Shown here: positions 1-64,000 of the stretch, piece by piece | Layout: the number at the start of each line of letters is the position of its first letter | How positions within the stretch are numbered: the first letter of the stretch is position 1 | DNA from: an uncultured Candidatus Rokubacteria bacterium | GTDB taxonomy: Bacteria > Methylomirabilota > Methylomirabilia > Rokubacteriales > DASRDR01 | Length of the DNA: 64,000 nucleotides | Direction of reading: 5' to 3' | Assembly (NCBI GenBank): GCA_963708025.1 | Contig: CAVPSB010000013.1 | Span: 160,001-224,000, forward strand | The notes under the pieces: generated by a model | Told to the model about the DNA's origin: nothing | The model's input: only the letters and a program-made list of their open reading frames with translations | Database searches by the model: none | Made by a program: the position numbers and the translations under genes

Positions 1-1198
1 CGGCGTAGACCAACGTGCCGAGCGGCACCGGCGGGGCACCGAGGGTCGGCGTCAGCCACACGTCATGGTCGGCGAAGAACCGCGCCACGTCTCGACTGGC
101 ACGGTGCATGTCCTGTTGCGCCAGCAAGTACGCGGCCGAGCTGAACTCGCGCCCGCGGGCCGCGAAGGCCCAGACGAACGGCTCGAAAAGCTCCTCGGCC
201 ACCACGCGACCCGTGCGGCGGCTCCAGTCGTCGATCGCCCAGGTGAACCCGGCGGCAATGACGCTGGTGAACGCGCGCCAGAACGGCTCGCCGTCAACCG
301 CGGGGGCGGCCTCGACCACATGGTGCCCGAGCGTCTCACACAGCCGGGCGGCGTTGTGGACAGCGACGACGCAGTCGGGGTGCACGGTCAACCCCAGAAG
401 CGTGCGAGTCGAGAAGGCAATGCGGAGCCGGCCCGGCGGCGCTCCGACTTCGGTGCGGAACGGGCGAGTCGCCGGGGGCGCCCAGTAGGGATCGCCGAGA
501 TCGGGGCCGGCGGCGACGTCGAGCAGGGCCGCGCTGTCCCGGACCGAGCGCGTCAGCGCGTGCTCGACCGCGAGGCCACCCAGGAGCTCGCCGTAGTGGG
601 GACCGGTGGGGACCCGGGCGCGCGTGGGCTTGAGGCCGAACACGCCGCAGCAGGAGGCGGGAGTCCGAATGGAGCCGCCGGCGTCGTTGCCGTGGGCGGC
701 TGGCACCATCCGGCAGGCGACGGCCGCGGCCGAGCCCCCGCTGGAGCCACCGGTGGTCCGTGTCGGATCCCAGGGGTTCCGGGCGGGCCCGTACAGCCGG
801 GGCTCGGTGGTGGGCCCCAGGCCCAGCTCCGGCGTGTTGGTCCGGCCGAGGATGATCAGCCCCGCCCGCTTGAGTCGCCGCACCAGCTCGCTGTCGACCG
901 CCGGGACGTAGTCCGACAGGAAGGCGCTGGCCTCGTGCAAAGGAACCCCGGCCTCCTCGACCACGAGGTCCTTGAGCAGGTAGGGCACCCCGGCCAGGAG
1001 CCCGTCGCCCGGTGCTCCGGCCGCGGCCTGACGCGCCCGCTCGTACGAGCGGAGCACGACCGCGTTGATCCAGGGGTTCAGTCGCTCGATCCGGTCGATG
1101 GCGGCTTCGACCAGCTCGCTCGCCGTCACCTCCTTCCGGCGGACCAGCTCGGCCTGGGCGGTCGCGTCGAGTTCCATCAGCTCGTCGAGATTGGCCAC
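1..1198 (-). CDS. Amidase (amidase signature family), 3' end outside window
   Basis: Manual translation: GTG at 1198 with GGAGG RBS; N-terminus ANLDELMELDATAQAELVRRKEVTASELVEAAIDRIERLNP; signature motifs GGSSGGS and GNDAGGSIR. Confidence 0.9.
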   Translation of the reverse strand, partial: MANLDELMELDATAQAELVRRKEVTASELVEAAIDRIERLNPWINAVVLRSYERARQAAAGAPGDGLLAGVPYLLKDLVVEEAGVPLHEASAFLSDYVPAVDSELVRRLKRAGLIILGRTNTPELGLGPTTEPRLYGPARNPWDPTRTTGGSSGGSAAAVACRMVPAAHGNDAGGSIRTPASCCGVFGLKPTRARVPTGPHYGELLGGLAVEHALTRSVRDSAALLDVAAGPDLGDPYWAPPATRPFRTEVGAPPGRLRIAFSTRTLLGLTVHPDCVVAVHNAARLCETLGHHVVEAAPAVDGEPFWRAFTSVIAAGFTWAIDDWSRRTGRVVAEELFEPFVWAFAARGREFSSAAYLLAQQDMHRASRDVARFFADHDVWLTPTLGAPPVPLGTLVYA

Positions 1199-1221
1199 AG
1201 CTCCTCCTGGGTGAGAGGCGC

Positions 1222-1610
1222 GCCTGGATCGCGTTGAAGGTTCCCTTGAGGTTGACCGCGAGCACGCGGTCCCAGTCGGCCTCGGCCAGGTCGACCACGC
1301 GCGCGCTGTGCGAGATGCCGGCGCTGGTCACCACGATGTCGAGGCGGCCGTAGGCGTCGACGAGCCGGGCGACCGCCTCGCGCACCGCGCGCCCGTCGGT
1401 CACGTCGGCGGGAAGCACGAGCGCGCCCACCCCGCCGCGCTCGGCCTCATCGACGACGGCGCGCGCGAGCGTCTCCTGGGTGGCATCGGGCAGGCAGTTC
1501 ACCCCGACCCGAGCCCCTTCGCGGGCGAGCGTCAGCGCGATCTCCCGGCCGATGCCGCGGCTCGCGCCCGTCACCAGCGCGACCTTGCCATGCAACGCCT
1601 TGTCGGCCAT
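1222..1610 (-). pseudogene. Truncated SDR family oxidoreductase (N-terminal ~130 aa only)
   Basis: TGASRGIG, DIVVTSAG and VNLKGTF motifs present. Homology stops at ~1222, just before the amidase RBS; no YxxxK. Confidence 0.75.
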
Positions 1611-1747
1611 GCGCCGATTATACCGCGGCGGCGGTGGTGGTCCGGGAAGGCGACCGTGACCAGAGACCCGGTCGGCCTCGTCTGCGTGAGCGTCACGCTG
1701 GCGAGATGCCTTCGCTGCGCTGCCTGGTCACCCCAGGTCGTCGCCGG

Positions 1748-3316
1748 TCACGCCTCCATGCGCAGCTCTTCGAGATCGAGCTCGCGCTCGATGCTGCGGA
1801 GCACGTCATCATCGATGATGCCCCGGTCGCGCATCACGAGTACCGCTTCGCGCTGCGCGTCGATCACGGAGCGCCGGATCTGCCGGTGCTCGACGAGCTC
1901 CTGCTCGGCCTCGTTTCCCGGCGCTTGATCGAGCTGGTCGATGTGCTCCGCCCGGTGGCGGTACGCCGCCCGCAGCTGGTCGAGCAGGGGTCGGTGCCCC
2001 GGCCACTGCTCGTACAGCGCGTCGATCCGTCGCAGCGCCTGGTCTACCAGCTCTCGGCGCGCCTGCTGTTCCTCGACGTGCGCGTCCCCGTCCCCGCCCA
2101 GGTGGACCGCCCTGATGACGAGGGGAAGGCTCATGCCCTGGCCGACCAGGGTCACGAGAATGACCGTGAACGTGATCACGATCACCGCCTCTCGCGCGGG
2201 CAGCGGGGACCCCCCCGGCAGCGTGAGCGGCATCGCGAGCGCGGCCGCCAGCGAGACGACGCCGCGCATGCCCGACCACGACAGCACCACGATCTCGGCA
2301 ACGCGGAGCGCCGGCCCCTTCCGCGAGACGAACCGCTGCCAGGCGGCGATGCCCACGATCCAGAGGCCGCGCACCGCGATCAGCGCAACGCTGACGGCGA
2401 GCCCCGCCCCGACGAGCGCTATCAGTGTCGACCTGTCCATCTCGCGTCCCAGCGCAGCGATCTGAAAGCCGATGAGGACGAACACGATCCCGTTCAACAG
2501 GAAGATGAGCATCTCCCACACGGCGCGGCCGGCGAGCCGGACGTCGGAGCCCATGATGCGCGAGGCCCGCCGCCCGAGGTACAGGCCGGCCGTGGCCGCC
2601 GCGAGAACCCCGGAGGCGCCGAGCAGCTCCGCTGGCAGATAGGCGGCGTATGGGGTCAGGAGCGACACCGTGATCTCGACCGGCAGGTCGGAGAGCCGCG
2701 ATCGCACCTGCGCGACGAGCCATCCGATCGCCAGACCGATCGCGACCCCGCCGGCGGCGACGGCGACGAATCTCGCGATCGGCGCGAACGTCAGGACAGG
2801 GATCGCCGCGACTGCCAGACCCAGCGCGACACGATAAACCGTCAGCGCAGTGGCGTCGTTGAGAAGGCTTTCACCCTGAAGGAGCGCGACCACGCGTCGC
2901 GGCACGGCCAGGCGTTCCATGACGGCCGTCGCGGCGACCGCGTCCGGGGGCGACACGATGGCCCCCAGTGCGATCGCGATCGGCACCGTCATGCCCGGCA
3001 CCAGGACAAGGGCGACGCCCGCGGCGGCGGCGGTGCTCGCGAGCACCAGCCCGATCGCCAGCGACACGATGTTCCCGAGATCCGCACGGAAGCTGCGGAT
3101 CGGCGTGAAGAACGCGGCGAAGTAAATGATCGGCGGCAACACGAGCAGGAGGACGGCGTCGGGCGCGAGCTCGAGGCGCGGGACACCGGGAACGGCACCC
3201 AGCGCGAGCCCCCCGATCAGGAGGAGCGCGGGGTACGGAGTGCGCAGACGCCGCGCGAGCGTAACGAGTGCCGCGACGACGATGAGGAGGAGGAGAAGGA
3301 GTTCGGCCGTGTGCAA
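1748..3316 (-). CDS. Na+/H+ antiporter, CPA1 (NhaP/YjcE) family
   Basis: 522 aa, multi-TM; SPPDAVA, GESLLNDATAL, WSGMRGVVSLAAAL, C-terminal IERELDLEE. Confidence 0.92.
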   Translation of the reverse strand: MHTAELLLLLLIVVAALVTLARRLRTPYPALLLIGGLALGAVPGVPRLELAPDAVLLLVLPPIIYFAAFFTPIRSFRADLGNIVSLAIGLVLASTAAAAGVALVLVPGMTVPIAIALGAIVSPPDAVAATAVMERLAVPRRVVALLQGESLLNDATALTVYRVALGLAVAAIPVLTFAPIARFVAVAAGGVAIGLAIGWLVAQVRSRLSDLPVEITVSLLTPYAAYLPAELLGASGVLAAATAGLYLGRRASRIMGSDVRLAGRAVWEMLIFLLNGIVFVLIGFQIAALGREMDRSTLIALVGAGLAVSVALIAVRGLWIVGIAAWQRFVSRKGPALRVAEIVVLSWSGMRGVVSLAAALAMPLTLPGGSPLPAREAVIVITFTVILVTLVGQGMSLPLVIRAVHLGGDGDAHVEEQQARRELVDQALRRIDALYEQWPGHRPLLDQLRAAYRHRAEHIDQLDQAPGNEAEQELVEHRQIRRSVIDAQREAVLVMRDRGIIDDDVLRSIERELDLEELRMEA

Positions 3317-3435
3317 CGGGAGTCCCTAGGAGCGCGTCACTTCTGCGCGCGTGTCACGACCAGCGCACCCCTCTCACCCGGCGAGGCCAGAGGACAGATG
3401 GAACAGGACCCGATTCGCGTTGCCTCGGCTCGAGG

Positions 3436-3750
3436 CTAACGCTCCACCCCCCAGACAGGGCGGCGCGGAACAGTACCATCCGCCACACGTCCCCCTCTCG
3501 CGGGCCAAAGCCCGCGCTGAAGGGCGATCACCATGGCCGCCCCCACGATCGTCACGGCCGCCACGGCGACCGGCCCTCGAGAGACCCCGAGGGCCCAGCA
3601 CAGCCCCCCGGCCCCGAGACTCCCGACCAGACCGAGGAGGACGTCGCCCCTCCGCCCATGGCCTCCCCGATTCGTGACGAAGCCGGCCAGCAGGCCCGCC
3701 AGCAACCCCATCAGCACCCAGATCGCGAACACCATTGTACTCATGACCAT
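3436..3750 (-). CDS. GlsB/YeaQ/YmgE family stress-response membrane protein
   Basis: WVLMGLLAGLLAGFV..GGHG..GDVLLGLVGS pattern; GGAGG RBS. Confidence 0.75.
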   Translation of the reverse strand: MVMSTMVFAIWVLMGLLAGLLAGFVTNRGGHGRRGDVLLGLVGSLGAGGLCWALGVSRGPVAVAAVTIVGAAMVIALQRGLWPARGGRVADGTVPRRPVWGVER

Positions 3751-3908
3751 GCCTCCTGCAGGGTTTGGCGGCTCACTCCCATCACCTTCTCCTTCACCGT
3801 CCCCGACGTGGCGGCGTCCACCGAGCCGACCATCCCATCGGTCAGCTCGTTCAACCCTCCAGGGTCCTCTTGAACGAGGCCGAGGCGTGGCCTCGAGCCT
3901 TGCGCATG

Positions 3909-4020
3909 CTACTTCGTCGGCAACATCAAGTGTTCATAGGGCGTGCCAGGATACATGACGTACGGCTGACCGGGATCAGCGACATCCAGGTTTCTTGGAT
4001 AGCCCGGGCGACGGTGCTCG
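3909..4020 (-). pseudogene. C-terminal relic of a conserved hypothetical protein (..PYVMYPGTPYEHLMLPTK)
   Basis: Protein-like, lower-GC tail with no plausible start; recalled similarity to a PYVM-x-PGTPYEHLM C-terminal motif. Confidence 0.35.
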
Positions 4021-4287
4021 GATTGGAATCCCGGAGGGCCCGTCGGCCGACTCGCCCGGCTTCCCATCGCGCTGTGGTGTCCAGGTTCCAGCCCCATATT
4101 CGCGCAGGCCTTGCAGGAGCACCCAGCGGAGCGAGGTCCCATCGCGCACGGCGCGCCGACGAGCCGCCCGCTGAACCTCGCGCGGGACGCCGCGCACCAG
4201 GTAGATCCCCGTCGTCGCCAGACGAGCCAGCACGCGAGTCGGCATCAAGCGAGCTCCCCCGTCGTGATCGTCCATGGGGCGCATCAT
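3976..4287 (-). CDS. Small ribbon-helix-helix (Arc/FitA-like) DNA-binding protein
   Basis: IYLVRGVPREVQRAARRRAVRDGTSLRWVLLQGLREY fits the RHH strand-helix-helix pattern; GGAGG RBS. Confidence 0.6.
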   Translation of the reverse strand: MMRPMDDHDGGARLMPTRVLARLATTGIYLVRGVPREVQRAARRRAVRDGTSLRWVLLQGLREYGAGTWTPQRDGKPGESADGPSGIPIRAPSPGLSKKPGCR

Positions 4288-4301
4288 AGCGGCTGCCTCC
4301 T

Positions 4302-4865
4302 TTACTGGCCGCCAATGGAGACGATGAACTTGACCGTCTCCTCGTGGTACGGCGACGGGATGTACGCGAGCTCGAGGCGGATCTCCTTCAACCTTTGTGC
4401 TTTCAGCGCCTCGGCGGGAAAGTCCACGTCCAACGACTGGGTCAACTCCTGCCCGGGGTCGAGCCGGTCATTGCCGTACGTCTGGAACTTGAGCGTCGGC
4501 TCGCTCCGGGCCTCCTCGAGCTTGATCGGCTGCCCCTGACCATCGACGTACTGGATCTTGCCTGCGACGAGGCGGACCGTCTGATCCGCTGAGCTGTTCT
4601 TCAGCACGACCTTCGCCGTGAGCTTCGCCGGGGAGACGACCCGGCCGGAGCCCTTCTCGACTCGCTCCGTGACCTTCATCTCCGTTACGTCGCCAGTGAC
4701 GATCCCGGCCTTCACCTTCATCGCAGCCGGCACCACCGTGTAAGTCTTGTCCTCGACGACGGCCGCCGTCGCTGTCGGCTGCTCCGAGCGGCTCAAAACC
4801 ATCCACAGCACCACCGCCACGAGCGCTCCGCCGATCCACCATCTCCACTTCCACATGCTCGCCAT
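4302..4865 (-). CDS. Membrane-anchored/exported hypothetical protein (beta-rich)
   Basis: 187 aa, N-terminal TM, GGAGG RBS, coding-like composition. Confidence 0.8.
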   Translation of the reverse strand: MASMWKWRWWIGGALVAVVLWMVLSRSEQPTATAAVVEDKTYTVVPAAMKVKAGIVTGDVTEMKVTERVEKGSGRVVSPAKLTAKVVLKNSSADQTVRLVAGKIQYVDGQGQPIKLEEARSEPTLKFQTYGNDRLDPGQELTQSLDVDFPAEALKAQRLKEIRLELAYIPSPYHEETVKFIVSIGGQ

Positions 4866-5015
4866 GACCGCCTCCTCCTAGCACGTCCCGACCATCACCC
4901 GCTGTCGTACCTTCCCTTCACCTCGACACGCGCCGCGTCGCCTCGTCGAAGGCATCCGCCCTCTGTGGCTCCCTTCCAGGCCCTGGTCTTCTGGGATCAG
5001 GCTCGCCCGTGACAC

Positions 5016-5276
5016 CTAGGCGCTCGTGCGCCACATCGTGCGTTGAACGACGAGCACACCGGCCGCACCGATGAACGCGACGACGACCATCGCGAAGAGC
5101 CCCGCTTCCGGTGACACCTCCAGGGCCCGGAGGACCAAGCTCGCGACGAGACTTCCGCCGAGACCGAGGCCGACGTCCGTGATCAACCCGTAGCCTCCGC
5201 GCTTGAGCACACACCCGGCCAATCCACTGGCAAGCAATCCTCCGAGCACCCAGATCAGCGACACGTGGAACGTCAT
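5016..5276 (-). CDS. GlsB/YeaQ/YmgE family membrane protein (second copy)
   Basis: WVLGGLLASGLAGCVLKRGGYGLITDVGLGLGGS; ATGA overlap with the GntR stop. Confidence 0.8.
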   Translation of the reverse strand: MTFHVSLIWVLGGLLASGLAGCVLKRGGYGLITDVGLGLGGSLVASLVLRALEVSPEAGLFAMVVVAFIGAAGVLVVQRTMWRTSA

Positions 5277-6352
5277 GACCCGTTCTCCTTCGTCCGTTTC
5301 ACCGTCTGACGTCCATGCGGGAGCTGGAGCCCGTGAACCCGGGGGCGCGGGCGCCGCTCAACCGGACGCCGACGGCGGGGCGTCCCTTCCCCGTTCTGTC
5401 GCACCAGGAGGGTCGCCAGCATTTCGATCGCGCGCTTGTCGAGCGCCCGGTCGTCGACGATGACCTCCGCACTGGAGCCGACGAGCAGCCGCACCCGCTC
5501 GGCCGCCGGAGTCGAGCAGACGATGACGTCGACCCGCCGCACGAGACGACCCAGCGCCGCTCCCTCTACCGGGCACGATCCCACGAACACGATATTCGGC
5601 AGCCCAGCATTGGCGATCGAGTGTTCCACGTTGTGGGCAGTCTCGGGCTCGGCCGAGGCCACCCCCACCCGCGTCCCCGGCGGCAGCTGGGCCAAGCGGT
5701 GGAGGGTCTCGAGATGCACCTCGGCCAGGAGCGCGATCACCGGGACGCCCAGGCCTCCCAGGCGTCGCTCGACGTCCGGGAGATGCACGAAGCTCGTCAC
5801 CGCAGCCGCCCAGCGCCCCGGCTGCTTCTTGCGCCGCGCGCTCACCGCCAGATCGACGAGCCGCACCTTCTCCACCCGAACCGGAAGCTGGGCCTCCAGC
5901 TCTCGGGCAAAGAAGTCGAGCTCGGACGGATTGCATTCCACCAACAGGATCTCGAGATCACCGCGCACGGCCGCCGGCCGGTCCTCGGTCAAGCTCAAGA
6001 CGCTGACTGCCAGCTGGTCGGCGGTCATCCCCAGGGCTGCGGCCCGGATCACCATGTCCTTCAGGAAGGCCGCTCGGAGGTGGGGAGCCGGGCGGGCCGG
6101 GAGATCCGCGGCCACGAACACGCCCGTTCCTCGTCGCGCCTCCACATAGCCGCTCTGTTTCAGATCTTCGATGACGCGCGCCACGGTATTGGGATTGACG
6201 CCCAGAAAGCCGGCCAGCTCCCGGATGCTCGGCAGGGGTCGATCCGGCGGGACGCCGCCGGCCTCGATGACATGCTTCAGCTGTTCCGTCAGCTGCCGGC
6301 GGATCGGGATCGGGCTGTGCGCGTCCACGTGGAGAGGCATCTGATTAATCAT
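5273..6352 (-). CDS. GntR family regulator (YtrA-type HTH + PlmA-like C-terminal domain), copy 1
   Basis: IPIRRQLTEQLKHVI..LPSIRELAGFLGVNPNTVARVIEDL..GYVEARRGTGVFV; long alpha/beta C-terminus. Confidence 0.9.
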   Translation of the reverse strand: MINQMPLHVDAHSPIPIRRQLTEQLKHVIEAGGVPPDRPLPSIRELAGFLGVNPNTVARVIEDLKQSGYVEARRGTGVFVAADLPARPAPHLRAAFLKDMVIRAAALGMTADQLAVSVLSLTEDRPAAVRGDLEILLVECNPSELDFFARELEAQLPVRVEKVRLVDLAVSARRKKQPGRWAAAVTSFVHLPDVERRLGGLGVPVIALLAEVHLETLHRLAQLPPGTRVGVASAEPETAHNVEHSIANAGLPNIVFVGSCPVEGAALGRLVRRVDVIVCSTPAAERVRLLVGSSAEVIVDDRALDKRAIEMLATLLVRQNGEGTPRRRRPVERRPRPRVHGLQLPHGRQTVKRTKENGS

Positions 6353-6354
6353 AC

Positions 6355-6374
6355 TGTAATACTACACTAGTACA
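6355..6374. promoter_or_regulatory. Operator 1 TGTAATAC-TACA-CTAGTACA overlapping the minus-strand promoter TTGACA-N17-TAGTGT of GntR copy 1
   Basis: Imperfect 20-bp inverted repeat ending 2 nt before the ATG at 6352. Confidence 0.8.
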
Positions 6375-6584
6375 GACAGCTCTCGCTGTCAATGCTCCCC
6401 GGGCGGGTGCCAGGAGCAGTCGCCCGTTGACGTCGGGAGTGCCAGGCTTGATCCCCTCGTGCTCCTCGAAGAGTCGCGCCAGCATCTCGACCACCTCATC
6501 CGCGGAATCGAAGATCGCTACGAGCGGCCGGGCTGAAGGGGAATGTGGCACGCTTCACTATTCCTCTCCGGCGAGTGCGCATCT

Positions 6585-6604
6585 CGTATTACATTGGTGG
6601 TACA
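6585..6604. promoter_or_regulatory. Operator 2 CGTATTAC-ATTG-GTGGTACA
   Basis: Same YGTA-N12-TACA geometry in an AT-rich intergenic patch. Confidence 0.65.
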
Positions 6605-6784
6605 GTGAGCCGGGGCAAAGCCAATCACGATGAGGAGTTCGGCCACGCCCTGGTACGAAGCAAAGCTGCGCGAGACGTGCAAGGGCTCGGAGTCTCCTCT
6701 GCGCGTGTCCGTCCGTCCACCTCGCTCACCGGTTCGAGAAAGAGCTCGCGCGGTTCGCCCCTCATTGTGCTCGTCGTCCGGCGA

Positions 6785-7045
6785 ATGGCCGGCAGGCTGG
6801 CGAAGGGAGAGCAGAGCTTGAGACCGAAGCGCACAAAGGCCGTACTTCCTGCAACTCCGCATCCGGTTGAATGCTCGACGAGTGATCGGGCTGTCCTGAT
6901 CGATGCCTACAAGGCCGGCCTGATCGTGGCATGGAAGCGCGATGCCGAGCGTGGATACCGCTTGACATTTGCCGATCGACCGGATGAGTACGTGGAGGTC
7001 ACGAAGCTCACTCGGTATCTCGAGAGGCTCAACGGCGCCTCCTGA
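6785..7045 (+). CDS. Small hypothetical protein (start uncertain)
   Basis: C-terminal part DRAVLIDAYKAGLIVAWKRDAERGYRLTF..EYVEV looks protein-like. Confidence 0.5.
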   Translation: MAGRLAKGEQSLRPKRTKAVLPATPHPVECSTSDRAVLIDAYKAGLIVAWKRDAERGYRLTFADRPDEYVEVTKLTRYLERLNGAS

Positions 7046-7162
7046 CCGCTGAGAGCGAACAGCGGGGCCATGCCGCAGATGGTCGGCCGACCTTCGACGA
7101 TGGAAAGCCGCCGCCCTTCGGCGCCGGTAGCCCGTTCGTCTCCTCGTCCTTGCCCGGGGATC

Positions 7163-7357
7163 CTAGGGCCGCATCCTAGGCGGATACCGGGGCTGCTCTT
7201 CGACGGTCGCCGTTCGCGTGTCGGAAACCGGCCGCCACTCCTTCTCGTCTGGGGTCAGCCACCACACGCGCCCGGTGTCGTCCAAGGCGTAGAGGACCGG
7301 ACTGCCGTCCGCTTTCTGGGTTGCAGCGATCTGAATGAATTTCGAGACCTGCTCCAT
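7163..7357 (-). CDS. Small hypothetical protein (64 aa)
   Basis: GGGAG RBS; FIQIAA..VLYALDDTGRVWW. Confidence 0.6.
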   Translation of the reverse strand: MEQVSKFIQIAATQKADGSPVLYALDDTGRVWWLTPDEKEWRPVSDTRTATVEEQPRYPPRMRP

Positions 7358-7625
7358 TCGGTCTCCCTTCCTGGGTCCAGGTAACTTTCAGCCGTCGCCG
7401 CTCAACCCGCCACGGTCAACGACAGACTCAGCGTCGCCCCCTTTGCGGCTCACTCCAGAGCTCAGTGTCGCGCTAGGTCGTACCCACGTGGCCTTCGAAA
7501 CCGAGATGAAGACAGGATCAGCGGCCAGGGCGGGTGATCGGCGTCGAGCATCGTCTGGTCCCTGATTGCCATCGTGAGCCGGCACACATCAGGCGCCCGC
7601 ACTCATCCGGTTTCCCGTATCGTCT

Positions 7626-8081
7626 TCACCACTGATCTCTGTATGCACGCCCCTGCGCCGGGGAGGCCGGTTGCTCTTGTCTGCGCCTCCACCCATTCGG
7701 CTCTGCGCCCACGGAGCCGACCGGGGGGCCCTCCCGCCTCGAATGAGCGAAAGGCGTCCACCAGTTGCCGAACGAGACGAGCGACAGCGCGAGCATGTTG
7801 AGCGCGATGGGCAAGACTTTGGGGGTGATCGGTTCGTCCGAGAACCAGTACGCGAGCGTGCCACTCGACAGCACGAGGACGAGCACGGCGGTTTTCGGCG
7901 GCCATGCGCGCCGCCACACGCGACCGAGAGCTTCACCTAGGTCGCCCTCGAGCCGTCTGTGGAGAATCACCCATGACACGAATCCGGCCACAAGGAGTGC
8001 CGGAATCCATCGATGCCACCACAGAACCGCGGCGACAATCAGCAGCACTGCGGCACGCTGCCTGCGTTCTGCGCCGCTCAC
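7626..8081 (-). CDS. Hypothetical membrane protein
   Basis: GTGA overlap with the upstream stop at 8078-8081; several hydrophobic helices. Confidence 0.6.
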   Translation of the reverse strand: MSGAERRQRAAVLLIVAAVLWWHRWIPALLVAGFVSWVILHRRLEGDLGEALGRVWRRAWPPKTAVLVLVLSSGTLAYWFSDEPITPKVLPIALNMLALSLVSFGNWWTPFAHSRREGPPVGSVGAEPNGWRRRQEQPASPAQGRAYRDQW

Positions 8082-8290
8082 CGGGCCCCGCCGTCTGTGA
8101 GGGCCGTGACCGGGGCGCCGACGATCAGGACCAGCTTGATCGCGGCGAGCACACGGATCGTCAGCCGCGATGGGTCCAACTCGAACTGTCGGACCCGGTA
8201 GATCCAGCTGGCGATACCGCCAGCTCGAGTCAGCGCTGGGCCGACCATCGCGACGATCCAGACCGGAGTCCACACGGCTCGCCCCTCCAT
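8078..8290 (-). pseudogene. Internally deleted fatty-acid desaturase paralog (70 aa)
   Basis: N-part ALTRAGGIASWIY aligns with VLTQVAVIATSIY, and C-part FELDPSRLTIRVLAAIKLVLIVG with LEFDPSWLVIRALVSARLIVVVG, of the neighbouring desaturase; no His boxes. Confidence 0.65.
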
Positions 8291-8294
8291 GACG

Positions 8295-8648
8295 TCAGCC
8301 TTCCCCACCCTCGTCCCGGTAGGGATCATGCTCCGGTGTGGGGAAGCGATGGTGACCGAGAGACTCCCCATCGATGTCGATGAACACGAGGGCTTGCTGC
8401 CATCCCGGCCTATTCACCCAGATCGCCGATGCCACGGTTCCCGTGCGCATATTGACTCCCTGCCACACGCCGCCCGCAGGCTGGCCATCACGCCGGCTCG
8501 TCGTCAGCTCACGCTTGCAGGCTTCAAAACCGTCGCTCACGAGTGCATTCAGGATCTCGATCGGCGCCGCAACCCATCCCCGCTCCCGCTCGCTCCACGT
8601 CATCTTCCCCTGCTCGCGCAACTCATTGAGGCTGTTAACCGTCTGCAT
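8295..8648 (-). CDS. Hypothetical protein (117 aa)
   Basis: GGGAG RBS; globular composition (GGVWQGVN..VASAIWV..VFIDIDGE). Confidence 0.7.
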   Translation of the reverse strand: MQTVNSLNELREQGKMTWSERERGWVAAPIEILNALVSDGFEACKRELTTSRRDGQPAGGVWQGVNMRTGTVASAIWVNRPGWQQALVFIDIDGESLGHHRFPTPEHDPYRDEGGEG

Positions 8649-8856
8649 AGGTTCTCCCGGTCGCGGTCAGAAACCCGACACGATGCCGCGCCGGCCCATC
8701 CTGACGTCCCATCGGCCCGCTCAGCCGCGGGCCCGGACGGCCCCCGCGCTGCCTCCCCACCTCTACCCTCGAGGCCAATAGGCGCCCGGGCCGGGACGGC
8801 GCCTTTCGGCGAGAACGAATCGACCGCCGGGCGAATCGCTTCGACCGGATCAGCAA
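8635..8856 (-). CDS. Possible small basic protein (73 aa)
   Basis: Fills the gap between operon genes with overlaps at both ends; Arg-rich, could be spurious. Confidence 0.3.
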   Translation of the reverse strand: MLIRSKRFARRSIRSRRKAPSRPGRLLASRVEVGRQRGGRPGPRLSGPMGRQDGPARHRVGFLTATGRTYADG

Positions 8857-9611
8857 GCTGGCGTCGCGACCTCCGACCCGCGAGGGAGCCCGATCGACGG
8901 GCCAACGACGACAATGAGCCGCGCGCTCACGAGGGCGCGAATCACGAGCCAGGACGGATCAAACTCGAGCCACTGCATACTGAATTTCGGGGCCCGCGGG
9001 TGAGCGTGATGATTGTTGTGCAGGGCCTCCCCTCCCGTCACCCACGCCAGAAGCCGCCAGTTGTACGCGCTGTTGGCGAACGTCTGCCCGCCGCGCCAGT
9101 GGCCGAGCCCGTTGATCAGGGGCGCGAACACCAGGACATACAGGATGGCGTGCCCGAGGCCGACGATCAATCCCGGCATCAAACCGAGGATCGAACAGAG
9201 CAGCCCGACACCGATCACCGGGCCCGCCCAGCCCCGAGAGAACAGCGCGCGATCCCACCGATCCGGCGGGAGGTCTGGGGCGAATCTCTGGAGCGTGTCC
9301 GGGTTCCGCGCTTCACGCGCGTAGTAGTATGCGTTCAGGAGCTGGACGCGCCACAAGCCGAGCAGGCGCGGGCTGTGCGGGTCGCCGGGCCGGTCCGTGA
9401 AGGTGTGGTGCTTGCGGTGCACGGCGACCCACTCCTGACGGCACTGGCCCGTGGTCAGCCAGAGCAGGGCCCGGAACAGCACGTCGGCCACCGGGTGCAC
9501 TACGAGCGCCCGATGCGCAAGCCCCCGATGCAGGTAGATCGAGGTGGCGATCACCGCAACCTGAGTGAGGACGATGGTGCCGAATGCAACCGTGAGGGCG
9601 TGAATGAACAC
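8850..9611 (-). CDS. Membrane acyl-CoA/fatty acid desaturase (delta9-like)
   Basis: Three His boxes HRGLAH, HRKHH, HNNHH; GDPHSP; EFDPSW. Confidence 0.93.
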   Translation of the reverse strand: MFIHALTVAFGTIVLTQVAVIATSIYLHRGLAHRALVVHPVADVLFRALLWLTTGQCRQEWVAVHRKHHTFTDRPGDPHSPRLLGLWRVQLLNAYYYAREARNPDTLQRFAPDLPPDRWDRALFSRGWAGPVIGVGLLCSILGLMPGLIVGLGHAILYVLVFAPLINGLGHWRGGQTFANSAYNWRLLAWVTGGEALHNNHHAHPRAPKFSMQWLEFDPSWLVIRALVSARLIVVVGPSIGLPRGSEVATPAC

Positions 9612-9679
9612 GGCGGCTCCTTTTCCGTCTTACGGCGTTACCGAGTATCGGTCCCCCGTCGCTCGCGGGATGGCAGGCC

Positions 9680-9910
9680 CTACGCCGTCCGGGCTTGACG
9701 CTCGCCGATCGGCGTTGACTGACATTCGGGACACCTCGTTGCCCAATGCAGGATGCAACCCGCGCTGTCGCCGGGGTGCGGCCACGCGCTGTCGCATTCG
9801 ACACAGTAATGGGAGTGCCGTGACCTGGGGCTGGCGCGGATCACGGCTGCGGAGTGCTTCCTCCGCCACCAATCGCGTCCGGGCGTCACCGTAAGGGGCC
9901 AGGTCGCCAT
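9680..9910 (-). CDS. Small putative Zn-binding protein (76 aa)
   Basis: HSHYCVEC..H..C..CPEC; GGAG RBS. Confidence 0.5.
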   Translation of the reverse strand: MATWPLTVTPGRDWWRRKHSAAVIRASPRSRHSHYCVECDSAWPHPGDSAGCILHWATRCPECQSTPIGERQARTA

Positions 9911-10012
9911 AGCCTATCTCCCGCGGGGCATCACGCCCTCAAACCCTCCGGATGCCGAAGTTGATCTCCGGCGTCCGCACCCAGCCTCCGATCCGGCCGG
10001 TCTGGCTCCAGG

Positions 10013-10291
10013 TCACGCAGCCGCATCACGGTCGGCTCCGCCGTTCCACGCGTGCTTCATGGACGCGGGGTCAGGCGCCATCGGACGGAGCCGCAGCGGC
10101 CGGTACCCGCTCCGCCCGAGATCCTCGATGGCGCGCGCGACTGCATCCGGATTGGCGCTCTCGCCGGCCAACACCCGGACGCGCGGCAGCGCTTGGTGTC
10201 GCGGGACGCCGCCCTCGACCCGAGACTCGATCCCTTCCATCGGCTGGTGGCGGACCACGATCGACCGGTCATCGTCAATGTGCAGTCGCAT
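10013..10291 (-). CDS. Degenerate HTH-only GntR paralog (92 aa)
   Basis: MRLHIDDDRSIVVRHQ..GGVPRHQALPRVRVLAG..NPDAVARAIEDLGRSGY aligns with the N-termini of the two full GntRs. Confidence 0.7.
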   Translation of the reverse strand: MRLHIDDDRSIVVRHQPMEGIESRVEGGVPRHQALPRVRVLAGESANPDAVARAIEDLGRSGYRPLRLRPMAPDPASMKHAWNGGADRDAAA

Positions 10292-10301
10292 CAGGCTATA
10301 C

Positions 10302-10321
10302 CGTACTAGTACGGTAGTACA
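10302..10321. promoter_or_regulatory. Operator 3 CGTACTAG-TACG-GTAGTACA overlapping the minus-strand promoter TTGACA(10339-10334)-N17-TACCGT
   Basis: Same promoter/operator register as operators 1 and 4; also overlaps a perfect 18-bp palindrome TACCGTACTAGTACGGTA (10299-10316). Confidence 0.8.
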
Positions 10322-10569
10322 CACTGCCGGGCCTGTCAAGCTCCGATTCCGATGGTCGTGCCCGCGCCAGGTCGGGTCCAGTCAAGAGCGCTTTCTATGG
10401 ACGCGTGCGCGACCGCGGCTCGACCCGCGGACGAAGCAGGCCTCGACGCGCGGGGAACCCCAGTCCCATGGCCACGGCGAGCCGGCACGCCTTGCGTCCG
10501 CGTCCAGGCCTGCGCTACGCTGGCGCGGCCTCGCAGCCGCCGCCAGCTGGCGCGCAGGCAAGAACTCCC

Positions 10570-12533
10570 GTGAACGAGAACGCTCGCGTTCCGATCCCCT
10601 TCGGGCGATCGCTGCCACAGCCGGCGCTGGAGTCCCGCTCCACCATCGGGCGGTGGCTGCTCGGCGTGAGCGAGCTCCACGCCAGGAGAAGCCGTGAGAC
10701 GCACTCGTGGCGGCGCGTGATCTGGCTCACAGGCGTCAACTACTTCTCCACCCTGGGCTACCAGCCCGGCATCGCGCTCCTGGCCGCCGGTGCTCTCGCG
10801 CCGCTCGCAACGTCCGTCCTCGTCCTCGTCACGCTGCTCGGCGCCCTCCCGATCTATATCCAGGTCGCCCGCCGCTCCTACGCTGGCCAGGGGTCGATCG
10901 CGATGCTGGAGAACCTGCTCCCCGGTTGGACTGGCAAGCTCCTCGTGCTGATCCTGCTTGGGTTCGCGGCCACGGACTTCGTCATCACCATGACGCTGTC
11001 GGCCGCGGACGCCGCCAAGCACGCGATCGAGAATCCGTATCTCCATCGGTTCCTCAGCGACGCGCAGGTCGGGGGCACGCTGGTGCTCCTCGCCCTACTC
11101 GCCGTGATGTTCCTGCTCGGCTTCCGAGAAGCGATCGGGGTGGCCACGGTCGTCGCCATCCCGTACCTGCTGCTGAGCCTGGTCGTGCTCGTGCGCGGCC
11201 TCGTCGAGATCGCCGCCCGGCCGGAGCTGTGGAGCGGCTGGCAGCACGCCCTCGAGGCCCGGGGCGAGTGGGGCACGATCGCCGCCGGCGCGCTGCTAGT
11301 GTTCCCGAAGCTCGCCCTCGGGATGAGCGGCTTCGAGACCGGCGTCTCGGTGATGCCCCTCATCGACGGCGGCGCGTCCGATGCACAGCCGCGGCGCGGG
11401 GCCCAGCCTCCTGTCGGCCGGATTCACAACACGTGCAAGCTGCTCGTCGCGGCGGCAGCGATCATGAGCGTGATGCTTGTGCTCTCGAGTGTGGTCACGA
11501 CACTCCTGATCGCGCCGGCTGACTACCGGGAAGGGGGACCGGCGAGCGGGCGCGCGCTCGCCCACCTCGCCCACGGGTTCTTCAGCCCCGGGTTCGCCTC
11601 GCTCTATGACCTCTCGACCATCCTGGTCCTCTGGCTGGCCGGCGCCTCGGCGATGGCGGGGCTGCTGAACCTGGTCCCGCGCTACCTGCCGAGGTTCGGC
11701 ATGGCGCCGGCGTGGGCGGCGCGAGCGCGCCCGCTCGTCCTCGTGCTCTTCGTCATCAATGTGCTGGTCACGCTGATCTTCCGGGCCAGCGTGGAGGCGC
11801 AGAGCGGCGCCTACGCCACCGGCGTGCTCGTGCTGATCCTGTCAGCGGCGCTGGCGGTGACGCTGGCCCTTTGGCGCGAGCATCGACACCGGGCCAGCGT
11901 CTATTTCGGCGCCATGACCCTCGTCTTCGCCTACACACTCGTCGATAACTGCGTGGAGCGGCCGGACGGGGTGATCATCGGGAGCGCGTTCATCCTCCTC
12001 GTCCTCGTGGTGAGCACGGTGAGCCGATCCGTCCGCGCCACGGAGATCCGAGTGTCCGAGGCCTACTTCCTAGACCAGGCTTCGGCGGAGCTCGGCCCGG
12101 CGCTGGTGGGTAAGCGGGTGCACATGGTCCCCATGAAGGCGAGGTCGCCGAAGGCCCGGCCGCCAAAGGCGCCGAGATCCGCCGGTACTATCGGATCGAC
12201 GAGCCGCTGATCTTCGTGCACGTGAACCTCCTCGACAACCGCAGCGAGTTCCTGGCACCGCTGGAGGTCGAGGCGTCGCGGGACGGGCGGGATCACTCAT
12301 CGAGGTGACGGGGCGATCGCCATCGCCAACACGATCGCTTACCGCGCGAGATGGTGGACCCGATCAGCATCTTCCTCAGCCGGACCCGCCAGGACCTGAC
12401 GCGGCAGGCGTTTCGGTTCCTGCTCTTCGGGGAGGGGGAGACCGGGCTGCTCGTCTACGCCATCCTCCTCCGCTACTGGCAGTGGACGACCGAGGACGAC
12501 GTGCGACCGCGGATCCACCTCCTGTCGGACTGA
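10570..12533 (+). CDS. APC-superfamily amino acid/ion transporter (frameshifts near 3' end)
   Basis: WRRVIWLTGVNYFSTLGYQPGIA, FPKLALGMSGFETG, AQSGAYATGV; C-terminus continues in other frames (..FLLFGEGET). Confidence 0.82.
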
Positions 12534-12678
12534 AGGGACGGCCGTCGTGCGACCCTCGGGCGACGGGCCGATGGACGCTCTCAGCGCGGCCGCCTCGCGC
12601 CAGTCGGCTCCGCATTCTCGATCCTCTGTTAGATTAGTCTCGTAGCATACCGGCACGAAAGGGACGGCCCGCACCGCT

Positions 12679-13386
12679 ATGCTCAGCCGACGGCAGTTTA
12701 CTCGCGTGGTCTCGGCCGGCCTCGCCGGTGCGGTGGCGCCCGCGCTGCCCGCGGCCGCCACGGCACCCACCACGGCGGCGAGACGGTCCGACGTGCGGTT
12801 CGCCGTCATGCGGGGCCGTTCGAAGATCGGCGTGCACACCGTCGAGTTCCGCGACCGGCCGGACGGGCTCGCGGTCCACACGGTCATCGACCTCGCCGTC
12901 AAGGTCGTCTTCATCACCGTCTTCCGGTATCAGCACGAGTGCGAGGACGTCTGGGTGTCCGGGCAGCTCCGTTCCCTACGGAGTCGCACGAGCGAGGACG
13001 GCAAACGGTACGCCGTCGAGGCGACGGCGGAGCCGGACGGAATTCGAGTCGTCGGTCCGGGCGGCCCGCTCGTCGTCGGCTCCCGGCTGCTGGCGTCGAA
13101 CAGCCTCTGGAATCCCCTGCTGGTCCACCAGCAGCGCCTCATCGACGCGCAGTATGGCGGGGAGATCGGCCTCGTCGTCCACCGGCGCGGCACGGAGTCG
13201 CTCGTGCTCGCCGGCACGGAGCGGGTCGTCACCGACCGCTTCCAGATCCTCACGCCGCACTTCGGCGGTCTGCTCTGGTACGATGCCACGGGCCGTTGGG
13301 TCAAGGGCTCCCTCGAGCTCCGTGGGGAGTGGATCGACATGTCTTCGATCTCTAGAGCGCTCGCGGCGCCCGCGCCACGCTCGTGA
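12679..13386 (+). CDS. Tat-exported DUF6134-like beta-rich protein
   Basis: SRRQF twin-arginine signal; [37 protein letters not shown]. Confidence 0.7.
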
Positions 13387-13577
13387 CCACGGCGGCCGCG
13401 CCGGACGATATCGTGTACGAAATCGCGCGCGCGGTTCTCGAGCGCTTCGACGACTTCATGCGGCTGCACGCCGCCTTCGCACCGCTCGACCCGCGCGAGA
13501 TGGTCCGCGCCGGGAACCGGGCGCCGCTCCACCCCGGTGCGGAGCGCTACTATCGGGAGCGGGGCTCGCTGCCCTGA
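13383..13577 (+). pseudogene. C-terminal fragment of a TAXI TRAP solute-binding protein
   Basis: [36 protein letters not shown] is the typical TAXI C-terminus; the rest is absent. Confidence 0.75.
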
Positions 13578-13627
13578 ATGAGTCCCATCCGCGCCCGAGC
13601 CCTGACGGCTCGGAGGAGGTGACGGCC

Positions 13628-15381
13628 ATGGCCGGAAACCAGTCCGCCCAGCGCTGGGTCAACGAGGTCGCGCGGATGTGCCGCCCCGACGAGGTCGTCT
13701 GGTGCGACGGCTCCGAGGCCGAGCACGCGCGCCTGCTCGAGACCGCGGTGCGCGTGGGGGACCTGATTCCCCTCGACCAGCGGGCCCTGCCCGGCTGCTA
13801 CCTCCACCGGAGCGCGCCGAACGACGTCGCGCGGACCGAGCACCTGACGTTCATCTGCTCCCGCGAGCAGGCCGACGCCGGCCCGACCAACAACTGGATG
13901 GCGCCGGGCGAGGCCTATGACCGCCTCTCCAGGATCTTCGCGGACTCGATGCAGGGGCGGACGATGTACGTCATCCCGTTCCTGATGGGGCCACCCGGCT
14001 CGCCCTTCAGCAAGGTCGGGATCGAGCTCACCGACAGCGTCTACGTCGTGCTCAACATGCGGATCATGACCCGGATGGGGAAGGCCGCCCTCGAGCACCT
14101 CGGCGATTCGGACGACTTCACGCGCGGCCTGCACGGCAAGGCCGACCTCAACCTCGACCGCCGATTCATCTGCCACTTTCCCCAGGACAACACGATCTGG
14201 AGCGTGGGCTCGGGCTACGGCGGGAACGCCCTGCTCTCGAAGAAGTGCCTGGCGCTGCGCATCGCCAGCCGGCTCGGCTCCCAGGAGGGCTGGCTCGCCG
14301 AGCACATGCTGATCGTCGGCGTCGAGAGCCCCGACGGCGAGATCCACTACGTGTGCGGGGCGTTCCCGAGCGCCTGCGGCAAGACCAACCTCGCCATGCT
14401 GGTCCCGCCCGGGTCGATGCCAGGCTGGAAGGTCCACACCGTGGGCGACGACATCGCCTGGTTGCGGGTCGGGCCGGACGGCCGGCTGTGGGCGGTCAAC
14501 CCGGAGACGGGGTTCTTCGGCGTCGTGCCCGGCACCAACTCGAAGACCAATGCGAACGCGATGGAGATGATCCGGCGCAACACCATCTACACCAACGTCG
14601 CGCTCCGACCCGACGGCACGGTCTGGTGGGAGGGGCACGACGATGCGTCCCCGCCCGAGGCGATCGATTGGCACGGCCGGCCGTGGACGCCGGCGAGCAG
14701 CGAGCCCGCGGCCCATCCGAACAGCCGCTTCACGGTCCCCGCCAGCCAGTGCCCCTCGATCTCGCCCGAGTGGCAGAACCCGCAGGGCGTGCCGATCAGC
14801 GCCATCCTCTTCGGCGGGCGACGGCAGAAGCTGGTGCCGCTGGTCTTCGAGGCCTTCGACTGGCAGCACGGCACGTTTCTCGGCGCCACCCTCGCCTCGG
14901 AGACCACGGCGGCGGCCACCGGCGCGGTCGGCGTGGTCCGGCGCGATCCGATGGCGATGCTCCCGTTCTGCGGCTACAACATGGGCGACTACTGGGGGAA
15001 CTGGCTCTCGATCGGCACGCGGCTGACCCAGCCGCCGAAGATCTTCCGCGTGAACTGGTTCCGGCGGGATGGGCGCGGCCGATTCCTCTGGCCCGGCTTC
15101 GGCGAGAACTTGCGCGTCCTGGAGTGGGTCATCGAGCGCTGCAGGGCGTTGGCCGCGCGGAGGAGACGCCGATCGGCTATCTGCCGACCAAGGCCGCGCT
15201 CGACCGCCGGGGGCTCGACGTCTCCGAGGAGGCGCTCGCCGAGCTGCTGGCCGTGGACCGGGACGGCTGGCGCGCCAACCTCCGGAGCCAGGGCGAGTTC
15301 TTCGCGAAGTTCGGGGACCGCCTCCCCGCCGGGATTCGGCACGAGCACGACCGGCTCGCCCGCCGGCTCCGCGCCCGCTGA
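13628..15381 (+). CDS. pckG: Phosphoenolpyruvate carboxykinase (GTP), one frameshift near 15145
   Basis: [67 protein letters not shown]. Confidence 0.96.
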
Positions 15382-15439
15382 CCGTCGGGTCGCACGCGAC
15401 TAGGCTAGGCTGCGATCTCCTGACCGAGGAGCCTGATCC

Positions 15440-17300
<1,861 letters not shown>

Positions 17301-17427
17301 AGCGGACGCTCACGACGACAATCACCCGGGAGAGCGGGTCACCTGGCGGGCGAGCCTCCGGCTCACCGCGATCGCGAGGTCGGCCCGCTCGGGATCTGTC
17401 GCTCAGCGCTTGACCAGGTGGTCATGG

Positions 17428-17447
17428 TGTACTATCTTATTCATACA
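17428..17447. promoter_or_regulatory. Operator 4 TGTACTAT-CTTA-TTCATACA overlapping promoter TTGACC(17410)-N17-TATCTT(17433)
   Basis: Ends 2 nt (GT) before ATG 17450, identical arrangement to GntR copy 1. Confidence 0.8.
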
Positions 17448-17449
17448 GT

Positions 17450-18535
17450 ATGAAGATTCCGATGCGCCTGCAAGTCGATGCGCACAGCCCGATCCCGATC
17501 CGCCGGCAACTGACGGAACAACTCAAACACCTCATCGAGGGCGGCGGCGTCCCGCCGGACCAGGCGCTGCCCAGCATCCGGGAGCTCGCCGGCTTCCTCG
17601 GCATCAATCCGAATACGGTCGCGCGCGTCGTCGAGGATCTGAAGCAGAGCGGCTATGTGGAGGCGCGGCGAGGCAAGGGCGTGTTCGTCGCGCCGGCGCC
17701 TCCCGCCCGCCCGGCTCCGATCCTCCGCGAACGCTTTCTGCGGGACATGGTGATCCGGGCGGCGGCCCTCGGGATGACCGCTGACGACCTCGCGGTGGGC
17801 GTCCTGAGTCTGACCGGGGTTCGGCCCCCGGCCGTCCGGAGGGGGATCGAGATCCTGTTGGTGGAATGCAGTCCGCCGGAGCTCGACTTCTTTGCCCGGG
17901 AACTGGAGTCCCACATCCCGGTCCACGTGGATAAGGTACTCCTCGGTGACCTGGCGACCGCAGTGCGGCGCCAGAAGCAAGCCGGTCGCTGGGGGGCGGC
18001 GGTCACGAGCTTCTTCCATCTCCCGGAGGTGGAGCGCCGCCTGGGCGGCCTGGAGATCCCGGTGATCGCGCTCCTCGCCGAGGTCCATCTCGAGACCCTC
18101 CACCACCTGGCCCAGTTTCCATCCGGGACCCGGGTGGGCGTGGCCTCCGCTCACGTCGAGACCGCCCACAACCTGGAGCACTCGATCGCCAACGCCGGGC
18201 TGCCGAACATCGCACTGGTGGGGACGTCTCCCGCCGAGGGGGCCAGTTTGGAGCGCCTGGTGCGGCGAGTGGACGTCATGGTTTGCTCCACCGCCGCCGC
18301 GGATCGAGTCCGGCAGCTGGCTGGCTCGGCCGTGCAGGTGCTCATCGACGACCGGGCACTCGATCCGCGGGCCATCCAGATGCTCGCGGCCCTCATGGTG
18401 CAGCAAGACGGCGATAAGCCGGACAACCCTCCCGCGCCCCGTCCGAAGGCAGCTGGGCTGTCGGTCCGCTCCGGGCGCCCCGCCCGGGGCGCCACGCGGA
18501 AGACCGCGGGAGCACGTCATGCGGAGAAGCCGTAA
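17450..18535 (+). CDS. GntR family regulator (YtrA-type HTH + PlmA-like C-terminal domain), copy 2
   Basis: Highly similar over its full length to 5273..6352. Confidence 0.9.
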   Translation: MKIPMRLQVDAHSPIPIRRQLTEQLKHLIEGGGVPPDQALPSIRELAGFLGINPNTVARVVEDLKQSGYVEARRGKGVFVAPAPPARPAPILRERFLRDMVIRAAALGMTADDLAVGVLSLTGVRPPAVRRGIEILLVECSPPELDFFARELESHIPVHVDKVLLGDLATAVRRQKQAGRWGAAVTSFFHLPEVERRLGGLEIPVIALLAEVHLETLHHLAQFPSGTRVGVASAHVETAHNLEHSIANAGLPNIALVGTSPAEGASLERLVRRVDVMVCSTAAADRVRQLAGSAVQVLIDDRALDPRAIQMLAALMVQQDGDKPDNPPAPRPKAAGLSVRSGRPARGATRKTAGARHAEKP

Positions 18536-18749
18536 GCCGGTGGGAAACGGTGGCAGCGGAAGGCGAACGAGCAGCGCATCCGAGAACGGACGGCCTGGGC
18601 GATAGCTCCTGACTCCGCGTCTCCCTGGATCGCGCCTCACGCGACGTCCGCGACCAAGTAGCCAGCGAGGGCTCCGGGATCGATGCTGGTCGGCCCTGAA
18701 GTCACGTGAGGCATTTCGAAGCTCCAGGGATGATTCGCCGAGGCCACCG

Positions 18750-21700
18750 ATGAGTCCCCCACCGTTGGACAAACCCTCCGAAGGGTCCCCCCTCGCCGCT
18801 CGCCCATCCGCGCCCAGCGGACAGGCCGCCGACATGCCGGGACTGAGAGCCAGGGCACTGTTCCGAGACTTGGGGTCGCGCGCGTTCTCGTCGGGATCGC
18901 TGCCTGACTCGCCAGGACCCAATCAGGGCGGAGCTCTTCAGCGCCGAGACGTCTCGAACAGCATGCGGAAAGCGTCGCCGCGCAGCGTGTCCACGCCGAG
19001 GGTGGGAGCGGACGCCCCCTCTCGCCGCGCGTGCGAGACAGCGGGCGCGTGCTGCTCCGATGCTATCGCGAGCTCGCCGCCGTGATCCGAGAGGAAGGCG
19101 CGATCACCCCGGCCGCGGAGTGGTTCGTCGACAACTTCCACATCGTGGAGGACGTCCTTCGAGAGGTCCGGGAGGATCTTCCTCCGGGATTCTACCGCCG
19201 GCTGCCAAAGCTCGCGGAGGGACCCCTCGAGGGCTACCCGCGGGTGCTCGGCCTGGCCTGGCCCTTCGTCGCCCACAGCGACAGCCGCTTCGAGCCCGAG
19301 ACCCTCCAGCGCTTCGTCCAGCGATTCCAGCGCGTCCAGGCGCTGACCATCGGCGAGCTGTGGGCCGTCCCGATCGCCCTGCGTCTGGTGCTCCTGGAGA
19401 ACCTCCGGCGCCTGGCCGAGCAGATCGTCAACGGCCGCGCTGCGCGCCGGGACGGCGGACGCGCTCGCGAACGAATTGCTCGGGCTCGGAGGGGAGCCGG
19501 CGCGCCGTCTGGCCTTTCGGCGGCTCGAGGCCGCTGCCCTGCCGATGGCCTTCACCGTGCAGCTCGTCCAGCGCCTGCGGGAGCAGGATCCCGAGTCGAC
19601 ACCGGCGCTCGCATGGCTCAGCGAACAGCTGTCCGGCCTGGGCACGTCGCCCGACGAGCTCGTGCGTCAGGAGCATCAGCGCCAGGCGGCGATGAACGTG
19701 ACGGTCCGCAACGTGATTACCAGCATGCGGACGATGTCGACGTTCGACTGGGCGGAGTTCTTCGAAAGCGTCAGTCTGGTCGATGCCGCGCTGCGCGCCG
19801 GGAGCGACTTCGGCGCGATGGACTTCAAGACGCGCGACCGATACCGTCACGCGATCGAGGACCTCGCTCGAGGTTCCCGGCGGACGGACATCGACGTCGC
19901 CCAGGAGGCGATCGCTCGAGCGAACGCGCGCCGCGTCGGAGCGGGAGCCGGCGGGCACCTCCGGCGGATCCCGGGTCGAGGATCCTGGCTACTACCTGAT
20001 CTCGAAGGGGCGCCGCGGCTTCGAACGGGAGATCGGCTACCGGGTCCCCGTCACGCAGTGGCTGCTGCGAGCCTACGTGGGCGGAGCCACGCCGGGCTAC
20101 CTGGGCACCATCGGCGTCATCGCGGGGTTGCTCGTGGTGGTTCCCTCTCGTCGCCACGCATGCCGCGGGCGTGAGCCCGCGTTGTGCTCGTTCTTCTCGG
20201 ACTCGCCGCCTTGATTCCGGCATCCGATCTCGCCGTCGCGCTCATCAATCGCTTCGTCACGGAGCTGCTCGGCCCCCGAGCGCTGCCGCGCCTCGAGCTC
20301 GCCGAGGGCATCCCGCCGACCCTGCGAACCCTCGTGGTGATGCCGACCTTGCTGGTGAGCGACGCCGAGATCGAGGAGCAGGTCAATCGCCTGGAGCTCC
20401 ACTATCTGGCGAATCTGGAGGGCGCCATCCACTTCGCTCTCCTCTCTGACTGGATCGACGCGCCGACGGAAACCATGCCGGCTGATGATCGGCTCCTCGA
20501 GGCCGCGATCGAGAGGATCGCCCGGCTCAACCGGCGCCATGGTCCCGCTCCCGACGCGGGGGCCCGATTCCTCTTGCTCCACCGCCGCCGGGTCTGGAAT
20601 GCCAGCGAGGGCCAGTGGATGGGATGGGAGCGCAAGCGCGGCAAGCTGCAGGAGCTCAACCAGTTGCTCCTGGGGCACGACGGCACGACGTTCATGGGGT
20701 CCCGGCTGGACGTGCCGCCTACGGTCCGATACGTGATCACCCTCGACGCGGACACGCGCCTGCCTCGAGGCGCCGCCATCCGCCTCGTCGGGACGATGGC
20801 CCATCCGCTCAACCGGCCTGTCTTCGATGCGCGCGTGGGCCGGGTCGTCGAGGGCTACGCGGTCCTTCAGCCGCGTGTCACTCCCACGATGCCCACCGAT
20901 CGCGACACGTCACTCTTCCAGCGGCTCACCGCCGGGCCGGCGGGGATCGATCCCTATGCGGCGGCGACCTCCGATGTCTACCAGGATCTCTTTGGAGGCG
21001 GCTCATACACCGGCAAGGGCATCTATGACGTCGAGGCATTTGCCGGGGCGCTGGAGGGTCGCGTACCCGAGAATGCGCTCCTCAGCCACGATCTGTTCGA
21101 GGGGATCTTCGCGCGGACGGGACTGGTCACCGACATCGAGCTCTTCGAGGAGTTCCCGACGGACTACGAGGTCGCTGCCGCCCGGCAGCATCGATGGGCG
21201 CGCGGCGACTGGCAACTGCTGCCCTGGATCGTCCGGGGGGCCGCCGGGGCCGGGACGCATCGAAGCTCCATCCCGCCGATCGATCAGTGGAAGATGGTGG
21301 ACAATCTCCGGCGCACTCTGTCGGCTCCGGCCGCGTGGCTGACGCTCGCCGCCGGCTGGACGCTTCCCCACCGCCTGCCGCTCGTGTGGACGACGTTCGT
21401 CCTCGCCACGATCGCAGTACCCGCCCTCCTGCCCGCGTTCGCCGAGGCGATCCCGAGGCGAGCGGGAATCTCCAAGCGGACCCACGTCCGCGCGGTCGGG
21501 CGGAGCTTCGCGCTGGCGGCCTCCCAGATTGCGCTGTGGATCACGTTCATGGCGCATCAGGCGTGGCTGATGGGCGACGCGATCGGGCGGACCCTGATCC
21601 GCGTGTATGGGACCCATCGACGGTTGCTCGAATGGATGACGGCCGCGCAGGCCAAGGCGGGACTGTCCCTCACGCTGGCCGGCGCCTATCGACGGATGCG

Positions 21701-24700
21701 TGGGGCGCTGATCCTGGCCGTCGTGGCCGGGATGTCGGTCGTCGCTCGTTCGGCCAGGCAGCTGGCCGATCGCCGTGCCGTTCCTCTTGCTGTGGGCCCT
21801 CTCGCCGCTCATCGCGCGATGGGTCAGCCGGCCCCCGCGCGTCGATCCGACGCAGGGGCTGTCGGCGTCGGATGCGAGGCTCCTCCGCTCGACCGCACGC
21901 CGCACGTGGCGGTTCTTCGAGGCGTTCGTCGGTCCCGGCGATACGTTCCTGCCGCCTGACAACTTCCAGGAGGACCCGGCGCCGGTCCTCGCCCACCGCA
22001 CGTCGCCGACCAACATCGGGCTGTACCTCGGGGCGATCGTCGCCGCCCGCGATCTCGGCTGGCTCGGGATGCTGGAGACCGTCGACCGGCTCGAGGCGAC
22101 GCTCGCGACGATGGGCCGGCTCGAGCGCTTTCGGGGCCACTTCTACAACTGGTATGAGACGACCGACCTTCGCCCGCTGGAGCCCCGCTACGTGTCCACG
22201 GTGGATAGCGGGAATCTGGCGAGCCAGCTCCTCGTTCTCGGGAATGCCTGTCGCGGGGCGCTCGAGCGCCCGCTACTCGATCGCGAAGCCTTCGCCGGAA
22301 TCGAGGACGCGGTATTGCTCGTGCGCGAGGCGGCGAGTGCCCTCGTGGATGACCGGCGCACGCAAACGGTCACGGCTCGGCCATCTGGACCAAGCCTGCG
22401 AGGCTCTGGTCATGACGCTTCGCGACCCACCCCGAACGGCGGCCGACTGGGTCGTCCGCTTGGGTCAGCTCGCCGGCCAGGCCGATGCCCTGGTGGACAT
22501 CGCACGCACGTTGACGGCGGAGCGCGGCGATGGCGAGGACTCGGACGTCCTCGTCTGGGCGCAGGCGACGCGCGCCACCATCGCGAGCCACCGGCGCGAC
22601 CTCGACCGGCTGATGCCGTGGGCATCCCACCTCGAGGCCGTCGTCGCCGATCTCTCCCCGCGTCCCGCGAGGCCGCGATCGCGAGCCGGGCCCTCTGTTC
22701 CTCGTTTCCCACCCTGGCCGCCCTGGCCGACCTCTGCGAGAGTGCGGTCAGCGAGCTCACGGCCATGCTCGACGGCCGCCCGCGCGCCGGGTCCGTCGCG
22801 TGGGGGTCGAGTCGAGCACGTCCACGAGCTCATCGGACAGCTGGAGGGCGCCGCCGTGGCGTCACGAGCGCTCGTCGAGCGCCTCTCCGCCATCGCCCGC
22901 GTCACGAAGCAGCTCTTCGATGCGATGGACTTTGGCTTCCTCTTCCACTCTGCGCGCAAGATCTTCTCGATCGGCTATCGCGTCACGGAGGGGAGTCTCG
23001 ATCCGAGCGCGTACGATCTCCTCGCCTCCGAAGCGCGGCTCGCGAGCTTCATCGCGATTGCCAACGGCGCGGCGCCCACGTCGCACTGGTTCCACCTGGG
23101 TCGCCCGATGACGCCCGTCGGGCTCGGGGCGGCGCTGGTGTCCTGGTCCGGCTCGATGTTCGAGTACCTGATGCCCGCGCTCGTCATGCAGGCGCCGCCG
23201 GGAAGCTTGCTCCAGCGGACGTATCGCCTCGTCGTCCAGCGTCAGATTGGGTACGGGGCGGAGCACGGGATTCCCTGGGGCATCTCCGAATCGGCGTACA
23301 ACGTGCGCGATCTCGACCTGACCTACCAGTATTCGAACTTCGGGGTTCCGGGTCTGGGTCTCGAGCGGGGCCTCAGCGAGGACTTGGTCGTCGCGCCCTA
23401 CGCGACCGCCCTGGCCGCCATGATCGACCCGGGTGCCGCCGCTCGCAACTTCACGCGCCTCATCGCGGTGGGCGGGAGGGGATTCTACGGCTTCTACGAG
23501 GCGCTGGACTACACGCCGTCCCGGCTCCCGGCGGGGACGACCGTGGCGATCGTTCGCGCCTACATGGCGCACCATCAGGGCATGACCCTCATCGCGCTGG
23601 CGAACGTGCTCCGAGATGGGGTGATGCGCGCGCGATTCCACGGCGAGCCCATCATCCAGGCGACCGAGCTTCTCTTGCAGGAGCGCGTGCCCCGGGACGT
23701 GGCGGTGGCGAGACCGCGGGCGGAAGAGGTGCAGGCGCCGGCCCATGTGCGGGAGTTCGTGGAGCCGTCCTTCCGGCAGTTCACGTCTCCGCACGACCCG
23801 ACGCCGCGGACGCACCTGCTCTCCAACGGCCGGTACACGGTGATGCTGACGACCGCGGGGTCGGGCTACAGCCGGTGCGCGGAGCTCGCCGTCACCCGAT
23901 GGCGGGAGGACGTCACCCGGGATCACTGGGGGACCTATCTCTTCCTGCGGGATGTCCAGAGCGGGGCGGTCTGGTCGGCGGGGTATCAGCCCACCGGCGT
24001 CGAGCCGGACGACTATCGCGTGACCTTCGCGGAGGACCGGGCCGAGTTGTATCGGCGCGATGGCGCCATCACGACCACGCTCGAGGTGCTGGTCTCGCCG
24101 GAGGACGACGCCGAGCTGCGGCGGGTGTCCGTCACGAACCTGGGGGGGCAGACGCGAGAGATCGAGCTGACCTCCTACGCCGAGCTCGTGCTGGCTCCGC
24201 CGGCGGCGGATACCGCGCACCAGGCCTTTTCCAGCCTCTTCGTCCAGACGGAATGGGTAGCCGATCTCGGGGCCCTGCTGGCGACCCGCCGTGGCCGGTC
24301 GGCGACGGAGCCGGCGATCTGGGCGGCCCACATCGTCGTCGTCGAAGGCCAGTCCGGTGGAGGGACTCAGTACGAGACCGACCGCGGGCGGTTCCTCGGC
24401 CGGGGTCGCGGGGTCCGCACCCCGATGTCGGTCATCGACGGGAGGCCCCTCTCGAACACGACCGGCTCGGTGCTCGATCCAATCTTCAGCCTCAGACGGC
24501 GAGTCCGTCTCGCGCCGGGAGAGAGCGCACGCCTGATCTTCTCCACGCTCGTCGGCCCGTCGCGCGAAGCCGCCGTGGCGCTCGCCGACAAGTATCGCGA
24601 CCCCGCGACGTTCGAGCGGACGGTCACGCTGGCCTGGACGCGGGCGCAGGTCCAGCTCAACCATCTCGGGGTTCGCGCGGACGAGGCCCGCCTGTTCCAG

Positions 24701-27656
24701 GATCTTGCGGGCCGGATTCTCTACGCGGACGCGACGCTTCGGCCCGCAGCGGATGGTGCTGCGGCAGAATGCGTCCGGGCCTGCGGCCCTGTGGGCCCAC
24801 GGGATCTCCGGCGACCTCCCGATCGTCCTGGTCCGCATCGACGAGCCGGAGGATCGAGGCATCGTCCGACAGCTCCTCCGCGCGCACGAGTACTGGCGCC
24901 TGAAGGGGCTGGCGGTCGATCTCGTCATTCTGAACGAGCGGGCGCACTCCTACACGGAGGAGCTCCAGGCGTCGCTGGAGACGCTGGTCCGGACGAGCCA
25001 GTCGGCGTCGCGGCACGAGGGGCACGAGACACACGGGAAGGTCTTCATCCTGCGGAAGGACCTGCTCAAGGCGCACGGAGCGCGATGCCCTGCAGACGGC
25101 CGCTCGAGCCATCCTCCTGAGTCGGCACGGCACGCTCGCGGAGCAGCTCGCGCGCGCCACGATCCGCTCCGAGCACGGCGGCCCCGCCCCGCCGCCGCCC
25201 GGCCCGAGCCCCAGTCCCCCGCCGACGCGCCGCCGGCCCGCCCGGAGTTCGAGTTCTTCAACGGGCTGGGGGGGTTCGTCGACGATGGGCGGGAGTACGT
25301 CACCGTCCTCGGGGAAGGGCAATGGACGCCCGCGCCCTGGATCAACGTCGTCGCGAATCCCGCGCTTCGGCTTCCAGGTCTCCGAGTGCGGGGCCGGCTA
25401 CACGTGGTCGCGCAACAGCCGGGAGAATCAGCTGACGGCGTGGTCCAACGATCCCGTCAGCGACCCGCCCGGGGAGACCATCTATGTCCGGGACGAAGAG
25501 ACCGGTGACCTGTGGGGCCCGACGCCGCTGCCCATCCGGGAGGACGCGTCGCCCTACGTCGCCCGGCATGGTCAGGGCTACAGCCGCTTCGAGCACACGT
25601 CCCATGGCATCTTCCTGAGTCTGCTCCAGTTCGTGCCGGTGAACGACCCGGTGAAGATCTCTCGGCTGAGGATCGAGAACCGATCCGGCAAGTCCCGGCG
25701 TCTGTCCGTGACCGCGTACGTCGAATGGGTCCTGGGAGTCTCGCGAAGCGCGACCGCGCCCGTCATCGTCACCGAGATCGATCCGGACACGGGTGCGCTG
25801 TTCGCGCGCAACCCGTGGAACATCGACTTCGGCGATCACGTGGCGTTCGCCGATCTCGGGGGTCGTCAGACCGCGTGGACCGGCGATCGGACGGAGGTCC
25901 TGGGTCGGAACGGAACACTCGATCATCCGGCGCTGCTGGAGCGAGGGGGCCGCCCGTCCGGCCGGGTCGGCGCCGGACTCGACCCCTGCGCGGCCCTGCA
26001 GACCGTGATCGAGGTGGCGCCCGGCGGGCGCGAGGAGATCGTGTTCTTCCTCGGTGAGGCCGCGACGGCCGCCGAGGCGCGCGGGCTGCTCACTCGCTAC
26101 CGGACAGCGGACCTCGATCTGACGTTGCAGGCCGTGAAGACTCGGTGGGACGACATCGTCGGCGCCATCCAGGTCAAGACGCCGGACCGCTCCGTGGACA
26201 TCATGCTCAACCGCTGGCTTCTCTACCAGACGCTCGCCTGCCGTGTCTGGGCCCGATCCGCCTTCTATCAGGCCGGGGGCGCGTACGGGTTTCGCGACCA
26301 GCTCCAGGACGTGATGGCCCTGACCGTCGCGAACCGGGAGGTCGCGCGGGAGCATCTCCTCCGGGCCGCCAGCCGCCAGTTCGTGGAGGGCGACGTGCAG
26401 CACTGGTGGCATCCCCCCTCCGGCCGGGGGGTGCGCACCCGGATCTCCGACGACGCGATCTGGTTGCCCTACGCCGTCACGCAGTACCTCGAGGCGACGG
26501 GCGATGCCGGCGTGCTCGACGAGGTCATCCCCTTCCTCGAAGGGCCCGTCCTCGCGACGGGGCAGCACGAGTCGTACTTCGAGCCCACGGTGTCCGCCGA
26601 GCACGGCACCGTGTTCGAGCACTGCGCCCGCGCGCTCGACCGGAGTCTCGCCATCGGCGCGCACGGCCTGCCCCTGATCGGTACGGGGGACTGGAACGAC
26701 GGCCTGAACCGCGTCGGCCCCGAGGGGCATGGAGAGAGCGTGTGGCTCGGCTGGTTCCTGCACACGACCCTCTGGGAGTTCGCGCGGTGGGCCGATGCCC
26801 GCGGCGAGCGCGGGCGCGCCGACAGGTGGCGCGGCCACGTCGACATCCTGAAGACCTCGCTCGAGGAGCAGGCGTGGGACGGGGACTGGTATCGTCGCGC
26901 CTTCTTCGACGACGGGACCCCCCTCGGGTCCGTCGTCAACGCGGAGTGCCGCATCGATTCCATCGCGCAGTCGTGGGGGGTGCTCTCGGGCGCCGCCGAG
27001 CCCGAAGCGCGCGGCGCGCGCGATGGCGGCCGTCGAGGAGTATCTCGTGCGGCGAGGTCAGGAGCTGGTCCTCCTGTTCACGCCCCCGTTCGACCGCGCG
27101 CCTGTCGACCCCGGCTACATCAAGGGCTACCCGCCGGGCGTGCGCGAGAACGGCGGCCAGTATACCCATGCCGCGATCTGGTCGGTGATGGCGTTCGCGG
27201 CGCTCGGTGACGGCGACAAGGCCAACGAGCTCTTCTCGATCCTGAACCCGATCAACCGCGCGAGCACGCGGGCGGGAGTCCACCGGTACAAGGTGGAGCC
27301 CTACGTGGCGGCCGCCGACGTCTATGCCGAGTCCCCGCACGTCGGCCGCGGAGGATGGACGTGGTATACGGGCTCCGCGGGCTGGATGTACCGCGCGGGG
27401 ATCGAGTGGCTCCTCGGGTTCCGGCTGCGTGGCGCGGTGCTTCACCTCGACCCCTGCATCCCGCGCGCGTGGCGACGCTTCGAGATCGCGTTCCGCTACC
27501 ACGGGTCGCGCTACGAGATCACGGTCGAGAACCCCCGCGGGGTGACGCGGGGCATCGCCCGATCGAGGTCGATGGACCCTCCTCGCGTCCGGCAGCGCGA
27601 GCCTCCCGTTGACCGCGGATGGCGCGACGCATCGCGTGCGCGTCGTCCTCGGATGA
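18750..27656 (+). CDS. ndvB: Cyclic beta-1,2-glucan synthase (NdvB/ChvB/Cgs-like: GT84 + glycoamylase-like + GH94), many frameshifts; start approximate
   Basis: IRAELFS, AAEWFVDNF, WMGWERKRGKL, YVITLDADT, SHDLFEG, RQHRWARGDWQ, PPDNFQE, YDLLASEARL, PWGISES, QAGGAYGFRDQLQD, GDWNDG, RENGGQYTHA, WYTGSAGW; ends RVVLG-TGA at 27656. Confidence 0.92.
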
Positions 27657-27754
27657 GAGCTCCGACCAGGGCAGTCACCAGGCTGATCACCAGGCCGCCA
27701 CGAAGACTCCGATGATCAGCGGCGATTACGAGGGCGTCCCTTCGGACGCCTCCG

Positions 27755-28045
27755 TCACACTCGTCCGCTTGCTGGTGCTGGGCGAATCGTCTCCTGCCCC
27801 GCTCGCAGAGCCTCGCTGACGTGCTCCGTCGCGTCCTGCACGGCTTCCTCAGCGCGCCGTAAGGTGTCCCCACCGCGATCGACCAGCTTGCCGAGCCTCT
27901 CCCCTACTCCCTGAACGCCTTCCGCGGCTTTCGTGCGCACCGCGCGCGATCCCTCCCCCAGATAGTCCTCGATCTCCTTCCCCCAGAACCATACGGCGAC
28001 TGCACCGGTGATCGCTCCCAAGACGAACACTTCACTCGTTCGCAT
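27755..28045 (-). CDS. YtxH-like general stress protein
   Basis: FVLGAITGAVAVWFW followed by an amphipathic coiled region; AAGGAGG RBS. Confidence 0.6.
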   Translation of the reverse strand: MRTSEVFVLGAITGAVAVWFWGKEIEDYLGEGSRAVRTKAAEGVQGVGERLGKLVDRGGDTLRRAEEAVQDATEHVSEALRAGQETIRPAPASGRV

Positions 28046-28097
28046 CGCGGGTCCTCCTTAGTTGCAAGACTTGAACTTCCCTACGCGGATCCATGTC

Positions 28098-28259
28098 TCA
28101 GCGCCGCTCTCTGCGACGTCGCCGTCGTGCGGCCGTGCGACCCGGAAATCGCGCCGTCCCCGGATGCCTGCTTCCTTTCCCGAAGCCGGGATGGCATTCG
28201 GGTCGGCAAAACGGCCCCTCGCCCGTAAACTCCTTCTTGCAGGTGTCACACTGCGCCAT
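28098..28259 (-). CDS. Small Cys4 Zn-binding protein with Arg-rich tail (53 aa)
   Basis: GGAGG RBS; MAQCDTCKKEFTGEGPFCRPEC...RRRRRRERR. Confidence 0.6.
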   Translation of the reverse strand: MAQCDTCKKEFTGEGPFCRPECHPGFGKGSRHPGTARFPGRTAARRRRRRERR

Positions 28260-28423
28260 TGTTGAATCCTCCACGAGACTGGTTCGCGACGACCATCGCT
28301 GGGCTGGGCCGGGCTCACCAGACGCCCGCGCCCTCGCTGACGTGCTCGAGTTGCTCCGCCAGGGTCCAGCGGACCGGGACCGGGTTGGGCGTCTCGCCTT
28401 GCGGGTGCATCGACCGCTCGTAC

Positions 28424-28443
28424 TGTACCATAGTTCTAGTACA
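28424..28443. promoter_or_regulatory. Operator 5 TGTACCAT-AGTT-CTAGTACA
   Basis: Same consensus, in the divergent Zn-finger/groES intergenic region. Confidence 0.75.
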
Positions 28444-28527
28444 CTCCGTACAACCCATCGAGCCCCCAAGCCGAGGGGCCGCGAGCGTCGCCCGCTCGCC
28501 GTGGGGCCCGGGGCTCACGTTGCTCGA

Positions 28528-28556
28528 TTGCCACTGTACTACTTTAGTGGTACACT
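28528..28556 (+). promoter_or_regulatory. groES promoter TTGCCA-N17-TACACT overlapped by operator 6 TGTACTAC-TTTA-GTGGTACA (28535-28554)
   Basis: Near-consensus sigma70 promoter; the operator spans the spacer and part of the -10. Confidence 0.85.
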
Positions 28557-28618
28557 GACAAGTGCGGCAAGATTTCACCTGCATCGCACACCCCCTCGCC
28601 GAAGGAGGCACTCGCACC

Positions 28619-28927
28619 ATGACTCAGGCAACGAAGACGAAGCTCCGCCCGCTCCACGACCGTGTCCTCGTCAAGCGTGTTGACGAAGAGGAAGTCCGCC
28701 GCGGCGGCATCATCATCCCGGACAGCGCGAAGGAGAAGCCCCAGGAGGGCAAGGTGATGGCCGTCGGCACCGGCAAGGTGACCGAGGACGGCAAGAAGAT
28801 CCCGCTCGACGTCAAGGCGGGCGATCGGATCCTGTTCGGGAAGTACTCCGGCAGCGAGGTCAAGATCGACGACCAGGAGTACCTCATCATGAAGGAGGAG
28901 GACGTCCTCGGCATCCTCGGAGCATGA
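28619..28927 (+). CDS. groES: Co-chaperonin GroES
   Basis: [44 protein letters not shown]. Confidence 0.98.
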
Positions 28928-28982
28928 ACGAACGGCCCCGCCGTCGCAACCATCTTCTGGACAACCTAGGAGGACCGATCTA

Positions 28983-30596
<1,614 letters not shown>

Positions 30597-30638
30597 ACCG
30601 AGGTCAGGCGCGACTGCTGACCGCATCTTCCTCGGCGA

Positions 30639-30671
30639 AACGGCCTCTGGGGGTCTTCCTCGGAGGCCGTT
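30639..30671 (+). terminator. Hairpin after groEL
   Basis: AACGGCCTCTG...CGGAGGCCGTT inverted repeat; weak U-tract. Confidence 0.45.
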
Positions 30672-30839
30672 GTCAGCCCATCGCCGAGCCCGGCAAGCCG
30701 TGGTCGGCAGCAGGTCCGGATGATGGCGCACACGTCAGCCAGAGGGTGGCGTCCGATCGCCCAATCGGTGGAGGCTCGCTCCACCCGCCCTGGTCAGCAG
30801 CGCCGCGGCCGGAGCTCGACCGGCTGCTGATGCACTAGG

Positions 30840-30944
30840 ATGAGCGAAACTCTGGTTGACCCCGTCATCCTCACCACCGATGCTGATTTCCGCATCTATC
30901 GCCGCCTCAGTCGTCACGTTGTTCCCTGCGTGACACCGTACTGA
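30840..30944 (+). pseudogene. C-terminal relic of a PIN-domain (VapC-like) toxin
   Basis: Manual translation MSETLVDPVILTTDADFRIYRRLSRHVVPCVTPY (LTTD.DFRIYRR motif). Confidence 0.65.
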
Positions 30945-31114
30945 CGTTGCCGCCCCGTCTCGAGCGGGCGCGCGCAAGCCCGGCGAGCCGCCCCAACGGC
31001 GTGCCAGGCCGTGGTCTACAGCCTCTCGAGCAGCCTCTACCGCGTGAGAGTGGCCCGGTTCGGCGCGCACCTTCGTGGCGTCCTCTGTGCCGGGATTTCA
31101 GCTATGCTCGAAGC

Positions 31115-32428
31115 GTGGCGCCAACGAAGGCGGAGCGCGTCGGGCTCGAGGTCGCCGGCCGCGAGGTGGCGATCACCAACCCGAGCAAGGTCTACTTCCC
31201 CGAGGCCGGGATCACCAAGCTCGAGGTCGTCCGCTACTACCTCGCCGTGGCCGAGGGCGCGCTGCGAGGCGCGGGCGGCCGCCCCAACGTGCTGGTGCGC
31301 TATGCCGACGGCATCCATGGCGAGTCCTTCTACCAGAAGCGCGCGCCCCACGCGCGCCCGGAGTGGGTCGAGGTCGTCGCGCTCCGCTTCCCCTCGGGCC
31401 GGACCGCCGAAGAGGTCGTGCCGCGCGACGCCGCGGCCCTCGCGTGGATGGCGAACCTGGGATGCCTGGAGCTGCACCCCCATCCCGTGCGGGCGGAGGA
31501 CCTCGATCATCCCGACGAGCTGCGGATCGACCTCGACCCGGTGCCGGGTGTCGAGTGGTCGCAGCTCGTGGCCGTGGCCCAGGTCGTCCGCGCGGCCCTG
31601 GCCGACCTGGGCCTCCTGGGCTGGCCGAAGACCTCGGGCTCGCGAGGCATTCACGTCAACGTGCGGATCCACCGCCGGTGGTCGTTCTTGCAGGTGAGGC
31701 GCGCCGCCCTCGCCCTGGCTCGCGAGGTGGAGCGGCGGGCGCCGACGCTCGCCACCAGCAAGTGGTGGAAGGAGGAGCGTCACGGCGTCTTCCTCGACTA
31801 CAACCAGAACGCCAAGGACCGCACCGTCGCCAGCGCCTACTCGGTGCGTCCCAAGCCCGACGCGCGCGTCTCGGCGCCGGTGACGTGGGACGAGCTGAGC
31901 GAGTGCCGGCCGGAGGACTTCACGCTGCGCACGATGCCGGACCGCTTCGCCGCGATCGGGGACCGGCACGCGCAGATCGACGAGCACCCGTGCTCGCTGG
32001 AGCCGCTGCTGGAGCTCTCCGCCACGCAGGAGGCGGAAGGCCTCGGCGACGCGCCGTGGCCGCCCCACTACGCCAAGCAGCCGGACGAGCCGTCCCGCGT
32101 CGCACCGTCACGAGCGAAGAGCGAGCGAATCCCCCGCGGTGGCCGGGTCTCGACGAAGCCGCTCGTCGAGATCGGCCGGGCGCAGAGGCAAGAGGATGCT
32201 CTGGCCGGGCTCGAGCGATGGAAGGCGCGCCACCCCGAGGCCGCCCGGCACCTCCAGCCCGCTGACGTGCTCGTCGACTCGATGCGGGGCCGCTCCTCGA
32301 CCTGGACTCGCGTCCGAGTGAACCTGGAGCACGTGCCCGAGACACTCCGCCCGGAGCAGGAGCCCCTCGATCCGGACGGCCCGCTTTCCTACACGTCATC
32401 CCCTCCGCGCCGATCGCGAAGGACATGA
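31115..32428 (+). CDS. LigD-type primase-polymerase (Prim-PolC-like), stand-alone
   Basis: ITNPSKVYFP, FYQKRAP, HPDELRIDLDP, KTSGSRGIH, WWKEERHGVFLDYNQNAKDRT. Confidence 0.9.
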   Translation: MAPTKAERVGLEVAGREVAITNPSKVYFPEAGITKLEVVRYYLAVAEGALRGAGGRPNVLVRYADGIHGESFYQKRAPHARPEWVEVVALRFPSGRTAEEVVPRDAAALAWMANLGCLELHPHPVRAEDLDHPDELRIDLDPVPGVEWSQLVAVAQVVRAALADLGLLGWPKTSGSRGIHVNVRIHRRWSFLQVRRAALALAREVERRAPTLATSKWWKEERHGVFLDYNQNAKDRTVASAYSVRPKPDARVSAPVTWDELSECRPEDFTLRTMPDRFAAIGDRHAQIDEHPCSLEPLLELSATQEAEGLGDAPWPPHYAKQPDEPSRVAPSRAKSERIPRGGRVSTKPLVEIGRAQRQEDALAGLERWKARHPEAARHLQPADVLVDSMRGRSSTWTRVRVNLEHVPETLRPEQEPLDPDGPLSYTSSPPRRSRRT

Positions 32429-32491
32429 CGGTCTCGCCCGGGCGCCGCCGGCTCCGGGCGGCAGGGCGACGTCGGGCTGAGGGCGCGGGGT

Positions 32492-33566
32492 CTATCCCCG
32501 GGTCTCCCCGAAGATCTCGGTCAGCTCCGCCGGAGGCGTGACCTCGAGCTGGTCGTAGCGGCAGTCCGCGGGCCGCTTGTCCGGCCGCCAGCGCACGAAG
32601 GTCGCCGCGTGCCGGAAGCGGTCGCCCTGCAGATGGTCGTACGTGACCTCACACACGCGCTCGATGCGCAGCGGCTCCCACGAGAGGTCCTTCCCCTGGC
32701 TCCACCGGCTGGTGCGCGCCGGGCATGCGGGTCGAGCCATCGCCCGCCGCCGCCCACTCGCGCCAGGGATGTCCCTCGAGCGCGTTCTTGCGCAGCGGCG
32801 CCAGATCCTTCGCCAGCTGGCGGCGCACCGCCGTCGTGAAGGACGACGTCACCCCGACGTGGTGCAGCCCGCCCGCCGCGTCGTAGAGCCCGAGGAGCAG
32901 CGAGCCGACGAGCTCGCCGGGGCCCTTCTTGTACCAGCGGAAGCCCGCGACCACGCAGTCGGCCGTGCGCGCGTGCTTGACCTTGATCATCACGCGCTTG
33001 CCGGGCTGGTACGTCGTGCTCTCGTGCTTGGCGATGACCCCGTCGAGCCCGGCGCCTTCGAAGCGGTGGAACCAGTCCTGCGCCACGGCCCGGTCGCGGC
33101 TGCACGGGGTGAGATGGACGCGGCCGCCGGCGCGCGCGAGCGCCTCCTCGAGCTGCGCCCGGCGCTCGGCCTGCGGCCGGGAGCGCAGGTCGCGGTCACC
33201 CTCCGCCAGAAGATCGAAGGCGACGAACGACGACGGCGTCTCGACCGCGAGCTTGGCCACCCGCGAGGCCGCCGGGTGCAGGCGCAGCTGGAGCGCGTCG
33301 AAGTCCAGCCCGTGCCCGGTGGCGATCACGATCTCGCCGTCGACGACGCAGCGCTCGGGCAGGGTGGCCAGCAGGGGCGCCGCCAGCTCGGGGAAGTAGC
33401 GATCGAGCGGCCGCAGGTCACGGCTCTGCAGGTAGAGCCGGTCGCCGTCGCGGAACACGATCGCGCGGAACCCGTCCCACTTCGGCTCGAAGAGCCACCC
33501 GTCGCCGGCCGGCAGCTCACTCGCAAGCTTCGCCAGCATCGGCTCGATCGGCGGCTCGAGGATCAC
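32492..33566 (-). CDS. ligC: ATP-dependent DNA ligase LigC, frameshift near 32715
   Basis: PMLAK, EPKWDGFR, VDGEIV, AFDLL, GLDGVIAK, MIKVKH.RTADCVV, SRWS..KDLSWEPLR, RFRH. Confidence 0.9.
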
Positions 33567-34438
33567 CGCGAGCGCCGCGCGGCGATGCGCGCTTCGGCGG
33601 AGACCCAGCCCGCGTCGAAGTGGCACCCCGGCTCGTCGAGGTCGATCACGAGCGGCGCGTGGTCCGAGGGAAGCGGCTTGCCCTTGCGCGCCTCGCGGTC
33701 GATCTCGGCCCACACGACGCGACTCGCGAGCGGCGCCGACACCAGGAGGTGGTCGATGCGCATGCCGAAGTTCTTGTGGAAGTTGCCGGCGCGGTAGTCC
33801 CACCAGGTGTAGCGCCCGGGCTCGGGGTGCTGCCGGCGATAGATGTCGACGAGCCCCCAGTCGCAGAGCCGCGCGAAGGCCTTCCGCTCCGGCTCCGAGA
33901 CGTGGGTCCCGCCGTGGCAGGCCTGCGCGTCCCAGACGTCGATGTCCGCGGGCGCGACGTTCAGGTCGCCCCCGAGCACGAGAGGCTCGCTCGGGTCCAC
34001 CGCCTCGGCCAGCCAGCGGGCGAGGCGGTCGAACCAGGCCAGCTTGGCCTGATAGAAGACCGAGCCGACGCTCCGGCCGTTGGGCGCGTACAGGCACACG
34101 ACGCGGACGCCGCCGCACACGGCCGAGATCATCCGCGCCTCCGCGAACGGCTCGTCGTCGCCCACGTCCTCGGTGCGGGCGGGGCGCAGCGGATCGCCGA
34201 AGTTCGTCACCACGTCCTCGATGCCACAGCGGCTCGCGATGGCGACGCCGTTCCACTGACCCTCGCCGTGATGCGCCAGCGCATAGCCGGCGCGGTGGAA
34301 CACGTCGGCCGGGGCCTCGGCGTCCGCCAGCTTCGTCTCCTGCATCAACACCACGTCCGGCCGGGCACGCTCGAGCCACCAGGTGACCTTGTCCAGGCGG
34401 GCCTTCAGCGAGTTGACGTTCCAGGTCGCTATCCGCAC
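33563..34438 (-). CDS. xth: Exodeoxyribonuclease III / AP endonuclease
   Basis: ATWNVNS, MQETK, YAPNG, GDLNVAP, WWDYR, RIDHLL, SDHAP. Confidence 0.95.
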   Translation of the reverse strand: MRIATWNVNSLKARLDKVTWWLERARPDVVLMQETKLADAEAPADVFHRAGYALAHHGEGQWNGVAIASRCGIEDVVTNFGDPLRPARTEDVGDDEPFAEARMISAVCGGVRVVCLYAPNGRSVGSVFYQAKLAWFDRLARWLAEAVDPSEPLVLGGDLNVAPADIDVWDAQACHGGTHVSEPERKAFARLCDWGLVDIYRRQHPEPGRYTWWDYRAGNFHKNFGMRIDHLLVSAPLASRVVWAEIDREARKGKPLPSDHAPLVIDLDEPGCHFDAGWVSAEARIAARRSR

Positions 34439-34689
34439 GGACCTAGGTTACCGCGTCCCGGTCCGCCGCGACACGGGTGGCGTCCCGCACGAGGGTCCTC
34501 GCCGGGCGCCGCAGGTCCTGGGCGGACGGACGGCGCGACCGCTGGCGCTGCCCGCATGGCCGCGGAACGCTCGGGGAGCAAGAGCTCCCGCGCTGCTCCC
34601 GCTTATTGGACCTTGCTCCCATGCTCGGCCGGGGACTCGCCGGGCCACGGAGCGGATGGGCCGCCCTCGCCGCGGTCCTCGACGGAGCC

Positions 34690-34871
34690 TGGGACCGACC
34701 GCACCGTGACTCGCGGAGACACCCGGCCCTCGGCGACTTTCTTGTCGTTGATGAAGAGGGCCACCCTTCCCGGTGCCGCCCCCATCGTAGGCGAAGTCGA
34801 GGCGCACTGTGCTCTTGCCGGCGGGCACCGCCTCGCTCGAGGCGATGACGTAGCGGTGCTCCTCGAACGCG
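34690..34871 (-). pseudogene. C-terminal relic of an arylsulfatase
   Basis: RYVIASSEAVPAGKSTVRLDFAYDGGGTGKGG / ALFINDKKVAEGRV across a frameshift. Confidence 0.6.
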
Positions 34872-34914
34872 TTTGGTCGCCGCGATGCCGTCGCGAGCCG
34901 GCCACGATCCGAGC

Positions 34915-35000
34915 TCAAAACTGGTAGGCCATGGTGAACGTGGCGACGTGGCTGCGGAAGCGGTCCTTGGCGTAGTACTCGTAGGAAGCCTTCGGCCGGC
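34915..35000 (-). pseudogene. C-terminal relic of an outer-membrane beta-barrel protein
   Basis: KASYEYYAKDRFRSHVATFTMAYQF-stop: alternating beta strand ending in the Y-x-F BAM signal. Confidence 0.4.
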
Positions 35001-35117
35001 AGTCTGGACGTCGCCAGGTCGAGGAAGCTGCCCAGACGAGAGCATCTGCATCGGATCCCGTGGGAAGCGTAGACGAAACTCGCTGTGAAGGCGCGCACAC
35101 CGGCAGCTTCAACGCGA

Positions 35118-35150
35118 ACGCGGGGCTGCAGATGCGCTGCAACCCCGCGT
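35118..35150 (-). terminator. Hairpin downstream of tRNA-Gly
   Basis: ACGCGGGGCTGCAG-N5-CTGCAACCCCGCGT. Confidence 0.6.
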
Positions 35151-35156
35151 CGTCGT

Positions 35157-35231
<75 letters not shown>

Positions 35232-35266
35232 ATCTGTCGGATTCTAGTCGCGGCGGCTCGCGGCTG

Positions 35267-36727
35267 TCAACCGTGGCGATCCTCCTCGCCCCGCAGCCAG
35301 TCCAGGGCCGCCTCGCGCGTCCGGACGAGGCCGAGGGCCTGGGCCTCGCGGACACGGTCGAGCAGCCGGCCGACCTCGGGCCCGGGATCCAGGCCGAAGG
35401 CGGCCATCACGTCCTCGCCGCGGAGCAGCGGCGGCTCGGCGGCCTCGCGCGCCGCCTCGACCTCGCCGCCGAGCAGCGACTCCAGGAGCGCGCGCGTCTC
35501 GCCCCGGTAGACCCGCCCCGGCGGCCGGCCGTCGGTCCCCGCGGCGTCCGCGATGGTGAGACAGATCAGCTCGGGCACCTCGTCCCCCAGGTCGCGGAAG
35601 AACCGGTAACGCGCGCGGCGAGTGACCTCGGGTACGAGCCCCAGGTGCATCGGCCGTAGGTGCTGGCGGACGAGGCGCTCGAGGACGCGGACCGCCCGCG
35701 CCGGCCAGCGGAGACGCTCGGCGATGGCCACGGCCCGGTCGGCACCGAGCCGGTCGTGGCCCGTGAAGCGGACCCGGCCGTCGGGGTCCACGCTCCGTGT
35801 CTCGGGCTTGCCGACGTCGTGGAGCAGCACCGCCATCGCGAGCACCTCCCGGCGGGTGAGTCTGCCGCCGAGGGCCTCCGCGAGATGGGCGCCCACGCGG
35901 GCGTCGTGGGGCGCGAGCAGCGCGAGGTCCGCCAGCAGCGCGTCGAGCGCCCCGAGCGCCCGGAGCGAGTGCTCCCACACCGTGAACCGGTGAGGCGCGG
36001 ACTGGGTGGTCGCTCGCATCGCCGCGGTCTCGGGCAGGAGCGTCCCGACCAGCGACCAGGCATCGGCCTCGCGTAGCGCCGGCTCGGTCCGCGGGAGCCG
36101 CAGGAGTCGGGTCAGCTCGTCCCGCACACGCTCGGCGGCGACGCCGGTGACGGCCGGGACCGCCGCGCGCGCCAGCCGCTCGGTCTCGCCCTCGATGGCG
36201 AAGCCGAGCGCGTGGCGAAGCCGGAGGAGCCTGAGCACGCGCGCCGGATCCTCGGTGAACGCGCGGGGGCCGCATGCGCGGAGTCGGCGGGCGGCGAGGT
36301 CGGCGAGGCCCCCGGTCGCGTCCACGACGGGCGCCGGGCCACGCAGGAGATCGGCGAGCGACACGGCGAGCGCGTCGACGGTGACGTCGCGACCGCGCAG
36401 GTCCGCCTCGAGGCTCGGACCACGGAAGTCGGCGAGGTCGAGGACCGCGGGCGCCGGCTCCCCCACCACGACCCGCGCCATCCCGTGAGGCTCGCCCAGC
36501 GGCACGAAGGCACCTCCGAGCCGGTCGGCGAGCCGGCGGGCCGCGTCCACGCTCCCGGCCGGGAGCGCGAGGTCGAGGTCGGCCTCGACGGGTCGCCCGA
36601 GGACGGCGTCACGCACCGCGCCGCCGACCAGCCAGACCGGGCCGTCGAGCACCTCGGCCGCCGCGGCCAGGACGCGCGCGGCGGCGCCGAGGGCGCCCAG
36701 GCTGACGGTGGCGGTCGGGGCGGCCAC
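35267..36727 (-). CDS. CCA tRNA nucleotidyltransferase/poly(A) polymerase family with HD domain
   Basis: LVGGAVRD, DLD, RDVTVDAL, EDPARVLR, VAAERVRDEL, LLHDVGKP. Confidence 0.9.
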   Translation of the reverse strand: MAAPTATVSLGALGAAARVLAAAAEVLDGPVWLVGGAVRDAVLGRPVEADLDLALPAGSVDAARRLADRLGGAFVPLGEPHGMARVVVGEPAPAVLDLADFRGPSLEADLRGRDVTVDALAVSLADLLRGPAPVVDATGGLADLAARRLRACGPRAFTEDPARVLRLLRLRHALGFAIEGETERLARAAVPAVTGVAAERVRDELTRLLRLPRTEPALREADAWSLVGTLLPETAAMRATTQSAPHRFTVWEHSLRALGALDALLADLALLAPHDARVGAHLAEALGGRLTRREVLAMAVLLHDVGKPETRSVDPDGRVRFTGHDRLGADRAVAIAERLRWPARAVRVLERLVRQHLRPMHLGLVPEVTRRARYRFFRDLGDEVPELICLTIADAAGTDGRPPGRVYRGETRALLESLLGGEVEAAREAAEPPLLRGEDVMAAFGLDPGPEVGRLLDRVREAQALGLVRTREAALDWLRGEEDRHG

Positions 36728-36745
36728 GGGCCCGACGCTCCGCCC

Positions 36746-38103
36746 TCAGCCGGCCATGTAGCCGCCGTGCCGGGCGGCGAAGCGACCCCAGGCCGCCTCG
36801 GCCGCCACCTGGGCCCGGTCGACCAGCGCCGCCGCGTCCACCGTCCGGAGCTGTCGGTCGTCGACGACGACCGCCCCGTCCACCAGGACCATCTCGACGT
36901 CACGGGCGTGGGCGTGATAGACGAGGTTCTGGATGGGCTCGAGCGTGGGCGTGAGGCCGAACGCCCGGTAGTCGACGACGACGAGGTCGGCCCGCTTGCC
37001 CACCTCCAGCGACCCGATCTCGCGCTCCATCCCGAGGGCCCGGGCGCCACCCATCGTGGCCAGCTCGACGGCCTCCATCGACGGCATGGTCACGGCGTCC
37101 TGGGCCCGGATCCGGGCGACCAGGACGCAGGCCCGCACCACGTCGAAGAAGTCGGCGAACATGTTGTCGATGCCGAGGCTCACCGTCACGCCGCGGCGCC
37201 GGAGATCCTGGACCGGCGCGACGCAGCCACGGACCGCGTTCATCAGGGGGCAGTGCGCCACCGCGGCCCCCGACCGGGCGAGCAGCTCCACGTCGCCCTC
37301 CTCGATGTGGTAGCAGTGCGCGACGACGACGTCCGGACCCAGGAAGCCCTCGTCCACCAGGAAGCGGACGGGCGGCTTGCCGTAGAGCTGCCGGGTAGCG
37401 GCGGCCTCCGCCGGGCCCCAGCCGAGGTGGATGCTCAGGCGCAGGCCGAGCCGCTCGGCCGCCTGGCGGACGGCGCGGAGCTGGGCCGGCGAGGAGCTCA
37501 GCACCATGTTCGGCGTCATCATGGCGGTGATGCGTCCGCCGGCGCCGCCGTGCCAGCGCTCCGCGAACCCCACCGCCTGCCGGAGCTGGGCGTCCCCCAC
37601 CGCCGGGTCGAAGCGGTAAGCGGCGCGCCGCAGACCCTCGACCTCGACGTCGAGGATCATCACGCCCATCGCGCTCCGGATGCCCAGCTCGGCGACGAAC
37701 GGCGCGTAGACGTCGGCGTCTTCCTCCATCTCCAGCACGGTCGTCACGCCGCTTCGCAGGAGCTCCGCGTAGGTCAGCGCGCCCACCGCCAGCCGCTCCT
37801 CCCGGGAGAGGATCGCCGCCATCGGGAAGTACTGGCCGGTCACGCAGCCGAGGCCGGCGTCCTCCGCGCGGCCCCGGAAGATGGTGTAGCCGACGTGGGT
37901 GTGGCTGCTGACGAAGCCGGGCAGCACCAGCTTGCGACGCCCGTCGACGACCCGGTCGGCGAGCGGGGTGACGCCGGCGGACCGCGTCGCTCGGTCCCAC
38001 GTCGACGATGCGCGGTCCCTCCACGTAGACGGCGCCCGGGGCGAACACCCGGCGCTCGGCGTTCAACGGTGACGACGGTGGCGTCGTGGATCAGTAGGGA
38101 CAT
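36746..38103 (-). CDS. Amidohydrolase (TRZ/ATZ/MtaD-like), frameshifts in 5' part
   Basis: LPGFVSSHTH, SGVTT, AHC, HCP, SLGID, GSLEVGKRAD. Confidence 0.88.
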
Positions 38104-38105
38104 TT

Positions 38106-38169
38106 GGGACCTCCCACCTACCCCCCCCAACCCCCCTCCCCCACCCACCGGGGGGAGGGGGGAGCCGGA
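38106..38169 (+). repeat. Intergenic repeat family A, copy 1
   Basis: GGGACCTCCC..CCCCCCTCCCCCACCCAC.GGGGGGAGGGGGGAGCCGGA; similar copies at 41291, 53420, 59008. Confidence 0.85.
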
Positions 38170-38246
38170 AGGGCCGGCTGCTTCGTTGCTTCGGACGCTG
38201 TCAGTGCCCTAAAGAAATGCCGGCAGCTCCCAGTCCGACCGCCCAC

Positions 38247-38361
38247 CGGCTTCTCGCAAGCCCCCTGGCTCCGGCGCGCGGCCGGGCGTTCCGCTCCGAG
38301 CCGCGGCTACGCCGCGGCCTCCGAGGGGGGGAATCGGGGGGGTCTTCCGAGACCCCCCCGA
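38247..38361 (+). repeat. Intergenic repeat family B, copy 1
   Basis: CGGCT..CGCA..GGCTCCGG..GCGCGGCCG..TCCGCT..GCGGCCTCCGAGGGGGGG..GGGGGGTCTTCCGAGACCCCCCCGA; similar copies at 53283, 55081. Confidence 0.85.
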
Positions 38362-38366
38362 GGTTC

Positions 38367-39092
38367 TCAGTGGTGCTCGAGGAGGCGTCCGAATCCGCGC
38401 AGCCGCTCGCCGATGCCGGCCCGGCGGAGCGTGTGCCAGATCGTGGCCTGGTTGCTGGTGACGACCGGCTTGCCGGTGTCGGCCTCCAGGGCGGCGATGA
38501 CCGGCAGCGTCGGGAAGTTGGTGCAGCTCACGAACAGGCAGTCCACGTCGGGGCCGTTGACCTCGCGGGCCAGGCGGTACGCCGTCTGGGGCGACTGGGC
38601 GCCGATCTCGCGGTCGTCCCGGATCCCGAGCCCCCGGATGGCCCGCACCTCGTAGCCGAGGGCCTGGAAGAAGTCGCACTCCCGCCGGTTCAGCTCGTCG
38701 AGGTACGGGGTCGCGATGGCGAGCCGCCGCACGCCGAGCGTCTCGAAGGCGGCCAGCACCGCCGTCGAGGTCGTCGTGGCCGGGACGCCGGTCCGGCTCT
38801 CCATCCGGTCGCGCAGGACCTTGTCCCAACCCGGCCCCTTGATCAGGCTGCCGGTGGTGCAGGCGAAGGCGATGATCCGCGGGCGGGCCCAGGCGAGCTG
38901 CTCGGCGGCCGCCTCCAGGTCGGACGACTCCGTCATGGCGACCAGCGCGGCCTCCGTCGTCTCGCCGGCGGGCAGGACGAGCCGCGAGGAGATCGGGACG
39001 ACCCCCGGCGGCACCACCTGGTAGTACTCGTGAAGGATCGTGGCGCTGGTCGCCAGGTCGATGACGCCGATGACCGCGCGCCAGCCGTACAT
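38367..39092 (-). CDS. Asp/Glu racemase / maleate isomerase family (EutA-like)
   Basis: FACTTGS, ATPY, FVSCTNF, PVVTSNQA. Confidence 0.88.
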   Translation of the reverse strand: MYGWRAVIGVIDLATSATILHEYYQVVPPGVVPISSRLVLPAGETTEAALVAMTESSDLEAAAEQLAWARPRIIAFACTTGSLIKGPGWDKVLRDRMESRTGVPATTTSTAVLAAFETLGVRRLAIATPYLDELNRRECDFFQALGYEVRAIRGLGIRDDREIGAQSPQTAYRLAREVNGPDVDCLFVSCTNFPTLPVIAALEADTGKPVVTSNQATIWHTLRRAGIGERLRGFGRLLEHH

Positions 39093-39096
39093 GGCG

Positions 39097-40257
39097 CTAC
39101 TTCACGAGGAGCTTGCGGGGGAGCGTCGTGAACTCCTCGCAGCCGGTCTCGGTCACCCGCACGGTCGCGCTGAACCCGATGCCCACCTCCCGATAGATCA
39201 GGCAGAGGGGCACCATGTGGAAGGTCATGTTGGTCTCGAGCGGCGTCGGCTCCCCGCGTCGCAGGCTCAGGATCTCCCCTTCCCCCCAGTCGGGCGGGAA
39301 GTTGACGCCGATCGAGTAGCCGGTCCGGTGGGTGAAGTACTTCCCGAAGCCGGCCCGCTCGATCACGCCGCGGCAGGCGGCATCGACGGTCTCGCAGGCG
39401 ACCCCGGGCTTGATCGCCGCCATCCCCGCCTCCAGCCCCCCGATGACGGCGTCGGCCAGCGCGCGGACCCGCGACCCCGGCTCGCCGGCGGCCACGCAGC
39501 GCATGATGGCGGCCGAGTAGCGGAACTTGGCCGCCGACACCTCGAAGTAGACGGGGTCCCCAGCCTGGATCCGGCGGCCCCGCCACGTCCCGTGTGGCAG
39601 GCACGTCCGCTCGCCCGACAGGACGAACGGCGGCAGCCCCATGTACTCGCTACCGTTGGCGATGGCGACGCGATGGATCTCGGCCGCCACCTCGTCCTCG
39701 GTGCGGCCGACCGCCACCGCGTCGATGCCGGCCTGGGTCGCGAGGTCGGCGATGCGGGCGGCCCGGCGCATCATCGCGATCTCCTCGCCCGACTTCACGA
39801 CGCGCGCCCGCCACACCACCGACGTGGCGTCCACGAGCGTCGCCCGGGGAAGAGCCGCCCGCAGCGCCTCGTACTCCTCGACCGAGAAGTACCAGCCGGC
39901 CTTCTCCACGCCGATCCGCTTGCCGGCGACGCCGAGCCGCTCGAGCGTTCGGGCGGTGACCTGGGTCGGCTGCTCGTGGTCCTCGACCGGTGCCGTGCGG
40001 GCGAGCCAGGAGAACTCCCAGGCGTTCACCTCCTCGAAGCGCCGGAGGACGAGCACCGGCTCGTCGTCCGACAGCAGGAGGGCGTGGTACTTGTAGTAGC
40101 CCGGTGTCTCGTAGCCGGTCAGGTAGCAGATGTTCTCCGGGCTGCGCACCACGAGGGCGTCCACGCCGAGCCGCCGCATGCCGTCCCGGACCGCGTCGTA
40201 ACGGCGCCGGTACTCCGCGAGCGAGAAGCCGAGCCGATCGTGGGCCTTCATCTCCAT
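39097..40257 (-). CDS. M24/creatinase-family hydrolase, ectoine hydrolase (EutD/DoeA)-like
   Basis: FSLAEYRRR, ENICYLTGY, LPHGTW, HRTGYSIGVNFPPDWGEG, NMTFH. Confidence 0.8.
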   Translation of the reverse strand: MEMKAHDRLGFSLAEYRRRYDAVRDGMRRLGVDALVVRSPENICYLTGYETPGYYKYHALLLSDDEPVLVLRRFEEVNAWEFSWLARTAPVEDHEQPTQVTARTLERLGVAGKRIGVEKAGWYFSVEEYEALRAALPRATLVDATSVVWRARVVKSGEEIAMMRRAARIADLATQAGIDAVAVGRTEDEVAAEIHRVAIANGSEYMGLPPFVLSGERTCLPHGTWRGRRIQAGDPVYFEVSAAKFRYSAAIMRCVAAGEPGSRVRALADAVIGGLEAGMAAIKPGVACETVDAACRGVIERAGFGKYFTHRTGYSIGVNFPPDWGEGEILSLRRGEPTPLETNMTFHMVPLCLIYREVGIGFSATVRVTETGCEEFTTLPRKLLVK

Positions 40258-40396
40258 GTCGTCGTCTCCCTCCTGACCGGTCGCCTGCCGGTGGTGTCGA
40301 GATTCTACGGGCGGCTCCGCCAGGCGGTCAACCGCGTCCCGACTGTCGTGTCGCGTCGTGTCCCTTCGTTGACCGCGGCCGGCCCGCCCTGATACG

Positions 40397-41284
40397 GTGA
40401 GCGCCGTGCCCGAGCGACGGCGGCTGGTCGGCTACCTGCTCGTCGCCGGCGCCGCCGCCTCGTGGGGAGCCCAGGCCGTCGTCGTGAAGCTCCTGCTGAG
40501 CTCCGGGCTCCCCGCCGCCGGCCTCGTCAGCACGCGGACCGCGCTGGCGGGCGTGCTCGTCGTGGCGACCCTCGCCGCGGTCAACCCGGGGCTCCTCCGC
40601 GTCGGCCGCGGCGACCTCGGACGGCTGGTCGTGCTCGGGCTCATCGGCATGGCGTTCTCCAACTACACCTACTACTTCGCCCTCCAGCGCATCCCGGTGG
40701 CGACCGCCGCGCTGCTCATCTACACCGCGCCGCTCATCGTACTGGCCGCGTCCGTCGTGTTCCTCGGCGAGCCGCTCGAGCGGCGGGACGTGCTGGCGGC
40801 GGTGCTCACGTTGGCCGGCGCGGCGCTGATCGTCCGAGCCTACCAGCCGGCGGCGCTCGAGCTCGACCTGGCCGGGGTCACCGCGAGCATCCTGAACGCG
40901 TTCGCCTGGGCCTTCTACAGCCTCTGGGGGAAGACCCTCTCCCCGCGCGTGCCGCCCTGGACGATCATGGCGTACTCGCTCGCCACCGGCACCGCGTTCT
41001 GGGTCCTGGTGGCCCCGCCGTGGCGCCTGCTCCTCGTGCCGCACCCGCCGCGCGTCTGGGTCGGCATCGCGGTCGTGACCGTGTTCGGAACGCTCCTGCC
41101 CTTCGGCATGTTCCTGGCCGGCCTCGCACGGATCACCGCCGCCCACGCCAGCGTCACCGCGACCGTCGAGCCGGTGGTGGCGGCGGCCGTCGCCTTCGCC
41201 GTCCTCGGCGAGAGCCTCGAGTGGCCTCAGCTCGTGGGGAGCGCGCTCATCCTGGTCGGGATCGGCCTCCTCCACGCCCGCTGA
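40397..41284 (+). CDS. EamA/DMT family transporter
   Basis: 10 TM in two EamA repeats; ALLIYTAP, TVEPVVA. Confidence 0.9.
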   Translation: MSAVPERRRLVGYLLVAGAAASWGAQAVVVKLLLSSGLPAAGLVSTRTALAGVLVVATLAAVNPGLLRVGRGDLGRLVVLGLIGMAFSNYTYYFALQRIPVATAALLIYTAPLIVLAASVVFLGEPLERRDVLAAVLTLAGAALIVRAYQPAALELDLAGVTASILNAFAWAFYSLWGKTLSPRVPPWTIMAYSLATGTAFWVLVAPPWRLLLVPHPPRVWVGIAVVTVFGTLLPFGMFLAGLARITAAHASVTATVEPVVAAAVAFAVLGESLEWPQLVGSALILVGIGLLHAR

Positions 41285-41290
41285 TTTTTT

Positions 41291-41350
41291 GGAACCTCCC
41301 TCCCACCCCCGAGCCCCCTCCCCCACCCACTGGGGGGAGGGGGAGCCGGA
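41291..41350 (+). repeat. Intergenic repeat family A, copy 2
   Basis: Between convergent genes; matches copy 1. Confidence 0.85.
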
Positions 41351-41373
41351 GAGCGATTCGTTCAGCCGCGCGA

Positions 41374-41883
41374 TCAGCCCTCGGCCAGGAACCCCGGCTC
41401 GAGGCGGACCTCGTGGAGGAACGTGACCGCCCCGGCGGGGTCCCGCTCGACGAGGCGCACGACGTCGGTCCCCTCCCAGAAGACGTACGCCGGCCGGGGG
41501 ACCTCGTACTCGAGCACCCGACCGTCACGCACGCGCACCACCCGGAGGAGTGGGCGGGCGCTCGCCGCGAGGTAGGCGTAGAAGCGGCCGTCCTCCCGCG
41601 CGGCCGCCGGCCGGGGGGGGTCATCGAGCACGCGGACCACCCGGCGCTCCCCCTGGACGAGCCAGGTCTCGTACCCGTGGTCCGTCCCCACGGGCTCGGC
41701 CCGGCTCGGATGCGGACCCATTTCGCGCACGGTCTCACCGGCGATCCGAACCGGGGTGCGGACGTGGTACGTCCTGACGCGGTAGCCGGCACCGACGGGG
41801 AGGTCGAAGGAAGCCTTGGTGTAGACCTGGCAGGACGCGGCCGCGGCGGCCACCGCCAGCGCCGTCGCGACGCCGCCGAGCAC
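41374..41883 (-). CDS. Hypothetical exported protein/possible lipoprotein
   Basis: Signal-like N-terminus with AAASC; start uncertain. Confidence 0.55.
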   Translation of the reverse strand: MLGGVATALAVAAAAASCQVYTKASFDLPVGAGYRVRTYHVRTPVRIAGETVREMGPHPSRAEPVGTDHGYETWLVQGERRVVRVLDDPPRPAAAREDGRFYAYLAASARPLLRVVRVRDGRVLEYEVPRPAYVFWEGTDVVRLVERDPAGAVTFLHEVRLEPGFLAEG

Positions 41884-41995
41884 GAGGACCCGGGTGGTGC
41901 GCAGGGGGAAACCTCCCGCCGATCCCCGCCTCCTCCTCGGTCCAAGGGCGGGGATCGCCTCGACCGACTCTATCAGAGTCCCGACGCCGGAACAG

Positions 41996-42835
41996 CTACA
42001 GCCGGAAGAGCGCGCGGGCGTTCTCGTAGAAGATCTGCCGGTAGACCTCGAGCGGCAGGTCCCGGGCCCAGAGCCCCCGGCGCTCCTCGTCGTAGGGGTA
42101 CGGCAGGTTCGGGAAGTCGCTCCCGAACACGATGCGGTCCCGGTACCGGACGAGATCGGCGTCCCGCACCACGCCCGGGTCGATCCGCGTGAACGGGAGC
42201 GAGGCCGGCGTCAGGGCCATCGTGGTGTCGAGGTGGAGGCCCGGAAAGCGGTCGAGCAGGGCGAAGCACGCCCGCGTCTCGAAGGCGCCCATGTGGCAGA
42301 TGACCGCGCGGAGGCCCGGGAAGCGCTCCAGCACCCGGGCGAAGCGGGCGACGCCGGTGGTCGGCCCCCAGTAGGGACCGGTGCCCACGTGGATCACCAG
42401 CACCCGGTCGAGGGCCGCCAGCCGCTCGTAGACCGGCCACAGCCGCGGGTCGTCGGCCACGAAGGCCTGCACCTGGATGTGGAGCTTGAGGCCGGCGAAG
42501 TCGAAGCGGTCGAAGGCCTCGTCCACGATCGCGCCCGGGTCGTCGTCGCCGGCGTGGACCGTGCCCAGCGGGATGCCGTCGGGCAGCTCGGCCGCCACGT
42601 CGCGGAGCCACCGGTTCACCGCCCGGGCCATCCCGGGGCGATGGGCATAGGAGAAGAAGACGAAGCGCTCGACGCCGGCCGCGCGCAGGGCCGCCGCGAT
42701 CTCGGCCGGCTCGGTGGGGCCGCGGAGGCTCCAGTTCGAGTGCTCGTCGAACCAGCGCCGGATGGCGGCGAAGAGGCGCGGCGGGTGGAGATGGGTGTGG
42801 GCGTTGACGTAGCGGAAGCCGGGCGGCGGGATCAC
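41996..42835 (-). CDS. Amidohydrolase_2 family metal-dependent hydrolase
   Basis: NAHTH, GLKLH, IHVG, CHMG, FGSDFP; GTGA overlap with the upstream gene. Confidence 0.88.
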   Translation of the reverse strand: MIPPPGFRYVNAHTHLHPPRLFAAIRRWFDEHSNWSLRGPTEPAEIAAALRAAGVERFVFFSYAHRPGMARAVNRWLRDVAAELPDGIPLGTVHAGDDDPGAIVDEAFDRFDFAGLKLHIQVQAFVADDPRLWPVYERLAALDRVLVIHVGTGPYWGPTTGVARFARVLERFPGLRAVICHMGAFETRACFALLDRFPGLHLDTTMALTPASLPFTRIDPGVVRDADLVRYRDRIVFGSDFPNLPYPYDEERRGLWARDLPLEVYRQIFYENARALFRL

Positions 42836-43725
42836 GCGCGGCCTGCGCGCTCGACCAGCGCCCGGTGCACCATCAGATCGGCCGGCAGGCCTACCACCGT
42901 GATCCCCGTCACGATCTCCCCCGCCCGCGTCAAGGCCGCCACCGCCGCCTCGACCTCGGCGCGCGGCAACCCGAACAGGCGAGCGAGAGCACGCGCCGAG
43001 GCCCAGCCGGCGCCACCCACGTAGCGCGCGACGAGCTGGCGCACCGCCGCCGGCCGCGCGAGCCGCCGGCCGGCCCGGACGGCCTCGGGCAGCCAGGCTT
43101 CGACGAGATCCCAGCGGTACGAGAACGACGGCTCGTAGCGCTCCTCGACCTTCACGACGAAGAGCGCCTGCTGGAGCTCGCCGACGGCGCGCTCGAACTC
43201 GCGGGTGCGCCCGGGCTCGAGCAGGAAGCACTCGGCTCGCCACTCCCGGGTGTAGAGGGGGTGTCGCCGGATCAGCGCGTCCATCAGCCGTCGGGCGGTG
43301 AGCGACAGCCGCCCCGCCTCGTACTCGACCCGGTAGTCACGAGCCCGCTGGCGACCGCGGATCAGGGCGTAGAAGGCCGGGAACAGGTCGAGCGCCACCA
43401 GGACCGGGTGGTTCTTGAGGAGCTTCCCGTAGTAGACGGCGCGGCGCGCGGGGAGCTGGTCCTTCAGATCCCAGGTGAGGCCGATCCCGGCATCGTGGTG
43501 GGACCGGCGGGGCCAGCGCGGATCGCGGCGGCCGGCCACACCCTCCCACAGGCAGGCCAGGCCCTCCGGGAAGCGGTAGAAGGTCGAGCAGAGGCCCACC
43601 GCCTCGACGAACGCCAGCGCGTCCCGCTCGGTGCGAACCCGTCGCCGGGCGACGCGCCGGAAGGCCTCGTCACGCCGTCGCTCGAGCCACTCGCGGGTGA
43701 GCCCGGGAGCGGCGGGACGCGTCAG
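42832..43725 (-). CDS. AlkZ-related winged-helix protein (start uncertain)
   Basis: ALAFVEAVG, LWE, WDLKDQLP...YYGKLL, FERAVGELQQAL, C-terminal wHTH LARLFG. Confidence 0.65.
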   Translation of the reverse strand: MTRPAAPGLTREWLERRRDEAFRRVARRRVRTERDALAFVEAVGLCSTFYRFPEGLACLWEGVAGRRDPRWPRRSHHDAGIGLTWDLKDQLPARRAVYYGKLLKNHPVLVALDLFPAFYALIRGRQRARDYRVEYEAGRLSLTARRLMDALIRRHPLYTREWRAECFLLEPGRTREFERAVGELQQALFVVKVEERYEPSFSYRWDLVEAWLPEAVRAGRRLARPAAVRQLVARYVGGAGWASARALARLFGLPRAEVEAAVAALTRAGEIVTGITVVGLPADLMVHRALVERAGRA

Positions 43726-44606
43726 TCGAATTCGAGGCCTCGCTCGCCCACCCGGAACTCGACGATCTCGTCGCTCATCGCGCTGCCCCGGTGCTTGGCG
43801 ACGGCGACGAAGCGGCCGATCCGGTTCGCCACCTTCTCGCGCCCCATGAGCAGCACGGTGTTGGCGACCGCGCCCAGGTCGCCGGCCCCCACCTTGCGGG
43901 CGATGAGGTCTTCCAGCCGCGTCTCCTCGGTGGTGACCAGCGCCAGCGTCGCGATCGCGGCGTGATCGTAGCGATGCGCGTCGATGAAGGCGCGGTGCTG
44001 CCAGACCGGCAGGCAGATCTCCATCCCCAGGGTCTCGGCGTCCCGGTGGATCACCTTCCGGTACAGCTCGTCGATGAGGTAGAGCTGGATCGAATCCTCG
44101 CTGGCGAACGGCTCGATGCCGTCGACGACAACACGCCGGGCGCCAGCGGCGAAGTGGAAGTAGAAGAACGGCCGGGCCGTGTAGAGCGCCCGCGCGTAGG
44201 TCGCCTTCCACCCCCAGTCGAACTCACGCCCGTCGGGCGTCACGACCTCGTAGTCGCTCCGGCGGCCGACCCACGGGAACACGTCGAGGTAGCGCGCCTC
44301 GAGCTCGGCGGGGGGCGGGTACGGATCGGTCATGGGCATGACCGTGTGGGTCCACCGGGTGAGGGTCCAGTCGTGCAGGCGCGCGGCATAGGGCGCGTGC
44401 TGCTGGGAGTCGCCCCGGGCGTTGAGATCGACGACCAGGCCCCGGACGCCGTCGGCCTGGCAGCCCTGGTCGGCGAAGGCCAGGCCGAGGTGGGTCTTGC
44501 CGATCCCGGTCGCCCCGTAGACGACGGTGAGGGTGCCCGGCAGGAGGCCACCGCCGAGCATCGCGTCGAGGCGGGCCAGGCCGGTGGAGACGCGGGGAGC
44601 GGTCAC
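43722..44606 (-). CDS. Single-domain RAD55/KaiC-like RecA-superfamily ATPase
   Basis: STGLARLDAMLGGG, GATGIGKT, VVVDG, VAKHRGS. Confidence 0.88.
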   Translation of the reverse strand: MTAPRVSTGLARLDAMLGGGLLPGTLTVVYGATGIGKTHLGLAFADQGCQADGVRGLVVDLNARGDSQQHAPYAARLHDWTLTRWTHTVMPMTDPYPPPAELEARYLDVFPWVGRRSDYEVVTPDGREFDWGWKATYARALYTARPFFYFHFAAGARRVVVDGIEPFASEDSIQLYLIDELYRKVIHRDAETLGMEICLPVWQHRAFIDAHRYDHAAIATLALVTTEETRLEDLIARKVGAGDLGAVANTVLLMGREKVANRIGRFVAVAKHRGSAMSDEIVEFRVGERGLEFD

Positions 44607-44652
44607 GAGGCCAAAGGATACGGGGCGCCGGGCGGACCGTCAATACGGCGTG

Positions 44653-45063
44653 TCAGTCTGAGCGTACCCGATAGCTCCTGACGCGGCCGGCATCGTCGAA
44701 CTCGACGTGGAAAAGGTAGACAGAGATCATGGACAGCTCACCGGACCCGACATACTTGACGATGTAGGTGACATAACGACCGTCGGGCGCTCGGAAGCTC
44801 GGCTCCCCGAGGACTTCCGCTACGTTTTGCCGTGTCATGCCGTCCAGGACTCGCCGGCTCATCAAGTCATTGACGAACACGTACCGCTCTTCCGGGACCA
44901 ACGTTTTCCACTCGGCGGCCGTGAAGACCCGCAGAGGCCACCGTCGCGGTGACTGTTGGTAGTAGCTGTGGACCAACACCAGTACCGTCGCCGCTGACCC
45001 CAGAATGAGCCCAACGGTTGCCGCCAGGGCAATCCGCGTCCAGCGCTTACGGAAGGCTGCCAT
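44653..45063 (-). CDS. Membrane-anchored protein with SmpA/BamE-like fold
   Basis: TM, then GMTRQNVAEVLGEP..VEFDDAGRV; lower GC than neighbours. Confidence 0.6.
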   Translation of the reverse strand: MAAFRKRWTRIALAATVGLILGSAATVLVLVHSYYQQSPRRWPLRVFTAAEWKTLVPEERYVFVNDLMSRRVLDGMTRQNVAEVLGEPSFRAPDGRYVTYIVKYVGSGELSMISVYLFHVEFDDAGRVRSYRVRSD

Positions 45064-45118
45064 GAGTCTGCGAGAAGGCCCCTGACGTCCGTTGTTCTCG
45101 AGGCACGCTACCGGGGCG

Positions 45119-46691
45119 TCACCGGCCGGCCCTGGTCCGCGACTGCGCCTGGAAGCGGGCGCGGAGTCCGTCGAGCGTGTCGGCCTCCTCGGGCCGCTTG
45201 TCGTCCCGGATGCGGGTGATGCGCGCGAAGCGGAGCGCGTAGCCGGAGGGGTAGCGGGGGCTCGACTGGATCTCGTTGTAGGCCACCTCGACGACCACCT
45301 CCGGGCGCACTCGGACGGTGTACCCGTCGTCGCCGACCGCGAGCGCCTGGAGGCGCGCCGTCATCGCCGCGAACTCGCGGTCGGTCAGCCCCTTGAACGT
45401 CTTCCCGACCTCGGCCAGCCCGCCCTCACCGTCGCGGACCGCCAGGTGGTAGTTCGAGAGCCAGCCCCGGCGGCGGCCGGAGCCCCGGTCGGCGGCCACG
45501 ATCACGCAGTCGAGCCGGTCGGCCAGCTTGAGCTTGAACCAGCGGGTCCCGCGGACGCCGGGCGTGTAGGGGCTGTCGAGCGCCTTGGCCATCAGCCCCT
45601 CGTGGCCGGCGTCGAGCGACGCCCGGAGGAAGGCCTGCGCCTCGGCCACGTCGCCGGCGATCCGGCGCTCGGCGAGGTGGTGCCCCCCGGTCAGCGCGGC
45701 GAGCGCCGCCCAGCGGTCGGCGTACGGTCGGTCCACCAGGGAGGCGCCGCCGGCGTAGAGGCAGTCGAAGAGGTAGAGCCGCACCGGGACCGCCCGCGCG
45801 ACTTCCGCGACCTCGTGGACCCGCCGGAAGCGTCGCATCAGCTCCTGGAAGGGCAGCGGGCGGCCGTCGGGTGCGACCGCTACCACCTCCCCCTCGAGGA
45901 TCGCGTCGCCCTCGCCCAGCTCGCCGCGGGCCAGCTCGACCAGCTCGGGCAGGCTCGCGGTCACGTCCGTGAGCCGCCGGCTCCAGACGCGGACCACCTC
46001 GGCGCCCCGGTGGATCTGGATCCGGGCGCCGTCGTACTTCGTCTCCAGCGCGGTGCGCCCGCCGTGCTCGGCCAGGATGTGCCCGAGATCCTCGGCCGGC
46101 TCGGCGAGCATCGGCAGGAGCGGCACGAACAGCCGGACCCCGACCGCGCGCAGGGCAGCCTCCCCTTCGGCGAGCGCCAGCCGGGCGACCTCCGAGGGGT
46201 CGGAGACGAAGAAGCTGGCCCGGCGCACCAGGTCCGGGGGGAGGCCGGCGGCGCGGGCGATCGCTTCCTGGATGAGGCCGTCGTGGACGCCGATGCGCAT
46301 CTCGCCGCCGAGGATGGCGACCAGGACCTCGCGCTCCTCGGCCGGGGCGGCGACCAGGAGGTCCCGGAGCACGCCGGCCTTGGCGCTCCGCGACCCGGCC
46401 CCCGCCGCGTCCGCGACGGCCGAGAACGCGCGGGCGGCGTCGAGGAGGCCGAGCGGTCGCGGCGGCGCCGGCGCCGGGTCGGCGGGCAGCGGCCACAAGG
46501 CGGCCGGGGTCAGGTTGAGGACGCGGGGATCGGAGGCGGGCAGCGGGCGGCCGGCGAGAAAGGCGACGGCCCAGGGCACCTCCTCCGGGGTGAGGCCCCG
46601 GAGGAAGTCGGCGACGAGCCCTACCTTCTCGAGGCGGCCCCGCGTGCGGGCCAGCTGGCGGGCGAGCCGGGCGAGATCCCCGAGCGGTCAC
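45119..46691 (-). CDS. ATP-dependent DNA ligase (LigB/archaeal type); probable frameshift in first codons
   Basis: GEMRIG, PMLAE, ETKYDGAR, LEGE, LFD, EGLMAK, WFKLK, GYALRFAR. Confidence 0.92.
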
Positions 46692-46737
46692 GCGTTCATT
46701 CTACGGCGGCCCGGAATCCGCCCGGCTCGCCGGGGAC

Positions 46738-47082
46738 TCAGGCGGGGCGCAGCTTGGCCGAGCTTTCGGGCGCCGGCCTGGCCGGCTCGCGCTGACGCTC
46801 CCACTCCTCGCGCTTCTTGTCCAGCGCGTGGAGTTCGATGGCCTCGTGGATCTCGGCCGCGCGCTCCACCAGGTTCCAGAGAACGGCCCGGTAGAACCGC
46901 ACGCCGAGCGCCCCCAGCGTCGTGTCCATCCGGACGCCGTAGCGCCTCCGCGCCTCGCCGACCGCGCAGGTCACCCAGTTCGACGCCAGCTCACGCTCGT
47001 CGGCCGTGAAGCCCGGATACTGGAAGAAGCCGAGGATCCGGCGCCGCCGCGCCGCTTCGATACGCTGCTCCCACCTCTGCAT
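46738..47082 (-). CDS. Hypothetical protein (114 aa)
   Basis: GGAG RBS; FT..ERELASNWVTCAVGE. Confidence 0.6.
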   Translation of the reverse strand: MQRWEQRIEAARRRRILGFFQYPGFTADERELASNWVTCAVGEARRRYGVRMDTTLGALGVRFYRAVLWNLVERAAEIHEAIELHALDKKREEWERQREPARPAPESSAKLRPA

Positions 47083-47116
47083 GCTGTCAGTCTCCTGTCG
47101 GGTCCGGTGATCGTCG

Positions 47117-47425
47117 TCAGACCTCGGGTCGCGTCGCGTCCGGGTCGTCGGCGTCAGGCGCTGGCTCCTCCGCGTCGCCAGCGAGGATCCGGATGCTCAC
47201 CGCGTCGTCGAGCACCGCCGCCTGATGGAGCTGCACCCACTGGAAGCCCATCGCCAGCGCGCCGCGGATCGCGATCGCGACCGCCTCATTGACGGCCGCC
47301 TCGATCGACGCCTCGGAGTGATCGGCCAGCGGTGCCGTGGTCTCGATGGCAGCCGTCCGCGCCAGCGCCGGTGACGCGAGCGCGAGCGCCAGCGCGAGCA
47401 AAAAGGCGAATCGAGTGAATCGCAT
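47117..47425 (-). CDS. Hypothetical secreted protein (102 aa)
   Basis: GGAGG RBS; classic signal peptide ..ALASPALA. Confidence 0.75.
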   Translation of the reverse strand: MRFTRFAFLLALALALASPALARTAAIETTAPLADHSEASIEAAVNEAVAIAIRGALAMGFQWVQLHQAAVLDDAVSIRILAGDAEEPAPDADDPDATRPEV

Positions 47426-47682
47426 GAGTCCACCTCCGGGCGATGTGGTATCTCGCCCAGCGGATCTTGCACGCTACATGCCGGGCGGCGCGGCGCCGTC
47501 AGGGACGGGTATGGTGAGTGAGCCGGACGGGATGGCTGAGGCCTCTCATCGGCGCCGCACCGCCAGGCACTCGCGAATCGGCACGCCTCTGCATCTCCGG
47601 CGACTGCGTGCCGCGGTGTCGGCGCGATGACGGGCGCGTCGGCCTTCCGAGCGCCGGCGCCCGGGCGATGACGGCGCGACGG

Positions 47683-47940
47683 TCAGGCCAGCAGGTGGAG
47701 GACGAGCCCCCAGAGCCCGAGGGTCACGAGGGTGGCGGCGGCGGCGAGCAGGTCGGCGAAGGGGACGCGCGAGAGCCGAGAGCTTGTCACCTGTTGAGGC
47801 CCCGGAGCCAAAAAAAGAGGCGACCGCGGCCGGCGACGAACGCGCCGAGGCGATCGCGCCCGCGTGACGCCGGGCCGCGGACGCCCGGAAGCCGGGAGGT
47901 CCGACACGAGTGGCGCGACGGTGGGCCGCACGGCCGTCAA
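47683..47940 (-). CDS. Small basic protein with C-terminal TM, coupled to lexA
   Basis: TTGA overlap with the lexA stop; C-terminal LLAAAATLVTLGLWGLVLHLLA. Confidence 0.55.
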   Translation of the reverse strand: MTAVRPTVAPLVSDLPASGRPRPGVTRARSPRRVRRRPRSPLFLAPGPQQVTSSRLSRVPFADLLAAAATLVTLGLWGLVLHLLA

Positions 47941-48557
47941 GCTCCGCGGACCAGACCGACCACCTTGCCGACGATCCGGAAGTCGTGCTCGCCGGGCTGC
48001 ACGACGATCGGCGGGAGGGTCGGGTGCTCGGGCTTCAGGACCACGGCCTCACCGTCCCGGGTGAAGCGCTTCACCGTCGCCTCCCCGTCCACGAGTGCCA
48101 CGACGATCTCGCCCGGTTGAGCATGGTCCTGGCGCCGCACGACGACCACGTCGCCGTCGACGATGTGCGCGTTGATCATGCTCTCGCCGTGGACTCGCAG
48201 GCTGAAGATCTCGTCCGCCCGGCTCCCGAACCAGTCGGCCGCCAGGGGAAGGGTCCCCTCCCGGTTTTCCTCCGACTGGAGCGGCGTGCCCGCCGCGATG
48301 CGCCCGAGGATCGGGATCTCCCGCGCTGCCGTCGTCCGGTCGGCGAGGGTCAGCGCCCGGGAGGTCCGCCCGCTGCTCGCCCGGCGGCGCAGGTAACCCT
48401 TTCGCTCGAGGGCCCGCAGGTGGTCGAAGGCGGCACGCGGCGTCACGTGGAAGCGCTCGCCGATCTCGCGCACCGTCGGCGGCACGCCGTGCCGCTGCGA
48501 GAAGGTGCGGATGAAGCTGAGGACTTCCTGCTGCCGCCGGGTCAGCCGAGGCTCCAT
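47937..48557 (-). CDS. lexA: SOS repressor LexA
   Basis: LTRRQQEVL, PPTVREIG, Ala-Gly cleavage site GRIAAG, GESM (Ser), ATVKR (Lys). Confidence 0.97.
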   Translation of the reverse strand: MEPRLTRRQQEVLSFIRTFSQRHGVPPTVREIGERFHVTPRAAFDHLRALERKGYLRRRASSGRTSRALTLADRTTAAREIPILGRIAAGTPLQSEENREGTLPLAADWFGSRADEIFSLRVHGESMINAHIVDGDVVVVRRQDHAQPGEIVVALVDGEATVKRFTRDGEAVVLKPEHPTLPPIVVQPGEHDFRIVGKVVGLVRGA

Positions 48558-48613
48558 CGCCCCTCCCTCCGAGACGCTGCGCACGCCGCTCACGAACCTG
48601 CCCCGTCACCCGG

Positions 48614-48643
48614 ACTCTACTCAACATACGTTGAGGCAGTCAA
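48614..48643 (-). promoter_or_regulatory. lexA promoter TTGACT-N18-TAGAGT with palindrome CTCAAC-N4-GTTGAG (48620-48635) in the spacer
   Basis: Perfect 6-bp arms between -35 and -10. Confidence 0.7.
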
Positions 48644-48666
48644 GCAAAAAAAACGGGCCGGGGGGG

Positions 48667-49224
48667 TCAGGTCGATTCAGACGTGGCGACCGCCTCCTGG
48701 GGATCGCAGACCGGGCAGGGCCGGAGCCCCAGCTCCCAGCCCTCCGCCGCCGTCTTCATGGCGATGCGCTCGGTCTCGGGGATGCGGGTCGCCCACGCGC
48801 AGCCCATGCGGTGGAGAAGACGACCGCCGCGCTGAGTGCAGAACGGCTCCCGCGGCGCGAGCATCGACGCGTCGGTCTCCTCGAAGGGGCCGCTCAGGTC
48901 CGGCGTCAGCCCCCGGGGGACATCCCCGGGCTCCGCCGCGGGAAGGGACACGACCGGCGTCTCCAGTCCAGCGGTCGACGCGGCAGCCAGGCCCTCGGCC
49001 GCCGGAGTGGCGGGAGCCGGGGCGGTGGCGGAGGGCGGGAGGATCGACTCCTCGTTGAGGTTCAGGTTCGTCTCGATGGTCGAGCGGAACTCGTCGCTTG
49101 CCCGGCGGAACTCGCGGAGGGCCCGCCCGAGCCGGCGGCCGAGATCGGGCAGCTTGTCCGGGCCGAAGACCAGCAGGGCGAGCACCATCACGACGAGGAG
49201 TTCCTGGACTCCGATGTCGAGCAT
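48667..49224 (-). CDS. tatB: TatA/TatB family translocase subunit with C-terminal Ada-type Zn-binding domain
   Basis: [39 protein letters not shown]-terminal H-x3-C...RPCPVCDP. Confidence 0.8.
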
Positions 49225-49365
49225 GACAGGTATGCGAGATCGTACACGATGGCGCGAGGCCGCGCACCCTCGTTTTTTCCCGGGTCGACGCCGCCGGCGA
49301 GCCAGGCGACGCAGGGCAGGAGGGCGCCGGGGAGCGGCGCCGGCCTCGGCCGGCGGGGCGGTCGA

Positions 49366-49719
49366 TCAGCCGATGAGGGCGGCGACCGCGTTGAGCAGGG
49401 TCTTCGGCACGAACGGCTTGGACACCCGGGCGTCGACTTTCAGGCTGCCCAGGTCGGCGCTCTCGGCGCCGGTGGCAAGGACGACGATGGGGATCTTGTT
49501 GTAGGTCGCGTCCTTCTGCATCTGGACGATCAGCTCCGGACCCGACATCTCGGGCATCCGAAGGTCCGTGATCACCAGGTCGAACGTATCGGCCTCCAGG
49601 CGACGCATCGCCTCCACGCCGTTCGGGACCACGTTCACGGTGTAGCCCGACTTGGTCAGGATGTCCTTGATGACTGCCAGGATCGAGGGATCGTCATCGA
49701 CTGCGAGCACGCGCCTCAT
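49366..49719 (-). CDS. Single-domain response regulator (REC)
   Basis: VDDD, DLVITDLRMP, KPF. Confidence 0.93.
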   Translation of the reverse strand: MRRVLAVDDDPSILAVIKDILTKSGYTVNVVPNGVEAMRRLEADTFDLVITDLRMPEMSGPELIVQMQKDATYNKIPIVVLATGAESADLGSLKVDARVSKPFVPKTLLNAVAALIG

Positions 49720-49960
49720 TGATGCCCTCGTCCTCCGCGAAGGATGTCCTGGCCGAGCCCTTCTGGCCTCGGCCGCCCCTCAGCCGCACCTGCCAAACCC
49801 GCGCCCATCCTAGTCTGGCGGGGGTCGCGCAGTCAAGAAGTCCGCGAACGGGTCCGCGAACGGGGGCGCCGATTCAGGCCGCCCAGCGGGGGTGGGCTCG
49901 GGCGGCCGCTGAGCGGGGAATGGGAAATCGGCCGGGTCTTCCGAGACCCGGCCGATGATC

Positions 49961-50950
49961 CTAGCGCGGGGGGGCCACGTCGACCTGGAAGACCGGGACG
50001 GTGCCGGGAAACCCGCGAAGCGCGACGTTGCCCAGGAGGACCGCCTGGGCGCCGCTGGGCCCGAGCGCCGCCAGCGCCTCTTCGGAGATGACCAGCGAGT
50101 TCTTGCCGGCGCCGCGTCCGTGGAGCGTCTCCATGGCGCTCCCCAGACGCACGGTCTTCAGAACGGCCAGCCCGGTCCGGTTTCCTCGCGTGTCGGCGAA
50201 CGTCGGCCCCACGTGGAGGGTGGCCCGGAAGGCGGTCTCGACGCCTGGCGGCATCGCTACGTTGATCGTCGGCAGCCGGGCGTACATGCCGCGGACCGCT
50301 TCGAGCGCCTGCTCCGCCCGGTCGAAGCAGAAGAGGAAGCCGTCACCGTGGCCGTCCACGCTGCGCGTGCCGTGCTGGCGCGCCACCGGGATGAACGCGG
50401 TCTCGATCCGGCGCAGGAGGTCCCGGAAGAAGGCATCGCCGCGCTCCCGGATCAGCTCGGTCGACTGGACGAGGTCGAGGACCAGGATGGCCTCGGCCGC
50501 CGCCGGTCGCTCGGCGTCGGCGCGGGCCGTTGCCTCCGCCCGCTCCCGGTCGGCCTCCTGCCGCTCCCGGGCCCGCGCCCGATAGCGGGCGGCCCGGGCC
50601 CGCCCGACACGGGCCTCCAGGCGGCGGAGGACAGAGAGGGTCAGCACCCCCATGAGCAGCGCGAGCAGGATGGTCACGAACTCCGCGACCTGGCCGACGG
50701 GCGTGTGCGGCCGGGGCCAGGCGCCGGCCGGAATCAGCTGCAGCGCAACCCAGCCGAGGCCCGCCAGGCTCACCAGGACGACGCCGGTGACGGCCAGCCA
50801 GCGGAGAAGCGAGAGCAGGATGATCGGCCAGCGTGACGTCGGGGTGTCGGCCGACGCGCCGGGGTTTCGCGCGGCCACCTTCCCGACCGCTGGACGGCCT
50901 TCGGCCCGTGGCCGGGGGGACGGCGGGGTCGGAGTAACCGACTCCTTCAC
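49961..50950 (-). CDS. Membrane-bound class III nucleotidyl cyclase (2 TM); start uncertain
   Basis: LVLDLVQST, GDGFLFCF, FRATLHVG, LVISE, LRGFP. Confidence 0.8.
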   Translation of the reverse strand: MKESVTPTPPSPRPRAEGRPAVGKVAARNPGASADTPTSRWPIILLSLLRWLAVTGVVLVSLAGLGWVALQLIPAGAWPRPHTPVGQVAEFVTILLALLMGVLTLSVLRRLEARVGRARAARYRARARERQEADRERAEATARADAERPAAAEAILVLDLVQSTELIRERGDAFFRDLLRRIETAFIPVARQHGTRSVDGHGDGFLFCFDRAEQALEAVRGMYARLPTINVAMPPGVETAFRATLHVGPTFADTRGNRTGLAVLKTVRLGSAMETLHGRGAGKNSLVISEEALAALGPSGAQAVLLGNVALRGFPGTVPVFQVDVAPPR

Positions 50951-51048
50951 GGGCGTCCGGAGCGTGGGAACCGTCGCACCGGAGTCGGCGCGCTCGGTTT
51001 CTCGGATCGCATGGCCACTCGCGGGCTCGTCCGAGACCCCCGGCGCCC

Positions 51049-53055
51049 TCAGCGGGTGGTGCGGGCCCGGCCGCTCGCCTCGTAGATCTTGGCTTCGACG
51101 AAGAGGTCGAGCAGGATGCGGTCGATGCGGCCTGCCCGCGCCTCGGTTCTCAGGATGTCGAGCGCCCGCTCGGCCGGCACCGCCGGCTTGTACGGGCGGT
51201 CGGCCGCCGCCAGGGCGTCGTACACGTCGGCGATGGTCATCATCCGGGCCTGGATGGGCACTTCGGCTTCTCGCACGCCCCGCGGGTAGCCGGAGCCGTC
51301 GAGGCGCTCGTGGTGACTGTAGGCGATGAGCGGCACCCGCCGCAGCTCCTTCGTCCAGGGGATCTGCATGAGGAAGCGGAAGCTGTGCGTCACGTGGGAC
51401 TCGATCTCCTGCCGCTCCTCGTCGTTCAGGCTGCCGCGGGGGATCGCCAGGTTGCGGATCTCGTAGTCGCTGAGGTATGGCCGGAGCGTGCCGTCGAAGT
51501 AGGCGTAGGTCTGCTCGCCCAGCGCGCGGAGATTGGCCGCGACCTCCGACCGCAGCACGGTGGGCTCGTTGAGCCGCAGCACGAGATCGAGCTGCTGACC
51601 CACCTCGGCCAGGCGCCGCTCCAGCTCCTCTTCGAGCTGCTTGACCTGGGGCCGGGCGGCCTCGGCCCCGACGCGCGTGATCACGTCGATGATCCGGCGC
51701 GCGCACTCGTACTGGATCGTCCGCTTGATGAAGTCGAACCGGGCCCCGATGACGCCCAGCTCCGGATCGAAGAGCTTCTTCGCCTTGACCAGGACGTGCT
51801 CGCGCACGCCGACCTTGCCGATGTCGTGCAGGATCGCCGCGTACTCGATCTCCTTCAGCTCGTCCCGGGTGAAGCGGACCTCGCGGTACTCGCCGGCGGT
51901 CACCTTGTCCACCACCCGGGCCAGCCCCAGCGTCAGGCGGGCGACCCGGTCCGAGTGACCCGCGGTGGCCGGATCCCGCTGCTCGATGGCGGTCACGGAG
52001 GCGCGGACGATGCCCTCGAGCAGTCGCTCGATGCGGCTGAGGAGGAGCGCCTTGTTGAGGGCCACCGCCGCCAGGCTCGCCAGCGAGCTGACCATCTCCT
52101 GGTCCCGGGCCCCGAATGGCTGGGCCTCGGCCTGGGCCGCCTCCGGGGTGTCGAGGCGGACCCGCGGCGAGCGCTTCTTGTTGATGACCTGGATGACGCC
52201 GATGATCTCGTCGGTGTGGTCGACCATCGGGATGACCAGCATCGACACCGTCCGGTAGCCCAGGGCCTGGTCCATCCGGTGGCTGTGGGTGTACTCGACC
52301 CCGTCGGCCAGCCGGTACACGTCCGGGAGGTTCAGCGGGTTCCGGGTGAGGGCGACGTAGCCGGCCAGGCTGGCCCGGTTGAGCGGGAGGCGGGCCGTCT
52401 TCAGGTCGAGGCTCTTGGAGTCGTTCTGGGCGACCACGAAGCGGAGCATCCGCTCGCTCTCGGCCTCCCACCGACCGGGCTCCCCTTCCTTCTCCTCCAC
52501 CAGGTAGAGGCTCCCCGCGTCGGCGGTGGTCACCTCACGACACTTGGTGAGGATCAGCTCCATGAGCCGGTTCACGTCCCGCTCGGCGGACAGGGCGAGG
52601 GCGACCCGGTTGAACTCCTTGAAGTCGACGACCTGCCGGACCAGCTCGGTCCGGAGGCCCTGGGCCGCCTGGACGTCGGCCAGGTACCGGAAGGTGCCGC
52701 GGATCTTGCGCACCAGGTGGTCCGGGTGGAAGGGGACCTCGAGGAAGTCGTCGATGGGCAGGAGGTTCAGGATCCGGGCCGCCTCCCCCAGCCGCTCCCG
52801 CTCGACGGCGACGATCACGGACACGGCGACGACCTGGAGGCCCCGGAGCCACTGGTCCACGATCCCCGGGTTCCGGGCAACCCGGTCCCAGTCGGCGACG
52901 ACGACCACCTGGTCGAAGGGGGGCAGGCCGGAGGGGATCTCGCCGCCCTCCCCGAGGGGGACCCGGACGATCTGGGGGTCGAGGGCCAGAAGCTCCCGGA
53001 AACCCGTAGCTTCCTGGTCCGCGGACCAGAGCAGCAGGCCCTTCAACCGAGCCAT
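51049..53055 (-). CDS. GAF + HD-GYP cyclic di-nucleotide phosphodiesterase with degenerate N-terminal REC-like domain
   Basis: ADAGSLYL, IGVIQVINK, TAGHS, LHDIGK, HHERLDGSGYP, IADVYDAL..RPYK. Confidence 0.92.
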   Translation of the reverse strand: MARLKGLLLWSADQEATGFRELLALDPQIVRVPLGEGGEIPSGLPPFDQVVVVADWDRVARNPGIVDQWLRGLQVVAVSVIVAVERERLGEAARILNLLPIDDFLEVPFHPDHLVRKIRGTFRYLADVQAAQGLRTELVRQVVDFKEFNRVALALSAERDVNRLMELILTKCREVTTADAGSLYLVEEKEGEPGRWEAESERMLRFVVAQNDSKSLDLKTARLPLNRASLAGYVALTRNPLNLPDVYRLADGVEYTHSHRMDQALGYRTVSMLVIPMVDHTDEIIGVIQVINKKRSPRVRLDTPEAAQAEAQPFGARDQEMVSSLASLAAVALNKALLLSRIERLLEGIVRASVTAIEQRDPATAGHSDRVARLTLGLARVVDKVTAGEYREVRFTRDELKEIEYAAILHDIGKVGVREHVLVKAKKLFDPELGVIGARFDFIKRTIQYECARRIIDVITRVGAEAARPQVKQLEEELERRLAEVGQQLDLVLRLNEPTVLRSEVAANLRALGEQTYAYFDGTLRPYLSDYEIRNLAIPRGSLNDEERQEIESHVTHSFRFLMQIPWTKELRRVPLIAYSHHERLDGSGYPRGVREAEVPIQARMMTIADVYDALAAADRPYKPAVPAERALDILRTEARAGRIDRILLDLFVEAKIYEASGRARTTR

Positions 53056-53282
53056 GGTTTCTCCCAAGCTCCGGGGGCCACGCTCCAAGGCGCGTAGCGG
53101 GACCGGACCCGTATAATGCGGGCCCGCCGTCCGGTGTGTCAAGATTCGTGTTGCGCCCGACGGCCGCGCAGGCGTTTCGTTACAACGGCTTCCGTGGAGA
53201 GCCGCCACCCCGCGGCGGGCGGGCGGAGGCGGACGGCCAGGCGATGTGCGAGCGGGGGGCCCGAGCCATTCCCACCGTCCAT

Positions 53283-53390
53283 CGGCTGCTCGCACCCCCT
53301 CTGGCTCCGGCCGCGCGGCCGTGGCGCTCCGCTTCGTGCCGCGGCCTCCGGGGGGGGGGCCTCGGGGGGGGGTCTTCCACCCCCCCGAAG
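53283..53390 (+). repeat. Intergenic repeat family B, copy 2
   Basis: Matches copies at 38247 and 55081. Confidence 0.8.
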
Positions 53391-53419
53391 ATCTCAGAGC
53401 GTGTGAACGAATCGGGTCC

Positions 53420-53481
53420 TCCGGCTCCCCCCTCCCCCCAGTGGGTGGGGGAGGGGGGTTGGGGGGTGGGAGGGAGGTCCC
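53420..53481 (-). repeat. Intergenic repeat family A, copy 3 (inverted)
   Basis: Reverse complement of the 41291 copy. Confidence 0.85.
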
Positions 53482-53488
53482 GAAGATC

Positions 53489-54364
53489 TCAGGGTCCCGC
53501 CCGAGGATGCCCGGCCAGCGGCTCGGAGGCCGGTCCCCGGTTCTCCGCGTCCAGCGCTCGCCAGAGCAGCGCCAGGATCGCGATCAGGTACATGTGCCCG
53601 GCCGACCACATGATGCCGCCGCCCAGGCCCTGGTCCTCGAGCGCCGAGAAGCCGAACAGCGTGCCGGCGGAGGCCTGGTACGTGGGATACAGCACGCGCT
53701 CCGTCAGCCCGATCAGGGCGCCGAGGAGCGTGTTCTGCGCGGTGGCCAGCACCAGGTACGCGATCCGGACGCCATAGTAGAGGCCGCCCCGGGGGCCCCG
53801 GACGCGGGGGGCGGGATCGACGATCGGCCACCAGAAGAGGACGGCGGTGGCGAAGAAGCTCAGGTGCTCGAGGTCGTGGATCACCTCGTGTCGGAGGGCC
53901 GCCTCGTAGGCCGGCGGCCAGTGCCAGCCCCAGAGGGTCAGCGTGTAGAGGAGCCCGGCGACCGGCAGCCGGGTCAGGGCGCGCAGCAGCCGGCGGGCCA
54001 GGCTCCCGTCCACAAGGTACCGCCGGAAGTCACGACGCAGCCGCCTCGGCAGGCCCCACATGGAGAAGGGGAACGGGTTGGCCAGGAGGAGGAGCGGGGG
54101 GGCGATCATCTGGAGGAGCTGGTGTTGCACCATGTGGACGGTCAGGAGCCGGGTCGCCAGGGAGTCGATCGGCGACATGAGAGCGACCGCGACGATGGCG
54201 AGTCCCGTCAGGTAAGCGGCGAGCCGCCACCGGGGTGCGAGAAGGTCCCCTCCCTGCCGGCGGAGCGCCCGCCAGCCCCGGAGATAGTTGACGGCGAGCA
54301 CGAGCAGGACGAGGCTCACGTCGGGACGCCACGGCCAGGGAAGCCACTCGGACTCGACGCTCAC
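53489..54364 (-). CDS. ctaG: Cytochrome c oxidase assembly factor (Caa3_CtaG family)
   Basis: SPID, HMVQHQLL..APPLL, WHWP, HDLEH, FWW, DQGLGG.IMW. Confidence 0.88.
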   Translation of the reverse strand: MSVESEWLPWPWRPDVSLVLLVLAVNYLRGWRALRRQGGDLLAPRWRLAAYLTGLAIVAVALMSPIDSLATRLLTVHMVQHQLLQMIAPPLLLLANPFPFSMWGLPRRLRRDFRRYLVDGSLARRLLRALTRLPVAGLLYTLTLWGWHWPPAYEAALRHEVIHDLEHLSFFATAVLFWWPIVDPAPRVRGPRGGLYYGVRIAYLVLATAQNTLLGALIGLTERVLYPTYQASAGTLFGFSALEDQGLGGGIMWSAGHMYLIAILALLWRALDAENRGPASEPLAGHPRAGP

Positions 54365-54371
54365 GGCGCGT

Positions 54372-54986
54372 TCACCCGGCGGGCGCGAGCAGGCCCCGCA
54401 GGTACGCCCGCGACTGGGGCGCTGCCCAGTCGCGGAATCCGAGCACGGTGCCGACGAGGGCGCCGCGCCGGTCGATGAGGACGCTGGTCGGGAGCACCGT
54501 CACCCGGTACTGACGGGTCACCGCGCCGTCCGGGTCGAGCAGCACCGGCAACGCGAAGCCGGCCTCGCGGATGAACTGGCGGACCGCCTGGACCCCTTCC
54601 TGGTAGTTCACCGCCAGCACGACGAGCCCTTGCCGGTCGAGGTCGCGGGCGAGGGCCTGCATGGCCGGCATCTCCTCGCGGCAGGGCGCGCACCACGTGG
54701 CCCAGAAGTTGAGCAGCACGACCCGGCCGCGGTAATCCTCGAGCCGGACGGGACCGCCGCCGAGATCCTGGAGAGCGAGGGCCGGGGCCGGCGACGGGGC
54801 GGCACGGATGACGTCGAAGGCCGGCCCCGTGTCCGGGGACTGCCGGGGTCGGCCCCAGACCAGGGCTCCGGCCAGCGCGGCGACCAGCACCGTGAGGAAG
54901 AGGACCAGCTCGAGCCGGCGCCGGCGTGGCCCCGGACGCGGCGCGGCCGGACCCTCGGAGTCGGGCGCCATCGGCTCGTCGATCAT
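54372..54986 (-). CDS. TlpA/ResA membrane-anchored thioredoxin
   Basis: LNFWATWCAPCREEMP, LPTS. Confidence 0.92.
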   Translation of the reverse strand: MIDEPMAPDSEGPAAPRPGPRRRRLELVLFLTVLVAALAGALVWGRPRQSPDTGPAFDVIRAAPSPAPALALQDLGGGPVRLEDYRGRVVLLNFWATWCAPCREEMPAMQALARDLDRQGLVVLAVNYQEGVQAVRQFIREAGFALPVLLDPDGAVTRQYRVTVLPTSVLIDRRGALVGTVLGFRDWAAPQSRAYLRGLLAPAG

Positions 54987-55080
54987 GAGCCTAATGATAC
55001 CGCGAAGATCGGCGCGCCAGCAGGACGGCACGGCTGGACGAAGCAGGACGGGCCGCGGTTCTCTCATTCCTTGCGCGCAT

Positions 55081-55219
55081 CGGCTTCGCGCACCCCCCGG
55101 ATTCCGGCCGCGCGGCCGAGGTGTTCCGCTTCAAGCCGCGGCCCAAAGGCCGAAGGCCGTCCAGCAGTCGCGGCCTCCGAGGGGGGGCATCGGGGGGGTC
55201 TCCCGAGACCCCCCCGAAG
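55081..55219 (+). repeat. Intergenic repeat family B, copy 3, with 21-bp module inserted at 55143-55163
   Basis: Matches the other B copies plus CCAAAGGCCGAAGGCCGTCCA. Confidence 0.8.
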
Positions 55220-55222
55220 ACT

Positions 55223-56641
55223 TCAGTCGCGCCCGGGTGGCCGGGCTTCCAGGTGGGCGAGGTTCTGCAGGCCGTCGTAGGCGGCGTATTTGTACGCCTC
55301 GGCCAGCGTCGGGTAGTTGAAAACCGCCTGGATGAAGTAGTCGAGGCCCCCACCGAGCCCCATGCACGCCATGCCGACGTGGATGAGCTCGGAGGCGTCG
55401 TCGCCGACCGCGTGCACGCCGAGGAGGCGCTGGTTGTCGGGCGCGAAGATCAGCTTGATCAGGCCCCCTTGATCTCCCATGATCTGGCCCCGGGCGTTGC
55501 CGGTGTAGAAGGAGCGCCCGACGCAGTAGGGCAGGCCCTTCTCGCGGCAGCTCTCCTCCGTCTCCCCGGCCATCGCCACCTCGGGGATCGTGTAGACGGC
55601 CAGCGGCAGCACGGCCGCGACGCGCGTCTTGTACCGCAGGTCGAAGGCGTGGCACATCGCCACCCGGGCCTGTTCCATCGACACCGCGGCCAGGGCGGGG
55701 AACCCGATCACGTCGCCGGCCGCGTAGACGTGCGGCACCTCGGTCTGGTAGTGCTCGTTGACCTTCAACAAACCCTGGGGGGCCGGAGGGATGCCCGCTC
55801 GCTCCAGCGCCAGGTCGTCGGTGTTCCCCATCCGGCCGGTCGCGATCAGCGCCTTGTCCACCTCGAGCGTCTCGCCGGTCGAGAGCGTGAGCCGCACCGA
55901 GTCGGCTAGGGGCTCGTAGCGGGTGATGCTGACGCCGAGCCGGAGGCGGATCCCGTGGCGCTCCATCTGCTTGCGGAGGTGCTCGACGATCTCGCCGTCC
56001 AGGAACGACAGCATCCGGCGGCGTCCGAACAAAGTCAGCTCGATCCCGAGCGCGGCGAAGATGGAGGCGTACTCGCAGCCCACGATCCCGGTCCCGACCA
56101 CGGCCAGCCGGCGCGGCAGTCGATCCATCTGGAGCACGTTGTCGCTGTCCAGAAGGAGTCGGCCGTCGACGGGGATGTCCGGCGTCCGCAGCGGCCGGGA
56201 GCCAGTGGCGATCAGGATGACTTCGCCCCGGAGGAGCCGGTCGGGCTCGCCGTCCTTCCGGACGCAGATCGTGTGCGAGTCATCGAAGCGCCCGGCGCCC
56301 TGGACCACCGTCACCCGGTGACGCTCCAGGTTCTCGGCGACCTTGGCCCGGAGCGCCGCCACCACCTCACGCTCCCGGTGCATGAAATCGCGGACGGTGA
56401 GATCGGGCTTGACGGCGTAGTCCACCCCGTAGAGGCCGCGGGTCCCCAGCCCGGAGAAGTAGAGCGCGCTCTCCCGCAGCGTCTTCGAGGGAATTCCCCC
56501 GCGGTTGATGCCGGACCCCCCGACGTACGGCGCGCGCTCGACCACGGCGACGCGCTTGCCGAAGTAGGCGGCCTGGGCGGCGCCCTTCTCCCCGGCCGGA
56601 CCCGCCCCCAGGATGACGAGGTCGTAGTTTTCGACGCTCAT
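55223..56641 (-). CDS. sthA: Soluble (Si-specific) NAD(P)+ transhydrogenase
   Basis: GAGPAG, IPSKTLRE, GDVIGFPALA..SMEQ, YTIPE, ELIH, FNYPTLAEAYK.AAYDGL. Confidence 0.9.
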   Translation of the reverse strand: MSVENYDLVILGAGPAGEKGAAQAAYFGKRVAVVERAPYVGGSGINRGGIPSKTLRESALYFSGLGTRGLYGVDYAVKPDLTVRDFMHREREVVAALRAKVAENLERHRVTVVQGAGRFDDSHTICVRKDGEPDRLLRGEVILIATGSRPLRTPDIPVDGRLLLDSDNVLQMDRLPRRLAVVGTGIVGCEYASIFAALGIELTLFGRRRMLSFLDGEIVEHLRKQMERHGIRLRLGVSITRYEPLADSVRLTLSTGETLEVDKALIATGRMGNTDDLALERAGIPPAPQGLLKVNEHYQTEVPHVYAAGDVIGFPALAAVSMEQARVAMCHAFDLRYKTRVAAVLPLAVYTIPEVAMAGETEESCREKGLPYCVGRSFYTGNARGQIMGDQGGLIKLIFAPDNQRLLGVHAVGDDASELIHVGMACMGLGGGLDYFIQAVFNYPTLAEAYKYAAYDGLQNLAHLEARPPGRD

Positions 56642-56705
56642 CGGTCTACCCTGCCGTCAGACACGGCCGACTGTCCTCGCATGGTACCGGGGTGGGACGG
56701 GCGAG

Positions 56706-56798
56706 TCACTTCCGGACCGTCAGGATCGCGACCCACGCGAAGAAGATGACGATGCCCGCGAGGAACAGGCCGAAGGCGAGGGTCTCGATGCCGGTCAT
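56706..56798 (-). CDS. 30-aa single-TM peptide
   Basis: Manual: MTGIETLAFGLFLAGIVIFFAWVAILTVRK. Confidence 0.5.
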   Translation of the reverse strand: MTGIETLAFGLFLAGIVIFFAWVAILTVRK

Positions 56799-56810
56799 GG
56801 TCCAGCCATT

Positions 56811-56918
56811 CTATCGCAGGAGGGAGAGCAGCCCGCCGAACACGTTGTAGAGCGCGTCGGCGGCGAGGAGGACGAGGTTGAGCACCGCCAGCACCAGGAC
56901 CAGCCGCACGGCGGTCAT
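56811..56918 (-). CDS. 35-aa single-TM peptide
   Basis: Manual: MTAVRLVLVLAVLNLVLLAADALYNVFGGLLSLLR, with GGGAGG RBS. Confidence 0.55.
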   Translation of the reverse strand: MTAVRLVLVLAVLNLVLLAADALYNVFGGLLSLLR

Positions 56919-56967
56919 TCGGGCCCTCCCGACGCGACATCCATGCGGCCCGAGCGAGGAGCCCGAT

Positions 56968-57183
56968 TCACCGCGCTAACCCCGGACCGAGTCCGCCCCA
57001 GTACTTGAAGAGGTAGTAGACGGCCCACACGCCGAGCACCGCGTAGACGAGGAGGAGCCACCGGTTGACGATACCATGGTACGCTCGGACCTCGCCACGC
57101 GCGTAGTCCTCGACGGGGCCGCGCCGGCGCTCGTGCTCGGCGATCACCCGGTCGCGTTCGGCCGCCTCACCGTCGGTCGTCAT
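56968..57183 (-). CDS. Small membrane protein resembling the CcoP/FixP N-terminal helix region (no heme)
   Basis: EDYARGEVRAYHGIVNRWLLLVYAVLGVWAVYY vs FixP_N pattern YDGI.E.DN..P.WW..LF..T..F...Y. Confidence 0.55.
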   Translation of the reverse strand: MTTDGEAAERDRVIAEHERRRGPVEDYARGEVRAYHGIVNRWLLLVYAVLGVWAVYYLFKYWGGLGPGLAR

Positions 57184-57340
57184 GCTCGATTCCCTCGGTC
57201 TCCAGCACCTGGTACTTGACCCGCTCGACGTCCTTGAGCTGGCCCGACGCCGCCGCCCACAGGAATAGGCAGAGCGCGGCGAGGCTCATGAACAGCGACA
57301 CGACGAACTGCCCGAACACCAGCGCGATCAGCTCCTGCAT
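57167..57340 (-). CDS. ccoS: cbb3 oxidase maturation protein CcoS/FixS
   Basis: VSLFMSLAALCLFLWAAASGQLKDVE. Confidence 0.8.
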   Translation of the reverse strand: MQELIALVFGQFVVSLFMSLAALCLFLWAAASGQLKDVERVKYQVLETEGIEHDDRR

Positions 57341-57357
57341 CGTGCCTCTCCCGGCGC

Positions 57358-58999
57358 CTACCGGCCCTCGCCCATCAGGCCCTTGTAGAAGCGGACAAGC
57401 GCCTTGGGCGATCCGTCTCCCGGCGCCCCGGGGTCGAGGGCCAGCCGCGAGCTGGCGTACGCCTCGCCGTCCGGGTCGTCGAGCCGGGCCCGGATCGCCG
57501 CGTCGACCTTCAGCTTCTGGCCGGTGAGCGGGTCGTTGAAGGCGGAGAACGACAGCACATAGTAGCTGATCGCCCACCGCTCCGCCTCGCTCATCGAGTC
57601 GACGAACGACGGCATCGGCGTGCCGTCGAGACCGGTGGCCATCGCCCGGAAGATGTCGCGGACGTCCGAGCCGCCCTTGAACTGGCCCCGGGTGAAGTCG
57701 GCGGGGCGGATCCTGAACCCCCAGTCGTCCTTCAGCTCGCCGGCCGAGGGTCCGTCCCCCTTGCCGCCGTCGCCGTGACACTGGAAGCACTTGGCCTTCG
57801 CGTAGAGCGCCTTGCCCTGCTCGAGCAGCTCCGGCGTCGCCCGGGGCGGGTCGCCGATCGGGATCGGCGGATCCGGCTTCTCGTCCTTCCACCGCGGCGA
57901 GAAGGTCTTCACGTAGCTGATCACGGCGAGCCGGTCCTTCTCGGGCAGCTCGTGCCAGGTGGGCATCGCCGTGTAGCGCACGCCACGCGTGAGGGTGCGG
58001 AAGAGGTCACCGTCGGTCGGCAGCGAGCCGGACGGCGTCGTCCGGAACTTGAAGGCGCCGAGGCGGAAGTCGCGCGGCCGCGGGTCGAGGAAGGTCGCGA
58101 CGGGCCCGTTGCCGTCGCCCTTGGCGCCGTGGCAGCCCGACGCAGCGCCGCTCGTAGACCTCCCGGCCCCGCGCCTCTTGCGCCTCCGTCCGGGGAATGG
58201 TCATGACGCTGGCCGAGATCGTCTGGGGCTCGAAGGCGTCCCGCCACGCCCCGCGGTTCATGCCCAGCTTCTGGATGTACGCGACCAGCCCTCGCAGCTC
58301 CTCGGTGGGGACGACCACCGTGAGGGTCTTGCCCTGCCAGGCGTCGACCCGGTTGTACGGCTCGGGCAGGTTCTCGACGTCGAGAGCCGGCGTCCCGTCC
58401 GTCTCCTCGGAGAAGGCCAGCCCCGTCGGGGCTCGGGATGGAGCGGCAGCCGCCGGTCGCTCCCGGTGAAGAGGGCGCGCAGCCCGGCGGAATCGGCCAG
58501 GACCGGCCCGCCGTCCTTCGCCGCCACCACGACCCGGACGCGTCCGGTAGAGCCAGCGGAACCCCGGCATCACCGAGTCGGGCACGATCGCGGTCGGTGT
58601 CCAGTGATGGGCGTAGTGCCAGCCGTCGGCGTACTTGAGCCCGACGCGCGTGAGGTCCGGCCCGATGCGACGGGTGGAGAGCAGGTGCGGCCAGTCGTGC
58701 GCGTACTCCCCCACCTGGGAGACGGGCCCCCACCGCATGTCCTCGCCGGTGACCGGCCGGACGTACTGGCTGTGGCAGTACCAGCAGCCCTCGCGCTGGT
58801 ACACCTGGCGACCGAGCTGCTCGCGCGGGCTGTAGGGCGACGACTCGTACCAGACCCACTTGATGTCGCCGAGGTCGTTCCGCACCGCCCGCGTCGCCCG
58901 CGTCTCGCGCGACTCCGGGATGGCGATCGGCAGGATACCCTGGATGAAGATCGCCAGCGAGATGCAGAGGAAGCCGGCGCCGAGGGTGTAGGCTTTCAT
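57358..58999 (-). CDS. ccoO: CcoO subunit fused to two extra cytochrome c domains (frameshifted)
   Basis: GRQVYQREGCWYCHSQYVRP, RIGPDL, SVMP; further CxxCH at ~58130 (across a frameshift) and CFQCH; GTPMPSF. Confidence 0.85.
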
Positions 59000-59007
59000 G
59001 TCAATTC

Positions 59008-59112
59008 GGGACCTCCCGCCCACCCGATCCTTGGATGGCCTTCGGCCTTTGGCCCCCCTCCCCCACCGTTCGACGGCCTTCGGCCTTTGGCTGGGGGGAG
59101 GGAGGAGCCGGA
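59008..59112 (+). repeat. Intergenic repeat family A, copy 4, with two 21-bp module insertions
   Basis: A-family ends plus modules at 59032-59052 and 59070-59090. Confidence 0.8.
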
Positions 59113-59135
59113 GCAGCCAATTCCGTCACGCGCGC

Positions 59136-60569
59136 TCACGCCTGGGCCGGCCGGACGCCGGGGGCCCCCACCGGGCGCTCGGGCGCGGCGGCCGGCGCCG
59201 GCTCCATCGCGGTCCGCATGAAGTTGTAGACCAGGAGCGACATCCCGACGTCCATCGAGATGCCCGACAGCGTCCGCACCAGCCAGAACGGCTTCATGGT
59301 CACCACCGTGTCCACCCACTCCGCGCGGGCCATCAGCATGTACCCCTGCTGGAGCCCCTGGGCGGTGAGGACCAGGCCCATGGTGGAGATCCCGAGCGTG
59401 ATCAGCCAGAAGCTCCAGTTGCCGAGGCGGAAGCTCCACAGCTCGCGCCCGCACAGTCGCGGCCAGACGTAGGTGGCGCCGGCGATGGCCCACACCACGA
59501 AGGTCCCGAACACGGTGAGGTGCGAGTGGGAGATGACGAAGTCGGTGAAGTGGGTCGGCTCCTGGATGGCGCGGAGCGCCTCGGTCGAGCCCTGGAAGCA
59601 GCCCACCAGGTACATGATCGAGCCCATGATGAGGAACTTGGCGGGGAGGTTCCGGGAGAAGCCCCCCCAGTGCCCGACCATCGTCCCGAAGAAGTTCTGG
59701 AGCACGGTCCACACCGGGATGATGAGCATCATCGAGGAGATGATGGCGATGGTCTCCGCCCAGTCGGCGATCGGGCTGAACAGGTAGTGGTGGATGCCGA
59801 CGAAGGGATAGAAGAACGCCAGCGACCAGAAGCCGATCAGCGAGAGCTTGTGACTGTAGATAGGGGCCCGGACCGACGCGGGCAGGAAGTAGTAGATGAG
59901 CACGTACCCGGCCGGGGTGATCCAGAGTCCGACGACGTAGTGGATGTAGAGCCCGTGGAGGGCGGCGTTGTTGACCCCCGGCACCGTCCCGTAGGGGCCG
60001 ATGATGAGCAGGAGCAGGTTGATGCTGGTCCAGACCAGGGCGCCGATCAGGTACCAGAGGCTCACGTAGAGGTGGCGCTCGGTCCGGCGGGCGATGGTCA
60101 TGAGCATCTGGACGGTGGCGGCGATGATCACCACCGTCACCACGAGGACGTTGGGCAGTGGAAGCTCCCCTGCCTCCCAGCCCCGGTTGCCGCCGAATAC
60201 CGAGAGCCAGACGAACCCGACGACGAGGTTGAGGTTCCAGATCCAGAGGAGGGGCTGGCCCCACTCGCCCTTCCAGATGCGCACCCCGCACAGCCGCGGG
60301 GTGACGTAGTAAGCCAGGCCCATGAACAGCGTGGAGAAGGCGCCGAAGATGACGCCGTTGACGTGGACGGGGCGGAGGCGGCCGAACGTCGACCACGCCC
60401 AGTCGCCGAGGAAGTCGGGGTAGTTGAACTTGGTCGAGATGAGGACACCGACGGTGGGGGCGACCATGAGCCAGACGAACCCCCACAGGAGCCAGCCGCG
60501 GATGAGCCGGGCGTCGATCAGCTCGTCGTTGGCGCGGAGCGTCGCGCCCCACGTGCCCGGCGCCGTCAT
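59136..60569 (-). CDS. ccoN: cbb3-type (C-family) heme-copper oxidase subunit I, divergent
   Basis: FGRLRPVHVN, LYVSLWY, IHYVVGLWITP, YYFLP..PIYSHKLS..GFW, FFYPFVGIHH, HSHL. Confidence 0.9.
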   Translation of the reverse strand: MTAPGTWGATLRANDELIDARLIRGWLLWGFVWLMVAPTVGVLISTKFNYPDFLGDWAWSTFGRLRPVHVNGVIFGAFSTLFMGLAYYVTPRLCGVRIWKGEWGQPLLWIWNLNLVVGFVWLSVFGGNRGWEAGELPLPNVLVVTVVIIAATVQMLMTIARRTERHLYVSLWYLIGALVWTSINLLLLIIGPYGTVPGVNNAALHGLYIHYVVGLWITPAGYVLIYYFLPASVRAPIYSHKLSLIGFWSLAFFYPFVGIHHYLFSPIADWAETIAIISSMMLIIPVWTVLQNFFGTMVGHWGGFSRNLPAKFLIMGSIMYLVGCFQGSTEALRAIQEPTHFTDFVISHSHLTVFGTFVVWAIAGATYVWPRLCGRELWSFRLGNWSFWLITLGISTMGLVLTAQGLQQGYMLMARAEWVDTVVTMKPFWLVRTLSGISMDVGMSLLVYNFMRTAMEPAPAAAPERPVGAPGVRPAQA

Positions 60570-60573
60570 GGGG

Positions 60574-60990
60574 TCAAGATACCTCCACCCGGGTGCTGGC
60601 GTCGAACCGACCGCCACGGTTGTTGGCGAGGAGCACCTGGAGCACGCCGCCCCGTCCGGCTCGGAGGCGGAAGGTGATGAGCGGGTCGTCGCCCAGCGCG
60701 GACGTGAGCTGGAAGCGGCAGACCGGCTCGCCGCCGTAGAGCGCGGTGAGGCTCTCCAGGTGGAAGGGCGGCGACTCCGCGACGAACCGCCCGTCCCGGT
60801 AGGCGAGGCCGGTCCGGTTCGGATGGTTGAGCTCGTAGTTCACGCTGGCCCGATGGCGGAACGCACGCAGCAGGGTCTCCTGGACGAGGTCCTCGGCGTG
60901 CGTCTCGTCGCGGGTCAGCAAACGGCCGTAGTTATAGAGGGAATCGAGATACTTCAGTGCCAGCTCCTGGAACGGGACGCCGTCGTCCAA
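60574..60990 (-). CDS. Chimeric ORF: ECF sigma region 2 N-terminus + SoxZ-like C-terminus
   Basis: FQELALKYLDSLYNYGRLLTRDETHAEDLVQETLLRAFR joined to HPNRTGL..G..PPFHL..SALGDDPLITFRL..NNRG. Confidence 0.65.
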   Translation of the reverse strand: MDDGVPFQELALKYLDSLYNYGRLLTRDETHAEDLVQETLLRAFRHRASVNYELNHPNRTGLAYRDGRFVAESPPFHLESLTALYGGEPVCRFQLTSALGDDPLITFRLRAGRGGVLQVLLANNRGGRFDASTRVEVS

Positions 60991-61012
60991 TCGCCTGCTC
61001 TCTGTCTTTACA

Positions 61013-61039
61013 TTACGGCTGCGCCGCGCCGTTTATTCC
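61013..61039 (-). promoter_or_regulatory. ECF-type promoter GGAAT-N17-CGTAA upstream of the sigma fragment
   Basis: Resembles SigR/SigH/EcfG-class promoters; sits just upstream of the TTG start. Confidence 0.5.
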
Positions 61040-61145
61040 CTGCCCGGCCCCGGGAGGCCGGCGCCGCCCCGCCGCGGTTCCCCCGGGGCCGTTCCCTGGT
61101 CCGACCCGGCCGTGGGTCGGAACGCGTCGCGCCGCCGTGCCCTCG

Positions 61146-61937
61146 TCACTGGCGATCGGGGCCGGGCTGGATGTACCAGGGGCAGATCAGTCGCTCGGCC
61201 ACGACGACCGCCCAGAAGACAAGGACGCCGAGGACCGAGAGGGCGGCCATCACCCCGAAGACGACCGCGGTGTTGAGGTTGCTCGAGGCGACGATGATGA
61301 GATAGCCGAGCCCCTTGTCGGACCCGACGAACTCGCCGACCACCGCGCCGATCACGGCCAGGCTCATCGCGACCTTCATGCCGCTGAAGACATGGGGCAG
61401 CGCCCACGGCAACCGCACCTTCCAGAACACCTGCAGGGTGCCCGCCCGCAGCGACCGCGTGAGCTGCAGGAGATCCGGCTCAACCGACTCCAGCCCGGCC
61501 GCGGTGTTCACCACCATCGGGAGGAAGGCCACGATGGTGGCGACGATGACGTTGGTCACCAGCCCGTGGCCGATCCAGATCAGGAAGAGCGGGGCCAGCG
61601 CGATCTTCGGGACGGAATTCAGGACGACGATCAGCGGGTAGATCACCCGGCGCAGGACGGGGGAATACACGATGCCCACCGCGATGGGCACCCCCACGAC
61701 GACCGACATGGCGAAGCCCCCCAGCGTCTCGTAGAGGGTGACGCCGGCGTGGGCCGGGATCCGGTCCGCCCACTTCCACGTCTCGGTGACGATCGCGCTC
61801 GGCGCCGGGAGCAGCCAGACCGGGATGCGGGCGCCGCGGCACCCCAGCTCCCACAGCCCGACGAGCCCCAGGATGGCGAGGGCCGGCAGCCCGTACTCCC
61901 GGAGCCAGGGCCAGCGTGGCTCGCCCGCCGGCCTCAT
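61146..61937 (-). CDS. ABC transporter permease (NitT/TauT family)
   Basis: LLPAPS, VPKIALAP, EAA-like loop, GAVVGEF..GLG. Confidence 0.93.
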   Translation of the reverse strand: MRPAGEPRWPWLREYGLPALAILGLVGLWELGCRGARIPVWLLPAPSAIVTETWKWADRIPAHAGVTLYETLGGFAMSVVVGVPIAVGIVYSPVLRRVIYPLIVVLNSVPKIALAPLFLIWIGHGLVTNVIVATIVAFLPMVVNTAAGLESVEPDLLQLTRSLRAGTLQVFWKVRLPWALPHVFSGMKVAMSLAVIGAVVGEFVGSDKGLGYLIIVASSNLNTAVVFGVMAALSVLGVLVFWAVVVAERLICPWYIQPGPDRQ

Positions 61938-61959
61938 GGTCCCCCTCGGCCCGGGACGC

Positions 61960-62733
61960 TCATGCGGGCTCGCGCGAGGGCGCGATGGCCGCCCGGATCG
62001 CCTCGGCGTACTTCTGGAAGTCCGGGGAGAACTCCATCTTGATGCTCCGTGGGCGCGGGAGGTCGATGGGCACGACGTTGACGATGCGCCCGGGCCTGGC
62101 CGTCATGACGGCGACCCGGTCCGCCAGGAGGATCGCCTCGGGAATGCTGTGGGTCACGAACACGACCGTCTTCCTCCGCTCGCTCCACACGCGGAGGAGC
62201 TCCAGGCCCATCTCTTCGCGCGTCATCGCGTCCAGGGCCCCGAACGGCTCGTCCATCAGGAGGAGCGGCGGGTCGTGGATCAGGGCGCGACAGATCGACA
62301 CCCGTTGCTGCATGCCACCGGAGAGCTCGCGGGGGACGCTCCGCTCGAACCCGGCGAGCCCGACCAGGGCGATGAGCCGCTCGGCCTCGGCCCGGTACTG
62401 GCTGCGGGACCGCCCCAGGATCTCGATGGGAAAGAGGATGTTGTTCACGACGTTCCGCCAGGGGAGGAGGACCGGGCTCTGGAAGACCATGCCGACGTCC
62501 GGCGACGGCCCGTCCAGCGGCGTCCCCCGAACGCGGATGGTGCCCTCGGTGGGCGGGAGCAGGCCGGCGATCAGCTTGAGGAGCGTGCTCTTGCCGCAGC
62601 CACTCGGGCCGACGATCGTGAGGAACTCGTCGGCGTGGACGTCGAGGCTGACCCCTTCCAGCGCGGTGACGACGGTCCGCGAGCGGGTCTGGTAGCGTTT
62701 CGAGACGTTCTCGACGCCGATGAAGACCGCCAT
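61960..62733 (-). CDS. ABC transporter ATP-binding protein (NitT/TauT)
   Basis: GPSGCGKST, LSGGMQQR, LLLMDEPFGALD, VTH. Confidence 0.96.
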   Translation of the reverse strand: MAVFIGVENVSKRYQTRSRTVVTALEGVSLDVHADEFLTIVGPSGCGKSTLLKLIAGLLPPTEGTIRVRGTPLDGPSPDVGMVFQSPVLLPWRNVVNNILFPIEILGRSRSQYRAEAERLIALVGLAGFERSVPRELSGGMQQRVSICRALIHDPPLLLMDEPFGALDAMTREEMGLELLRVWSERRKTVVFVTHSIPEAILLADRVAVMTARPGRIVNVVPIDLPRPRSIKMEFSPDFQKYAEAIRAAIAPSREPA

Positions 62734-62759
62734 CCGGAACTGCCGGCCGTCGCCCCGCG

Positions 62760-63788
62760 CTACTTCTGGGAGAGGAACTCGTTCGTGTAGAGCTCCTCGG
62801 GTGGGACGACGCGCTTGAGACCGAGCGCCGAGGTGACGACATCACGGGTCGCGAGCATGACGTCCGGGCTCATGTACCCGAGCCCTTTCGTGGCCGCCTC
62901 CGGGCTCACCAGCCCCTTCATGATGAGGAGCTCCGCCTTGGCCGGCTCCGGCTCGACCTCGCGGTTGTATTTCTGCATGATCTCGACGGCTTCGTCCGGT
63001 CGCTCGAAGACGTAGGCCAGGCCCCGCACCGTCGCCTGGACGAACCGGCGGACCAGGTCGGGGTTGCTCTGGGCGAGGCTGTCGGTCGTCATCACGGCGT
63101 TCCCGTGGGTGACGAGGCCGTAGTTCGAGTACTGCATCGCGTCCACGTGCAGGCCCTCCTTCTCGGCGATTTTCTGGAAGCGCGGGGCCTGGATGGCTTG
63201 CTCGGTGATGGCGTCGGCCTTGCGGGAGATCAGCATGGGCAGGAACGCGCTGGCGTCCACGATCACCTCGCGGATCTTCTCGCGGTCGACGCCGTTGGCC
63301 TTGAGGAAGGCCGGCAGCATGATCACGCTGGCGCCGCTGGCCGAGCGGGCCAGGGTCCGGCCCTCGAGGTCCTTCGGCCCCTTGATGCCGGACTCCCGCA
63401 GGTAGAGGATGCCGAGGGCCGCCTTGCCGTACACCCCCAGCACCGCCTTGACCGGCACCCCGTCGTTCGCGCGGGCGGCCACCAGGGCGCCCATGTCGGC
63501 GACGCCGAATGTCGCGCGGCCCGAGGCCACCCGCTTGATGGTGTCGCCGGACCCGTAGCCGCGCGAGATCGTCACCGCGAGGTTCTGGCTCGCGTAGAAC
63601 CCTTTGTCGACCGCCACGAAGTACGGCGTGTGCGTACCCCCGATGACCCAGTCCAGGGCGAGCGTCACCTGATCGGTCGCCGAGGCCGGCCCGCCGAACA
63701 GCAGCCCGGCCGCGATGACCGCGAGCATCACGGCGAACTCGAAGCGGGAGGCGCGTGTCGTGTGCCATGAGATCCTCCGTGTGGTCAC
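62760..63788 (-). CDS. ABC substrate-binding protein (NMT1/THI5-like)
   Basis: LDW..GG.HTPYFVAVDKGFY, GYGSGD; GTGA overlap with the ubiD stop. Confidence 0.9.
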   Translation of the reverse strand: MTTRRISWHTTRASRFEFAVMLAVIAAGLLFGGPASATDQVTLALDWVIGGTHTPYFVAVDKGFYASQNLAVTISRGYGSGDTIKRVASGRATFGVADMGALVAARANDGVPVKAVLGVYGKAALGILYLRESGIKGPKDLEGRTLARSASGASVIMLPAFLKANGVDREKIREVIVDASAFLPMLISRKADAITEQAIQAPRFQKIAEKEGLHVDAMQYSNYGLVTHGNAVMTTDSLAQSNPDLVRRFVQATVRGLAYVFERPDEAVEIMQKYNREVEPEPAKAELLIMKGLVSPEAATKGLGYMSPDVMLATRDVVTSALGLKRVVPPEELYTNEFLSQK

Positions 63789-64000
63789 AGGTAGTCCTCG
63801 AGCCGGACCCGGTCGGCGCCCGGAATCTTCTTCCGCTCGAACTCCGCCCGCCACTCGAGGGGCGCGGTGGCGTCGATGCCGAGCCGCCCCCAGTGGACCT
63901 GGTGCGGGTCGCGGGCGAACGACGGGACGTCGGGGATCTGGAAGATGTTGCGGTCGGGCCGGCAGCGGGTGGACATGGCCCAGACGACGTCCTTCAGGTC
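63785..64000 (-). CDS. UbiD family decarboxylase, C-terminal end
   Basis: DVVWAMSTRCRP, LGIDAT.P. Confidence 0.85.
   Translation of the reverse strand, partial: DLKDVVWAMSTRCRPDRNIFQIPDVPSFARDPHQVHWGRLGIDATAPLEWRAEFERKKIPGADRVRLEDYL

Follow-up and report, generated by a model that had tools for sequence, protein, structure and literature searches.

Background

The control of groESL is textbook material, and GroEL feeds back on HrcA. To our knowledge, the established groESL regulators (HrcA, HspR, sigma-32, CtsR and RheA) include no GntR-family protein. Literature searches found no GntR-family regulator of groESL, and a GntR control circuit for these genes does not seem to have been described so far.

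Described systems close to the one presented here include those of YtrA and PlmA. The YtrA operator is published as AGTGTA-13bp-TACACT (PMC8060467), the form given in the initial annotation. The effector and oligomerisation part of YtrA-subfamily proteins consists of no more than two helices, about 50 aa in all. Their genes usually belong to an ABC-transporter operon with single sites, paired operators and divergent control being rare (PMC4494728). PlmA is described as exclusive to cyanobacteria (PMC5083789).

The window analysed here is the whole 64,000-nucleotide stretch of DNA, from a Rokubacteria (Methylomirabilota) metagenome-assembled genome (G000). This assembly has an estimated contamination of 8.18% and many frameshifted genes, therefore copy numbers on other contigs may mix strains. 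The palindromes found in the window are probably the operators of a dimeric GntR regulator of about 360 aa, which would repress both itself and the divergent groESL and whose regulon would have grown via stub cassettes.

Operator sites in the window and the genome

Six AT-rich palindromes of 20 bp are present in the window, all where the initial annotation had placed them. Those of the type proximal to a gntR gene are called O_P, and the distal type O_D.

6355-6374, minus strand: O_P of regulator gene G1, 33.1 bits; -35 box TTGACA at 6387-6392
6585-6604, no strand assigned: weakest of the six sites, CGTATTACATTGGTGGTACA, 27.0 bits
10302-10321, minus strand: O_P on a complete TTGACA-N17-TACCGT promoter, ahead of a gntR relic, 29.3 bits
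17428-17447, plus strand: O_P of regulator gene G2, 28.7 bits; -35 box TTGACC at 17410-17415
28424-28443, minus strand: proximal-type operator (O_P) ahead of a decayed gntR stub, 30.1 bits
28535-28554, plus strand: distal-type operator (O_D) within the groES promoter, TGTACTACTTTAGTGGTACA, 34.4 bits

The palindrome core is AGTGTA-N12-TACAc/gT, a TGTA-N12-TACA form that is often AGTGTA-N12-TACAGT. The pattern YGTA-N12-TACR has 6 matches in the window against a mean of 0.21 expected from 100 dinucleotide shuffles, with 6 or more in 0/100; this loose pattern has 27 matches in the 8.17-Mb genome. A log-odds matrix was derived from the six window sites and is not independent of them, while the remaining genome sites and all sites of the relatives are independent of it. 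In the genome scan with such a matrix, proposed in the initial annotation, exactly 10 positions score at least 27.0 bits, six of them in the window, and the next best scores 16.3 bits. Whole-genome mononucleotide shuffles (n = 3) gave peak scores of 18.8, 19.9 and 24.5 bits. The other four sites (C34:213236, C34:213528, C25:260635 and C10:215233) lie on three other contigs and include those of a second groESL, so the regulon is not self-contained in the window as had been supposed. Separate from the palindromes, a dispersed repeat of about 60-70 bp is also present in the genome.

The palindromes are tied to promoters. TTGACA-N17-TAGTGT precedes the 359-aa regulator gene, TTGACC-N17-TATCTT the 361-aa gene, and TTGACA-N17-TACCGT is found at 10302, in the register that had been reported for all three. 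The operators of the 359-aa and 361-aa genes end in ACAGT-ATG, also as reported. O_P of G2 extends from the last spacer bases through the -10 box (17433-17438) to 2 nt short of the ATG.

A reading of the palindromes as mobile or structural repeats dispersed in the genome (REP/MITE-like hairpins, recombination sites), and not as protein operators, is extremely improbable. They are palindromic, occur in several copies and share the genome with the 60-70 bp repeat. However, there are just 10 copies in 8.17 Mb, all of them in promoter regions at a fixed distance to -35 and -10 boxes and start codons. Across the loci their outer bases are conserved and their centre is variable, and neither target duplications nor a flanking repeat structure was seen.

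The regulator protein

Two intact regulator genes are present in the window.

5273-6352, minus strand: G1, 359 aa, 74-77% identical to G2 (tblastn segments)
17450-18535, plus strand: G2, 361 aa, Pfam GntR 4.8e-13; model pLDDT 86.9, with fold matches and a homodimer model

Three regulator paralogs had been counted in the window; beyond these two, the window holds two decayed relics, and the third intact paralog is on another contig. The regulator family is widespread in Rokubacteria.

In G2 a GntR wHTH is followed by dimerisation helices of YtrA type and then by a sensor domain, Rossmann-like and about 200 aa long. Membership of the GntR superfamily exceeds the cut-off (PF00392, E 4.8e-13 and 5.4e-13, residues 19-80). 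In structure comparisons of the model, the DNA-binding domain matches YvoA (Z 14.3, rmsd 0.9), and entire proteins of the YtrA type can be superposed on residues 6-124 (3neu, Z 13.5, 117 residues aligned, rmsd 9.1; 6sbs, Z 14.1-14.5). The YtrA-like module comprises helices 90-106 and 111-123, with the alpha/beta domain following at 132-321. This extra sensor domain sets the regulator apart from plain YtrA proteins; its DNA-binding and dimerisation module and its type of operator are YtrA-like.

The homodimer model scored 0.42 against 0.00 for the best control; among solved structures, 20 of 30 homodimers attain this mark and so does 1 of 23 monomers, although this pass may come from likeness because solved YtrA dimers exist. 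At least 41% of contacts were common to the runs, partner pLDDT was at least 72, and the interface is centred on helices 90-123.

The best structural match of sensor residues 132-321 is the PrpR N-terminal sensor domain (2pju; Z 11.3, 171 residues, rmsd 7.2). Receiver domains also match (Z about 10), and Foldseek gives periplasmic binding proteins and Asp/Glu racemases. One Cys and one His of the domain are invariant throughout the family, and a Glu is kept in at least 90% of aligned family members. PF27163 (YmtS_Ross, a name taken from Atlas output) is a precomputed label on close homologs, for example P0001 (94% identical), and on 41% of the nearest Atlas cluster; the literature search found no paper on 'YmtS'.

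Conservation of the operators in relatives

A total of 43 orthologous loci were obtained from relatives, of which 34 have distinct upstream regions; the counts use these 34. O_P is positioned over the gntR -10 box in 30 of the loci, beginning 19-29 nt ahead of the start codon (one at -40). O_D is found in 25, with the consensus TGTACCACTAAAATAGTACA in the gntR direction, and among the 22 loci having both sites, 13 place O_P and O_D exactly 40 bp apart. Canonical TTGACn-N17-TACTAT promoters lie inside or beside these operators. In 18 loci groES-groEL is divergent from gntR and transcribed away from the distal operator, in one groEL is directly upstream on the gntR strand, and in 15 no groESL is found within the fetched flank; the link between gntR and groESL is therefore frequent, not universal. 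The motif is thus kept upstream of orthologous gntR and groES genes. This conservation, which the initial annotation had set as a test, upholds the core of that annotation, in which the palindromes were read as operators tying a GntR/YtrA-like regulator to groESL and to its own autoregulation.

All five relatives examined that have the regulator contain motif-type sites, at least one of them beside gntR, and a TGTACTA...TAGTACA-type site was found, as judged by eye, in 0/5 relatives without it. These observations bear on whether the palindromes could be operators of another transcription factor, with the GntR gene merely one of its targets. Relatives with and without the regulator also have, about once per genome, another palindrome family whose outer arms are similar (TGTACCGAC-N2-GTCGGTACA), therefore other factors with related half-sites exist in this order. 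Control by such a factor is nevertheless very unlikely, given that the site is fixed on the regulator's own promoter in nearly all loci, follows the presence of the regulator among the ten genomes, and has half-sites like the published ones of YtrA, whose DNA-binding module is the closest (PMC8060467).

The groESL locus

The groESL genes of the window and the elements 5' of them are as follows.

27755-28045, minus strand: helical protein of 96 aa, encoded behind the stub, whose N-terminal part has one hydrophobic stretch; Pfam matches are weak (Apolipoprotein 0.006, YtxH 0.73)
28315-28410, minus strand: gntR relic of 31 codons; its translation, MHPQGETPNPVPVRWTLAEQLEHVSEGAGVW to the stop, aligns with the N-termini of the intact paralogs
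28528-28556, plus strand: groES promoter-like site from the promoter scan, TTGCCA-N17-TACACT with TG ahead of the -10 box, enclosing O_D
28620-28927, plus strand: groES (Cpn10), Pfam Cpn10 1.4e-37
28983-30596, plus strand: groEL of the GntR-linked paralog type, Pfam Cpn60 1.1e-83

There are two promoter-like sites within 28300-28700, compared to 0.0 in shuffles. The overlap of one palindrome with the groES promoter, noted at the outset, is borne out: the right arm of O_D supplies the extended -10 box TGgTACACT. O_P at 28424 is 111 bp from O_D at 28535, in place of the usual 40 bp. The 31-codon stub appears, from its sequence, to be the remnant of a gntR ancestrally divergent from groESL, and the 96-aa protein is a candidate target of the 28424 promoter.

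The regulator could activate groESL from O_D while repressing only itself, or act as a dual regulator. The gntR -35 box begins shortly after O_D, and relatives have a poor groES -35 region, therefore activator contact is conceivable, and some GntR/MocR proteins (GabR, PdxR) are activators. Activation is still unlikely, since O_D shares bases with the spacer and the extended -10 box at the groES promoter-like site, a classic occlusion position, and YtrA is described as a negative regulator (PMC8060467). Repression of both gntR and groESL is the reading preferred here.

Regulator relics and the genes behind them

The remaining features of the window that are associated with operators are downstream of G1 or of the relic at 10013-10291.

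1748-3316, minus strand: Na+/H+ exchanger, downstream of G1, Na_H_Exchanger 8.3e-51
3436-3750, minus strand: small membrane protein, downstream of G1
3976-4287, minus strand: RHH-like protein, downstream of G1, FitA-like RHH, E 0.02
4302-4865, minus strand: 187-aa protein, downstream of G1
5016-5276, minus strand: 86-aa membrane protein, GlsB/Transgly_assoc-like, E 2.2e-4, 21.8 bits, below the 25.3 cut-off
7626-8273, minus strand: 215-aa membrane protein
8295-8648, minus strand: 117-aa protein, 54% identical to an operator-preceded gene of relative G045
about 8850-9650, minus strand: fatty-acid desaturase, FA_desaturase 3.4e-13
10013-10291, minus strand: gntR relic of 92 codons, 48-49% identical to residues 5-69 of G1 and G2

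The 86-aa protein is probably co-transcribed with G1 because its start overlaps the G1 stop (ATGA). The genes at 7626-9650 behind the relic are a probable operon, with the desaturase start about 650 nt behind the 10302 promoter. The relic itself has lost the wing and has no C-terminal sensor domain, and no Pfam family is recognised in it at E up to 1. Site 6585 is 230 bp upstream of the G1 operator, beside a receiver-like gene relic (6348-6551, minus strand) that matches a gene at C34:213633-214124. No Pfam-recognisable ORF was found in 6380-8800, and the target of this site is uncertain. The initial annotation had assigned GntR-HTH genes and several target genes to these sites. The regulator genes are intact at G1 and G2, and are reduced to the 92-codon relic at 10302 and the 31-codon stub at 28424. 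Of the downstream genes, the Na+/H+ exchanger and the desaturase are solid Pfam hits, while GlsB (Transgly_assoc) and RHH fall below the Pfam cut-offs.

The stubs at window 10302 and C25:260635 are twins that share 77% identity across 313 bp; they do not differ in the operator and -35 box, and have diverged in the spacer and coding remnant. In relative G096 an intact gntR paralog is followed directly by a desaturase (L060). In G096, G065 and G045 operators precede a desaturase, GlsB with a 130-aa protein, and a 150-aa protein, and the pair of GlsB and 130-aa protein is behind an operator both in G096 and on contig C10 of the host genome. The gene content of relatives also includes ribosomal protein S21 and an RRM protein.

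There is some chance, though a small one, that only the gntR and groES sites are functional and that the 10302, 28424, 6585, C25 and C10 cassettes are neutral wreckage left by gene duplication and rearrangement. The stubs are clearly decayed, transposase genes adjoin the second groESL on C34, no target can be recognised for site 6585, and the next genes follow the stub promoters after long stretches that are not translated. Against this, precisely the operator and -35 box have been kept in full by the twin stubs, and the three relatives have the same kinds of gene behind their operators. Retention of the stub promoters as working elements therefore remains our favoured interpretation.

Two classes of chaperonin

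The host genome has five groEL loci: GntR sites accompany two of them and CIRCE another two, and one is divergent. CIRCE (TTAGCACTC-N9-GAGTGCTAA) precedes the C2 and C4 groESL copies and is absent ahead of the window and C34 copies. HrcA is present and is encoded at C38, away from the GntR-linked groESL; no HrcA domain was found in the GntR regulator by Pfam. The window groEL groups with the C34 copy, away from the CIRCE-linked copies.

In each of four relatives (G002, G012, G099 and G025) one groEL is linked to CIRCE and another to GntR, the latter beside gntR in the first three and about 3 kb off in G025. Within these four genomes the two classes are separate clades of the groEL tree (support 93/99 and 94/87). 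Class labels require 3 changes on the tree compared to a shuffled mean of 6.5, with a value as low in 0/200 shuffles.

Proposed circuit

In the ancestral layout, gntR and a dedicated groES-groEL paralog would have been transcribed divergently. O_P would cover the gntR -10 box together with the start of transcription, so that the regulator would repress its own gene. O_D, usually 40 bp away (about four helical turns), would abut the gntR -35 box, with its far arm forming the extended -10 box of the groES promoter; with both operators so placed, the bound regulator would block RNA polymerase at both promoters. Release would presumably occur via the C-terminal Rossmann-like sensor domain on sensing a signal, and the second, sister groESL of the same genomes would stay under HrcA/CIRCE. 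We infer from this arrangement that this GntR protein binds these sites, that it represses, and that the operator pair is cooperative; cooperative action is less certain in this genome because O_P and O_D are 111-292 bp apart, not 40 bp.

The regulator gene appears to have been duplicated together with its promoter and operator in this genome, with three copies still intact and several decayed to 5' stubs. The stub promoters are presumably active, each promoter-operator driving the genes behind it, and the regulon would thereby extend to the desaturase, GlsB-like proteins and other small stress-type proteins. The chaperonin and desaturase, with S21 and the RRM protein in relatives, do not point to one obvious stress, and the membrane/protein stress regulon originally suggested is still a deduction from gene content.

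This would be a candidate groESL regulator outside the protein families established so far, and it is conserved throughout a soil phylum that is widespread and uncultured. The CIRCE/HrcA-linked second chaperonin that always accompanies the GntR-linked one provides a concrete case for functional specialisation among GroEL paralogs. The protein, its promoter geometry and its pair of operators are defined enough for direct testing in vitro or in E. coli, which matters for a phylum without cultured members. As far as their sequences indicate, the stub cassettes are a clean example of regulon expansion in which a regulator copy dies but its promoter is retained.

Comparison with known systems

PlmA is of similar size to the regulator and has a GntR wHTH near YtrA/MocR and a distinct C-terminal domain (PMC4494728, PMC5083789). 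The host here belongs to the Rokubacteria/Methylomirabilota, not to the cyanobacteria, and no PlmA chain was among the PDB sequence hits of the regulator. The PlmA motif CGRE1 has 21-22 nt flanked by GTTG/GTTA, not TGTA/TACA (PMC6191309). The PrpR N-terminal sensor (2pju) is likewise a two-lobed alpha/beta ligand-sensing domain joined to a transcription factor; however, the Z is middling and the rmsd high, the sequences are not similar, and a different output domain is attached.

The likeness to YtrA includes the wHTH with two-helix dimerisation module (whole-chain superpositions, Z 12-14.5), the nearly identical half-sites AGTGTA/TACACT (PMC8060467, PMC4494728), and a negative regulator, autoregulated as is presumed here, with a long palindrome having GT/AC bases far from its centre (PMC4494728). 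Unlike YtrA, the Rokubacteria regulator has an extra sensor domain of about 200 aa, an operator spacer of 12 nt rather than 13, paired operators, a divergent groESL and a chaperonin as target. No ABC transporter was found beside any regulator copy, unlike YtrA operons.

HrcA-CIRCE resembles the proposed circuit in having an operator palindrome over the groES promoter, with repression presumably relieved under stress. The two systems are found side by side within single genomes, where each is linked to a groESL paralog of its own. HrcA-CIRCE differs in that the GntR protein family and operator sequence are both unrelated to it, and in that the GntR regulator is encoded divergently from groESL and would autoregulate via a second operator. 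One tentative reading, to which we give less than even weight, is of two parallel circuits, HrcA/CIRCE acting on the old paralog and a ligand- or redox-sensing GntR repressor on the second, with growth of the regulon via kept stub promoters. Because its Rossmann-like domain would sense a ligand or redox state, the GntR circuit might then, equally tentatively, link a metabolic or oxidative cue, and not unfolded protein as such, to the chaperonin.

Putative palindromic operators and their promoters

Within the window, YGTA-N12-TACR is matched six times: at 6355, 6585, 10302, 17428, 28424 and 28535. Dinucleotide shuffles of the window contain 0.21 matches on average, and six were reached in none of 100 shuffles. 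The palindromes are far in excess of chance. Across the whole assembly (8.17 Mb, 71% G+C, 49 contigs), in which the window is 160001–224000 of contig C13, the loose pattern has 27 matches. A log-odds matrix derived from the six window sites separates them cleanly, with ten positions scoring 27.0–35.1 bits and the next best 16.3; top scores in three shuffled genomes were 18.8–24.5 bits. The six sites of the initial annotation are therefore real. Four further high-scoring sites lie on other contigs of the same genome, at C34:213236, C34:213528, C25:260635 and C10:215233, so the regulon is not self-contained in the window as had been proposed.

The genes and gene remnants of the GntR-family regulator in this genome are as follows (C-numbers denote contigs; coordinates without one are those of the window):

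5273–6352, minus strand, G1, intact regulator of 359 aa
17450–18535, plus strand, G2, intact regulator of 361 aa
C10:213016–214056, G3, third intact paralog
behind the site at 10302, gntR relic of 92 codons, 48–49% identical to residues 5–69
behind the site at 28424, gntR relic with 31 codons left
C25:260665, C10 around 215200 and C35:64724, further relics of the gntR 5' end

The three paralogs said to lie in the window are thus two intact genes and relics, the third intact copy being on C10. Pairwise identity between G1, G2 and G3 is 77–83% over the first 90 residues and 70–77% in the sensor part. Beyond its similarity to residues 5–69, the 10302 relic shows no homology in whichever frame it is read, and allowing E values up to 1 still yields no Pfam family.

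The promoter register described for the gntR sites is correct. TTGACA or TTGACC is followed by a 17-nt spacer and a TAnnnT box that falls in the left arm of the operator; in both G1 and G2, 2 nt separate the operator from the ATG. The G1 -10 box, TAGTGT, agrees with the consensus at only 3 of 6 positions, and in a promoter scan of 6250–6700 nothing reached the threshold of the scan. The site at 28535 is 65 nt before groES, inside TTGCCA-N17-TACACT with a TG preceding the -10 box. At 6585 no groES relic was recognised by eye in translations of the plus strand (6601–8900) or minus strand (6381–8900).

Pfam searches of every ORF of at least 35 aa in 6380–8900 found no GlsB, RHH or antiporter gene. 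These are located downstream of G1, where 1748–5276 holds a GlsB-like gene and genes for a 187-aa protein, an RHH protein (weak match), a small membrane protein and a Na+/H+ exchanger. The start of the GlsB-like gene overlaps the G1 stop, and it alone is well placed for co-transcription.

Conservation in relatives

A total of 43 orthologous loci (64–82% identity), including named MAG records, gave 34 distinct upstream regions. The proximal operator, over the gntR -10 box, is present in 30 of these with the consensus TGTACTATTGTGGTCATACA, beginning 19–29 nt before the start codon, or at -40 in one case. The distal operator, on the groES side (TGTACCACTAAAATAGTACA), is present in 25. Of the 22 loci carrying both, 13 have them 40 bp apart from start to start. 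The order in relatives is distal operator, 2–3 nt, TTGACn, a 17-nt spacer, proximal operator with TACTAT inside it, GT and ATG. Over the 34 loci, the outer TGTA and TACA and their neighbouring bases are near-invariant and the operator centre is variable.

In 18 of the 34 loci groES-groEL is divergent from gntR, with the groEL start 140–658 bp from gntR; in one, groEL stands immediately upstream in the same orientation, and in 15 groESL is absent from the fetched flank. Omission of one locus from an unpublished genome (L002, from G029) leaves 33 loci, with 29 proximal operators, 24 distal operators and 18 divergent groES-groEL pairs. The central proposal of the initial annotation, a motif shared by gntR and groES, is upheld by this conservation upstream of orthologous genes.

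Motif-type sites were found in all five relatives examined that have the regulator, and each has one or more at gntR. None of five same-order relatives that do not encode it (96–100% complete, and including the unpublished genome G058) has a site of the TGTACTA...TAGTACA type by eye, and their pattern matches are at control level. Among distant paralogs in the same phylum (35–40% identical), EamA transporters adjoin three of the four loci examined; copies in Atribacteria adjoin a 2-oxoacid:ferredoxin oxidoreductase rather than groESL. Since these paralogs have other neighbours, the chaperonin link is specific to the clade of close orthologs.

Six of the ten Rokubacteria searched (G002:C16:29096, G012:C30:66482, G096:C34:62894, G086:C322:1622, G058:C508:17615 and G023:C2:59666) each contain about one copy of another near-perfect 20-bp palindrome, TGTACCGAC-N2-GTCGGTACA, regardless of the presence of the GntR regulator. 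It is not among the loose-pattern matches of the genome under study. A different regulator, with related outer half-sites, probably uses it as operator.

Proposed regulon growth

Relatives of other families mostly have the gntR/groES pair alone (G002, G012), whereas members of the family of the genome under study have more operator-linked genes. In G096, operators are found ahead of the first gntR paralog, ahead of groES without a neighbouring gntR and, as a pair, ahead of a GlsB-like gene and a 130-aa gene; a second gntR paralog is followed directly by a fatty-acid desaturase. In both G096 (L060 6421–7839) and G065 (L064 3405–4824), genes for a ribosomal protein S21 paralog and for an RNA-binding protein of the RRM type follow an operator.

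Several of these arrangements recur in the genome under study as cassettes, in which the gntR promoter-operator stands before a decayed gntR 5' relic. The 10302 cassette and its desaturase look like a decayed form of the gntR-desaturase operon of G096, and the 117-aa gene behind the window desaturase has 54% identity to a G045 gene that follows an operator. The C10 cassette heads the same GlsB-like and 130-aa genes as in G096, then G3, and the C25 cassette heads a gene related to the 130-aa one at 40% identity. Over 313 bp the 10302 and C25 cassettes share 77% identity, yet they do not differ in the operator and -35 box, which suggests selection on the control elements. Such a mode of regulon expansion would be unusual. 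Desaturase, S21 and RRM genes are cold-induced in cyanobacteria, a hint that the expanded regulon may be responsive to warming as well as cooling.

An ORF of 601 aa (10405–12207, plus strand), rich in G+C at third positions and without a Pfam family, starts 84 nt from the 10302 operator on the opposite strand and may therefore be divergently controlled. It is followed by a DUF6134 gene (12679–13383, plus strand). Just upstream of the C25 cassette (C25:260515–260590) is a dispersed repeat of about 60–75 bp with a G/C-rich inverted repeat. Its copies are 82–100% identical (C13:564789–564852, C13:276827–276896, C31:211564–211631, also on C18, C14, C24 and C15), and it may be a REP-like element.

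Copy number and gene decay are to be read with the assembly in mind. Estimated contamination is 8.18%, and the assembly is 8.17 Mb against 2–6 Mb in relatives; co-assembly of two strains may account for part of the copy number (five groEL loci, three intact gntR). Several large genes are each spread over more than one reading frame: a GTP-dependent PEPCK (12728–15400 / 14245–15378), FtsH (15440–17248 / 15609–17297), a giant GH94 glucan phosphorylase/synthase-like gene (21194–25117 / 25285–27207 / 27023–27712) and an AcrB-type pump on C25 (L032 1889–6884). Such splits point either to indels introduced by long-read assembly or to genuine pseudogenes, and call for caution with any claim of a broken gene in this genome.

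Two proposed chaperonin circuits

The genome has five groEL loci:

window copy, groEL with GntR sites
C34:211213–212817, groEL with GntR sites
C2:36038, groEL with CIRCE (0 mismatches)
C4:18740, groEL with CIRCE (1 mismatch)
C2:321897, fifth groEL, a 61% identical copy

Its HrcA gene is on C38. Each of G002, G012, G099 and G025 likewise has a CIRCE-linked groEL, as well as a GntR-linked copy that adjoins gntR in the first three and is about 3 kb away in G025. In a 15-row GroEL tree, which took every fetched row (partial groEL hits of G002, G025 and G096 were left unfetched), the four GntR-linked copies of these relatives form a clade (93/99) and their five CIRCE-linked copies a separate one (94/87). 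The copies of the genome under study are unresolved at the base, except that the two GntR-linked ones pair (97/94). The class labels require 3 changes on this tree, against a shuffled mean of 6.5, and none of 200 shuffles was as low.

On C34 a proximal-type gntR promoter-operator now heads two receiver-domain genes rather than gntR; in relatives these genes adjoin the gntR-groESL locus. The C34 groESL is flanked by an rve-type integrase/transposase and by DUF4372 plus DDE transposase genes (2781–4115 and 8639–10725 of L031, which is C34:206000–222000). In the window, a LigD primase-polymerase gene (30947–32425, plus strand) lies just after groEL. Part of 27700–30600 is contained in 23 of the 24 public runs listed, all as contigs and with shares of at most 0.35; these matches probably reflect conserved groEL. 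The public RNA runs are likewise present as contigs only, at shares of 0.23 or less.

The regulator protein

Close homologs are labelled Candidatus Rokubacteria, Rokuibacteriota or Methylomirabilota. A word-indexed search at E up to 0.001 gave 1231 proteins, of which the best 120 are 73–94% identical, and a representative library gave 12054 matches at the same threshold and 59 at 1e-30. Sampling the phylum evenly gave a match at 1e-20 in 49 of 101 genomes, counting the one under study. Pfam and NCBIfam searches recognise the wHTH only, the best NCBIfam similarities being to MocR-type and YtrA-type heads, and a PDB sequence search matched the N-terminal module alone. For close homologs the precomputed label is PF27163 ('YmtS_Ross' in Atlas); among titles and abstract openings no relevant paper on YmtS was found.

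The AlphaFold model, from a 63-row alignment, has a mean pLDDT of 86.9. Residues 6–124 superpose on entire YtrA-type proteins (3neu, Z 13.5, 117 aligned, rmsd 9.1; 6sbs, Z 14.1–14.5). Residues 132–321 are modelled as a two-lobed alpha/beta domain, which matches the PrpR N-terminal sensor best (2pju, Z 11.3, 171 aligned, rmsd 7.2). PrpR_N matches overall have Z 9.8–11.3 and receiver domains about 10, and Foldseek adds periplasmic binding proteins and racemases; wHTH matches predominate in the Foldseek and VIA lists. The structural matches of the sensor domain are generic alpha/beta ones only, and no ligand is assigned.

Outside the wHTH, homologs 23–94% identical have just two residues in common without exception, Cys140 and His190; Glu139 is conserved in at least 90%. 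The model places these three at strand ends in the first lobe (strands one and three), and they would form one pocket. The homodimer model, with its interface centred on helices 90–123, passes controls, scoring 0.42 against 0.00 for the best control; among solved structures, 20 of 30 homodimers and 1 of 23 monomers attain that mark. Runs have at least 41% of contacts in common and a partner pLDDT of at least 72. As YtrA dimers have already been solved, the pass may reflect likeness to them.

Proposed mechanism and comparison with known systems

Where the operators lie argues for autoregulation and for a repressor that occludes both promoters. In the ancestral layout two regulator dimers would bind cooperatively, as the 40-bp phasing and the dimer model argue. 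The predicted Glu-Cys/His pocket in a PrpR_N-like domain suggests that the cue may be a small ligand, a metal or a thiol-reactive compound.

The circuit would be of the autoregulated repressor-operator type, itself known, with a function predicted from sequence. Literature searches covering titles and abstract openings turned up no GntR-type regulator of groESL and no account of this regulator family; on that basis, the family and its sensor domain have not previously been tied to chaperonins. The DNA-binding half is YtrA-like, including the half-sites of the YtrA operator, published as AGTGTA-13bp-TACACT (PMC8060467). The regulator differs from YtrA proteins in lacking both the short C-terminus that defines the subfamily and the usual ABC-transporter context (PMC4494728). 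The PlmA subfamily is described as restricted to cyanobacteria (PMC5083789), and its published motif differs from the operators here (PMC6191309). The GntR circuit would operate like HrcA/CIRCE, yet the two are unrelated.

Follow-up and report, generated by a model that had tools for sequence, protein, structure and literature searches.

The window analysed here is a 64,000-nt stretch of DNA from an uncultured Candidatus Rokubacteria bacterium (contig C13:160001-224000). Two intact genes for GntR-type regulators, R1 and R2, lie within it, and a groES-groEL pair is located about 10 kb downstream of R2. The genes and gene remnants of interest are the following.

5016..5276, minus strand: small membrane protein of 86 aa, directly 3′ of R1 and overlapping the R1 stop codon
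5273..6352, minus strand: regulator R1, 359 aa, a paralog of R2
8850..9611, minus strand: fatty-acid desaturase, 3′ of the regulator remnant at 10013..10339 and on the same strand
10013..10339, minus strand: HTH-only remnant of a regulator paralog, 49% identical to R2 residues 5-69
15440..17300, plus strand: ftsH, immediately 5′ of R2 and co-directional with it, spread over two frames in the assembly
17450..18535, plus strand: regulator R2, a GntR protein of 361 aa composed of a winged HTH (wHTH), YtrA-like helices, an alpha/beta sensor and a tail
28315..28410, minus strand: 31-codon ORF whose start resembles the regulator N-terminus by eye (PVPVRWTLAEQLEHV versus PIPIRRQLTEQLKHL)
28619-28927, plus strand: groES, presumed to form a regulated operon with groEL
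28983-30596, plus strand: groEL, presumed to form a regulated operon with groES

R1 and R2 share 77% identity (tblastn), and a third intact paralog, R3, is found on contig C10 (213046-214056; 73% identity to R2). The named closest homologs of R2 belong to Candidatus Rokubacteria/Rokuibacteriota MAGs. The 86-aa membrane protein gene is likely co-transcribed with R1; five loci of relatives have a homolog directly downstream of the regulator, and Pfam Transgly_assoc (GlsB/YeaQ-like) is matched by one of these homologs. Judging from its sequence, the 31-codon ORF is probably what is left of a regulator once divergent from groES. Other remnants accompanied by operators are present on contigs C10 (214903-215226), C25 (near 260659) and C34 (near 213550). 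The source genome comprises 8.17 Mb in 49 contigs, with 99.67% completeness and 8.18% contamination, so that gene copies on other contigs may derive from more than one cell. Frame breaks are apparent in the assembly: ftsH switches frame around position 15600, and a GH94/cyclic-glucan-synthase-like gene is scattered over several frames from 19031 to 27715. No sequencing run contained half or more of the sampled words of the stretch (best share 0.39), and RNA libraries yielded only short contigs of relatives, none before ~17430; transcription starts are not revealed by contigs of this kind.

Both regulators carry a GntR wHTH (Pfam PF00392) at residues 19-80 (E 4.8e-13 and 5.4e-13), and the match, 49 bits against a cut-off of 27, places them in the GntR superfamily. 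Beyond this domain, a Pfam and NCBIfam search of R1 and R2 detected nothing in the remaining 280 residues. R2 did not match HrcA (PF01628) even at E≤1 and is thus not a member of the HrcA family. A first-pass annotation, made from the sequence alone, had described two ~360-aa proteins with a two-lobed alpha/beta region after the HTH. The lengths of 361 and 359 aa agree with this, the motifs it listed (ILLVEC, ELE..PV.V, VTSF.H..VE, LP.GTRVGVAS, LVRRVDV.VCS and LD.RAI.ML) are all present in the order given, and the two lobes were recovered at residues 134-321 of an AF2 model of R2.

That model, computed from a 76-row alignment (mean pLDDT 87.7), shows two helices after the wHTH (residues 90-106 and 111-121) that correspond to YtrA-like dimerisation helices. 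R2 residues 6-123 superpose on the YtrA-type structures 3neu, 4r1h and 3by6, so the label 'YtrA-derived GntR' given in the same annotation fits: a wHTH and two dimer-forming helices are seen both in the AF2 model and in the dimer model described below. R2 is not a short protein of ~120-130 aa devoid of an effector domain, as YtrA members are, since it adds a domain of ~200 aa (residues 131-325), followed from ~residue 325 by a disordered Pro/Arg-rich tail. The added domain folds into two beta-alpha-beta lobes, with strands at 134-139, 159-164, 181-187 and 205-208 in lobe 1, and at 227-233, 254-261, 276-279 and 296-299 in lobe 2. HTH matches dominated a Foldseek search with the full-length model; VIA-wide brought in C-domain matches.

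Modelling R2 as a homodimer gave a score of 0.52, compared with 0.00 for the best control. The mark applied to this score is reached by 20/30 proteins solved as pairs and by 1/23 solved as single chains. Runs agreed in ≥96% of contacts, with a partner pLDDT of ≥81. The core of the modelled interface is formed by helices 92-130, with further contacts at residues 187-193, 207-225, 240-253 and 303-320, His190 included. Since YtrA-type dimers have already been solved, the success of R2 in this comparison may partly mirror its likeness to them.

The first-pass annotation had proposed that both regulators are non-cyanobacterial members of the PlmA subfamily. According to a 2016 paper (PMC5083789), all cyanobacteria and no other organisms have PlmA, it is essential in S. 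elongatus, and its effector domain could not be modelled for want of an adequate template. We retrieved a PlmA reference with a published sll1961 primer, C307A-R (PMC5923263), which led to an ORF of Synechocystis salina LEGE 00031 (L019:1878-2918, minus strand, 346 aa from MLQFQ). This protein has Cys at 124, 229 and 307, matching the description of Sll1961 in PMC5923263. In BLASTP, R2 residues 5-289 aligned with PlmA 33-321 at 27% identity (E 2e-16), HTH included. To exclude the HTH, we compared C-domain profiles by hhalign. The PlmA side was built from 28 orthologs, 55-100% identical to the query (31/81 Cyanobacteriota genomes matched at E≤1e-10), and the R2 side from 47 full-length representatives recovered in a profile search with the C-domain only. 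The two families matched at 98.7% (E 3.6e-16, 214 of ~240 columns), and the outcome was unchanged when R2 was left out of its own profile. As controls, a reversed PlmA alignment gave E 0.054 and 8 column shuffles gave E 0.11-0.88. A narrow profile restricted to Rokubacteria still matched PlmA (94.8%, E 5e-8), and a shallow comparison of 3 paralogs with one PlmA (25.5%, E 7.5e-4) was superseded by these deeper profiles. In addition, an AF2 model of PlmA displayed the same order of secondary-structure elements as R2, and its C-domain matched PBP/LacI-type and CheY-like folds. The sensor domain of R1 and R2 and the C-terminal domain of cyanobacterial PlmA are remotely homologous. A profile or structural match of this domain was the very point on which the annotation had staked its proposal, and on that point it held. 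Two further searches did not find PlmA: phmmer against PDB sequences returned HTH matches only, with no chain bearing the name PlmA, and peptide motifs derived from sll1961 primers picked out no PlmA among the top 150 R2-family representatives.

Homology of the C-domain raises the possibility that R1 and R2 are orthologs and functional equivalents of PlmA, that is, global regulators acting through a PII-PipX-type complex and through thioredoxin on a disulfide of the Cys229-Cys307 type. The common architecture and length are in keeping with this, and PlmA is also dimeric (PMC5923263). The phylogeny argues otherwise. In an 81-row maximum-likelihood tree, 13/13 PlmA orthologs formed one clade (SH-aLRT 100), whose stem measured 1.3 changes per column. 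Nearest to it were an Acidobacteriota group and two further proteins from Cyanobacteriota, a join flagged as long branches meeting. R1, R2 and R3 belonged to another clade (support 100), which was nested within the metagenome representatives and was not sister to PlmA. In alignment, identity to the PlmA rows was 18-21%, versus 22-41% to the family representatives. High overlap and identity together with a place in the PlmA clade, by which Labella et al. (2016) recognise PlmA orthologs, are thus not what R1 and R2 display. The subfamily assignment stands as far as the C-domain is concerned and fails on the tree, where the GntR phylogeny suggested as a check put PlmA on its own long branch and R1/R2 among non-cyanobacterial proteins.

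Known and candidate functional residues differ as well. Cys307 of PlmA is used in its interaction with thioredoxin (PMC5923263). In the hhalign alignment, PlmA ...IIC(307)SE... pairs with ...VLIDD... of R2, so R2 has no Cys at this place. Conversely, Glu139, Cys140 and His190 of R2 are invariant in 123/123 rows of its clade and in 47/47 representatives (170/170) and are absent from 13/13 PlmA rows, PlmA having Phe at position 190. Thr186 is common to the R1/R2 clade, the representatives and PlmA. PipX (PF12058) was not found in the 99.67%-complete source genome, while the S. elongatus control was matched, so the PII-PipX partnership of PlmA, which the earlier reading mentioned, cannot be carried over to R1 and R2. 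Finally, groES, groEL and ftsH were near plmA in 0/30 cyanobacterial loci. The candidacy of R1 and R2 as PlmA orthologs was rejected on these grounds; we regard functional equivalence with PlmA as largely refuted and very improbable.

A candidate family for the sensor domain is listed in Pfam. A precomputed match to PF27163 (YmtS_Ross, Pfam 38.1) is present on 69/120 listed close homologs (manual count), including homolog P0001, which is 94% identical, and on 56% of the members of the nearest Atlas cluster (score 0.91). Among 120 PlmA homologs listed, PF27163 appeared on 0/120. On this sequence evidence we propose that the R1/R2 sensor domain belongs to PF27163, a widespread family. A search of 1.84 billion proteins with the C-domain-only profile returned 380 clusters (50% identity) at E≤1e-3, 152 at E≤1e-10 and 32 at E≤1e-30. 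The same two-domain architecture was detected in Acidobacteriota (at least 26 matches in 25/151 sampled genomes, one of them unpublished); three individual genomes from other phyla gave no hit in an alignment search. A literature search, whose coverage stops short of most subscription journals, found no report on the function of PF27163/YmtS_Ross.

The regulator genes are associated with a conserved palindrome. The pattern TGTA-N12-TACA occurs 4 times in the window versus 0.02 expected from shuffles: 2-3 nt 5′ of both regulator start codons, and twice 5′ of groES. A refined consensus, TGTACTA-N6-TAGTACA, with ≤3 mismatches, occurs 6 times versus 0.04 expected. Scores of the corresponding PWM are bimodal in the window, with 6 sites at 23.8-33.7 bits and the next best at 10.7, and only 10 sites reach ≥22 bits in the whole 8.17-Mb genome. 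The sites (given without strand) and the promoters that they accompany are listed here.

6355..6374: candidate operator TGTAATACTACACTAGTACA, 2 nt 5′ of the R1 ATG; 33.7 bits
6585..6604: weak operator-like site CGTATTACATTGGTGGTACA, similar to the operator of groES type; 23.8 bits
10302..10321: candidate operator CGTACTAGTACGGTAGTACA, preceded by TTGACA and fronting the decayed regulator remnant; 28.7 bits
17410..17438, plus strand: sigma-70-like R2 promoter TTGACC-17-TATCTT, from a promoter scan
17428..17447: candidate operator TGTACTATCTTATTCATACA, which overlaps both the R2 -10 and the probable start of R2 transcription; 28.4 bits
28424..28443: candidate operator TGTACCATAGTTCTAGTACA, fronting the 31-codon remnant ORF; 30.0 bits
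28528..28556, plus strand: groES promoter TTGCCA-17-TACACT with TG before the -10, from a promoter scan
28535..28554: candidate operator TGTACTACTTTAGTGGTACA, inside the groES promoter, in its spacer and -10; 33.4 bits

The operator at 28535-28554 lies 65 nt upstream of groES, and that at 28424..28443 corresponds in position to the regulator-proximal operator of relatives. For R1, a minus-strand promoter was recognised by eye (TTGACA-17-TAGTGT) and was not called by the scan. Because the ATG of R2 lies 12 nt past the -10, its mRNA would be leaderless or nearly so. The weak site at 6585..6604 is possibly a relic of a lost divergent promoter, and the desaturase at 8850..9611 is a possible target of the 10302 operator. 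With the PWM, no operator was found upstream of ftsH within the window, nor was one found directly upstream of R3.

We infer that R1 and R2 themselves bind these sites. Alternatively, the palindrome could be bound by another transcription factor, or be a promoter or mobile-module feature that accompanies the regulator gene, in which case R1 and R2 would have other targets. Operator and promoter modules do stand beside decayed remnants (window 10302 and 28424; contigs C10, C25 and C34), and the module is thus duplicated as a unit. Furthermore, the loose pattern TGTAC-N10-GTACA, searched in 121 genomes of the phylum, is also fitted by an unrelated GC-centred palindrome, TGTACCGACCGGTCGGTACA. However, in GntR repressors autoregulatory sites usually sit against the start codon, as the present sites do at the regulator genes. 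They also possess the GT...AC arms typical of GntR operators, and a single consensus describes the groES-side and the regulator-side sites. Among the matches listed, AT-centred sites of the operator type were in 13 genomes with a close R2 ortholog (one unpublished), with one borderline case in a genome without such an ortholog (G087). Either alternative thus seems unlikely, and R1 and R2 are the favoured binders of the palindrome.

The position of the sites also bears on the direction of regulation. A 20-bp palindrome overlapping the -10 or start region is expected to mediate repression, an expectation founded on position and conservation. By the same token R1 and R2 would repress themselves, since the operator overlaps the -10 or start of their near-leaderless promoters. 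The opposite possibility, that R1 and R2 are activators or dual regulators, has a precedent in PMM1637, the Prochlorococcus PlmA homolog, which binds a 21-22-nt inverted repeat, CGRE1, of yfr2 promoters. CGRE1, found in picocyanobacteria, is the sole defined DNA element of PlmA, and it mostly starts 55-57 nt before the transcription start, as is typical of activating sites (PMC6191309). Every well-placed site in our window instead overlaps a predicted -10 or spacer or abuts an ATG, where a bound protein would occlude RNA polymerase. Activation or dual regulation seems unlikely, and we retain repression.

The main biological point, which goes beyond the earlier annotation, is that operators lie on groESL promoters. 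No CIRCE element was found upstream of the window groES. The source genome has one HrcA (contig C38) and four groES genes; CIRCE is present on 2/4 (perfect on contig C2, with one mismatch on C4) and the GntR-type operator, not CIRCE, on the remaining two, namely the window groES and that on contig C34. The four GroEL proteins are 90-93% identical. Of 13 groES loci in five good-quality relatives, 6 had CIRCE, 6 had the operator and 1 lacked both elements. The two never occurred together on one groES, and every genome had at least one locus of each class.

Conservation of this linkage was assessed among relatives. At E≤1e-20, 65/121 genomes of the phylum were matched, and 29 loci of close R2 orthologs were examined. 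An operator was found within ~40 nt of the regulator start in 23/29, most of the 29 having a second one ~40 bp further 5′. groES-groEL was divergent from the regulator in 12/29 (groEL alone being detected in one), and ftsH was upstream of it in 2/29. Without two loci from unpublished genomes (L052 and L062), the counts are 22/27, 12/27 and 2/27, respectively. The two ftsH-linked genomes possess an operator-type site ~2.3-2.5 kb upstream of the regulator's own sites, which would be where ftsH starts. Fatty-acid desaturases adjoin the regulator in 3 relatives' loci (L062, L071 and L079); other neighbours are an RRM RNA-binding protein (L079), VIT1 (L063) and a metallo-beta-lactamase-fold protein (L064). 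Because the operator sites accompany ftsH, desaturase and the GlsB-like protein in relatives, the regulon resembles a set for protein and membrane stress that runs beside HrcA/CIRCE.

Outside the phylum the association was not seen. groES, groEL or ftsH was near a family gene in 0 of 27 Acidobacteriota and 30 Cyanobacteriota loci, and an exact operator was present in 0/28 regions upstream of cyanobacterial plmA and at 0/16 Acidobacteriota family loci. The operator and its link to chaperonins are therefore lineage-specific, and the idea that the palindrome would serve as a binding motif for the wider family did not survive this comparison.

From their sequences, we rate R1 and R2 as putative autoregulated GntR repressors whose sensor domain is unusual and whose target was unexpected, and the placement of the operators points to a previously undescribed control of a heat-shock operon. 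The mechanism that we propose is the following. Each regulator consists of three modules: a YtrA-type DNA-binding and dimerisation module (~1-123), a PBP-like (Rossmann-like) sensor (~131-325) and a disordered tail. One dimer would bind one 20-bp palindrome, TGTACTA-N6-TAGTACA. In one class of groES-groEL operon, a dimer bound over the promoter spacer and -10 would block RNA polymerase, and a signal received by the sensor domain would lift this repression. As a whole, the view of R1 and R2 as dimeric GntR repressors with a PlmA-related sensor, acting through this operator on their own and on groESL promoters, is probably correct, and we hold it with reasonable though not high confidence. The anatomy, the homology, the placement of the operators and their conserved linkage to groESL are shown by the present analysis; the identity of the binding protein, the direction of regulation and the kind of signal are inferred.

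The likeliest receiving site would be the Glu139-Cys140...His190 cluster of lobe 1. Glu139-Cys140 and His190 lie at the C-termini of strands 1 and 3, and in flavodoxin-like folds such strand ends are the usual ligand or phosphoryl site. Because of this placement, our leading guess for the signal is a small-molecule, metal or thiol-based switch, a guess that is itself tentative. Nearly as plausible is a C-domain with no small-molecule ligand, which would serve for oligomerisation or protein contacts or would sense temperature or folding, for example by GroEL titration as proposed for HrcA. The modelled dimer interface takes in residues of the C-domain, His190 among them; chaperone, protease and desaturase make a temperature-linked regulon; and PlmA acts through protein partners (PMC5083789). 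Two observations speak against a ligand-free domain. Glu-Cys...His is invariant in the 170/170 diverse rows, which suggests a chemical site rather than a packing surface, and the domain has a PBP/LacI/PrpR_N-like fold, a class that usually binds ligands between its lobes. Returning to the chemical switch, we can only speculate that the family constitutes an unrecognised class of stress regulators. It would place a second groESL set under a chemical or thiol/metal signal received through Glu-Cys...His, in parallel to HrcA/CIRCE, and would extend to ftsH, desaturase and GlsB-like genes in relatives; PlmA would be a divergent offshoot that has lost this site and gained PII-PipX control.

Placing the PlmA effector domain in a large cross-phylum family makes comparative data and a fold class available for it and singles out residues of possible functional importance. 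If the family does include PlmA as an offshoot, it would supply a structural and evolutionary frame for PlmA research. Heat-shock control would gain a new type of regulator if groESL promoters are indeed governed by a GntR-type repressor and its operator, in alternation with CIRCE among near-identical chaperonin copies; this would also explain differential regulation of duplicated chaperonins in an uncultured soil phylum. In a literature search with most subscription journals outside its coverage, no GntR-family groESL repressor and no report on a Rokubacteria GntR was found.

Comparison with known systems helps to situate R1 and R2. Members of the YtrA subfamily (3neu, 4r1h, 3by6 and 6sbs) end after the two helices, at ~120-130 aa, whereas R1 and R2 add the ~200-aa sensor domain. 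Two-lobed sensors of the PBP/LacI and PrpR_N types resemble the R2 C-domain only in fold (middling Z, 7-15% identity), and common ligand residues were not identified. With PlmA (Sll1961/Synpcc7942_0090/PMM1637), R1 and R2 have in common the three-part architecture, the length and the homologous C-domain. PlmA being a dimer (PMC5923263) and R2 being modelled as one is a further likeness, and CGRE1 and the present operator are both extended inverted repeats (20-22 nt) whose arms lie far apart. The two differ in their signature residues, Glu139, Cys140 and His190 being invariant here and Cys307 characterising PlmA, in the sequence of the operator, and in the chaperonin linkage, which was not seen in cyanobacteria (0/30 loci). 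The closest functional parallel is HrcA-CIRCE, likewise a repressor with a palindromic operator overlapping the groES promoter. The proteins are unrelated, however, and CIRCE (TTAGCACTC-N9-GAGTGCTAA) is distinct from TGTACTA-N6-TAGTACA. The two systems coexist in the source genome and in 5/5 relatives, on different groES copies, and, unlike in HrcA-CIRCE, the R1/R2-type regulator gene is usually divergent from groES and, as we propose, autoregulated.

At least six eroded or shortened copies of the 5′ end of the regulator gene were found in the source genome, counting those in the window:

C10:214903-215226, decayed regulator 5′ copy
C25:~260635-260853, decayed regulator 5′ copy
C35:~64724-64862, decayed regulator 5′ copy, no operator seen upstream
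C34:213528-213560, decayed regulator 5′ copy
window 10013-10339, decayed regulator 5′ copy
window 28315-28410, decayed regulator 5′ copy

The copy on contig C10 looks like an internal deletion that fused the N- and C-termini. Since five of the decayed copies retain the TTGACA promoter together with the operator, we conclude that a module comprising promoter, operator and gene start was repeatedly duplicated and then eroded.

On C34, the remnant promoter with its operator, divergent from the second operator-type groES, is followed by two ORFs (213621-214528) that resemble response-regulator receivers, as read by eye from their translations. In several genomes the gene directly 3′ of the regulator encodes a small membrane protein (86-104 aa) that is conserved and similar to GlsB/YeaQ/Transgly_assoc. 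In the source genome it was located at two sites, and it was also present at five regulator loci of relatives (L052, L063, L072, L073 and L077):

window 5016-5276, (-) strand, small membrane protein
C10:214655-215122, small membrane protein, between the decayed regulator copy and R3, the third paralog

The source genome encodes four GroEL copies sharing 90-93% identity and an orphan fifth that is 61% identical:

C2:36038-37657, similar groEL copy
C4:18740-20344, similar groEL copy
C34:211213-212817, similar groEL copy
window 28983-30596, similar groEL copy
C2:321897-323480, orphan fifth groEL

Because this 8.17 Mb genome has 8.18% contamination, part of the groEL multiplicity may be a mixed-bin effect. 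The groESL operon in the window corresponds to one of two stretches of lower G+C (0.64 vs ~0.70), at 28001-30000; in the other, at 6001-8000, no convincing gene adjoining the paralog R1 was found.

Frame breaks were observed in two window genes. An apparent assembly frameshift splits ftsH (15440-17300), the N-terminal membrane part lying in the frame starting at 15440 and the AAA and M41 domains in that starting at 15609. A very large GH94/glucoamylase/cyclic beta-1,2-glucan-synthase-like gene (19031-27715) spans at least four overlapping frames (19031, 20184, 21194/21775, 25285 and 27023), which points to indel errors or gene decay. The PEPCK C-domain match also ends early, at profile position 286 of 357.

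Among the matches listed, many genomes of the phylum have roughly one copy each of a GC-centred palindrome distinct from the operator, TGTACCGACCGGTCGGTACA (for example G125:C8:8398-8417). Some of these genomes lack an R2 ortholog, and the palindrome probably serves a different conserved regulator as its operator. Finally, inspection by eye of regions upstream of cyanobacterial plmA identified an inverted repeat, GGTAG-N(~20)-CTACC, just 5′ of the ribosome-binding site in several genes (L035, L038, L041 and L048). This repeat, a candidate that may serve as a PlmA autoregulatory site, is unlike the TGTACTA-N6-TAGTACA operator upstream of R1 and R2.
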